This document shows, piece after piece, positions 1 to 55,052 of a DNA stretch of 55,052 bases. The number at the start of each line of letters is the position of its first letter. Position 1 is the stretch's first letter. The position numbers and the translations under genes were made by a program. The notes under the pieces were generated by a model. That model worked only from the letters and a program-made list of their open reading frames with translations, had not been told where the DNA came from and did no database searches. Source of the stretch: Macrostomum lignano (lineage: Eukaryota); NCBI GenBank assembly GCA_002269645.1, contig NIVC01004209.1, forward strand, positions 1 through 55,052, written 5' to 3'.

Positions 1-432
1 GTCTATCAGTGCAATAATCCTTGGCTTATCAAGTGCAGTCAGTCTTGGTTTATCAGTGCATAATCCTTGGCTTATCAAGTGCAAATAATCCTTGGTTTAT
101 CAAGCGCAGTAATCCTTGGCTTATCGAGTGGCAATAATCCTTGGTTTATCAAGCGCAGTAATCTTGCTTATCGAGTGCAATAATCCTTGGCTATCAAGTG
201 CAATAATCCTTGGCTTATCAAGTGCAATAATCCTTGGCTTATCAAGTGCAATAATCCTTGTTTATCAATGCAGTAATCCTTGCTATCAAGTGCAATAATC
301 CTTGGTTTATCAAGTGCAATAATCCTTGGTTTATCAAGTGGCAATAATCCTTGGTTTATCAGTGCAGTAATCCTTGGCCTATCAAGTGCAATAATCCTTG
401 GTTTATCAAGTGCAATAATCCTTGGTTTACAA
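1..432. repeat. 24-bp minisatellite M1 (aatccttggcttatcaagtgcagt)
   Basis: Direct tandem copies without spacers. Confidence 0.95.
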
Positions 433-510
433 CCATAACCTAGGTCTTTTTAATTAGTTTTTTAATAAAAGCTTTCAATAAAAAATTTATGCTACTTTTA
501 TTCTTTTATA

Positions 511-577
511 CACTACTAAGATTCGAACCCAGGTAGCTGCATTAGCAGTCCAGTTTGTTTACATCTAGGCTAGCTCT
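511..577 (-). other. tRNA-derived Pol III promoter-like unit in Helitron 5' block (also about 4054-4117, 6496-6558, 10454-10518, 12554-12618, 33483-33548)
   Basis: Minus strand GAGCTAGCCTAGATG (A-box-like) ... GGACTGCTAAT (as in the tRNA-Ser(GCT) anticodon arm) ... GGGTTCGAATC (B box), then a T-run. No acceptor stem. Confidence 0.6.
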
Positions 578-3477
578 TATTGAAATTATAAAATGAATTT
601 GTAGCACTTATAATTCAACACTCACACCAAGTCAATTGAGTAAAAGTTACACGAGGCAGTTATGACATAATCAATTTTTTAGGCGAGTCAGTACCAGTGT
701 CTATGAAAGTTAACAATATGGTTACGTAATATAAATTCAGTACTACGCTATGCTTTCACACTCAAAGCTGTGACGCAATTCAATTGAGTGTCAAATTCAG
801 CCAGTACACAGACGATAAATAAAGTGTATTGTGATGCAATCTATTTCAGAATCAGAATTCAACCAGTCAGTTTTTCTGCTAGCATTCTTACAATGCATTT
901 CAAGTCGAAAGAGCTGCTTGACCTTTGCAAAAAAGCATGTTTTTCGAATATTTAATCCCTTTAGCATCGAGCAATTTCTTAGCAACGATGCATGTACCGT
1001 CACGGAAAAATTTCTGATCCAATGGTGCAAATTCGAAGAAAATCGGTTGAGCCGTTTTTGCTAAAATCGATCACACACATACCGACAGACCATTTTTAGT
1101 ATATGGACTAGCAGTCTAGCGCCCCCCTTCGGGGTGGCCAATAAGCAAGGGACGAATCCTTTAAAATAAAAAGAATTCTTAGGGAGGGGGCTAGGAATCG
1201 AATTCTCATTTTAATTCTGGCCCTGGGGCTTATGTACCAATAAAACATGCTTGTGTAGAATTAAAAAACTGACAATTCAACCTACTTGCCTTCTTTCAGA
1301 GCAATAGCGTACTACTTCTGTTGCGGTGCAAGCAGTACGCTCTGCAACGGCTGGAAAAGCAACTACAGCTAAAAAAAATTTGTTTCCCAAAGGCCAAAGG
1401 CAACAGTTGCCTATCATGCAGGGAGTCACTGGCGTTGCACCAATTTTAATGATGTCTGCTGTTAACTGTTTTAACGGTTACAGACAAAAACATTGTGTCG
1501 ACAATGTTATTGTATTTGGAGCCAGTGTGGTTATTTGATAGTGGATATTGCCTAGTACAATGACGTATAATTAATTGGTTTGACTTGTTAAAAGTATTGT
1601 TTCCGTAATTTAGATTTTGTACTTTTGTACTTTTAAAATTGCGACTCAAATACCAATATTTTCCCACAGCCTAATTTCCTTTTAGCTACAGTTCTTTTTG
1701 CAGTTTGCATGTGCTCCTAACCCTTTTCATCTTTATTCTCTCATACGGTAATTAAAACGCAATTTTATTTTAAGTCACTCGCCACTCAACTCTAGTAAGT
1801 TATTTTACGACTTTGGTTTGACCCATTTTGCAAATCATGCATACAACTTTGAAATACATGGATTCACAGCTCTGGTTAACTGATGCAATATATCTGTGCG
1901 ACTCCTACACTAAATTTTTCATCGACATATTCAACTCCACTTGATTAATTCCTTAACTGCGAAACAAGTGTGTGATTAATGTATAGATTTTTAACGTAAT
2001 AAAAACGAACCTGTGCTTGGGCCGCTTTCACTCTCATTACCCCAGATAATAGGGAATAGGGGGCATAAGCCAGTGTACTTAGCATGTACTGCGCTTTGGA
2101 AAAAATTCGACATCGTTGGCGCCCCAGTAAAGAGGCTTGTTAAAAAATTCTCAACCAAACTTTTCTAGCTGCCTGACAAGACTGTACTATCATATACGCC
2201 TACCCATTCCCCCAGGGGGGACACGCCAGTGTACTTAGCAACGTACAGTGTCGGAATAACTTCTTCATTTGCGCCGGTGGAGAGGGGCGCAGTCAGTCAT
2301 TAGCGGAAACAAGTACAACAAAGTATATACTACGCTCATAACTACATATACTTAAAGTACATGTAAAACACTGCAACCTGCAGCTACCATATTGATCACA
2401 CACCCAGACCTGTACATTTGAAGCAATCTAACTAACAAAAATCAGAATGGCTGACAATAAATATTTTAGTATATAAAATTTTCATTCTTCTTTACAGTCA
2501 CAAATTAGGGAGCAGTCTCCCATTAATTAGTACTCAATAATCCTTTCCTCTGCGTATTCAGACGAAAACAAGAAAAACTCTGCACTGTAATGTTAATAGC
2601 AAATTTAAAAACGCAATCAAATGCAAGTAGTCATTTTATTTACTCCGTATATTTACAATTGCAAAGTCATAAAAGGATAAGAACTAAGATGTTTTTGCAG
2701 AAGGCTTCGCCAACAAGATGGTACCATTGCACAAATTCTGTTACGAATTTTTCATTGGTGTCAATCTTACCACTTGTTGGCTTGCTTAAGTCTGCACAGC
2801 TGGACAGAGGCATTCACTTGGGGCATGTAAATTTCAGGCATTACTAATGAGCATGTAAGAACAGTTTGCAACCCTCCTCTTTTTGCAACCAGGCTTGGGA
2901 CTGGCTTCGGCAGAGTTAAAGCCATCACAACAGACTATCTGGGGTTTGCAAAGGCTGCTTCAACCCCCCTCTGGCTGCATTTGCATGTACGAGGGCCATT
3001 CCAAAAGTTCATGCAATCAGAAAATTTCTCCCACCACAAAAAGCTGCCAATTTGAGCTTCTCTCACCGCAATACCAGACTCTCTGGCCGAACCCCTCAGC
3101 AGAATATGGACAGGATTCTTACTGAACTATCAAGACTGTCTCTGGCTCAACCCCTCAATCAGAAAATCAATCGAATTTTCCTATCGCTTTGGGACAGGAC
3201 TCTTATTGAGCTTTTATCATCCAACTATTACGACTTTCTCCGGCTCAACCCACAATCAGAACATTATTTGATTGAATTTCCATATCGCCTGGAAAATGAG
3301 TCTAATAATTTCACAAATTAGTAGAATTCAAATTCTATTCTAACGGGCAGACATAACAAAATCCCTTCCTTAATCTGCACAAATGCACCGGTAATTACCA
3401 TGAACTTCTGGATTGGCCCACGTATTAGAGTGGAAGAAATCTACCAGGGACATACAAAGCAGCGAAATGTCCATTTC

Positions 3478-3985
3478 AACCTTGGCTTATCGAGTGCAGT
3501 AATCCTTGGTTTGCCAAGTGCAGTAATCCTTGGTTTATTAATAGCAATAATCCATGGCTTATCGAGTGTAGTAATCCTTGGTTTATTAATATCAATAATC
3601 CTTGGCTTAACGAGTGCAGTAATCCTTGGTTTATTAATAGCAATAATCCTTGGCTTATCGAGTGCAGTAATCCTTGGTTTATTAATAGCAATAATCCTTG
3701 GCTTATCGAGTGCAGTAATCCTTGGTTTATTAATAGCAATAATCCTTGGCTTATCGAGTGCAGTAATCCTTGGTTTGCCAAGTGCAGTAATCCTTGGTTT
3801 ATTAATAGCAATAATCCATGGCTTATCGAGTGCAGTAATCCTTGGTTTATTAATATGAATAATCCTTGGCTTATCGAGTGCAGTAATCCTTGGTTTATTA
3901 ATAGCAATAATCCTTGGCTTATCCAGTGCAGTAATCCTTGGTTTATTAAGAGCAATAATCCTTGGCTTATGGAGTGCAGTAATCT
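3478..3985. repeat. 24-bp minisatellite M1 with alternating variants (48-bp dimer)
   Basis: aatccttggcttatcgagtgcagt alternating with aatccttggtttattaatagcaat. Confidence 0.95.
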
Positions 3986-4572
3986 AAGTGTTTTTATTTA
4001 GCTTTGAATAAAAAAAAGCTTTTAATAAAAAAATTTACACTACTACTTTTAAACTACTTAGATTCGAACCCAGGTTGCTGCATTAGCAGTCTGGTCTGTT
4101 CAGCTCTAGGCTAGCTCTCATCGAAGTTATCAGTGAATTTGTACCACTTATATAATTCAACACTCACACAAAGTCAGGTAGAGTAAAAAGTCACGAAGCA
4201 GTTATGACATAATCAATTTCTTAGGCAAGTCAGTACCAGTCTCTATAAAAGTTAACAATATGGTTACGCAATATAAATTGAGTACTGTGCTATGCTTTCA
4301 CACTCAACGCTGTGACGCAATTCAATTGAGTGTCTTGTGTATTGTGATGCAATCTATTTTAGAATCAGAATTCAACCAGTCAGATTTTCTGCTAGCATTC
4401 TTACAATGCATTTCGATGCTTGACCTTTGCAAAAAAGCATGTTTTTCGAATATTTAATCCATTTAGCATCGAGTAATTTCTTAGCCATGATGCATGTACC
4501 GTCACGGAAAAATTTCTGATCGAACAGTGCAAGTTCGAAGAAAATCGGTTGAGCCGTTTTTGCTAAATTCGA

Positions 4573-4575
<3 letters not shown>

Positions 4576-4625
<50 letters not shown>
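4576..4625. repeat. (CA)n microsatellite near E1 5' end
   Basis: Expanded version of the short CACA run found at the same position in other copies. Confidence 0.95.
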
Positions 4626-4628
<3 letters not shown>

Positions 4629-4911
4629 CGACAGACCATTTCTAGTATATGGACTAGCAATCTAGTGCGGCCCCCCGTTCGGGGCGCCCAATAAGAACGA
4701 AGCAAAAATAGTTTATGGAAATCAATGAAAAAGCACATTTTCTTAAAAACTAAGTCCTTCATCACTTTTAAAAATCACCTTATTCATTTAAAATTGTCAT
4801 GGACAATAATATTTGCTATGAATCTCTTTTTTTCTAAAATTAACAAACAGACAAGAAAATATAGCTTTCACAAAGATCACAGTCATTACCCCTAAATAGA
4901 AAATATTCCCA

Positions 4912-5275
4912 AGACAGCAAGCATCCCCCAGTAGCAAGCACCCTCCTCCAAAAGTAAACAACCGCAGATAGCAAGCATCCCCTAATACTCCTAGCAAGTA
5001 TCCACCCAGATAGCAAGCATCCCCTAATACTCCTAGCAAGCATCCACCCAGATAGCAAGCATCTGCAGATAGCAAGCATCTGCAGATAGCAAGCATCCCC
5101 CAAATAGAAGCATCCCCCGGATAAAAGCATCCACCCAGATAGCAAGCATCCCCCAAATAATGTAGAAGCATCCTTCCAGATAGCAAGCATCCCCCAAATA
5201 ATGTAGAAGCATCCTTCCAGATAGCAAGCATCCTGCACATAGCAAGAATTCCTAAATAGCAAGCATCCCTGGATA
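4912..5275. repeat. ~18-bp minisatellite M2 (gatagcaagcatccccca)
   Basis: Tandem copies; also at about 7245-7525, 11140-11370 and 34175-34290, always near a 3' end. Confidence 0.9.
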
Positions 5276-5299
5276 GAAATAATCCTATACATGTAGCCA

Positions 5300-6402
5300 A
5301 GCTTATCAAGCGCAGTAATCCTTGGCTATGGAGTGAAGTAATCCTTGGTTTATTAAGACCAATAATCTTTGGCTTATCGAGTGCAGTAATCCTTGGTTTA
5401 TTAATAGTAATAATCCTTGGCTTCTCGAGTGCAGTAATCCTTGGTTCTCCAAGTGCAGTAATCATTGGTTTATTAATAGCAATAATCCTTGGCTTCTGGA
5501 GTGCAGTAATCCTTGGTTTTCCAAGTGCAGTAATCCTTGGTTTATTAAGAGAAATAATCCTTGGCTTATCGAGTGCAGTAATCCTTTGTTTTCCAATTGC
5601 AGTAATCCTTGGTTTATTCATAGCAATAATACTTGGCTTATCGAGTGCAGTAATCCTTAGTTTTCCAAGTGCAGTAATCCTTGGTTTATTAATAGCAATA
5701 ATACTTGGCTTATCGAGTGCAGTAGTCCATGGTTTATTAATAGCAATAATCCTTGGCTTATAGAGTGCAGTAATCCTTGGTTTGCCAAGAGCAATTGACC
5801 TTGGTTTATCGAGTGCATTAATCCTTGGTTTAATAATAGCAATAATCCTTGGCTTATCGAGTGCAGTAATCCTTGGTTTATTAATAGCAATAATCCTTGG
5901 CTTCTTGAGTGCAGTAATCCTTGGTTTGCCAAGAGCAATTGACCTTGGTTTATCGAGTGCATTAATCCTTGGTTTAATAATAGCAATAATCCTTGGCTTA
6001 TCGAGTGCAGTAATCCTTGGTTTATTAATAGCAATAATCCTTGGCTTCTCGAGTGCAGTGATCCTTTGTTTATTAATAGCAATAATCCTTGGCTTCTCGA
6101 GTGCAGTAATCCTTGGTTTATTAATAGCAATAATCCTTGGCTTCTCGAGTGCAGTGATCCTTTGTTTATTAATAGCAATAATCCTTGGCTTCTCGAGTGC
6201 AGTAATCCTTGGTTTATTAAATAGCAATAATCCTTGATTAATCAAGTGCAGTAATCCTTGGTTTGCCAAGAGCAATAGTCCTTGGTTTATCGAGTGCAGT
6301 AATCCTTGGTTTATTAATAGCAATAATCCTTGGCTTCTCGAGTGCAGTAATCTTTGGTTTGCCAAGAGCAATAGTCCTTGGTTTATCGAGTGCAGTAATC
6401 TA
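5300..6402. repeat. 24-bp minisatellite M1
   Basis: Same unit as 1-432 and 3478-3985. Confidence 0.95.
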
Positions 6403-7099
6403 AGTTTTGTTTTATTAAAGGACTAAATGTTCTATTAAAGGACTAAATATTTATTAAAAGCTTTTAATAAAAAATTTTACACTACTACTTTTAAACTACT
6501 TAGATTCGAAACCAGGTCGCTGCATTAGCAGTCTAGCTCTTCAGCTCTAGGCTAGCTCTCATCGAAGTTATCAGTGAATTTGTACCACTTATATAATTCA
6601 ACACTCACACAAAGTCAGGTAGAGTAAAAAGTCACACGAAGCAGTTATGAAATAATCAATTTCTTAGGCAAGTCAGTACCAGTGTCTATGAAAGTTAAAA
6701 AATGGTTACGTAATATAAATTGGGTACTGCGCTATGCTTTCACACTCAAAGCTGTGACGCAATTCAATTGAGTGTCAAATTCAGCCAGTACACAGACGAT
6801 AAATAAAGTGTATTGTGATGCAATCTATTTCAGAATCAGAATTCAACCAGTCAGTTTTTCTGCTAGCATTCTTACAATGCATTTCAAGTCGAAAGAGCTG
6901 CTTGACCTTTGCAAAAAAGCATGTTTTTCGAATATTTAGTCCCTTTAATATTAAGCAATTTCTTAGCCAAGATGCATGTACCGTCACGGAAAAATTTCTG
7001 ATTGAACAGTGCAAGTTCAAACAAAATCGGTTGAGCCGTTTTTGCTAAAATCGATCACACACACACACACATACCGACAGACCATTTTTAGTATATGGA

Positions 7100-10000
7100 C
7101 TAGCAATCTTCGCCCCCCGTTGGGGGACATCTGGATAGAATCTCTGTTCTCTACAAGTAACAAAAAGACAGCCAAATAAAGCCTTCACAAAGACGACAGA
7201 CAAACTGCTCAAATAAAGTGTAATGCAAAAAGAAATCATCCCAAGACGGCAAGCATCCCCCAGATAGCAAGCATCCCCCAGATTGCAAGCATCCCCCAGA
7301 TAGCAAGCATCCCCCAGATTGCAAGCATCCCCCAGATAGCAAGCATCCCCCAGATTGCAAGCATCCCCCAGATAGCAAGCATCCCCCAGATTGCAAGCAT
7401 CCCCCAGATAGCAAGCATCCCCCAGATTGCAAGCATCCCCCAGATAGCAAGCATCCCCAGATTGCAAGCATCCCCAGATAGCAAGCATCCCCCAGATAGC
7501 AAGCATCCCCAAATAGTAAGCATCCACCATACAATAAGTAGCTAGTGCTACAATTTCCTTAGCTCTATAGTGGCTCCTTTAAAATTAGCATGACGCTTAC
7601 TTTTACGTTTGAAATTGTGTAAATTTTATGTTTGACATGGTGGCTCTTTAATGTTTGACATGGTGGCTCTTTTATGTTTGATTCGGGGTTTTTTTATTGT
7701 CTGACATGGTGTCTGTTTATTGTTTGACATAGTGGCTCTTTTATGTTTGACATGGTGGTTCTTTTATGTTCGACATGGTGGCTCTTTTATGCTTGACATG
7801 GTGGCTATTTACTGTTTGACATGGAGTCACATATATGTTTGACATGGTGGCTCTTTAATGTTTGACATGGTGGCTGTTTTATGTTTGACATGGTGGCTCT
7901 TTAATGTTTGAAATGGTGGCTCTTTAATGTTTGACATGATGGCTCTTTTATGTTTGACATGGTGGCTCTTTAAATGTTTGACATGGTGGCTCTTTTATGT
8001 TTGACATGGTGGCACCTTAATGTAATGTTGGCTCTTTAATGTTTGAAATGGTGGCTCTTTAATGTTGGACATGGTGGCTCTTAAATGTTCGACATGGTGG
8101 CTCTTTTATGTTTGAAATGGTGGCTCTTTTATGATTGACATGGTGTCTCTTTTATTTTCGACATGGTGGCTCTTTAATGTTTGACATGGAGTCAAGTATA
8201 TGTTTGACATAGTGTCTCCTCTATGTTTGACATGGTGGCTCTTTAATGTTTGACATGGTGGCTCCTCTATGTTCGACATGGTGGCTATTTTATGTTTGAC
8301 ATGGTGGCTCTTCTATGTTTGACATGTTGGCTATTTTTTGTTTGACATGATAGCTCTTTAATGTTTGACATGGTGGCTCTTTAATGTTTGACTTGGTGGC
8401 TCTTTGATGTTCGACATGGTGGCTCGTTAATGCTCGACATGGAGTCATATATATGTTTGACATGGTGGCTCTTTAATGTTCGAATTGGAGTCATATATAT
8501 GTTTGACATGGTGGCTCTTTAATGTTTGATATAGAGTCATGTATATGTTTTACATGGTGGCTTTTTAATGTTTGACTTGGTGGCTCTTTGATGTTTGACA
8601 TGGTGGCTTTTTAATGTTTGACATGGTGGCTCTTTTATGATTGACATGGTGGCTCTTTTATGTTTGAAATGGTGGCTCTTTTATGATTGACATGGTGGCT
8701 CTTTAATGTTTGACATGGTGGCGCTTTAATGTTTGACATGGAGTCAGTCACGTGTATGTTTGACATGGTGGCTCTTTATGCTTGACATGTAGGCTCTTTA
8801 CTGTTCGACATGGTGGCTCTTTTATGTTTGGCATGGTGGCGCTTTTATGTTTGACATGGTGGCTCTTTCATGTTCGACATGGTGGTTCTTTAACATTTGA
8901 CATGGTGGCTCTTGAATGTTTGACATGGTGGCTCTTTAAAATTTGACATGGAGTCACCTATATGTTTTACATGGTGGCTCTTTTATGTTCGACATGGTGG
9001 CTCTTTAATGTTCGCCACGTTTGTCATCAGATTTTTCATGTTTGAGTCACGTATATGTTTGACATGGTGGCTCTTTTATGTTTGACATGGTGGCTCTTTT
9101 ATGTTTGACATGATGGCTCTTTTATGTTTGACATGATAGCTCTTTTATGTTTGACATGGTGGCTCTTTAATGTTTGACATGGTGGCCCTTTAATGTTCGA
9201 CATGGAGTCATGTATATGTTTGACATAGTGGCTCTTTGATGTTTGACATGGTGGCTCTTTAATTTTCGACATGCCGGCTCATTAATGTTTTACATTGTGA
9301 TTCTTTAATGTTTGACATAGTGGCTCTTTAAAGTTCGACATGGTGGCTCTTTAATGTTCGACATGGTGGCTCTTGAATGTCTGACATGGAGTCATGTATA
9401 TGTTTGACATGGCGGCTCTTTAATGTTCGACATGGTGGCTCTTTAATGTTTGACATGGTGGCTTATTTATGTTTAACCTGGCCTGGCTCTTTAATGTCTT
9501 ACATGGATTCATGTATATGTTTGACATGGCGACTCTTTAATGTTTGACATGGCGACTCTTTAATGTTTGACATGGTGGCTCTTTAATGTTTGACATGGTG
9601 GCTTATTTATGTTTAACCTGGCCTGGCTCTTTAATTTTCAACATTGTGGCTCTTTAATGTTCGACATGGTGGCTCTTTTATGTTTGGCATGGTGGCTCCT
9701 TAATGTTTCGCATGGTGGCTCTTTTATGTTTAACATGGTGGTCTTTTATTTTTAACATGGCCTGGCTCTTTATTGTTTAACATCGTGGCTCTTTAATTTT
9801 CAACATCGTGTTTATTTAATGTTCGACATGGTGGCTCTTTAATGTTTGACATAATGGCTCTTTTATGTTTGGCATGGCTTTAATGTTTGACATGGTGGCT
9901 CTTTAATGCTTGACATGGTGGCTCTTTAATGTCTGACATGGAGTGCATGGAGTCTTCATGTCACGTTATGTTTTACATGGTGGCTCTTTTATGTTTGTGG

Positions 10001-10994
10001 CTCTTTTAATGATGGCTCTTTAATGTTCGACATGGTGGCTCTTTAAACATCGTGGCTCGTGTTTAGTTCACATGGTGGCTCTTTAATGTTTGACATGGCT
10101 CTTTTCATGGTGGTTCATGTTTGAGGTGGCAATGCTTGACATATGTTTGACATGTTTGACATGGAGTCACGTATATGTTTGACATGGAGTCACGTATATG
10201 TTTTACATGGTGGCTCTTTTATGTTTGACATGATGGCTCTTTAATGTTCGAATGATGGCTCTTTAATGTTCGACATGGTGGCTCTTTAAAGTCTCACATG
10301 GAGTCACGCATATGTTTGACATTGAGTCATGTATATGTTTGACATGGTGGCTCTTTAATGTTTTAGATGGTTGGCTCTTTAATGTTTGATATTGCGCTTC
10401 CTTTATGTTTAGCTTTTTGTGTTTTAGGGTGTTTTGATAAAAAAATTATTTTGCACTACTAAGATTCGAACCTAGGTCGCTACATTAGCAGTCCAGTCTG
10501 TTCGCATCTAGGCTATCTCTTTTCAATAGGAGAACATGAACTGTTGCCCTTATAATTTATTTTTTATAGCAAGTCAATTAGAGTAAAAAGTTATGACATA
10601 ATTAATTTCTCAGTCAGCCAGTATCAGTCTCAGTTCAAGTTAGCAATATTGGTTACGCAATTTAAATCAAGTCGTGTGTGCATTTCTTCGGCACTGTTTT
10701 CAACTTGTTGTGATGCAATCTTTATCAGAATTGAAATTCAGTTAGTCAGGTTTTTCTCTAGCATTCTTACAATGCATTTCAAGTCGAAAATTTTGCTTGA
10801 CCTTTGCAAAAAAGCATGTTTTCGAATATTTAATCCCTTTAACATTGAGCAATTTCTTAGCCAAGATGCATGTACCGTCCCAGGAAAATTTCTGATCGAA
10901 TGGTGCAAGTTTGAAGAAAATCGGTTGAGCCAATTTTTCTGAAATCTATCGCATACCCACATACCCACAGACAACTCATTTTTAGTATATAGGA
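7100..10994 (-). mobile_element. Non-autonomous Helitron E3 (~3.9 kb)
   Basis: 3' CTAG at 7100-7103, hairpin ccccccgttggggg, 5' TCCTATATACTAAAAA terminus at 10994. Body is 18-bp and 23-bp minisatellites. Confidence 0.85.
7628..10410. repeat. 23-bp minisatellite M3 (atgtttgacatggtggctcttta)
   Basis: Long tandem array with an interspersed 'gacatggagtcacgtatat' variant. Confidence 0.95.
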
Positions 10995-13086
10995 CTAGCA
11001 ATCTTCGCCCCCCGATGGGGGACATCTAGATAGAATCTCTGTTCTCTACAAGTATCAATAAGATGGCCAAACAAAGCCTTCACATAGTCAATAGAAAAAC
11101 TGCTCAGATGAAGTGCAATGCAAAAAGAAAACATCCTAAGACAGCAAGCATCCCCCCAGATAGCAAGCACCACCAGATAGCAAGCACCCCCAGATAGCAA
11201 GCACCCCCAGATAGCAAGCACCCCCAGATAGCAAGCACCCCCAGATAGCAAGCACCCCAGATAGCGAGCACCCCAGATAGCAAGCACCCCCAGATAGCAA
11301 GCACCCCAGATAGCAAGCAACCAATTGATAGCAAGTATTGATCCTATACTAAATAGCAAGCATCCACTGGACAATAAGTACGAGTAGCAAGTGCAACAAT
11401 TTCCTTAGCTTTATAATGGCTCCTTTGTGATTGGCATGACGCTTCTTTTTACGTTTGAAATTGCGTCTCCTATGTTTGACTTGGTGGCTCTTTATTGTTC
11501 GACATGCTGGCTTTTTACTGTTAGACATGGTAGCTCTTCTATGTTTGACATGGTGGCTCTTCTATTTTTGAAATGGTGGCTCTTTAATGTTCGACATGGT
11601 GGCTCTTTAATGTTCGACATAGTGGCTCTTTAATGTTAGACATGGTGGCTCTTCTATGTTTGACATGGTGGCTCTTCTATTTTTGACATGGTGGCTCTTT
11701 AATGTTCGACATGGTGGTTCTTTAATGTTTGACATGGTGGTTCTTTAATGTTCGACATGGTGGCTCTTTAATGTTCTACATGGTGGCCCTTTAATGTTCG
11801 ACATGGTGGCTTTTTACTGTTAGACATGGTGGCTCTTTTAGGTTTGACATAATGGCTCTATAATGTTTGACATGGTGGCTCTTTAATGTTCGATATGGTG
11901 GCTCTTTTATGTTAGACATGGTGGCTCTTTTAGGTTTGACATGATGGCGCTTTTATGTTTTGACATGGCGGCTCTTTAATGTTTGACATGGTGGCTCTTT
12001 AATGTTCGATAAGGTGGCTCTTTAATGTACGACATGGTGGCTCTTTAAACATGTTAAACATGGTGGCTCTTTAATGTTTTACATGGTGGCTCTTTAATGT
12101 TTGACATGGTGGCTCTTTAATGTTCGACATGGTGGCTCTTTAATGTTTGACATAAAGTCACATATATGTTTGAATGGTGGCTCTTTAATGTTCATGACAT
12201 GGTGGCTCTTTATGTTCGAATGGTGGCTCTTTAATGGTTCTGAAATGGTGGCTCTTTTATGTTTGACATGGTGGCTCTTTAAATGTTTGACATGGTGGCT
12301 CTTTAATATCTTTGACATGGTGGCTCTTTAATGTTCGACATGGTGGCTCTTTAATGTTCGACATGGTGGCTCTCTTTATGTTTGATGGTGGCTCTTTTAC
12401 ATGTGGCTCTTTAATGACATGTTGCTCTTTTATGTTTGACATGGTGGCTCTTATGTTCGACATGTTGGCTCTTCTATGTTTGACATTGCGCTTCTTTGAT
12501 GTTTAGCAGTTTTGTTGTGTTTTTAAGGTGTTTTAATAAAAAAAATCTTTTTGCACTACTAAGATTCGAACCCAGGTCGCTACATTAGCATTCCAGTCTG
12601 TTCGCATCAGGGCTATCTCTTTTCAATTGGAGAACATGAATTGCGGCCCTTATAATTCAATTCTTACAGCAAGTCAATTGGAGTAAAAAGTTATGACATA
12701 ATCAATTTCTCAGTCAGCCAGTATCAGTCTCAATTTAAGTTAGCAATATGGTTACGCAATTTAAATCAAGTCGTGTGTGCATTTCTTCAGCACTGTTTTC
12801 AATTTGTTGTGATGCAATCTTTATCACAATCGGAATTCAGTCAGTCAGTTTTTTCTCTAGCATTCTTACAATGCATTTCAGGTCGAAAGAGCTGCTTGAC
12901 CTTTGCAAAAAAGCATGTTTTTCGAATATTTAATCCCTTTAACATTGAGCAATTTCGTAGCCAGGATGCATGTACCGTGCCAGGAAAATTTCTGATCAAA
13001 TAGTGCAAGTTTGAAGAAAATCGGTTGAGCCAATTTTTCTGAAATCTATCGCATACCGACAGACAACTCATTTTTAGTATATAGGA
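10995..13086 (-). mobile_element. Non-autonomous Helitron E4 (~2.1 kb), same family as E3
   Basis: 3' CTAG at 10995-10998 plus hairpin. Same 3' block, repeat types and 5' block as E3, with a shorter array. Confidence 0.85.
11470..12505. repeat. 23-bp minisatellite M3
   Basis: Same unit; a few remnant copies also at about 35680-35800. Confidence 0.95.
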
Positions 13087-13624
13087 TTTTGATTTTTAGT
13101 ATAATGGATGGACTAGCCATTTAGCCCCCCGCTGGGGAGCCCTAAAATGACACCAATTGGTTTTTATTTTGACACAAGAGTAACCTTACTATAATTATCC
13201 AAAATGGGGATTTCCATTCATCAAAAATTACCTTTTCTCATTTTGGCAAAAATAAATTTCCATGAATCAGAACTTTCATCAGCCAAAAAAGTTTCCTTCA
13301 TCAGCCCAAAACCCTTTCTCAATCAGCAAATAGTGCTGATCCTTTCAAGCACAAACTCTTAGTGCATATCGTCGCTGGCCGGGGCATATTCTTATCCGCA
13401 GCAAATATGCAAATCATTGACGGCCTTAGACCCTCTCTTTTAATTAGCCTAAATCAAAGAATGAAACCTTTAATAAATGCGCTGGTATTTCCTATTAGCA
13501 GAAATCAGCATCACTTGTGTGTACTATTTCAATATCTGAACTACATGAGCTACTTCAGCCGTACTACCTAACTATCTGACAATCGCCCAACAACCTAACA
13601 CCCCAACAATTCAGCCATCGTCCA

Positions 13625-15740
13625 TGAGCCTTGTCATCTTAGCAATTCCCCCCAGTAAGCCTTGTCATCTTAGCAATTCCCCCCAGTAAGCCTTGAAATC
13701 TCAGCAATTCCCCAAGTAAGCCTTGACAAGAATTGCTAAGAATTGCTAAGAATACTTAGCTAACAATTGCTAATACTTGCTAAGAATTGCTGAGAAGCCT
13801 CGAGATCTCAGCAATTCCCCCAGTAAGCATTGACATCTCAGCGATTCTCCCAGTAAGCCTTGAAATCTTAGCAATTCCCCCAGAAAGAATTCACATCTTA
13901 GCAATTGCTGCAGTAAGCCTTGAAATCGCTGCAATTCCCCCAGTAAGCCTTAACATCTCAGCAATTCCCCCAATAAGCCTTGACATCTGAGGAATTCCCC
14001 CAGTAAGCCTTGAAATCTAAGCATTTCGCCAGTAAGCCTTGAAATCTCAGCATTCCCCCAGAAAGCCTTCACATTTTAGCAATTCCCAGTAAGACTTGAC
14101 ATCTTAGCAATTCCCAGTAAGACTTGACATCTCAGCAGTTCCCCCATTAAGCATCGACATCGCAGCAATTAAACTCGAGCCTTGACATCTACGCAGTTCT
14201 CTCAGCTGAGTAAGCCTTGACATCCCAACAACCCAACTCCCCTCCCCCAAGAATTCAGCAATCCCCTTATGAGCCTTGATATCTCTGCAATTTCTTCATA
14301 AGCCTTGTCAACTCAGCGATTCCATTCATGAGCTTTGATATCTTAGCAACTCCCATCTTAGCAAGTCTTTAGTTGATGGTTAACAGAGTGGTTATTCTAT
14401 GATTAAACCAAAACTGACCCTAAGCCCCTAACCCTAACCCATAAGTGAGTATTGGCATGTTAGCAATCTCCCCCGTGAGCCTTGAGCCTGAGCATTTAAG
14501 TAACTTCCTCATAAGCTTTGAAATCTAAATTTCACCGAAAGCCTTGAACTGTCAGCAATTCCCTAAAAGCCAAAGCATATAACTAATTCGCCCCTTTGAT
14601 CTTTGAAATTCCTTGATGAATCATTTATGATTGACACGACGATCGCTCTATAATTAAACTCAAATCCTAACCCTAAACCTGCAGCCGAGTCACAGCATTT
14701 CAGCAACTCCCCCTCTCAGCCCAAGAATTTCAGCAATTCCCCAATGAGCTTTTGAAATATTAGCAATTTTCCCATGAGCATGAAACTTTAGCGACTAACC
14801 TTTTGATATCTTGGCACTTTCACATGAGTCTTATGGTTGAAAACTAACCCTGCCAAGTCACAGCATTTCAGCAATTCCCACCGTAAACCACAGCATTTCA
14901 ACAAATACCCAATGAACCTTGACATTTCGTGAATTTCAGCTATTCGCTTTAGGAGCCTTTGAAATCTCAGTCATTCCCCCGTGAACCTTAGCATCTCAGC
15001 AATACCCAAGAGTCACAGCCTACAGCATTACAGGGATCCCCCGTGAGCTTTGAAATCTCAGCTATTCCCCAATGAGTCTTGATATCTCAGCAACTCCTAT
15101 TTGAGCCACAAAATTTCGGCATTATGAGCAGGTACTGCAATCACAACCACATTATAAGCCACATTATAATTAAATATCCCCCCACGAGCCTTTACAACTT
15201 AGCAATTCCCCAATGAGTATTTAATGTTAGACAGGCCTATTCATTTATATGGTTCACGTCTTACTCTTACCCTAACAATGTCGGCAATTCCCTCAAGAGC
15301 CACAGCATTCCAGAAATTATTTCCATGAGCCTTGACAGCAAATAATTTTAATGAGCCTTGATACCTCAGAAATTTCTCAAATGGAATTTGAAATCAAAGC
15401 AATTCTGCCCAGAATCACATCAGATCATATCAGAATCAGAATTTCCCTCTGAGACTTGACAAGACATCTCAGAATTTCTCTCATGGGCCTTGATCTGGCC
15501 CATGGCCCAGTAAGCCTTGTAATCTCAATAATTCCCCAGTAAGCCTTGACATCTCAGAAATTCTCTCATTAAGATCGACATCGCAGCAATTGAACTCAAG
15601 CTTTGAAATCAAAGCAATTCTCCCCAGAATCACATCATTATAGCAATTACCGCTGAGCCTTGAGATCTTAGAAATTCTCCCATGAGTCTTGATATCACAG
15701 AAATTTTCCATACCAGCCTTGACATCTTAGCAATTCACAT
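13625..15740. repeat. Degenerate ~30-bp minisatellite M4 (cttagcaattcccccagtaagccttgacat)
   Basis: Cleaner at 13625-14150, increasingly diverged rightwards. Confidence 0.85.
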
Positions 15741-15877
15741 TGAGTATTTTATTCTCGACAGACCGCTTCTTTTATGGTTGACATGATGATTCTTTTGTCA
15801 CTTTTTCTTGTGTTGAGTTTTCTTCTGTTTAAAGTAGCATTTATTAAAAACTTACAGTGGTTTACCATCACTTTAGC

Positions 15878-15980
15878 GATGGTTCACCAGCAGTTTAGCA
15901 ATGGTTCACCAGCAGTTTAGCAATGGTTCACCAGCAGTTTAGCAATGATTCACCAGCAGTTTAGCAATGGTTCACCGGCA
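15878..15980. repeat. 22-bp tandem repeat (ggttcaccagcagtttagcaat)
   Basis: About 4-5 near-perfect copies. Confidence 0.9.
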
Positions 15981-16789
15981 CTGTTCCGCAAAATCTGGGA
16001 GCAGATGGCTACTGATCTCCATATGCTTCTCAATAATCGAAACCATTTGAAATGTTTGCAACTTGCAGTTTAAAATTGATTTGCAATTCTCTTGCATATT
16101 TATTAATTCATTGTACGTCAGATTAGCACTGCTCACCCAGATTAGACCCTTTGCAAATTAGTACTTACAGCAGATTAGCACTGCTCTAGAAGACTAACGC
16201 AGCCCCAGCAAAAGTATCTTTAAATTTAAGTGTTTTACATCTCCATGAATCTGCATAGGATGCAATCATTATTGTCACAGGTCACAAAGATAAATTCGCT
16301 GCTTCAATACAGGCTCGAACTGCTGACATCAAAGCATTCTGTTTGCTTCTGCTTGATACTGCCTGCCTACTGCGGCTATTGTGCCTATTGACATGTGGTC
16401 GAAATAATCTAGTTTAACAACTTCAGCCGTTTGAAGTTAACCCCCGGAAATCGGCATTTATCCCCACAACAACCTGAAATTATCCCTTCATCTAATCCCG
16501 CAAAAAGACTGCAGTTATTTCTTAGCAGCCGGCATTTATCATCCACTTTGCATTTTAAAACTTTTATTAAAATTAAGCATGTATACCCGGAGCGGCATAG
16601 AATTGTCCCCTTAGCCAAAAATATTTCACTTAGCAGCCGCAGAAATCCCCTAAACAACTTGTACTTAATCTTCCACAGTAAATATCCACTCAAAACTCAA
16701 TAGTTAGTTATAAGCCTCAGAAGTCTGCCATTATCCTTTAATTAGTCCGCAGTTTTCCCTCTTAGCAGTCTGCAGCTATACGCTCATAC

Positions 16790-18082
16790 GTCTGGAGGAA
16801 CTACCTCAGCAGTTTGCAGTTGTTTCCCCTTTGCAATCTGCAATGATCCCTTCGACAGTCTGCAGTTCCCCTCAGCAGTCTGCAGTCATTTCATTTTCAG
16901 TCTACAACTGTACCATTAACGATTTTCATTCATTCTCTCAGCAGCCTGCAGTTCTCCTCTCGGCCGGCTCCTCAGTCTCCTCTGCAAACTGCAATTTTCT
17001 CAGCATTTTACGGCTCACTAATAAATTTTCGATACATATCGGCAGTTTTGAAATGCTCAGCATTTAGCAATACCTTCAGCAGTTTTTTTCAGAATCGTCT
17101 GCAGTTTAGCAATTTCATACTTTCATGGAGCTAGGCAATATACCCATTGATGGGATCAGTACGCTCGTAATACATGTACTTGAAGCAGTTTCTGCAAATC
17201 AAATTTGCTTATCGACTTGTGCCAAACAGCAAAAATACATGTAGTTCATTAAGTGTGCCTTGTTTATTAAGCATAAAAGTTTAAATTAGTCGAAGCACAA
17301 GCTAAAATAAATAATTAGTTCAATTTTAATTGTCCGCTGCGAGGTAGACTCGAACCTGGGACCTTACGCCTATCCTAAAACTGGTCCTAGTGCCTACAGT
17401 GCAGCTACTCCGCCTATTGATCGGAGGGCGACAAAATCAGCCATATATGCTTTGGCACTGCAGTCAAATACACAGCAGTGATAGGCTGCTTAGTGCACGG
17501 GTTGTGTGCAGGCAGAGCCAATGCGCAGTTAAGTAAAATCTATAAATTAGATTTAAGTCTGGAGGAACTAATTCTCAGTCTGCAGTTCTTCTGTGGCCGG
17601 CACCTCAGTCCCCTCAGAAAACTGCAATTTGCTCAGAATTGTACGGCTCACTAATCAATTTTCAATACATATCGGCAGTCTTGAAAAGCTCAGCATTTAG
17701 CAGCATTGTCTGCAGTTTAGTAATTTCGTACTTTTATGGAGCTAGACAATACCCATTGATGGGATCAGTTATACTCGAAGCAGTTTTTACAAATCAAATT
17801 TGATTAGTGGCTAGTGCCGAGTAGCAAAAAATGAATTGCTAATTAATAAAAAAATGTTTCAATTGAAATTAAATAAAAAATGTTTCAATTAGTCCAGGCA
17901 CAAGCTATAAATTATTGAATTATTTGAATTTTTATTATCCGCCGGGGAGGCAGACTCGAACCTTGGACCTTACGTCTAGCCTAAACCTAGTCCTAACCTA
18001 GTCCTAGTCCTAGCCTAAACCTAAGTGCCTACACTGCGGCTACTCCGCCTATTGATGGGAGGACAACAAAATCAGCCATATA
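16790..18082. repeat. Diverged tandem duplication (about 16790-17555 / 17555-18082), second copy cut by E6
   Basis: Colinear shared blocks, e.g. ctggaggaacta, cggctcacta, cccattgatgggatcagt, caaaatcagccatata. Confidence 0.8.
17332..17414 (-). other. tRNA/SINE-like head, copy 1 (copy 2 at about 17938-18049)
   Basis: Minus strand TAGCTGCACTGTAGG (A-box-like) and GGTTCGAGTCT (B box), inside a diverged tandem duplication. Confidence 0.45.
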
Positions 18083-18194
18083 CTAGCAATCTACGCCCCC
18101 CGTTGGGGAGCCAAATAAATGCAATACACGTTTCTTAATAAGCAACATGTAGCTAAGCCTTGAAATCTTAAAAAATCTCCTGTCAAACTTCTAA

Positions 18195-18445
18195 CCATAA
18201 CCCCAACCCTAACCATAACCCCAACCCTAACCATAACCCTAAATTGAATATTTTGTTCACGAGTTTTTGCATGATGCTTGCATTATTTTTTGCATGACGC
18301 TTCCATAAATATTTTTAATAGGCTACTACATGAGCTAATTATAAGCTACCCTAACCCTAGCCCTAAGCCAAATCTTAACGCTATACCCTGAACCTAACAC
18401 TAAACCTTGAAACCCTAACACCAATCCTAACACTAACCCTACAGC
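18195..18445. repeat. Degenerate CCCTAA (telomere-like) tract near E6 3' end
   Basis: aaccctaaccataacccc-type hexamer variants; the counterpart at 38110-38170 reads TTAGGG. Confidence 0.65.
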
Positions 18446-18489
18446 CTGACATTTTCATAAGTTTGTGAAGCGCTTATGCACCAAATTTT

Positions 18490-19865
18490 TGTGAACAGAA
18501 TATTCTCAGTGAAATGAAATATTTGAAGCTTTATTTATTCCCGGCATAGCACATCACTACAAAGAACGTGCATATACGCGTACCATTTAATACTGGCATA
18601 CTTTAAGCGTAGGATGATACGAAACTGCGTGAATAAATTCGCCGAACTATTAAACATTTCTGTTAGTTTCACGATTATTATACACAGTACATGTACAAAG
18701 TAACAGTACTGTTCAACTGTACTGTTACGAGCTACAACAAACAAAAAACAACAAACGACCGGTACGTGCTTTTAATTAAATTTTAAACAACCGAAAATTG
18801 ACGTTCAGCAGTTAAAACAATATTTAAACCAACACATGCATTTATTCAAATGATATGATATGATCTTCTGCTGCTAATACGAGCGTAGCAGGTGAAAATT
18901 TGCAATGATGTAATAATTAATTAACAAAAGGATAGACTGTCGCTTCAGCAGATGGTGCCATCGACAAGCAGCCAGTATAGCTTTAGCAGTACAAAAATGT
19001 ACATGTATATGCCATCCTGACTACCTGCCGACTCGCGTCACTGCTCAATTGCATGCATTGGGTGTAAGCAAAGGTAGAGACATTCATTCTCAAACCAAAC
19101 ATTAAGTCGCTCCGCTCTGCTTAAGGCTGCTACAGAGCTTGACTGCAAATGCTCCTTTTAGAGTCTGGAACCACAGGGTATATAGAGCAGCTCCTATACA
19201 CCATTCACAAACTCTTTTAGTCCAGTTAAGATGCAGTCAACCTACTCTCAATGAGGGCTGCTTCATAAATTCCAATTATACATACATGTTTCACCTGCTT
19301 ATACCTGTACTATTTCTGTTTACTGACTGTATTTTATGGTCTGTTCAGCGACTGTATTAGTGACTGCATTATTGTCTGTTTAGAGGCTGTATTGTCTGTT
19401 AAACGACTGTATTGTCTGTTTAGAGGCTGTATTGTCTGTTAAACGACTGTATTGTCTGTTAAACGACTGTATTGTCTGTTTAGAGACTGCATTGTCTGTT
19501 AAAGGCTGTATTGCCTGTTTAGACATTGTATTGTCTGTTTAGAGACTATATTGTCTGCTTAAAGCTGTATTGTCTGTTTAGAGGCTGTATTGCCTGTTTA
19601 GAGGCTGTATTGTCTGCTTAGAGGCTGTATTGTCTGTTTAGAGGCTGTATTGCCTGTTTAGAGGCTGTATTGCCTGTTTAGGGATTGCATCATTGTCTGT
19701 TAAAGGCCTGTATTTATTCTGTAATTTCTACTTTAAGTACTGTTACATTTATGTCCTATGAGTATAAGGAGGAACTTACGAAACATTCCTCGTAAATAGG
19801 ATTTACTCAATGCACTCTCTCAGGGCTATCAGTTCATTGAGACTCTACGCGACTTTGATTTCACT
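18490..19865. repeat. ~1.4-kb direct repeat, copy A (copy B about 22910-24320), including 20-bp minisatellite M6 (ctgtattgtctgtttagagg)
   Basis: Near-identical core about 18930-19400 vs 23340-23810 (the ORF track gives twin ORFs 19139-19360 and 23548-23769); flanks more diverged. Confidence 0.9.
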
Positions 19866-19916
19866 CTCAGCCATCAGACGCTCGGGTCAAAAAAGTGGCG
19901 CGCCAACTGTGGCAAC

Positions 19917-21488
19917 TCACTGATACGAAGTGCTGTTCTGTACGCTGTGATCATCGAACGACATTCTGCTCGACTCATCCTGACCGTCGACACCTCCACT
20001 GCGGTGAAACTGACTCCGGTCATCACCCGTCGACAATCGTCTGTATCGAATCTGCGAGAAGAAAAAATTTATAAGGATATAAAATATGCGTAACAAGAAA
20101 GTCCTATTAGACATGAATACATAAAAGCAACACAATAAGTACTGTTCTCTTTGCTATTCAATTTGCGATTTTCAAAATAAATAGCTTAACTGAACACCTG
20201 TCTAACCTGGTAACCTAACAAACTTTATTATATTTAATCTTAATACTAAAAGTGGTGCGTTGTTTGTCTGTATAATCAACTAAATTTGTAGAAAATCACT
20301 CACCTTTTTGCCATTTCCGAAGTCCCTCACAATTTCCTTCGAGTGTTTGTCATAAAACTCAAACAAGGCAGCAGGCTCCCGAATTATGGTCACACTTTCG
20401 TCTCCAATCTCATCAGCACCAAGTCCTGGAGTAGGCACTGGAGCGGGCACAGGTTCAAACCGGGTATCGCCTTCCTTTGCATTCCTATACCAGTCAGCCA
20501 AGACTCTGGCTTCACCATCGTCACTGTTGCATTTTACGTCAGAGTTCGAGCATCCCAACGTGACGGAGCCCGAATACTCCTGCACCTTTGCTCTTCTTAT
20601 GGACAAAACATCGCCGATGTTCCACCTGTCCACTTGAGCTGAGGACGAACCCCAAAACGTGCAGCTTACAGAGCCGAAGGTTCGGTCAACCAAAGTCACT
20701 TTGGCTACGTTAACCTTTTTCCCAGCACGCGTTCGGACTTCTTCAGACGGTTGCCTGGCGTCGATCACTCCAAGCACATCGACGATTCTGATAGTGAAAG
20801 GGAGCAAAGGGACTTTTTTTAACTATTTGCACACTAACTTAAGCATCACATTAGATTTCTATTTGTACACTAACAGGAGCATCATGAAGCTAATAACCCA
20901 GGCTTCGTACAGTGTTGCGATGATAAATGTTTTCAAACACAAGACAAACTAACTGTCACCCAAAAACACGATTACATGTACTTTCACTCCGCGATATTTG
21001 AGCACTAATACATGACGAAAACTACTAAATCAATTAGTCACTCACCTGTCCAATCCAGTCTGTTGCAGTTGATTAATGCTAGTGTAATTAATTACTGGAT
21101 CTCGAGCAACCGGCACTTCGTTGCTTCTATAGATGAAGCCCTTGGAATCCACGGAAACGGTCATCTCAAGTGGATTGTCCGTACACTTGTACTCTGGCTT
21201 GGCAGTCTTCACCATCCCGCCGGATATGCGAACGGCTTCAGCATCGTTGCATACTTCCCAGATAGCTTGCAAATCCTTACCGAAGACGCTGACTCGCATC
21301 TCAGATGAGTCGTCCACCAAGATGAACGAAAACACTTGGCCCTGACCTTTGTTGTTATTATACGTGTGAACGTCTTTCAGGTTCGTCACAAGGCCAGTGA
21401 CAGGCGTAGGCATTTGCCCAACTGTCAGACCGGCAATCCCATCCTTCTTCGACTTCTTTTTCAAAGGTGACTCTGAATAAGAGGCCAT
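19917..21488 (-). CDS. RPA70-like ssDNA-binding protein (two OB folds), 3 exons, 353 aa
   Basis: Exons 21488-21046, 20787-20304, 20051-19917 with GT-AG junctions in frame. GQVFSFILVDDSSEMRVSVFG and VDVLGVI...KVTLVDRT..VSCTFWG...IRRAKVQEY resemble RPA70 DBD-A and DBD-B. Confidence 0.85.
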
Positions 21489-22311
21489 TTTGCACAAAAT
21501 ATTATTCAACAATTGAAAAAAGAACTGATAAAAAGTATCAATCAAACTTTTTCTAAGCAATGATAAGCTTTAACTGTAAGACAACAAAATTGGCTCAACA
21601 AATCACAAGCTATATATATGTAGAAATAAAAGTAGCCACGAAAAAAACACCACCTCCCCTCCAGCCCAGTACATTGTACTCAATTTTGCATTCATTTTTA
21701 CTTTATTACACAATCTAATTGGCTGGACACACAACCCAACCCAATCACTCCAGTGCCCAGCATTAAAGCACACACTGCACCCTCTGATGTACGCTAAGGT
21801 CTCCTCACTTTTCTCACCTAATCTTTTTGTTTGTTTGCTATCTCGTTTTATGGTGACACAATTCTCACCGACTGACTCAGCAAGTGTAGGCAATACTTTA
21901 AGAGTTCGCGGCCGCGTGTACTTCACTGCACAAACAAAACTTGTATGGCGCGGCTGACTGGTTGAGCCATTTTCGCACCTTCTAAGCCGGGAAAGAAAAA
22001 TAGGCGACCCTCCTCAAGTCAGGCTGCATGGCCACCAGTACGCTAGACAATTTTTAGGCCAATCGCCGCTCTAAAGCCCCGACCTGCACAACCGACCAAT
22101 AGGAAGCCTCAGACTTGTACAGAAAACCACCGTAAGGCTCAGCGAAGCGACGACGCACAACCCATAACCCCTAATTTTATTCGCCCCTACACCTCAGTTT
22201 CAGTGCCTATATAGTCTGATATAGTCTGATTCATATATTTAGAGTCATATATTTCTATATTAGAGTCTCAACAAATCATATTTTCTCAATCAAATCATCA
22301 ACAAATCAACA
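21489..22311. promoter_or_regulatory. Putative bidirectional promoter (RPA1-like / ZK1)
   Basis: Spacer between divergent starts with at least five CCAAT/ATTGG boxes and TATA-like sequence near 22205-22260. Confidence 0.55.
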
Positions 22312-22807
22312 ATGCATATTACACAAATATTTGGTGGCGGCGGCGGCGGTAGGCGAGGCGGCGGTCAGCGCGGCGGCTGGCAGCGCGGCAGGGGCGGCCC
22401 ACGCGGAAAGAGCAGTGAGTACCTTCCTAAGACACTGTAAATCTTGTGCTTTGAGTACATTCGAGTATAGTCTTAAATTTTATCTAATTGTAGCCTGTTA
22501 CTGACTTTCATGCTACTCGTATTATTACTGATAAATTTTGCAAAAATTTCCCTTCTTTTAATTGCCAGTCGTTTGTTTCTTCTGTGGAGGCCGCCACCGC
22601 GTTGCCAGCTGCAACGCGATGAAGGCCGCCGCCCGCCTTCTGCAGCAGCAACAGCAGCAGCAACAGCAGCAGCAGCAGCCGCAGCAGCAGCAGCAGCCGC
22701 AGCAACAGCAGCAGCATCAGCAGCCGCAGCAACAGCAGCAGCAGCAGCCGCAGCAGCAGCAACAGCAGCCGCAGCAACAGCAGCCGCAGCCAATGAATGA
22801 ATTGTAA
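22312..22807 (+). CDS. Small RGG / CCHC zinc-knuckle / polyQ protein (ZK1), 2 exons, 113 aa
   Basis: Exon 1 22312-22414 (MHITQIFGGGGGGRRGGGQRGGWQRGRGGPRGKS), phase-1 intron GTGAGT...CCAG, exon 2 22569-22807 (IVCFFCGGRHRVASC = CX2CX3HX4C, then Q/P tract). Confidence 0.75.
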
Positions 22808-22909
22808 ATTCCAAAATAAACTATGACTTTTTTGACTTTTGATTAAAATCCGCGATAGACTTATTTATTTTTTTGGACTTTTGAAACAATGGCGCACCAG
22901 TACAAAGTT

Positions 22910-24320
22910 TTGTGAACAGAATATTCTAATGCCATGAAATATTCAAAGTATAATTCATTCTCACCATAGCATGTCATGACAAAGAATGACCGTACATACA
23001 CACTTACCATTTCATACTGGCTTACTTTGAAAGTAGAACAATACGAATCTGCATGAATAATTCCGCCGAACTATTAAACATTTCTAAGTTTTACGATTAT
23101 TATACACAGTACAAAAAACTGTTTTATCCATTTTTAACTGCTATAACTAACAAAGAAGCAAACGGCGAATTAAATTTTAAACTATTAACAACCACAAATT
23201 GAAGTTTAAAAATTGAAACAAAAGTTAAACAAACACTTGTATTTATTCAAACGATATATTATCTGCTTCTGACTACTAACGCTGAGCAAGTTTAATATTT
23301 CGTACAGATATTGAAAAATGTAATAATTTATTACAAAAGGATAGACTGTCGCTTCAGCAGATGGTGCCATCGACAAGCAGCCAGTATAGCTTTAGCAGTA
23401 CAAAAATGTACATGTATATGCCATCCTGACTACCTGCCGACTCGCGTCACTGCTCAATTGCATGCATTGGGTGTAAGCAAAGGTAGAGACATTCATTCTC
23501 AAACCAAACATTAAGTCGCTCCGCTCTGCTTAAGGCTGCTACAGAGCTTGACTGCAAATGCTCCTTTTAGAGTCTGGAACCACAGGGTATATAGAGCAGC
23601 TCCTATACACCATTCACAAACTCTTTTAGCCCAGTTAAGATGCAGTCAACCTACTCTCAATGAGGGCTGCTTCATAAATTCCAATTATACATACATGTTT
23701 CACCTGCTTATACCTGTACTATTTCTGTTTACTGACTGTATTTTATGGTCTGTTCAGCGACTGTATTAGTGACTGCATTATTGTCTGTTTAGAGGCTGTA
23801 TTGTCTGTTAAACGACTGTATTGTCTGTTTAGAGGCTGTATTGTCTGTTAAACGACTGTATTGTCTGTTTAGAGGCTGTATTGTCTGTTAAACGACTGTA
23901 TTGTCTGTTAAACGACTGTATTGTCTGTTTAGAGACTGCATTGTCTGTTAAAGGCTGTATTGCCTGTTTAGACATTGTATTGTCTGTTTAGAGACTGCAT
24001 TGTCTGTTTAGAGACTGTATTGTCTGTTTAGAGGCTGTATTATTGTCTGTTTAGAGGCTGTATTATTGTCTGTTTAGAGACTGTCTGCATAGTGACTGTA
24101 TTATTGTCTGTTTATACCTGTACTACTATCTGTTTAGTGACTGTATGATCAGTGGCTGTAGTTTTGTCTGTTAAATGACTGTATATCATGTTCGTGTAAA
24201 ACTGTTATAGATGAGTATAAGAAAGAACTTATGAAACATCCCTCGTAAATAGGATTTACTCAATGTACTCTCTCAGGGCTATCAGTTCATTGAGACTCTA
24301 CGCGACTTTGATTTCATTCT
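22910..24320. repeat. ~1.4-kb direct repeat, copy B, including M6 array (about 23735-24180)
   Basis: See copy A. Lies just downstream of the RepHel stop. Confidence 0.9.
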
Positions 24321-24392
24321 CTACAGTCAGACGCCAGACACTTCTCAAACACATCTCTTGGACTTGAACTCACGAATAGCGTCCGAAATTGC

Positions 24393-27300
24393 TTAGTCTC
24401 CAGTCAGCACCTCTGGGTACACCACGTTCCTCGTCTTAGTTCCAGAAGTACGGACACGACATTAGCAGCGTTCCTCGCTCGCGACAGAGCCGTATACAGC
24501 TGGCCATGAGTGAAGCAACCGACAGCGAGGTCCACGCCAACTGTGTCCAGAGACTGTCCCTGCGACTTGTGGATCGTCAGGCAGAAGCTCGGCTTCACAG
24601 GGAACTGCAGCCGCTTGAAACTGACGGGGAGGTCCGCATTGCTTGGAATCAGCGGGATTCGCGGCAGAAGAATCTCGTCTCCCGTGAACTGGCCGCGGCA
24701 ATCTTGCATCTAAGCACGTTCTCGCCCATCGCGAGTATGATGAGCCGCGTACCATTGCACAATCGTGGCGGGTTGATGTTCCTGAGAAGAACTACTGGCA
24801 TACCCTCCTTTAGCCTCAGCAAGTGAATCGGAAAGTTCGGGGCATCCAGCTGGTTGAGCAACTCAGGCGGGAAGTGCGTAGCGGCATCCTCATCGGCCAC
24901 AGTGTCTATCGAGCGGTACTCCCGCAGGCTTCCGGGGAACATGCCCAGACACGTCTCATTGATGGCATCCACTGAGTCATTGTAAGGCGCCAGGATCGCT
25001 CGGCTTGCAAAGTAGCTGTCTCTCTCCACTGGTTCTTCAAACGATGGGTACACAAAATTGATTAGATCAGTGAGAGGCCCTTCCGCAGAAATCACGATCT
25101 CGGCTGGCAGAGACACTTTCTCCTCCGCATCCTGCTTCATTGTTCCGGATCCGATCTGTGGAGGGTTAAAATGTCGAATATTTCATAACCTATACACACT
25201 TTTAAGCATAGACATTCCTAAATGACGCAAACTTAAAAAAATTGAGCTCAAAAACAAATCCGCGTCTAGTGTATCATTGTCAATCATTTAATAAACTGAT
25301 GAAATCAGACTTACCTGCTTGAGTAGCTCGGTGTACATCTGATACGCTACAGAATCGGAACTGCTCAGCATCCGGATGTTTCTCGTCAGGCGATGCCGTT
25401 GGAAGTATTTCCACAGTGAGGATCCGCTAACACACGCCATGACGCTGTTAGCACGAGTCCCATGCACCACAACGGGTAGGAGCTGCCGGAAGTCACCAGC
25501 GCACACAAACACCAGTCCGCCGAATGGCAAGTCCTGCTTCCGCACATCTCGCAAGCACCGATCGACCGCCTCCAAATCCTTCCGGTTTGTCATAGAAATC
25601 TCGTCCCACACAATTAGACGCGCTGTGCGAAATACAGCAGCTTGTTTGGACTGCACTCCAACAGCGCACACGTCCTTGTTTGAGCGTAATACCCGAATTG
25701 GTATCTTGAACCTGACATGGACAAATTTGGGTATCATTCAGCAGAGGAAGTATTCACATATTTACTTGTTTAATTATTCGTAAGTTACCAATAATTTACA
25801 AATTATATATAAACAACTCACGTGGAATGCGCAGTTTGTCCACCTGGCAACAGAGTCGCTGCGATTCCAGAAGCCGCAACGGCGAGGGCGACTTCCCCCC
25901 GGCTGCGCACGAAGGCCAGCAAAACCTCCAGTAGGAAGGTCTTGCCAGTGCCAGCGGGCGCGTCCAGGAAGTGCAAGCCGCCGTTGCCGCTCACAAGATC
26001 CTGAGTCACTGACTCGTACACCGCTTTCTGCTCGTCTGTCAGCATTGGTAAGCGCGCCTCAGTAATCTGCGCTTGCTCGACCGCATCGAACTGCATCGGT
26101 CCAACTTGAGGCATCGCGGATGCCGCAGGCAGGCCGTAATCTGGCAGGTTGTTCCCGCCCATGGAGGTCAGCATGCTCTGCAGCTCGCGCAGCGCCAGGT
26201 CAGTAATCTCCTCGGTGCTCAAGTCTCGGTGATGAAACCGCAGGTCCTCGCACATATCCTCGGCAAAGCTGCACCAGAGGTCGTTGCCATCATCAGGGTC
26301 ACCCCATATGAGAATGACAGCCAGAAGGTGTGTCTCAGGGCTCTTGGCATTCTTGACTGAACGGCCTCAGCTAGGCACCGCCGCCAGTGGTCATCTCGCT
26401 GCAACAGGCCAAGTGCCATGCAAGCAGCCTTGGCGCTGGGATGCACAACGCCGTCCACGGTCTGCAGCGCCTCGAAGCTGGTTGGTCCCTTGACTCGCAA
26501 AAGGAGCATGCGAACATAAAATAAATCACCAGTTCTTGGGCTCACCGTGTACATGCGTGCAACGTTTGTGTTCCGCACTACACCCGGGTGGCCATCGACT
26601 TTCGCGCCTCGCTTCGCCCGCCGCCACACTCTTTCACTGGCATGCCACACGAAGTAGGACGGCACCTCCGTGTAGAGCAAGGACCGAGCAAACTCGTCAG
26701 TACGACACAGCTTGAAAAATGCCGTCAACGTAGAGAGTCCCTCGGCGTCCTGGCTCTAGCACTTGCGGTCTGCTCGTTGAAATACACGAGCTGCTCCTCC
26801 GACTTGTGAACGCAGAGCCGGATGACCGCCGGAAATCTGTCGTGCACCTGATCAGAAGGTGGGAGAGAAATAATCACTTTCAAGTTTTTCCGGATACAAA
26901 AAGCCACAGCTTTGCAATATTTAAAATTTAAAATATTTATTACTTCAAAGCCCAAAATTGTATTCACAGCTTCCATTGGGCCAATGTAGCGCGCAGACAG
27001 ATACTCCTTGATTTCATCACGCGGCCTCTCTCCATCGTTTGCCGCTACCGTTTGTGCCGGCTGCTGACTACCCGCACTCTGCTCTGTCTCTTCAGCAGAA
27101 TTCTGATTGGCATTGACTTTGAACGTGGCCATGTCGCCGCCCTTCAGCAAGTACTTGATCACGTACTTGACCGACTTCACAGTGGCACAAACTTCAACGT
27201 TCATGTGGCACCCAAACTGGAGCAACAGTTCAGGGCTATAAGGCACAACCCACCTGTGTTTTAAGGAAAAAAGCATTGTCAAACGTTTCCAACACAAAAT

Positions 27301-30300
27301 ACAAGAGGCACCTAATACTCATGACTCGCCTGTTGTCCATGCGAATGCTCCGGCCTTTGAACAGTTTGTTCACTGTATATCCACCCATCTCAGGCGACAG
27401 TCTGCGGTACAGTGGGTAGCCAGTATCGCTGGTCAGCGTCACCTGCTGGAACTCCTTCGGAAAGCCCTTGCTGCACTCGCCATTCTCCATGCACGGGCAC
27501 GCTGGATTGTCCTTGCCGCAGGGGCCATGGATCATGTGCGTCTTCACCAGCTCATACAGCACAGGCTGCTGCTGTGGGTCCGGAATCTCGGCAGACACGA
27601 TGTCATCGTATCGGTCCGGAGTCACCCGCTGGCCACTCGCGAGCCACAGCAGAAAGTGCACATGGGGGAGACCTGGATTATCAAGAAAAGTATCAAGATA
27701 TCTTTCAATCCAATTATCCAATTTGTATCGAATTTGCATCACAGAAACCCACCTATATTTAGTATCTTTAATAACGATATAACGATATAAATTTCATAAA
27801 ACTTAATACTCAGACTTGCACTCACCACGCTTTTGGTACTCTAGCGAACAGACGTGCGCGGCCTCTTTCCCATAGCGCTTGGTCAGCTGGGCCAGCAGAG
27901 CTTTCTTCTTCATTTCAAAGACTCGGCTAACAATGTCCGGCCGGTCTTCTGCCCGCTGTCCAGGCAGAAGCTGAGCGCTGATCTCCGGCCATTTCGGATT
28001 GCATGTTGCCGTGACAAACAGGTCCGGCTTACCAAACTTGTGAACATAGGTCATAGCGTCCTGCAGCCTCTCCATCAGGTACCTTGGCCCGCCAACGAAG
28101 CTCGAAGACAGAAGCACATGCGCGGGCTTGCCTATGTCACTCGGATCTCTGTCGGTACACCTGCCATCAGCTGCAAACAGAGCGTCCCGCAGACCGCTGT
28201 ACGTCTCGCTGCGCAGGTCCTGCTGATGGGTCCGCAAATACAGCAGCCTCTCTGCCTCAATCTTGGCACACATGTCCACCAGGTACTGCTGAAATAATCT
28301 TCGGCCATAGTGCAGCACACTGAACTGGCCCGCTCGCACCATGATTTCGCTCGCATAGTATTTCATGGGCGTCAATTTCTTGCCATTACTCATCCGCAAC
28401 TCTGGGTGCCAGCCGTCCTCGCCATTCGGGAACAGCAGCACATACTCCAGCGGGTCGTATGAGCGGTGCGTCTCACTGATTCGCTGAGAACCGCCACCAC
28501 GCAGTTGAATCACGACGTCCCGACTGGCCGGTACGTCCTCATTGTCCTCAACGATCAGGATACCGACCTCATTTGCCGTAGGCAAGTTGTAGCGCCTGAT
28601 TTCGAACGGAGTTTGTGGGATACAAATTCTGTACAAACTGAATCACTTATTACGCTTGTTTGCGAGTGCGAGTTACAATCAAAATCATAATTTCATTTTA
28701 CTTTCGCTTTCGTTTACATTTTTAAGCTTCGTTAAAACAAACACTAACTTACCGAATGTGTTCCCCAGATGGTCGACGGTCAGGGTGAATCACAATTCGC
28801 GCATCTCCCAGCTCCGGGTCTTGGCTAATTCGCTCAGCAGCAGCCTTCAGGCTGCGGACATAGCCGTTGCACTCGTGAAGCAGCGTCTGCAGCAGCTCCG
28901 GTAGCTCTGGCTTCACCTTCTGGCTGAGACTCTGGCGGCTTTCAAGTTCGCGATCGTTGAAATACACCTGCCATCCCTGAGCTTCAGCTGAAGCCTCTGC
29001 AAACAGCGGCGCCGTGCGGTGATGCATCTGGCCGCTGATGATGAAGCTGGGACACCAGCCTGGCACCAACCGCAGTTTGGCACCCAGCGATGTCAGGTGC
29101 AGCGCCGAGTTGTAGCTCCTGATGTTGGCCAGGAACGCGGCACTGAATCTGTGCCGACCCATGTACAGATTCGCCAGCACTTGAGGCACGGTGCGGCTGG
29201 GCAACTTCACCTTACCTTTGGCGCAGCAGAAATTCCTGGTTTCTGCCCGCCAGAGTAGAGCACCGCATTTATTGCATGCCCTATTCATTGGGCCGCAATC
29301 ATGGGCCGGGTCCTCTGGCCTCGGTATTCTGTCAGGCCTGCGATCGAGTTATATGCATGCCCAAAATGGTTACTATTGTAACAATATAGACACCCAAAGT
29401 TTATAAAATGTAAAATGTAAATATAAAAACTACAATATAAAAAATTACACTGACCAGCAGCACAAATAAGCCTACCTAATTTGAGCAGATCCTGCATCAG
29501 AACGACCCGCACCAAAATGGCCTGAATCGGACAGATCTGCCCTCTGCTCCGTTAAACTCGGCGCCTCTGCATCTGCAACGGGCTCAGAAACTGGCAGTGG
29601 ATCAGTCACGCGCAACGACTCATAGTGCTCATGACGTAAAAGGATACGCACAATTGCAGTGGGTGGCTGCACAGTGGACATGCAGTGCTGCAATACACTG
29701 CCATTTGCCTGATAAATAACCAGGTCAACATTGAAAAAGCGGCTTAAAAGTGGCACAACTTCATCTGGAACATAGGTGCCCTCAGAAAAAGACTCATTAA
29801 TTATAGAATCTGCATTCTCCGGTAAAACAAAGCCTTCTTCAATCAATTCTGGCATTACCTGCACTGCACGACACGTCAGCTCCTGCCTTAAAGATGCCGC
29901 ATTAGTCTCAAGCGGAGTGCCCTGCAACTGGTCACAGACTGCATGAAAAAAGCAATTCCCATCACCAGGGATCCGAACAACACTTAGCGTATCGAATGGT
30001 ACCACAGCTCGTGTGGCCAACTCACCACTACCAAACCTGAAAGATTGAAATTATATTTAGAAGACTCTGAAAAGCTTATTGTCACATAAAAAAACTCTGA
30101 GAAACCAGAAACACATTCCTACAAATACAGATTCTTAGAAACGTTTCTTGCAATTCAGATTCATAGAAATACAGATTCTTAGAAACACATTCCTATGCAA
30201 TTTACAGATTCCTAGAAATGCTTTCTTACAAAAACAGCATTAGATTAGAAAACCTTTCCTACAATCCTACAATTACAAATTCTTAGAAACGGTTCTTAGA

Positions 30301-30943
30301 AATGCAGATACTTAGAAACACATTATTGCAAATACGGATTCTTAGAAAACCTTTCTTACAATTACAAATTCTTAGAAACGTTTCTTAGAAAGGCAGATTC
30401 TTAGAAACACATTACTATGCAATATCCAATCCAAATATACTAAATCTCTAATATTTCATTTCATAATATTTCATAATATTTCATTAATGTTTCATGAGTA
30501 TAGTGTCATGAGTAAAAGCTTCATAAAACTCACCTGGAAACCGAAGCTCCACGGCGACGAATCTGCTCGGCTTCTAGTCGGGCAGCTCGCTCAGCCTCAG
30601 TCTCGGCGTCTCTGCGCTGAGCATCCCGCTGCCGTTGCTCTCCCAGTCGTGCAGCTCGCTCAGCCTCAGTCTCGGCGTCTCTGCGCTGAGCATCCCGCTG
30701 CCGTTGCTCTCCAAGTCGTGCAGCTCGCTCAGCCTCAGTCTCGGCGTCTCTGCGCTGAGCAACCCGCTGCCGTTCTTCCTCTAGTCGGGCAGCTCGCTCA
30801 GCCTCAGTCTCTGCGTCTCTGCGCTGAGCAACCCGCTGCCGTTCTTCCTCCAGTCAGGCCTCGCGATCAGCCTCCGATTCAGCCTGTCGCCGTCGCTTGG
30901 CATCGCGACTCTTCTTTAAACTGCTGGCACCGCGTCGAACCAT
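24393..30943 (-). pseudogene. Helitron OTU-Rep-Pif1 helicase (RepHel) gene, 9 exons, ~1720 aa when corrected; disrupted as assembled
   Basis: Exons (-): 30943-30534, 30036-29476, 29337-28753, 28595-27826, 27672-27330, 27253-26944, 26847-25822, 25711-25315, 25155-24393. Domains: 22-aa E/R/A repeats; OTU (IPGDGNCFFHAV...LRHEHYESL); Cys cluster CNKC..CC; Rep motifs KPDLFVTATC, EYQKRG|LPHVH (HUH), YVIKYLLKG (Y2); Pif1 motifs APAGTGKT, IVWDEISM, GDFRQLLPV, TIHKSQGQS, HGQLYTALSR. In-frame TGA at 30854-30856 and four frameshifts (about 26733, 26330, 24695, 24460). Confidence 0.9.
30095..30420. repeat. Degenerate ~23-bp repeat (cagattcttagaaac...) in RepHel intron 1
   Basis: Recurrent attcttagaaa motif. 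Confidence 0.75.
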
Positions 30944-31504
30944 ATTTATAGTATTTATAGTATAGTATAGAATACTAAAAAAGTAATAGTAATAGAATAG
31001 TAATAGAATAGTAATAGAATATTAGAGTAGTAAATAGTAATAGAATAATAGAATAATTGAATATAGAATGGAATGCTTGAAATGATAGGAGAGTTTTTAG
31101 CAGATTGAGTTGAATGTCTTAAGAATCAGATATAACCAAACTTAATAGCAAGTTATTTATCAGGTCCTAGGGCTAGGCTATTGTTGTAAATAAAAACTAA
31201 AAAATCGATAAGACAGATAAAACAGAGTCGGTGTGGGCTCTCCAGTCCATGTGTGTACATTCGGAAGCGGAGGGCTAAAAATGTACACTGGCCTGCCTCA
31301 AGATTGAGGGGGTAAGGGTTTGGGGTAGGAAGCAAGGTCGGCACAGTCAAGCCCGAATTTCAACTTTTAATTGGTCTCAGGTCTGTGCAATAATATTGGC
31401 AGTACGAGCAATTATCTAGCTGACAATGGGGTGCACAGAGCTCTGAAATCACAATCACAAAAATATCACAATGACAAAAATTATTGATTGAAAATTGATT
31501 TTTA

Positions 31505-33435
31505 CATTACGTCATACAAAAAATCATAGAAGCGTCATGTAAATGTAAACAATCATAGAAGCGTTATATAAAAATCATAGAAGCTTCTATTCTATGAAGC
31601 TATCTCTATCTATAACGATGAAGCTGGATTTTTACCTGACGCTTCTATGATTGTTTACATGACGCTTCTATGATTTTTTGTATGACGCTTCTATGATTGT
31701 TTACATGAAACTTCTATGATTTTTTTAAATGACGCTTGTATGATTTTTATATGACGCTTCTATGATTGTTTGCATGACGCTTCTATGATTTTTTTAAATG
31801 ACGCTTCTATGAGTTTTATATGACGCTTCTATGATTTTTACATGACGCTTCTATGCTTTTTACATGACGCTTCTATGCTTTTTACATGACGCTTCTATGA
31901 TTGTTTACATGACGCTTCTATGATTGTTTACATGACGCTTCTATGATTTTTTACATGACGCTTCTATGATTTTTAACATGACGCTTCTATGATTGTTTAC
32001 ATGACGCTTCTATGATTTTTTACATGACGCTTCTATGATTGTTTACATGACGCTTCTATGATTGTTTCATGACGCTTCTATGATATTTTACATGACGCTT
32101 CAATGATTGTTTACATGACGCTTCTATGATTTTTTACATGACGCTTCAATGATTTTTTGTATGACGCTTCTATGATTGTTTACATGACGCTTCTATGATT
32201 TTTTACATGACGCTTCTATGATTCTTTACATTTACATGACGCTTCTATGATTTTTACCTGACGCTTCTATGATTGTTTACATGACGCTTCTATGATGCTT
32301 CTATGATTTTTTTATGACGCTTCTATGATTTTTACCTGACGCTTCTATGATTGTTTACATGACGCTTCTATGATTGTTTACATGAAACTTCTATGATTTT
32401 TTTAAATGACGCTTGTATGATTTTTATATGACGCTTCTATGATTGTTTACATGACGCTTCTATGATTGTTTACATGACGCTTCTATGATTGTTTACATGA
32501 CGCTTCTATGATTGTTTACATGACGCTTCTATGATTGTTTACATGACGCTTCTATGATTGTTTCATGACGCTTCTATGATTGTTTACATGACGCTTCAAT
32601 GATTGTTTACATGACGCTTCTATGATTTTTAACATGACGCTTCTATGATTTTTTTAAATGACGCTTCTATGATTGTTTACATGACGCTTCTATGATTTTT
32701 TACATGACGCTTCTATGATTGTTTACATGACGCTTCTATGATTGTTTCATGACGCTTCTATGATATTTTACATGACGCTTCAATGATTGTTTACATGACG
32801 CTTCTATGATTTTTTACATGACGCTTCAATGATTTTTTGTATGACGCTTCTATGATTGTTTACATGACGCTTCTATGATTTTTTACATGACGCTTCTATG
32901 ATTCTTTACATTTACATGACGCTTCTATGATTTTTACCTGACGCTTCTATGATTGTTTACATGACGCTTCTATGATGCTTCTATGATTTTTTATGACGCT
33001 TCTATGATTTTTACCTGACGCTTCTATGATTGTTTACATGACGCTTCTATGATTGTTTACATGAAACTTCTATGATTTTTTTAAATGACGCTTGTATGAT
33101 TTTTATATGACGCTTCTATGATTGTTTACATGACGCTTCTATGATTGTTTACATGACGCTTCTATGATTGTTTACATGACGCTTCTATGATTGTTTACAT
33201 GACGCTTCTATGATTGTTTACATGACGCTTCTATGATTGTTTCATGACGCTTCTATGATTGTTTACATGACGCTTCAATGATTGTTTACATGACGCTTCT
33301 ATGATTTTTAACATGACGCTTCAATGATTTTTTACATGACGCTTCTATGATTGTTTACATGACGCTTCTATGATTTTTACATGACGCTTCTATGATTGTT
33401 TCATGACGCTTCTATGATTTTTTACATGACGCCTT
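31505..33435. repeat. 23-bp minisatellite M7 (catgacgcttctatgattgttta) with inverted left edge and ~680-bp higher-order duplication
   Basis: Tandem array; copies at about 31508-31585 are reverse-complemented; variant units recur at a 679-680 bp offset. Confidence 0.95.
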
Positions 33436-36094
33436 TTGTCCTTTATTTGTCCTTGAATAAAAGCTTTTAATAAAAAACTTTTCACTACTAAGATTCGAAC
33501 CCAGGTCGCTGCATTTGCAGTCCAGTCTGTTCACATCTAGGCTAGCTCTTATCGAATTTATAAATGAAATTGTAGCACTTATATAATTCAACACTCACTC
33601 ACGAAGCAGTTATGACATAATCAATTTCACAGGCAAGTCAGTATCAGTCTCAATTAAAGTTGAGAATATGGTTACGCAATCTAAATCAAGTCTGGTGCTA
33701 CGCTTCCACACTGCATTTTCAATTCAAGTTGGAGTTACAATTCAGTTGTGATGCAATCTATTTCAGAATCAGAATTCAACCAGTCAGTTTTTTCTCTAGC
33801 ATTATTACAATGCATTTCAAGTCGAAAAGTTTGCTTGACCTTTGCAAAAAAGCATGTTTTTCGAATATTTAATCGCTTTAACATGGAGCAATTTCTTAGC
33901 CAAGATGCATGTACCGTCACGGGAAAATTTCTGATCGAATAGTGCAAGTTCGAAGAAAATCGGTCCAGCCATTTTTTCTCTAATCGATTGCGTACAAACA
34001 AGCAAGATTTTCATTTTTAGTATATAGGACTAGCAATCTTCGCCCCCCGTTGGGGGACATCTGTATAGAATCTCTGTTCTCTACAAGTATCAAAAAGATA
34101 GCGAAATATAGCCTTCACAAAGAAAACAGACAAAATACTCAAATGAAGTGCAATGCAAAAAGAAATCATCGCAAGACAGCAAGCATCCCCCACATAGCAA
34201 GCATCCCCCAGATTGCAAGCATCCCCCGAATAGCAAGCATCCCCCAGATAGCAAGCATCCCCCAGATAGCAAGAATAAGCCGAATAAGCAAGGGACAAAT
34301 TGAAAGGTTTTCCTAAATTTTCCTATTGTTACATATTAAATACGTTTGTACTCACAAAAGTATTGCTATTATCTCTGCGATTCTTGGTTGCTATTATCTC
34401 TTTGTGATTTTTATTAGAATTATATAGCATAAAAATTACACATTTCATGCACATTTGTACAAAGCAATGTAACATCCGTAAGAATGCAGTATTAGTATTT
34501 AAACAAAGATAAATAGACTTGCCACACAGAAAGTAAGGTTTATCTGTGAAGAAATAAAAATGATAAGTTAAGGCATTTTTAAACAGTAACCTAGAGATTA
34601 GTCATTTTTTACATACACATTGGTTGATGACAACTCGCACTGAAATTAATTTGAGCCGAAAATTGTTGTTTTTATAATAATGCCCTACTATGACCATACA
34701 TACAGAATAAACTGCATGACGCGTACTAAAACGAACAATATTACGCCTGTTTTATCTGTTTTAAGGACCACTGCAGTGGTCCTTAAAACAGATTTTATGA
34801 AAAGTTACAATGACAAGAACAAATAGATGTTGCTTCTTGAATCTTGATTTAATACATATACATAAAAATCTTCAAAGTGTCTTTCACTTTACATATCAAA
34901 TCTCCATTTTAAGTCAATTTAATAATTGATAAGCCTAGTAGCTAAATTCAGTGGTGACTGCAAATCGTACGAAAACTGATATCAGTAATGAAGGACTTAA
35001 AAGGGCCTCGATTATTTCTCACTGTTGACTGTTATCTTTTATTGGTTTTATAATTTCAAAAATGTGCAGCAGCAAAAGAATATTAATTGGTGTATTTTTA
35101 TGGGAATATTATCCATTCAACAGCTCAATTTGACTTTATTGAATACATACTCATATCAACTATGCTGCTTTACTAATACATTGTTAAACAGTACCACCAA
35201 AATGTTGAATTCGTCCATTTTCTCTGTCCTTATTTGATTGATTAGTCTACTTATAGATTATATTTTCCATAAAAAATACATACACCAAAATTTAAAGACT
35301 TTATGCGATAATTAAGCTATCGCAGTCCATTCCTGCCAATACCAATAAAAGTGACTTCCAAAGTTATTACTTATTAGTAGTGTCCGAATCAGAATAAACT
35401 ATATTAACACAAAAAATGCATGAGAAACAAAAAGTAAATTTCGGCAGTTTTGGCCAATAAATAAATAGAATTCTTGTGAACGAAGGCCGAAATGAAGAGT
35501 GAATTTCGTTAAATTACATTCACCAACAAGACAACTCCGAATATTTAGCACAATATTTCTTTGCACACATGCCTTGTATGATGTTCTTGCAAAAGGCTTA
35601 CCAACAAGATAGCCCATTGCACAATTTATATACATTTAATTATTTTTGTGATTTATTATATTTAATTATCTGTTTTGACATGTTTATGTTTGACGCGGTG
35701 GCTGTTTTATGTACGACATGGTGGCTCTTTAGTGTTTGACATGGCGGCTCTTTTATGTTTTGCATGGTGCCTCTTTAATGTATGACATTGTGGCTCCTTT
35801 TGTTTGACGAACCAAAAAAACCAAAAGACTCGTTATTAAAACGGATTTATCATAAGACAAAGAGCCTCTTTGCAGCAAAAATGATTAGCTACTTTACTTA
35901 AATTTGCCTGGTGCTTCTAACTAAGCATTTTAGTCGTAGTTTAACTTACTTAATCACTTAATCAAATTTTTATTTATTTTTTAATCAATTTTTTACTTAA
36001 TCAAATACTTAACCTAGTTAACAGCACAAATAGTTATAAATAGTCAAAATACAAATAGTCAAATAGTTAACAGCACAGAAATTAAAAAAATGAT

Positions 36095-36694
36095 TCATTC
36101 TTCAACGACAGTGCTGCGGCTGCGGCTGCGGCTGCGGCTGCGGCGGCGAGGTAGGTCTCTGCATTCTGCCGCGATGTGGCCGCGCCGCAGGCAGAATCTG
36201 CAGAGTCCAACTGTGAAAAGAAAGCGATTAGATTTGTCAATATTAGTTTTGACGTATATTCACTTCACACGAAATGAGTGGTCAAACGAAAACTGATTTA
36301 GTCAAAACTACCCCTCTAAACAAACTCGTAATACAATTAACTTACGTGCGCGCATTTCGTCTCTCACAAATCGAGTTCTCGCCGAGCGCGAGAACAGCTG
36401 CAGTTGATGCTGCTGCTGTTGCTGTTGCTGTTGCGATTGTTGTTGTTGCTGTTGTTGTTGTTGCAGTTGTTGTTGCTGCTGTTGTTGTTGCTGCTCCTCT
36501 TGCTGTTGCTGCTGTTGCTGCATCGGCCAGGGTGCCGGTGGGAGAATGGGGGGTGGGTATGGGTTGGGATAGGGCATCCCAGTAGATGGGGGGGGATAAA
36601 ATACACCAGGAAATGGATAGGGATAGGGATAGGGATAGGGATACGGATAGGGATTGGGATAACTTAGGTAGGGATTACTTAGGTACGGATTCAT
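36095..36694 (-). CDS. Small PY-rich / polyQ / CCHC zinc-knuckle / RS protein (ZK2), 2 exons, 154 aa
   Basis: Exon 1 36694-36346 (NPYPYP repeats, polyQ, ...DEMRA), phase-1 intron GTAAGT...ACAG, exon 2 36210-36095 (LGLCRFCLRRGHIAAEC = CX2CX4HX4C, RRRSRSRSRSRS, stop). Confidence 0.75.
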
Positions 36695-37612
36695 AGTACT
36701 GGAAAAAAGACTGGCGTGGGCTTTTAAACTTATTTTTTATTTTGTTCGGGCGTATAGTGAAATTGTTAAGAACAGAGTTGGTTATATATACTATAGTGTA
36801 CAGTGGCCAAAACCAGATAATGGCTGGCTGATCCACCACCCCAAATTTGCTGTTTTTTCACCCCCAAATCTCTAGTTATCTCTAGCACTGATTGGCTCAC
36901 CCTGTCGGCTTTTGATTCCTGAGTTATTTCTAACCAATCACCTAACTCCCCAGCCCAGCCTAATAAGCCTATATTTTGTTTTCAGTGGACAATGAGGGTG
37001 AGACATCATACTTTAATCACCTCATTATTGATTTTATCTGGAGTCTCTCTACCTCTGTCGTGAAAATTTAGCTACAAAATGCACTTTTAAGTTTAAGTGT
37101 AAGTTTCAGTTTTGTTTTGTAAAAAATAACAAAAGTATTTGTTATTATATCTGTTAGTATTTGTTCTTGTAGTCCAAAAAATCAATAACTTTCCGCGGCA
37201 CGCGTAAACAGCCCAAATAAAGTAATTGCATGAAAAAAGTCTCAGCGATCCAGTTCGACCCAGCGGAGGGGTTGGCGCTGACTGCAGCCCCCAATCGACC
37301 CCAGCCTAAACCAGCGGACCAATCAGAGGCCACCAAAATTATAAAGGTGGCTAAAATTTACAAACAGGGGTGACTAAAAAATGGAATAGAGTGGACGGTA
37401 AGAAAAAGGCTATAACAGAAAGTCGAGATGCTGACCAATCAGACGGCAGCGAGAAAATATTGAGAGTTGTTTTGGTACGAAGGGGTGGCTGCAGGGCTGC
37501 AATATATAATAAAAACAAACTGCAAATGCAGTAAACTTTTCGCCTCAACTGTTTCAAGTCAAGCATCACTTTTATCTACTTTTAACTTAGATTCTTTAAG
37601 TAACGAAGAGAA
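36695..37612. promoter_or_regulatory. Putative bidirectional promoter (ZK2 / RPA copy 2)
   Basis: At least five CCAAT/ATTGG boxes and TATA-like motifs near both ends (36783-36795, 37340, 37502-37510). Confidence 0.55.
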
Positions 37613-39260
37613 ATGGAATCAAACCCTACGCCAGCCCAGAAGGTCAAATTCAGCATCTCTGCTCTTCTGCCCGGCTTGATGGATTCACCGGTCGTTGGTC
37701 TGATAACGAGACTGACAAAAATCCACGCCTACGAGAACAACAAAGCTGGATCAGGCCAAGTGTTCTCCTTCACTTTGACTGACGAGACTGCAGACATCAG
37801 AGTGAGCGTTTTTGGCAAGGACCTGAAGTCATTGCTGGAAATGTGCCAAACGGTCGAGACAGTGCGCATTTCTGGAGGCTGGATCAAAAAGGCTGACCCA
37901 AGGTACAACACTACGGAAAACGAGTATGAGATGAGCGTCTCAGTTGACAAAAGCGGCACCATCATGACTTCAAACGAGACGGTCAACAGGCGTTCCCGGG
38001 ACTACAGGAGGATATCGGAAATTTCTGCATGCCAAATGAAAACGTAAATATCTTGCACTTTATGCCTTTATTTTTTTTTATACATTTTCCTCGTGCTTTG
38101 CTTTACTTTAGGGTTAGGGTTAGGGTTAAGCTAGGGTTACGGTTAGAGTTAGGCTGAGGTTAGGGTTAAAAGCTTGACCGATTTTTTAAGATTTCAAGGC
38201 TTAATGGGGAGGGGAGCATCGATGAGATGTCAAGGGGGGGGAATTGATATGCTAAGGCTTGTGGGGGGAATTGCTAACATGCCAAGGCTTACAAGGGACT
38301 GCTGAGGTATTGCAAAGAGACGCTACATGTAGTTTATTAAAAAACTTGTAATGCATTTTTTGGCTGCCCAACGGGGGGCGCTGATTGCTAGTCATTCAGC
38401 TAAATTTGCCCTACTCAAAAACTTTCACCGTACGACAGGAAAGTTGACGTTCGTGGCATCATTTCTGCAGTTGAGAAGCCAAAGGAAGTAAAAACTGGTG
38501 CCGGAAAGCTCGTCGATTTAGCAAAAGTTACCATCGTTGATCGGTCCGGGTCCTCTGTGTCCTGCACTTTTTGGGCCAGTTCTTCTGCGCAGGTGAATAA
38601 TTGGTCTATCGGCGACATTCTCGCGATTCATGGCTCTCAAGTCCAAGAGTACGCCCAGATGATAAGCCTCGGCTGTTCGCAAGCAGAAGTGCATCACTGG
38701 CCAGAAAATTCGCAAGAGTTCTCCGACCTAACCGAGTGGTACAACGGCGCCACAGCTAGCCAGCAGCATTTCGAGGCTGTGCGAGCGACACAGATTCCAC
38801 CACCTGAGCAGCAAGCATCACATGATGAAGAAATGACATTACACTACCCCGAACGAATGTTTCACCAGTTTAACAACATGCGAAGAATAAGACTGCGTTT
38901 CGGAAGCAAAGAGGTTAGTTTATTTCGAAAATGTTTGTTCACTTTAGTTTAATCAAAGGCAGTTATTATTGTATACTTCTTATGAGTGTTCACTTCAATT
39001 TAATCAAAGACAGTTATAATTATATACTTTTCAAACCGAATCCCACTTCACAGGTAACATTTTCACGAGATTCGAACAGCTGGAATCAGCAGATGCCCAC
39101 AGGCTCTACACCTAGGCCTCTGTACACGAGTGACATGTCTCAGCAGAACAGCTGGAATCAGCAGGTACCCACAGGCTCTACACCTAGAACTCCGTACACT
39201 GGTGACTCGAGCACTCGAAATCAAGAATTTTTGACATCACCAGCAGAAGATGAAGACTAA
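37613..39260 (+). CDS. RPA70-like ssDNA-binding protein, copy 2, 3 exons, 370 aa
   Basis: Exons 37613-38043, 38439-38913, 39054-39260; frame intact; intron positions and phases (2, 0) match the other copies. Confidence 0.85.
38110..38391 (+). mobile_element. Helitron 3'-end fragment (E6-type) in intron 1 of the RPA-like gene, opposite orientation to the array
   Basis: Ends hairpin-gctgattgCTAG|T at 38388-38391. Reverse complement matches the E6 3' end (ctagcaatc..cgccccccgttggg.agccaaa..aatgca). Left edge is a TTAGGG-like run. Confidence 0.75.
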
Positions 39261-39623
39261 TTTTTTCTTTTTGAATTTCTTCAAACTGAATTCGAACAGA
39301 TATCAATCAGAAAATTTTTTCCTCAACCTCTATTTCTGTGCTGTTGTCTTTTAACTTTCGCAAATTTTGAATTTCTTCAAACTGAATTCGAACAGATATC
39401 AATCAGAACATTTTTTCCTCAACCTCTATTTCTGTGCTGTTGTCTTTTAACTTTCGCAAATTTATGCCTCAAAATGCAACTAAAGATATATTTAAGATCT
39501 AAAAATCCATTTTAAATTTGTAACTGTAGAAGGGCTTGAATAATATCACCTTTTTTACTTACAGTAGTAATAAGTAATAATCACGCAAAATTCGCTAGCA
39601 GTTTGACAAGTTTGAATATTTTT

Positions 39624-41454
39624 ATTTGCATCAATTTGCGACGGAGCCTACGTCTTAAATTCGATAAATAAAAATGATTTCCGGGAAAACTTTTACCCAA
39701 GGCGTAGGCTCTGAATATTTGTCTTTGTCTTTATTTTTCAACTGTTGTTAAACAGTCGGACAAAGGTTTATAGTAGAAGAAGATAATTTTTAAGATACAG
39801 GCTTTAACAGTATAATATTTAGATAATAAAATAATAAGTAATACTAAAAAGAGCAAGTTTTAAATTTCGAATGCAATACGATGCATTGAAACTTCTTATT
39901 AATTCAAAAAGATAAATGAACGAGTAAGAACCGCTGAGCGTAGGGGAAAAGAATAAAACGAAAGTTAGTGTTGTTTAGTAATAAACGAGTACAGTAATTT
40001 ATTGATTTACCAATTTAATAGTTAAACAATATTCAAGCAGCCACTATAATATTGTAATATTATGCAAATCATGTAACAGTAAAGCTCACTTTCTCAAGGA
40101 AATTTTCCGTTCGTCTCTCCTTCTCGCTCAGATTTTTAGTTTGGCTCTCTTTCGTTTGCACTTTTGCTTTTTCTTGGTTCTCCCTATTGTTATCGTTTCT
40201 CAGCCAGTTCAAGAACTCTTTCTCAGCTTTGCAATCATCATTTACTCTGCTTTCGCTGTGAATCCAGGGCGTCGCCAACAGAGGGGTCATCTTTCCCTAG
40301 TAAAAGCTATACGGCCTCACCACCCAACCATGTGACCCAATATTGAAATCAATAGTATTCCTTCGGCGAAAAATATAGTGCCTGCAATTCTGCCGCATTA
40401 ATAATGAAAACTAAGTACGTGTGGGACCAAAATGAGTTTCTGCGGCGCTACAAGTAGTGCCTGCGCTTAAACGAGTGCCTGCGGCGCTAAAATGAGTGCC
40501 AGCGCCTAAATGAGTGCCTGCGGCGCTAAAATGAGTGCCTGCGGCGCCTAAATGAGTGCCTGCGGCGCTAAAATGAGTGCCTGCGGCGCCTAAATGAGTG
40601 CCTGCGGCGCTAAAATGAGTGCCTGCGGCGCTAAAATGAGTGCCAGCGCCAAAATGAGTGCCTGCGGCGCTAAAATGAGTGCCTGCGGCGCTAAAATGAG
40701 TGCCTGCGGCGCTAAAATGAGTGCCTGCGGCGCTAAAATGAGTGCCAGCGCCAAAATGAGTGCCTGCGGCGCCTAAATGAGTGCCTGCGGGGCTAAAATG
40801 AGTGCCTGCGGTGCAAAAATGAGTGTCTGAGGCGCCAAAATAAGTGTCTGCGGTGCCAACATGAGTTTCTGTGGTGCCAAAATGAGTGTCTGAGGCGCCA
40901 AAATAAGTGTCTGCGGTGCCAACATGAGTTTCTGTGGTGCCAAAATGAGTGTCCGCCTGCGGTGCCAAAATAAGTGTCTGCCTGCGGCGCCAAAACGAGT
41001 GTCTGCGGTGCCAAAATGAGTTTCTGTGGTACCAAAATGAGTGTCTGCCGGCGACGCCAAAATAAGCGCCTTAAATGAATCCTTTGACCTTTCTGAAGTT
41101 TGCAATTTTCATTTTCTGCAATTTTGCATTACTCCTTGACTCAGCTTTTGCAAAAATATTTTCTCAGCAATACTCCCATCTAACTCTAATTTTAAGTTAG
41201 ATCTCTCGATCTCATATTTTTATTGGTCTCTTTCTTTCGCGCTAAAATTTTCTGTTCGGCTCTATTTCCTTAGCCTTTGCGCTTTGCCTCAGTCTATTCG
41301 TATTTATTGTTTCGCCAAAGATTAAGAAATGAAGTAAGACAAAAGCTTCATTCAGGGCCTTCGCCTTAGTTAAAATTGACATCTTGCGAGTTTCGTATAT
41401 TATTCAACTTTCAATATATGGAAGACGAAGGCCCCGTCGCAAGTTGATGCAAAT
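39624..41454. mobile_element. Putative non-autonomous TIR element (~1.8 kb) containing minisatellite M9
   Basis: 33-bp inverted repeats at 39624-39656 and 41422-41454 (30/33 identical), with a second mirrored motif at 39699-39713 / 41354-41368. No target-site duplication identified. Confidence 0.45.
40425..41062. repeat. 21-bp minisatellite M9 (aaatgagtgcctgcggcgcta)
   Basis: Tandem array with a gradient of variants. Confidence 0.95.
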
Positions 41455-42071
41455 CGTTTTTTATGAGCTTACAGTCCACAGTTGTTACAGGTGACTTGAG
41501 ATATTTTGGATTTTTGAAAAAAGACTGTCAATCGTAGTTTGCGTAAAAATTCACTCTAAATGTTAAGTTTTTGCACACCTTGGAAAACTAAAAACAAAAT
41601 TGTTTCGTCTTTTGCATAAATTTGCGATATAAAATAGGTAAAGTTAGTATTCGAATTATAATGAAATTTCAGGTGAAAAATAAAAGACAAATTAACTGCT
41701 CATCAAAGACTTAATTCATTCAAAGCAGTGCAAAAGAAGGTTTGTTTCAAAAGTTACTTTCGGCTAATATGAAATTGCCTTAAAATACAAATTAACTGTA
41801 AAATGACTGTAAAAATTAATACAATGAATAAAATAAGCCTAATTGAGCTTCAACATTAAGTTCATCAGCTATTAGCTCGTACTCACTGCCATTGCAATAT
41901 CTACGCTTCGTTAGAAATGAGGTTGGGGCAATAAGTTTCCTGCGATTCTTTTAGGAATGAGAGCTACCACTTTAGAGATATGGGGAAATAATTATTCTAT
42001 TTTTCCTTAAAAATAAATGAATATACTTTCTAGCCTTTTGCATAAGGAAAATTATTGCTCACCCCTCATTT

Positions 42072-45000
42072 TCAGTCTCGCAAGCACCGGTCGACGGCCT
42101 CCAAATCCTTCCGGTTTGTCATAGAAATCTCGTCCCAGACAATTAGATGCACTGTCCGAAATACAGCGGCCTGTTTGGACTGCGCTCCAACAGCGCACAC
42201 GTCTTTGCTCGAACGGATCGCCCGAATTGGTATCTTGAACCTGGCATAGACAAATAGTTTCAGCATGCCGAACATATTTACAGCACACGAAATATTTACA
42301 ACTGCTTTTTGAAATATTAACAATAAATTACTCACGTTGAATGCGCCGTCTGTCCACCTGGCAAAAGAGTCGCTGCGATTCCAGAAGCCGCAACGGCGAG
42401 GGCGACTTCCCCCCGGCTGCGCACGAAGGCTAGCAGAACCTCTAGAAGGAAGGTCTTGCCAGTGCCAGCAGGTGCGTCCAGGAAGTGCAAGCCGCTGGTG
42501 CCGTCCACAAGATTCTGAGTCACGGACTCGTACACCGCTTTCTGCTCATCTGTCAGCATTGGTAAGCGCGCCTCAGTAATCAGTGCCTGCTCAACCGTAT
42601 CAAACTGCATTGGTCCATCTTGAGGTGTCACGGAGGCCGCAGGCAGGCCGTACTCTGGCAGGCTTCTCCCGCCCATGGAGATCAGCATGCTCTGAAGCTC
42701 ACGCAGCGCCAGGTCAGTAATCTCCTCGGTGCTCAAGTCTCGGTGGTGAAACCGCAGGTCCTCGCTGAGATCCTCGGCAAAACTGCACCAGAGGTCGCTG
42801 CCATCCTCAGGCTCACCCCATATGAGAATTACGGCCAGAAGATGTCTCAGGGCTCTTGGCATTCTTGACTGAACGGCCTCAGCTAGACACCGCCGCCAGT
42901 GATCATCTCGCTGCAGCAGGCCAAGGGCCATGCAAGCAGCCTTGGCGCTCGGATGCACAACGCCGTCCACGGTCTGCAGCGCCTCGAAGCTAGTCGGTCC
43001 CCTAACATTCAAAAGGAGCATTCGAACATAAAATAAATCACCTGCTCTTGGACTCACCGTGTACATGCGTGCAACGTTTTTGTTCCGCACTACACCCGGA
43101 TGGCCATCGACTCGCACACCCTGCTTGGCCCGCCGCCACTCTCTTTCGCTGGAGTGCCACACGAAGTAGGACGGCACCTCCGTGTAGAGCAAGGACCCAG
43201 CAAATTCGTCAATACGGCACAGCTTGAAAAATGCCGTCAAAGTCGAATCCTTCGGCGTTCTCGCTTTTGCTCTTGCGGTCCCCTCGTTGAAATACACGAG
43301 CTGCTCTTCCGACTTGTGAACGCAGAGTCGGATGACCGCCGGAAACCTGTTGTGCACCTGATCAGAAAGTGAAAGGAAAATATACAGCCTTTAAGTTTCG
43401 ATGGAAATTCAATTTATACTATGACGAGGTTTCACAGCTCTGGTTAAAATGAGCCAATAATAATTAGAATGCGAATTACTTCAAAGCCCAAGATGGTATT
43501 CACGGCTTCCATTGGACCAATGTAGCGCGCGGACAGGTACTCCTTAATCTCATCACGCCGCGGCTCATTTCGTGTCGTTTGCGTCGGCTGCTGGTTACCC
43601 ACTGCCTGCTCTCTCGGTTCAGTAGAATTCCTATTGGCATCGACTTTGAACGTCGCCATGTCGCCACCCTTTAACAGGTACTTGATCACGTACTTGACCG
43701 ACTTCACAGTGGCGCAAACTTCGACGTTCAAGTGGCACGCAAACTGGAGCAACAGGTCAGGGCTGTACGGAACGACCCACCTGTTTTAATGAAAAAATAA
43801 TATCATTAACTTTCAGAAACAAAAGCTGCAATGCACAACTAAGCAATATATTAGCGTTTGAACTTCCCTGTTGTCCATGCGAATGCTCCGGCCTTTGAAC
43901 AGTTTGTCCACTGTAAATCCGCCCATCTCAGGCGATAGTCTGCGGTACAGTGGGTAGCCAGTATCGCTGGTCAGCGTCACCTGCTGGAACTCTTTCGGAA
44001 AGCCCTTGCTGCATTCGCCATTCTCCATGCAAGGACACGCCGGATTCTCCTTGCCGCAGGGGCCATGGATCATGTGCGTCTTCACCAGCTCATACAGCAC
44101 AGGCTGCTGCTCTGGGTCCGGAATCTCGGCAGACACGATGTCATCGTATCGGTCCGGAGTCACTCGCTGACCGCTCACGAGCCACAGCAGAAAGTGCACA
44201 TGAGGAAGACCTGGAGCGTCAAAAAAAGTATTAAAAAATATCACAAAACCTTTGTAAATCTAAATTTCAATAAATCTTAAAACTTTGATTCTTGCAAGTC
44301 AGAATTTTTACTCACCACGCTTCTGGTACTCCAGTGAGCAAACGTGAGCGGCCTCTTTCCCATAGCGCTTGGTCAACTGGGCCAGCAGAGCTTTCTTCTT
44401 CATTTCAAAGACTCGGCTAACAATGTCGGGCCGGTCTTCTGCCCGCTGTCCAGGCAGAAGCTGAGCGCTGATCTCCGGCCATTTCGGATTGCACGTTGCG
44501 GTGACAAACAGGTCCGGCTTACCGAACTTGTGAACATAGGTCATAGCGTCCTGTAGCCTCTCCATCAGGTACCTTGGCCCGCCAACGAAGCTCGAAGACA
44601 GAAGCACATGCGCGGGCTTGCCTATGTCACTCGGATCTCTGTCGGTAGACCTGCCATCAGCTGCAAACAGAGCGTCCCGCAGACCGCTGTACGTCTCGCT
44701 GCGCAGGTCCTGCTGATGGGTCCGCAAATACAGCAGCCTCTCTGCCTCAATCTTGGCACACATGTCCACCAAGTACTGCTGAAATAATCTTCGGCCATAG
44801 TGCAGCACACTGAACTGGCCCGCTCGCACCATGATTTCGCTCGCATAGTATTTCATGGGCGTCAATTTCTTGCCATTACTCATCAGCAACTCCGGGTGCC
44901 AGCCATCTTCGCCATTCGGGAACAGCAGCACATACTCCAGCGGGTCGTATGAGCGGTGCGTCTCGCTGATTCTCTGGGAACCGCCTCCACGCAGTTGAAT

Positions 45001-47143
45001 CACCACGTCCCGACTGGCCGGTGTGTTCTCATTGTCCTCCACAATCAGGATACCGACCTCGTTCGCCGTAGGCAAGTTGTAGCGCCTTATTTTGAACGGA
45101 GTTTGTGGGATACTGAGTTTGTACAAATTGGATAATTTATTACGCAAAATATCTTATTAGAATGTCTTGCAGACATACCGAATGTGTTCCCCAGATGGTC
45201 GACGGTCAGGGTGAATCACGATTCGCGCATCTCCCAACTCCGGATCTTGACTGATTCGATGAGCGACTGCCCTCAGGCTGCGGACATAGCCGTTGCACTC
45301 GTGAAGCAGCGTCTGCAATAGCTCCAGTAGCTCCGGCTTCACCTTCTGGCTGAGACTCTGGCGGCTTTCAAGTTCGCGATCATTGAAATACACCTGCCAG
45401 CCATGGGGCTCAGCTGAATCCTCTGCAAACAGCGGCGCCGTGTTGTGATGCAACTGGCCGCTGATGATGAAGCTGGGACACCAGCCTGGCACCAACCGCA
45501 GTTTGGCACCCAGCGATGTCAGGTGCAGCGCCGAGTTGTAACTCCGAATGTTGGTCAGGAACTCGGCACTCAGTCTGTGCCGCCCCAGGTACAGATCCGC
45601 CAGCACTTGAGGCACGGTGCGGCTGGGCAGCTTTACCTTGCCTTTGGCGCAGCAGAAATTCCTCGTCTCAGAGCACCAAAGTAATGCACCGCATTGGTCG
45701 CATGCTCTGTCCATTGGGCCACAGTTATGGGCTGGCGCTTCAGGCCTGATAATCCGTTCTGGCCTGTGATTGGAAGGATTAGGATTAGGAAGGATTAATG
45801 GCAAACAGTTTTCCCAGTTAATCTTTCAGTTTACAAAAAAATTTATTGGAATAAAACAACTTGAGTTCGATGACAAATAAATTATGATGACCAGTCACAC
45901 CAATGACCTACCTCTCTTGAGCAGGTCTTGCGCCAAAATGACCTGCACTCTGCTGAGTTAATCTTGGCTCCTCTGCATCTGCAATGGGCTCAGAAACTGA
46001 AATCGGATTAGCAAATCGCAATGACTCATAATGCTCATGACGCAAAAGAATTCGGACGATTGCAATCGGTGGCTGCAAAGGGGACATACAGTACTGCAGT
46101 ACAGTGCCGTTTCTTGATAAATCACCAGATCAACATTAAAACAACGGCTTAAAAGCGGAACAACTTCATCAGGCACATATGTGCCTTCAGAAAAAGAGGA
46201 ATCAACAATGAAATCAGCATTTTCTGGCAAAACAAAGCCTTGTTCAATCAATTCTGGCATAATCTGCACTACACGGCTCGTCAGCTCGTGTCTTAAAGAT
46301 GCCGCATCGGTCTCAAGTGGAGTGCCCTGCAACTGATCACAGACTGCATGAAAAAAACAGTTCCCATCACCAGGAATGCGAATTATGCGCAACGCATCAA
46401 AAGGTACCACAGACGGTGTGGCCAACTCACTACTATCAAACCTGGAATATAGGAAAAAAATTATACACAACTTCATTTGCCGGTAATTAAAGTAGTGACG
46501 AATAAATTTTATGCTACTCTATACTGATCTCTTAAATAAAACTCTTGGAAAGCAATCGACTTGAAAAGATGAGAAAAAATGCACGAAACAGATTCCAGTT
46601 TTTAATTATATGCCCAAGTACCAAAAAAACATCAGCTAAGATAGAAAATACCCCGAATTAGGCACAATGGGCACTTGGATTTTATATAGCTATAAAATAT
46701 ATAGCTCCAATTAAAATGTCATCCTACCTGCCAGCCGACACTCCTCGACGGCGAATTTGCTCGGCTTCCACTCGAGCTCTTCGTTGCTCTTCGGTTTCTG
46801 AAGCGCGTCGCTTCTCCGCACGAGTTCTGTCTCCAGATCTACGCTCTTCTCGCTGAGCCTCAGTTTCAGTTGCCCTTCGCTCAGCCTCCTGCTGCCGGTG
46901 TCCAGCCAGACGCTCTTCCCGCTTAGCCTCAGTTTCAGTTGCCCTTCGCTCAGCATTCTCCTGCCGGAGTCTTGTCAGACGCTCTTCTCGCTGAGACTCA
47001 GTTTCAGTTGCCCTTCGCTCAGCCTCCTGCTGCCGGTGTCCAGCCAGACGCTCTTCTCGCTGAACGGCACTCTCTTGCTGACGCTTCTTCTTGGCATCTC
47101 TGCTCTTCTTCAAAGCGCTGGTGCCACGTCGAGTATTTTGCAA
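42072..47143 (-). pseudogene. Second Helitron OTU-RepHel gene, truncated shortly after helicase motif II
   Basis: Exons (-): about 47143-46728, 46441-45912, 45763-45179, 45085-44316, 44210-43868, 43780-43480, 43357-42336, 42240-42072. Same intron positions as copy 1. No ATG at the expected start, a 1-nt frameshift near 46110, and homology ends at ...DRCLRD-TGA. Confidence 0.9.
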
Positions 47144-49812
47144 TTTGTATTTAAAAATAATAATTCAGAGTGATAATGAAAAGTAAAAATTATTAAGGCA
47201 ATTTGCACGAGAAAAGAGAAAGATTGAGAACTACATGCATTGACACGCTTTTTAAACTCAGCGAACCACACCACCCCAAAAAGCTAGACCACCCTCTTGT
47301 ACGAGTACACTGTTAAATATGTACATTGTGTACATTGTGTACACTAAGCCTAAGTTCTCTCCCCAACACCCTATGCTAATTGGTCAAGACTTTTTTAGCC
47401 TAGCCTAGTTTAATTAATTTAAATATCTGTTTCAGAAAAGGCTCAGTCCATTTGTGTAGCAATGTTGCATTCTGATTTGAATCGATCATATAAGAAATAT
47501 ATTATTTCTCTCTGTTTTGGGGGTTTGCGGGTGAATAATTTAGAATTTGGTTTGTTATCCTTTTACGCTCGTATTATTGTCAGTGTCAGTGTGCAGTGTA
47601 CAGTGTTAGTGTATGTTATTATGGATGCCTTTACTTAGAAGCGATTCTAGCCAAGGTGAATTATAATTTATTGGGTGCATAGGTGGCGCATTCAATATTC
47701 ACTTTCACTGGGTTAAAGTAGAAGTCACATGAAGCAGTTACGAAATTATTAATTTCTCAGTTTGCAAAAGCATGTTTTTCGAATATTTAATCCCTTTAGC
47801 ATTGATACATGTACCGTAAGAGGAAATTTCTGATCGAATGGGCTATCTCTTGTCAATTACACTGTGGCTCTTATAATTCAATTCTTTCACCATGTCAGTT
47901 AGAGTAAAATTTATGACATAATCAATTTCTCAGTCAGCAAGCATCAATTTCAATTTCAATTTAAGTTAGCAATATGGTTACACAATTTCAATCGACTCTG
48001 ATGCTATGCTTCCATATTGTTTTTTTAACACTGCGAGCCCAGTACACGGACAATAAATAAATACAATATGGTTATGCAATCTCAATCAAGTCTTGTGTGC
48101 TTTTCTTCGACACTGTTTTCAACTTGTTGTGATGCAATCTTTATCACAATCGGAATTCAGCCAGTCAGTTTTTTCTCTAGCATTCTTACAATGCATTTCA
48201 GGTCGAAAGTTCTGCTTGACCTTTGCAAAAAAGCATGTTTTTCGAATATTTAATGCTTTAACATTGAGCAATTTCTTAGCCAGGATGCATGTACCGTCCC
48301 AGGAAAATTTCTGATCGAATGGTGCAAGTTTGAAGAAAATCGGTTGAGCCGTTTTTTCTGGAATCTATCTCACACATACACACAGACATTTCATTTTTAG
48401 TATATAGGACTAGCTAAAGTTTTGCCCCCCTTCGGGGAGCAGAAATAATTAATATTCGTCTAATATAATATACCTTTTAGCAGGAGTACTTTAAGTGTCT
48501 TTCTTAAGCTTAAGCTTAAAATAGGAATTTTTGGAGATCGTTAATAACGCATTTTAGGTAAAACAAAACTATCAACTTTTTACAGTTTTTTAGTTTAGAG
48601 CCCTGTATATGTCAACGTGTTTGATAAAAATTATTTTATTTATTTAGTTTATAAAACTGTTGAGATCACTTTTTTAGTTGTTACTGAAAATAAATTAAAT
48701 AATATTCCAAGAAATTGCGACTTTCCGAGAAATGACTTGCTTTATTCCGATTTTCTTGTTGCTTGTATTGCTCATGTGTACTACAGTTTTATACACATCC
48801 CGAGAAATTTTTTACTTTCTTCATTTGTAAGTGAATTTCTTAGCCCTGCTCATCGTACTAACTGCGACTGCAATGTTCCGAACAATAAGTAGCTCAGCAT
48901 TGCAACTATTGCCCTTGAATGAGGCCCCTCTTATTATAATAAATGACTTAAAGAGTCAGTTCAATGCAGCTATCTCATTGTGAATGGACTTTGCAAAAGC
49001 AACTGGAGCTACATCCTTCGACCTTTGGTTTGACACTTTTAATAAAGCTAACATTGGCTATATATAGGCATGATATATGATATATATTATCATGCTAAAT
49101 TCCCCCTTTCTTTTCTAGTCACACTCCTCAGCAGACTTCTCTTTTCTTATATGCCTCATTCACATTGTCAAATCTTATTTTGAATCAAATCCTATATGAC
49201 ATAAAAGTCTATTTCAAATTAGATCCATTTTGATAGTTCAAAATGGTTAGCTCATATCAATGGCTAATTAAATATCAATGGATCAATTTCTAATCTCCTT
49301 TCTTTTTCTTAATGATTCCAGTTCTGATCAGATCCTATTTCTCATCTGACCTCTTTTCTTAGTAATCCATTTTGTATCATTCTTCATTATAAATGCATGC
49401 CTGACAATTTATCTTTTAAAATAGAATAAGGCAGGTACCAGGTGTGCAGATTCATGAATCATGGGACTGGTCTTTGTCCACTGAAACATTTTTTGTATTT
49501 CTTCAATTGCAAAACACATTGAAAACAACAAAACAACAACAATTGAGTGAGCATCTGGCAAAATTATTATTATACAAATACATATCATTATGACATTATA
49601 AGAAAACAAACTCCAAATGTAGAGAATTCAGCGATTTTCCTCTTTCGTTTGTTAAATTATTTTTTCGACAGAAACAAGTTGTGACTACTGAGTAATGTCA
49701 GAAAACGACAGTAATGGGACAGTAATGGGATTCAGTTCAATGAAAAAAGAAAAAATTGCATTGCACCTAAAAATATTACCCACAAACAGTAAACATGATG
49801 CACTTGCAGAAG

Positions 49813-50208
49813 GCTCCGCCAACAAGACAGTATCATTGCACAGTTCATTGCATTTGACTGCAAGAATAATGGTGTCAATCCTACTGCTTGTTGGCTTGCT
49901 TTACTCTGCACTGCTGGTCAGAGGCATTCACTGGGGCAAGTTAAGTTCACGCACTCAACGTCACACAAAAAGCTTAGCTATCACAAGTCTCTAGGTTTGC
50001 TGAAGCTGCTTCAAACCTCTCTCTCATGGCTGCATACCCTCAGTTTTAGAGTGGAAGAACCTCTGAATCGTGAAAAAGCAGCGAACACGTTATTTCAACC
50101 ACAATCTCAACGCCCATTGATATGCAGCCAACCTGCTATATATTCACCTAATATTTACCTACATTAATTTCACTATTACTTATTAACTTTCATGGCACAA
50201 CTAAATTG
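49813..50208. repeat. ~400-bp direct repeat, copy A (copy B 54658-55052, running off the window)
   Basis: Near-identical, offset about 4845 bp; a diverged relative occurs at about 2690-2990. Confidence 0.9.
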
Positions 50209-51525
50209 GGATCCGATTGTATCCGATCCTATTCTGGTTTGCCTTGATCCCAATCTAGTTATGCAATGATCTCAATCTAGTTATGAAAGGATCTCAATTT
50301 AGTTATGCAATAATCCCATTTTAGTTACGCCAAATGATCCCAATTACGCTAAGCAATGATCTTAGTTCTGTTATGCAATGAACCCAATTAGGCTAAGCAA
50401 TGATCTCACTTCTGTTATGCCACAAACACAATTTAGCTAAGCAATGATCTCACTTCTGTTATGCCACAAACACAATTTAGCTATTGGGTTGGGAACCCAA
50501 TTGGCTATTGGGAACCCAATCCGATCCTATTCTGGTTTGCCTTGATCCCAACTCGTAGCAGAAAATTTTCATTACCTTACGGACGCCCCTCTTACTAATC
50601 ATAATTCTGGTAAACTATGAATCCAATTTTCCATTCTTCAATGATCCCATTCGTATCATGCCATGAGCCCAATTTCATTATGCGATAATTCCAATTCTGG
50701 TTTGCTATGATCCCAATTTAGTATGCAAGGATCCCAACTTAGTTATGCCAAATGATCCCAATTACGCTAAGCAATGATCTTAGTTCTGTTATGCAATGAA
50801 CCCAATTAGGCTAAGCAATGATCTCACTTCTGTTATGCCACAAACACAATTTAGCTAAGCAATGATCTTACTTCTGTTATGCCACAAACACAATTTAGCT
50901 AAGCAATGATTTAGGATTGATATATAAGATTCTGTGAATTTAGGATTGGGATCTAAGAGATTCTATGAATTTAGGATTGGGATCTAAGAGATTCTATGAA
51001 TTTAGGATTGGGATTTAAGAGATTCTATGAATTTAGGATTGGAATCTAATAGATTCTGTGAATTTAGCATTGGGATCTAAGAGATTCTGTGAATTTAGGA
51101 TTGGGATCTAAGAGATTCTAAGAATTTAGCATTGGGATCTAAGAGATTCTATGAATTTAGGATTGGGATCTAAGAGATTCTGTGAATTTAGGATTGGGAT
51201 CTAAGAGATCCCATGAATTTAGGATTGGGATCTAAGAGATTCTATGAATTTAGGATTGGGATCTAAGAGATTCTGTGAATTTAGGATTGGGATCTAAGAG
51301 ATTCTGTGAACCCAATGAACAAGCAATGAACCCAATTTAGCTAAGCAATGCTCTCAGTTCTGTAATGCCATAAACCCAATTTAACTAAGCAATGATCTCA
51401 GTTCTGTTATGCAATGAACCCAATTTCGCTAAGCAATGATCTCAGTTCTGTTATGCAATGAACACAATTTAGCTAATCATTTTGCTTAGCTAATCACTGA
51501 TCCCAATTCCATTATGATCCCATCT
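50209..51525. repeat. Compound minisatellite: ~44-bp outer repeat with a nested 31-bp array at about 50908-51308
   Basis: Outer aagcaatgatctcacttctgttatgccacaaacacaatttagct; inner taggattgggatctaagagattctatgaatt. Confidence 0.9.
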
Positions 51526-51702
51526 AATTTTAATTTATTAGGTGAATAAAGCAGGATTTACCTGATACGTCTCATCGGGCCGTATTATACATATCAGGTT
51601 AAACTACTTGTGATGGCTATCGAACTCAGATGCGCTACTGGCAGACAAAAATGCACTCAAGCATTACTCACGTTAATTGCATCTTTATTAGTCTTTCAAG
51701 TC

Positions 51703-53111
51703 CTACTCGTCCATGAAATAATGTGATGGCCCAGGCTTCTCGGACACATTGGGAGCCTTAGGGGTTGACATAGCGGGGATCTGCTGACTTCTGTTGATAT
51801 GATCTCGGGAAAATGTCACCTGTGAAATGAAATTTATATATGAATTTAATCAATTTTTTATATTCATATTACTCTTGAATGAATGAATAAACCTAATCTT
51901 TAGAGATAAGAGGCCTCATTGAACAAGTTAATAATGAATCTAAGCAGTCAATCACTTATTGCTTCTTTAGTACGTTCTCTGACACCATATTTCTATTTAA
52001 CCCACACGTAATACTCGTAAAATCAACTTACCTCTTTGTCCCCAAATCGCACTTTAATTCTTCGCACCTCATCGAATTGGTCGAACATTCGCTCTGGGTA
52101 CTGTAATACCATTTCGTCGTCACGGTTAGCATATTTCTCCCGCTGGGAGCTTTGCGTCACCCGTAGCTCCTCGAAGCACTGTTGGCTAGAAAGCGCATCC
52201 TTGTACCACTGGGTAATGTCGGAGACATCAGCAGAGTCTTCTGGCCAATGCTGAATTTCCGCTTTCGAACATCCGAGACTGATTGTCTGGGAATATTCCT
52301 GGACTTGAGCACCATGAATCGCTAGAACGTCGCCCACAGACCAGTCATTCACTTGGGCAGTAGAGCTGGCCCAAAATGTGCACGACACGGAGGACCCAGA
52401 CTGATCAACAAGCGTCACTTTCGCCAGGTTGATAAGTTTTCCGGAACCGGTTTTAACTTCCGTTGGTTTCTGGACAGCAGAAATCGTGCCATAGACGTTA
52501 ACATTCCTGAGATATGTGAGGCAAAGGGTGAACTTACAAGAATGCATTAACTCATTCACTAAGCAACTTCACTGACTGATTTAAATAAGTTTCCCTAGAA
52601 ATAATTGGCTAACCTAACATTTAGTGGGAATATATATTCCAAATCCTTTCCATTTTATTTTTAACAATTGCAACAAGTTAACTTACATTTTCATTTCACA
52701 GTCCGAAATCTCTTTTATCTTCTTATAGCTTGGTGCACGTCGAGTGACGGTCTCGAGGGTCCTCACAATGGTTCCACGTTGGTCAATTGAAACTGTTAGC
52801 TCGTGCTCATTGTCCGTAGTGCTGTATTTGGGATCCGCCTTCTTCACCCAGCCGCCGGATATGCGGACGGCGACGCCCTCACGACACACCTCCAGGAAAG
52901 GCTTAAGATCCTTTCCGAACACGCTTACACGTATATCGCCGGTGTCGTCACAGAGGATAAAGGAAAACACTTGGCCTGGTCCTCTTTTGCCTTCAAAGTC
53001 CGTGATTTTGGACAGCCTCATTACGAGGCCAACGATTGCAGCGTGCATCAGGCCCGGAAGCAGAGCAGAGATACACGCTTTGCTTTTCTTGGCTCCTTCG
53101 GTTGACTCCAT
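51703..53111 (-). CDS. RPA70-like ssDNA-binding protein, copy 3, 3 exons, 338 aa
   Basis: Exons 53111-52687, 52506-52032, 51819-51703; frame intact. Exon 2 is 475 nt as in copy 2, and exon 3 starts VTFSRD as in copy 2. Confidence 0.85.
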
Positions 53112-53927
53112 ATTGCTCGATTGATAGTTGCCAAAAATATGGATTATAAAAATTTCACTGATAAGGTCTTTACGGTTTGTGGTTTGATAGTTTTAGCATC
53201 AAGGCCAATTGTGCCAGTTTATATTGCAGCATTTCGTTTCGGACAACCCTAACTGTGATGACTCATGCCAATAGAGGGTGCCATGTAAAGATCAATTTAG
53301 ATCTGGCTAACCAATCAGAGAGAGTTTTGTTCTAATCCACCCACTGGGCTACTTGTTGTGGATTGGCTGGTGATTGCCTTAGCTTTTACGTTCTTTCTTT
53401 ATGTACACTGTGTGGGGTGTCAGAGTCGAGTGTGGTGCGACTTGTTATGCAATCTGTTTTCGACACACTTCAATAATAGGACACAAAAAATATCTTAAAT
53501 GTACACTGTAATTGGAAGCCAGTGCGGCGTGTGGCTAACGTGGCTAAAAATAGAGGGTTTCAAGTCAGCCAATAGCAGTAAACTTTGTATTCAACTAAAG
53601 TGATTTCATTAAACTGCCAGTGCAAGCCCCAACCTAGTGCGACTTTTCAGTAATCACAAACAGCTAAAGCCTCATGACGCTCACCAATGAAGCCTCACAC
53701 GATTTTAACTGGGGTTGGGGGTGGCCCTAAGCTGGTATTCATTTTTGCCTAAGCTGAAACGGGCTTTAAAAAAATGAAATGAGTTTCATTTCCTTAGCAA
53801 GGTTTTCAAACCAATCTCGCTAATCCTTGCTTGACATGAGTGAGCGTATATAAACCAGAGTGAGCGTACGACACGCTCGTATAATTTCCACTGTATAGTT
53901 CCACTGTTTAACTCCACTGTTCCACAA
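53112..53927. promoter_or_regulatory. Putative bidirectional promoter (RPA copy 3 / ZK3)
   Basis: About eight CCAAT/ATTGG boxes; TATATAAA at about 53847-53854, roughly 75 nt before the ZK3 ATG. Confidence 0.55.
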
Positions 53928-54216
53928 ATGAAGTTTACCCAGAACTTCTTTTCCGGCGGCGGCAGGCGGCGAGGAGGCCGCGGTGGTGGACACCCTAGAA
54001 AACCTAGTAAGTCTCATTTCTAAGTCTCATTACTGTAATTAAGTCTTTCGAAACCACCTGTTGAGTAAAATTGCACTTTCCAAACTTAACAGTGGCCTGT
54101 TATCTCTGCGGTGGAGGTCACCCTGTGGCCCGGTGTCCGGACCTGGCCGACATGCGGCTGCAGCAGCAGCAACAGCAGCAGCAGCAGCGCAACAGCAGCA
54201 GCAGCAGCAACAGCAA

Positions 54217-54254
<38 letters not shown>

Positions 54255-54313
54255 GCCGCAGCAGCAGCAGCAGCGGAATAATTAAATTCAATTTGTTTGT
54301 GGAATTAACTTGA
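53928..54313 (+). CDS. Small RGG / CCHC zinc-knuckle / polyQ protein (ZK3), orthologous in layout to ZK1
   Basis: Exon 1 53928-54006 (MKFTQNFFSGGGRRRGGRGGGHPRKP), phase-1 intron GTAAGT...ACAG, exon 2 from 54093 (MACYLCGGGHPVARC). PolyQ switches to polyS at cagcgcaac (about 54188). The polyQ frame would stop at 54285. Confidence 0.7.
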
Positions 54314-55052
54314 TATGATTTCTTGATTTTTTTATTTATGTGTTTGAGAATTTAAAGAATTCTAAATAAATAAAATAAATAATTCTGTTTACTGAATAAA
54401 TAAGTGTTTCGTGTTGCTTTTTCTTACTCCTAAATGAAAATAAGAAACTTAACTGACACAGCTCATTGCTATGATCAATTTAGAACCTAAATGAAGTTTT
54501 GGAGCTTAATTGAAAGTTTTTAACTAAACAAACATCCATATGAAAGTATGCAAAATAACATATTATAAATAAGGGAATTCAATGACAACTGATGAGTTAA
54601 TAATTGCTTTGTGAATACTTACTTACAAAGACAGTAGAGATGATGAATTCGCAGATTGCTCCGCCAACAAGACAGTATCATTGCACAGTTCATTGCATTT
54701 GACTGCAAGAATAATGGTGTCAATCCTACTGCTTGTTGGCTTGCTTTACTCTGCACTGCTGGTCAGAGGCGTTCACTGGGGCAAGTTAAGTTCACGCACT
54801 CAACGTCACACAAAAAGCTTAGCTATCACAAGTCTCTAGGTTTGCTGAAGCTGCTTCAAACCTCTCTCTCATGGCTGCATACCCTCAGTTTTAGAGTGGA
54901 AGAACCTCTGATCGTGAAAAAGCAGCGAACACGTTATTTCAACCACAATCTCAAGGCCCATTGATATGCAGCCAACCTGCTATATATTCACCTAATATTT
55001 ACCTACATTAATTTCACTATTACTTATTAACTTTCATGGCACAACTAAATTG

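Follow-up and report, generated by a model that had tools for sequence, protein, structure and literature searches.

A head-to-head pair of RPA70-AB-like and zinc-knuckle genes in Helitrons of Macrostomum lignano

Results

Helitrons, RepHel genes and repeats

The sequence is contig NIVC01004209.1 of Macrostomum lignano, and the window is the whole 55 kb stretch. The window contains a head-to-tail array of three canonical Helitrons on the minus strand.

18083..34029, minus strand: Helitron A, about 15.9 kb; 3' GC hairpin and CTAG at 18083, then T
34030..48409, minus strand: Helitron B, about 14.4 kb; 3' hairpin and CTAG at 34030
48410..55052, minus strand: Helitron C, 3' part; 3' hairpin and CTAG at 48410

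The 3' terminus takes the form CCCC-NNN-GGGGGG, 8-12 nt, CTAG and then T, and the same form is found in 10 other loci. This motif has five matches in the window, compared with zero expected by chance. Between 18083 and 34030, no further terminus of the hairpin-CTAG type is present on the Helitron A strand. The inferred 5' ends of Helitrons A and B are TCCTATATAC at 34029 and 48409, directly abutting the CTAG of Helitrons B and C, respectively. The 5' terminus of canonical (HLE1) Helitrons is TC, with insertion between A and T and no target-site duplication; the abutting elements hide the flanking A and the empty site here. In locus L014, the flank diverges from Helitron B immediately past CTAG. 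The HLE1 3' terminus, a GC-rich hairpin approximately 10 nt before CTRR followed by a host T, is present. So is the HLE1 RepHel protein: in elements A and B, it joins Rep (Helitron_like_N, 158 bits) to a PIF1-type helicase (up to 121 bits). An earlier note on this DNA counted three large Helitrons. The third is cut by the window end, with its RepHel off-window and visible in the duplicate locus L005.

24404..30020, minus strand: OTU-RepHel of Helitron A (OTU, Helitron_like_N, PIF1, Pif1_2B); many introns; broken
40411..47143, minus strand: STPR-OTU-RepHel of Helitron B; broken

Relative to families C and D, RepHel A contains approximately 4-5 frame changes and at most three in-frame stops. When compared with the copies in L013 and L014, RepHel B has lost about 1.2 kb through one internal deletion and carries approximately 2-3 frame changes. 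The family B copy in L013 is apparently intact. The topology of the RepHel tree is ((A,B),C),D.

22903..24334, minus strand: Repeat R, upper copy; begins just past the RepHel A stop and holds a 20-bp satellite
18482..19881, minus strand: Repeat R, lower copy; begins 36 bp past the RPA1 stop
49772..50208, minus strand: Repeat R', lower copy; 96.6% identical to 54614-55052
54614..55052, minus strand: Repeat R', upper copy; cut by the window end

The copies of Repeat R share 83% identity, rising to 100% in a core of about 480 bp. A 31-bp satellite (50227-51310) lies between the lower copy of Repeat R' and RPA3.

RPA-like genes

Each Helitron contains one intact RPA-like gene.

19917..21488, minus strand: RPA1, exons 21488-21046, 20787-20304 and 20051-19917; 353 aa
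37613..39260, plus strand: RPA2, exons 37613-38043, 38439-38913 and 39054-39260; 370 aa
51703..53111, minus strand: RPA3, exons 53111-52687, 52506-52032 and 51819-51703; 338 aa

The RPA2 and RPA3 models are identical to GenBank BOX15_Mlig007159g1 and BOX15_Mlig001887g6, respectively. RPA2, which is antisense to RepHel B, is most closely related to RPA3 (63%). Both intron positions and their phases (2 and 0) are common to all three genes, and every intron of the RPA and ZK models is GT-AG. Nested in intron 1 of RPA2 is a small Helitron-like insert, which carries TTAGGG-like repeats and has a hairpin-CTAG end of its own at 38391.

By domain content, the RPA proteins are RPA70-AB-like. The tandem OB folds DBD-A and DBD-B are present (REPA_OB_2, 46-63 bits; tRNA_anti-codon OB, 41-52 bits; both above the Pfam cut-off of 27), and residues 14-219 of RPA3 match the human RPA70 DBD-A/B structure 1JMC (E = 1.9e-13). 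The proteins have no Rep-A_N or Rep_fac-A_C match, their final 110-150 residues match nothing, and their C-termini contain no Cys/His motif. They are not RPA70 orthologues, as both the N-terminal DBD-F and the zinc-containing C-terminal DBD-C, the trimerisation core, are absent.

Zinc-knuckle genes

A small gene, designated ZK, is paired with each RPA gene.

22312..22807, plus strand: ZK1, exons 22312-22414 and 22569-22807; 113 aa; phase-1 intron of 154 bp
36095..36694, minus strand: ZK2, exons 36694-36346 and 36210-36095; 154 aa; phase-1 intron of 135 bp
53928..54313, plus strand: ZK3, exons 53928-54006 and 54093-54313; 99 aa in the window copy; phase-1 intron of 86 bp

The ZK genes are stand-alone, two-exon genes of 87-154 aa with one knuckle each and no other domain; no RNA-recognition or other regulatory domain is present. 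No homologue was detected outside M. lignano. ZK1 is made up of an RGG-rich exon 1, the knuckle CFFCGGRHRVASC and a Q/P-rich tail, and ZK3 has an RGG exon 1 followed by the knuckle CYLCGGGHPVARC. In ZK2, a Pro/Tyr-rich and polyQ exon 1 precedes the knuckle CRFCLRRGHIAAEC, which is followed by an RS tract. Much of each ZK frame consists of (GGC)n, (CAG)n or (CGC AGC)n, which are open in any frame. The polyQ and basic tracts described earlier for every ZK are found, with two exceptions to the pattern. The order in ZK2 differs, with polyQ before the knuckle, from the RGG, knuckle, polyQ order of ZK1 and ZK3, and the window copy of ZK3 has Ser/Asn where six other copies have approximately 30 Gln. 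Relative to these six copies, the window copy contains one frame change, which leaves the N-terminal part and the knuckle unaffected.

In all three genes the phase-1 intron lies 2-3 codons ahead of the first Cys, in line with the earlier note, which placed the knuckle shortly after such an intron, and all four knuckle ligands are present. The description of each knuckle as CCHC holds for the ligands and only in part for their spacing. The canonical CX2CX4HX4C of zf-CCHC (PF00098) is found in ZK2 alone, and the other three families (ZK1, ZK3 and ZK-E, described below) have CX2CX3HX4C. ZK1, ZK3 and ZK-E have no Pfam zf-CCHC match, and ZK2 scores 15.2 bits against a gathering cut-off of 20.8. ZK genes are therefore below the Pfam threshold and would escape Pfam-based screens. 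In an exhaustive phmmer search, ZK2 exon 2 matched only proteins with multiple zf-CCHC knuckles; the best E-value (5.5e-9) arises from summed repeated short matches and is no indication of orthology. The motif C..C.{3,4}H.{4}C occurs exactly three times in the six frames of the 55 kb, each time in the ZK position. The expected number is 0.22, and P(>=3) is approximately 0.007 under a first-order Markov model, before any positional constraint.

Head-to-head arrangement

The RPA and ZK start codons are separated by the following spacers.

21489..22311, no strand: spacer 1, RPA1-ZK1; 823 bp; 5 CCAAT boxes
36695..37612, no strand: spacer 2, RPA2-ZK2; 918 bp; 5 CCAAT boxes
53112..53927, no strand: spacer 3, RPA3-ZK3; 816 bp; 8 CCAAT boxes

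The divergent pair reported earlier in all three Helitrons stands in its coordinates and gene models, with spacers of 816-918 bp. Including the additional family below, the spacer between the divergently transcribed RPA and ZK measures 0.8-1.0 kb. Each of the three cassettes lies between RepHel, upstream, and the canonical hairpin-CTAG terminus, downstream. The family B cassette is inverted relative to RepHel and keeps its head-to-head layout. The spacers are rich in CCAAT boxes compared with the window rate of 2.1 per 850 bp, and spacer 1 is a putative bidirectional promoter. The spacers and the introns are unalignable between families.

Recurrence across families and copies

The pair is present in 7/7 family C loci, at least four of which are RepHel-deleted derivatives in different flanks; these RepHel-less derivatives keep both RPA and ZK intact. 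All family B loci (4/4) carry it as well, always in the inverted layout. One break each is found in the ZK2 copies of L013 and L014, so that 2/3 independent family B copies of this gene are broken, and in three of the four RPA2 copies. Family E, a fifth RPA family found in locus L016, contains a ZK with the knuckle CYFCGGPHRVARC and a phase-1 intron, approximately 1.0 kb head-to-head with RPA-E. The residues HPRKP at the exon junction are common to this ZK and ZK3. Locus L016 also contains a two-exon, Gly-rich paralogue without an adjacent RPA; its knuckle, CYRCKVLGHVAREC, is closer to that of ZK2 than to the other ZK knuckles.

In family D, a sister family in this genome whose RepHel is 73-75% identical to those of A-C (at least four loci), RPA directly follows RepHel, the element ends about 600 bp further on, and there is no knuckle gene. 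ZK is therefore not required by every RPA-bearing Helitron. Together with the unusual spacing of two of the three window knuckles and that of family E, and with the lack of detected relatives outside M. lignano, this speaks against a general or essential role.

The proposal of a recurrent Helitron module is borne out, as the pair recurs within Helitron termini across strongly diverged families, inversion included. Among the loci compared, it is not mainly an ordinary host locus outside Helitrons; it occurs as diverged, multi-copy families inside Helitron termini. The two genes have been passed on together, and the inversion in family B affected them jointly.

Sequence conservation and transcripts

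In the ZK core, pS is 0.72-0.85 (saturated) and pN is 0.34-0.40. In RPA, pS is 0.66-0.81 and pN is 0.23-0.44. These substitution patterns show both genes to be fast-evolving and, at the level of sequence, under purifying selection. Conservation between families extends to the start codon, the phase-1 intron, the four metal ligands, the GG behind the second Cys, the V-A behind the His and a basic exon-junction motif. Comparison over more copies thus agrees with the expectation that the knuckle residues would be conserved.

RNA-seq transcripts underlie the GenBank annotation of M. lignano (PMC5730564), in which the RPA2 and RPA3 entries agree exactly with the models given here. In locus L010, the annotation also has a gene at 8801-9183 (98 aa) that is identical to the ZK3 model, both exons and the 86-bp intron included. 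The predicted junctions are reproduced by these transcript-derived models, with RNA-seq reads being ambiguous in mapping among near-identical copies.

Discussion

Relation to known systems

In HLE1 Helitrons, a separate ORF located downstream of RepHel encodes an ssDNA-binding protein of the RPA70 DBD-A/B type, for which binding to the single-stranded intermediate has been proposed (PMC4067079; PMC11417382). The OB folds of the RPA genes in plant HLE1 elements and animal Helentrons are of the same type as those described here. Descriptions of these genes contain no partner gene, whereas the RPA genes of the window have an obligate-looking divergent partner. HLE1 variants with OTU and STPR in the HELIANO survey (2024) have the same STPR/OTU-RepHel-RPA layout and hairpin-CTAG termini. 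The main text of that survey lists no zinc-knuckle among recurrent Helitron domains, and the word 'zinc' is absent from it (PMC11417382). No account of a Helitron knuckle partner gene was found in the searchable literature.

The group-C RPA1 proteins of plants resemble the pair in combining an RPA70-type ssDNA binder with a CCHC knuckle. In Arabidopsis RPA1C and RPA1E, the C-terminal CX2CX4HX4C knuckle is required, and its removal gives a null phenotype (bioRxiv 10.64898/2026.01.26.701817; PMC4731521). There the knuckle is fused to a full-length host DNA-repair RPA1, whereas here it is in a separate, divergent gene beside a truncated transposon RPA, and the flatworm spacing is mostly CX2CX3HX4C. 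The likeness is one of analogy only.

Two other groups of knuckle proteins share features with ZK. Retroviral nucleocapsid knuckles bind and anneal single-stranded nucleic acid, and the nucleocapsid of retroviruses and LTR elements is likewise a small basic segment with a C-C-H-C knuckle on a mobile element. ZK is not a Gag nucleocapsid; it has no capsid or polyprotein context, resides in a DNA rolling-circle element and has a single knuckle, with atypical spacing in three of four families. CNBP-type proteins also combine an Arg/Gly-rich segment with CCHC knuckles, and they are the only significant matches of ZK2 exon 2; 3-9 knuckles were matched in each of them, compared with one in ZK, which in addition has polyQ.

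Function of the pair and alternative explanations

RPA and ZK are very probably a real, selected, Helitron-borne gene pair. They may form a two-gene, ssDNA-handling accessory module of one HLE1 Helitron lineage in M. lignano, although this interpretation is more tentative. In such a module, the CCAAT-rich spacer would act as a shared bidirectional promoter that co-expresses both genes. The RPA-like protein, with the two central OB folds (DBD-A/B) only, would coat the single-stranded nucleic acid of the element. ZK, which is basic, disordered and single-knuckled, would be its small partner, binding or chaperoning single-stranded nucleic acid, most plausibly the single-stranded rolling-circle intermediate. 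The earlier note also raised condensate formation through polyQ/RGG as a possibility. We infer this ssDNA-chaperone mechanism for ZK as a possibility, with limited confidence. It is doubtful that ZK is the first nucleocapsid-like zinc-knuckle chaperone of a DNA (rolling-circle) transposon, supplying the truncated RPA with its missing zinc module in trans, with both proteins co-expressed to coat and anneal the ssDNA intermediate in convergence with the plant RPA1C/E fusion.

ZK could instead regulate through RNA or host defence rather than the DNA intermediate, with the RPA pairing reflecting a shared promoter only. It might, for example, bind element transcripts, or its Arg/Gly- and Gln-rich tails might take it into RNA granules of the germline or of neoblasts. 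Particularly good binding of single-stranded RNA has been reported for CCHC knuckles (bioRxiv 10.64898/2026.01.26.701817), an RS tract lies behind the ZK2 knuckle, and family D copes without ZK. The tight linkage of ZK to an ssDNA-binding gene in four families, maintained through an inversion, and the absence of regulatory domains from ZK make this unlikely. Helitrons do capture gene fragments (PMC11417382), and ZK might be a captured host or retroelement fragment with no role, transcribed incidentally because the RPA promoter initiates in both directions, its frame held open by stop-free repeats. The low-complexity share of each frame, the broken ZK2 copies and the RPA-less paralogue in L016 are consistent with this explanation. 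It is nevertheless very unlikely, given the saturated synonymous sites against a pN of 0.34-0.40 in the non-repetitive ZK core and the conservation of start codon, intron phase, ligands and junction motif while spacers and introns have become unalignable.

Two further explanations concern the origin and present status of the genes. The ZK2 knuckle exon may have been acquired separately, from an SR- or CNBP-type host gene or Gag, in which case ZK2 would share no ancestry with ZK1, ZK3 and ZK-E. Its X4 rather than X3 spacing and different low-complexity order would fit, as would the similarity of its knuckle to that of the L016 paralogue and the inverted cassette, whose RPA2 is yet nearest to RPA3. 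This is quite unlikely. ZK2 agrees with the other ZK genes in its position, orientation and spacing relative to RPA and in having a phase-1 intron immediately ahead of the knuckle, and one gain with later restructuring in B is the simpler history on the RepHel tree. Host domestication, complete or under way, of a pair residing in decayed Helitrons would be consistent with intact RPA and ZK beside broken RepHel genes in A and B, and with intact pairs in RepHel-less derivatives. At the break density of RepHel A, however, such small targets escape damage by chance with P of approximately 0.27, and other RPA2 and ZK2 copies are broken. There are several diverged multi-copy families, each in its own Helitron termini, and in L013 the pair accompanies an apparently intact RepHel. 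Domestication is highly improbable.

Significance

The accessory module remains the preferred interpretation. A knuckle gene that is locked head-to-head to RPA, selected in four diverged families and kept in RepHel-less derivatives points to a second component for handling single-stranded nucleic acid in rolling-circle transposition. Recurring accessory genes (RPA, OTU and others) are widespread in Helitrons, and domain surveys by Pfam are blind to genes such as ZK. RPA and ZK are a concrete protein pair for the study of structure, expression and distribution. By analogy with RPA1C/E, partnerships between RPA-type binders and knuckles may be recurrent.

The RPA and zinc-knuckle genes

Six gene models (three RPA, three ZK) were rebuilt from the sequence of contig NIVC01004209.1 (Macrostomum lignano, assembly GCA_002269645.1). 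The RPA70 DBD-A/B-like genes of Helitrons A, B and C (RPA1–3) have three exons each, with identical intron positions and phases (2 and 0), and every intron is GT-AG. Their frames are all open and encode 353, 370 and 338 aa, respectively. The RPA2 and RPA3 proteins are identical to GenBank BOX15_Mlig007159g1 and BOX15_Mlig001887g6. The small zinc-knuckle genes paired with them (ZK1–3) have two exons each. Their phase-1 GT-AG introns of 154, 135 and 86 bp end 2–3 codons ahead of the first Cys in a C-C-H-C motif. The spacers from start codon to start codon are 823, 918 and 816 bp for pairs 1, 2 and 3, and the rebuilt models confirm the head-to-head RPA/ZK pair that the earlier note described in all three Helitrons.

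In a six-frame scan, the motif C..C.{3,4}H.{4}C occurs exactly three times in 55 kb, always at the ZK position. The chance expectation is 0.22 and the probability of at least three is ~0.007 (first-order Markov model, before shared position and strand are required). The knuckles of ZK1 (CFFCGGRHRVASC) and ZK3 (CYLCGGGHPVARC) are spaced CX2CX3HX4C, and ZK2 (CRFCLRRGHIAAEC) is the sole case among the three with canonical spacing. The knuckle and phase-1 intron claimed in the earlier note are thus found in all three genes, with canonical spacing in ZK2 and not in ZK1 or ZK3. The polyQ tract and basic segment claimed there are also present, but ZK2 has the order polyQ, knuckle, RS tract, and the window's ZK3 differs by one frame change from six other copies, with ~30 Gln in them in place of its Ser/Asn stretch.

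RPA1–3 each contain two OB folds above Pfam thresholds, and residues 14–219 of the RPA-like proteins align to human RPA70 DBD-A/B (1JMC, E = 1.9e-13). The N-terminal domain and the zinc-bearing DBD-C are absent from every RPA-like protein, and the C-terminal 110–150 residues have no match. An AlphaFold2 model of RPA2 (7-sequence alignment) has a mean pLDDT of 39.9 and is unusable. The ZK proteins are 87–154 aa long, with one knuckle, a Gln-rich segment and an N- or C-terminal basic segment (RGG, RS or Arg/Pro-rich). Pfam zf-CCHC matches are sub-threshold for ZK2, and there are no Pfam matches for ZK1 or ZK3. Exhaustive phmmer with ZK2 exon 2 returns 42 proteins, all with 3–9 matched knuckles, and those checked are zf-CCHC proteins; judged from sequence, this likeness is at the level of the family and not orthology. 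A word-indexed protein search with the ZK1/ZK3 alignment gives nothing at E ≤ 10, and exact look-up of seven ZK protein forms finds none in the protein collection. No ZK or RPA relatives were found outside M. lignano in the data searched, in which it is the only flatworm represented by a genome. The 90% cluster of RPA3 (proteins P0017, P0019 and P0020) includes a chimeric 880-aa UniRef model in which kelch and RPA parts are fused. Only via this chimera do the kelch-repeat host proteins P0017 and P0019 cluster with RPA3, a database artefact, and the kelch loci (L011, L012) are without a cassette.

Helitron boundaries

Homology between the window and a family B copy (L014) stops exactly past a GC hairpin and CTAG. 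This terminus motif occurs five times in the window versus 0 expected, and a looser pattern gives eight ends. The Rep-helicase genes (RepHel) and Helitron units are as follows.

24404–30020, minus strand: RepHel A
40411–47143, minus strand: RepHel B
18083 (A), 34030 (B) and 48410 (C), minus strand: Helitron 3' ends, with T next in all three
1108, 7100, 10995 and 13113, minus strand: further ends
34029–18083, minus strand: Helitron A, 5' end presumed
48409–34030, minus strand: Helitron B, 5' end presumed
48410 to beyond the window, minus strand: Helitron C, 3' end at 48410

Directly past the B and C ends is a common stretch of ~370 bp beginning TCCTATATAC, which from its sequence would be the 5' end of the neighbouring element. 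The B and C ends directly abut these presumed 5' ends, and the window therefore reads as a head-to-tail array C-B-A. In A, B and C alike, no further terminus of the hairpin-CTAG type separates RepHel from the 3' end, so the cassettes are internal and downstream of RepHel. Their placement inside Helitrons, as originally proposed, is borne out by the ends at 18083, 34030 and 48410. The STPR/OTU-RepHel-RPA layout with canonical ends fits the HLE1 variants with OTU in the HELIANO survey (PMC11417382). Repeats R and R' were rejected as Helitron ends; they are without a hairpin-CTAG and the true ends lie farther out. Cassette 2 was rejected as a separate opposite-strand Helitron; RepHel, RPA2 and ZK2 are contiguous in two family B loci (L013 and L014) with no terminus between them.

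The whole window consists of head-to-tail Helitrons and satellite-bearing, non-autonomous Helitron-like units. At the unit junctions (34030/34029 and 48410/48409), the 3' CTAG abuts the TCC(T)ATATAC of the next unit's 5' end. Satellite arrays, with units of ~23, 24 and 31 bp among others, occupy 31627–33432, 3480–6400, 7567–12500, 40408–41071 and 50227–51310. These long satellites lie inside or between Helitron units and account for a large part of the contig.

The block directly after the RepHel stop of families A and C recurs directly after the RPA stop, and the ZK-RPA cassette is thus bounded by direct repeats.

22903–24334 and 18482–19881: flanking repeat copies, A
54614–55052 and 49772–50208: flanking repeat copies, C, in the window
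6441–8497 and 11435–13938: flanking repeat copies, C, in the family C locus L005

The block contains unique sequence and a 20-bp or 31-bp satellite and may be a shared 3' UTR/terminator or a trace of cassette acquisition. The two family A copies share a ~480-bp core at 100% identity, which points to gene conversion or to an assembly effect. RPA2 intron 1 (38044–38438) holds a small Helitron-like insert with its own hairpin-CTAG end at 38391 (plus strand) and degenerate TTAGGG-like repeats. The insert is also present in L014 and L015 (family B). It makes the intron ~215 bp longer than that of RPA3 and leaves the splicing signals undisturbed. TTAGGG-like repeats also adjoin the 3' end of Helitron A (~18400–18480).

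Further loci and families

Look-ups by cluster and by contig added 15 M. lignano loci. In family C, the window has two segmental duplicates, L004 and L005, at 99.8% identity; the assembly is known to be redundant (PMC5730564). The other family C loci (L007–L010) have different contexts and differing 3' flanks, and RepHel is wholly or partly deleted. ZK3 is at the same place in 7/7 family C loci, and its N-terminal part and knuckle do not differ among them. In each of L007–L010, RPA3 and ZK3 are both intact, RPA3 as one identical protein (P0018) throughout, and the 5' and 3' Helitron ends and the 23-bp and 31-bp satellites are kept. These loci are non-autonomous elements that still bear the accessory pair. 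Variation within family C is 2–6 per kb everywhere, too low for a test of constraint.

The family B loci (L013, L014, L015) have the layout of the window. RPA2 runs antisense to RepHel and ZK2 in the RepHel sense, and the B pair as a whole is therefore inverted relative to A and C. The ZK2 knuckle exon is intact in 4/4 family B loci. Together with the identical family C knuckles (7/7), this agrees with the earlier expectation that the knuckle would be conserved across more copies. ZK2 is broken by one frameshift in L014 and one ~1.2-kb insertion in L013, and RPA2 has one break each in L013, L014 and L015.

In family E (L016), RPA is 54–58% identical to RPA1 and the knuckle gene ZK-E is head-to-head with it at ~1.0 kb. 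In ZK-E, exon 1 is basic, the phase-1 intron measures 218 bp, the knuckle reads CYFCGGPHRVARC and the tail is Gln-rich; as in ZK3, 'HPRKP' stands at the exon junction. In a second gene of L016 (NIVC01000254.1, ~3080–3700, minus strand), a Gly-rich exon and a phase-1 intron precede the knuckle CYRCKVLGHVAREC, after which come another intron and a stretch rich in Gln, His and Arg. This gene is 5.5 kb away from ZK-E with no RPA beside it, adjoins Harbinger-type transposase and MADF-like ORFs, and may be a ZK paralogue or progenitor.

In family D (L001, L017–L019), RPA is 37–44% identical to RPA1–3 and RepHel is 73–75% identical to those of A–C. RPA is ~545 bp past RepHel, the 3' terminus is ~600 bp past RPA, and none of these four loci contains a knuckle gene. 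The RepHel tree has the topology ((A,B),C),D. On these sequences, the simplest history would be a single ZK gain after the D split or a single ZK loss in D, with inversion and restructuring in B as a later step. The RepHel proteins of A–D are 73–83% identical, whereas the RPA proteins are just 37–63% identical, and RepHel A is closest to B, whereas RPA1 is most distant from RPA2. Either the accessory genes evolve much faster or they are exchanged between families. A 1485-bp genomic contig from another sequencing run (L003, Logan SRR24204725) encodes an RPA3-like second OB fold with 66% identity, which hints at further families or related species; it is too short to show an adjacent knuckle gene.

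Selection, gene state and expression

There is no alignable spacer or intron similarity between families, and alignment of the three spacers gives no real similarity. In the non-repetitive ZK core (43–49 codons), the synonymous difference is 0.72–0.85 (saturated) and the nonsynonymous difference 0.34–0.40, figures from a short region in which Gly/Arg runs align easily. For the same pairs, the RPA values are 0.66–0.81 and 0.23–0.44. Thus, ZK is constrained at least as much as RPA. RPA1–3, ZK1 and ZK2 are intact in the window. RepHel A has ~4–5 frame changes and up to three in-frame stops. RepHel B has ~2–3 frame changes and one ~1.2-kb internal deletion in the window, versus no frame changes and no deletion in L013. 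With a PacBio-based assembly, some of the single-base frame changes may be errors.

The GenBank annotation of the assembly was made solely from transcripts derived from RNA-seq, in which TransDecoder called the ORFs (PMC5730564). In this annotation, RPA2 and RPA3 agree exactly with the models. An annotated 98-aa gene in L010 (8801–9183) matches the two-exon ZK3 model (86-bp intron) in span and product length, and ZK2 exon 1 is covered by a transcript-derived ORF in L014. Annotated genes match the predicted exon structures, and therefore spliced transcripts exist, as anticipated for RPA2, RPA3 and the L010 ZK3, with reads not assignable to a single copy among near-identical copies.

Discussion

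RPA and ZK form a Helitron-internal, divergent, spliced and selected pair. Both inheritance and inversion concern the pair as one unit, and RepHel-less derivatives keep it. The spacers contain 5, 5 and 8 CCAAT boxes, many of them with an extended CCAAT-box context, versus 2.1 per 850 bp in the window, and would act as shared bidirectional promoters. The truncated RPA is a putative binder of single-stranded nucleic acid, with ZK as its presumed small partner, a knuckle-type binder or chaperone. In plant RPA1C/E, a fused CCHC knuckle is required for function (bioRxiv 10.64898/2026.01.26.701817; PMC4731521), a precedent by analogy for an RPA-type binder that can depend on a CCHC knuckle. Only in composition do the ZK proteins hint at condensate formation; their Gln-rich part differs in both length and position and is located in a mutable CAG tract.

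The substrate of the two proteins would most plausibly be the single-stranded rolling-circle intermediate. A role for ZK at the RNA level or in host defence is unlikely; ZK is paired with an RPA gene in four families, also where the pair is inverted. It is rather more doubtful that ZK2 arose independently. Its knuckle spacing and segment order set it apart from ZK1 and ZK3, and it has the same phase-1 intron and head-to-head RPA partner. ZK2 is broken in some family B copies and a lone knuckle gene is present in L016, but the ZK core is constrained, and it is improbable that ZK is dead captured cargo. Host domestication of the pair is highly improbable; RepHel A and B are broken in the window beside an intact RPA and ZK, but the families with the pair are diverged, occur in several copies and lie within Helitron termini of their own.

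RPA, OTU and STPR cargo is already known in Helitrons (PMC11417382; PMC4067079). Searches of the literature for Helitron with zinc knuckle, CCHC or flatworm gave no description of a Helitron knuckle gene, and the main text of the HELIANO paper (PMC11417382) never uses the word 'zinc'. Within a known element type, ZK is a new recurrent accessory gene, so far of one species.
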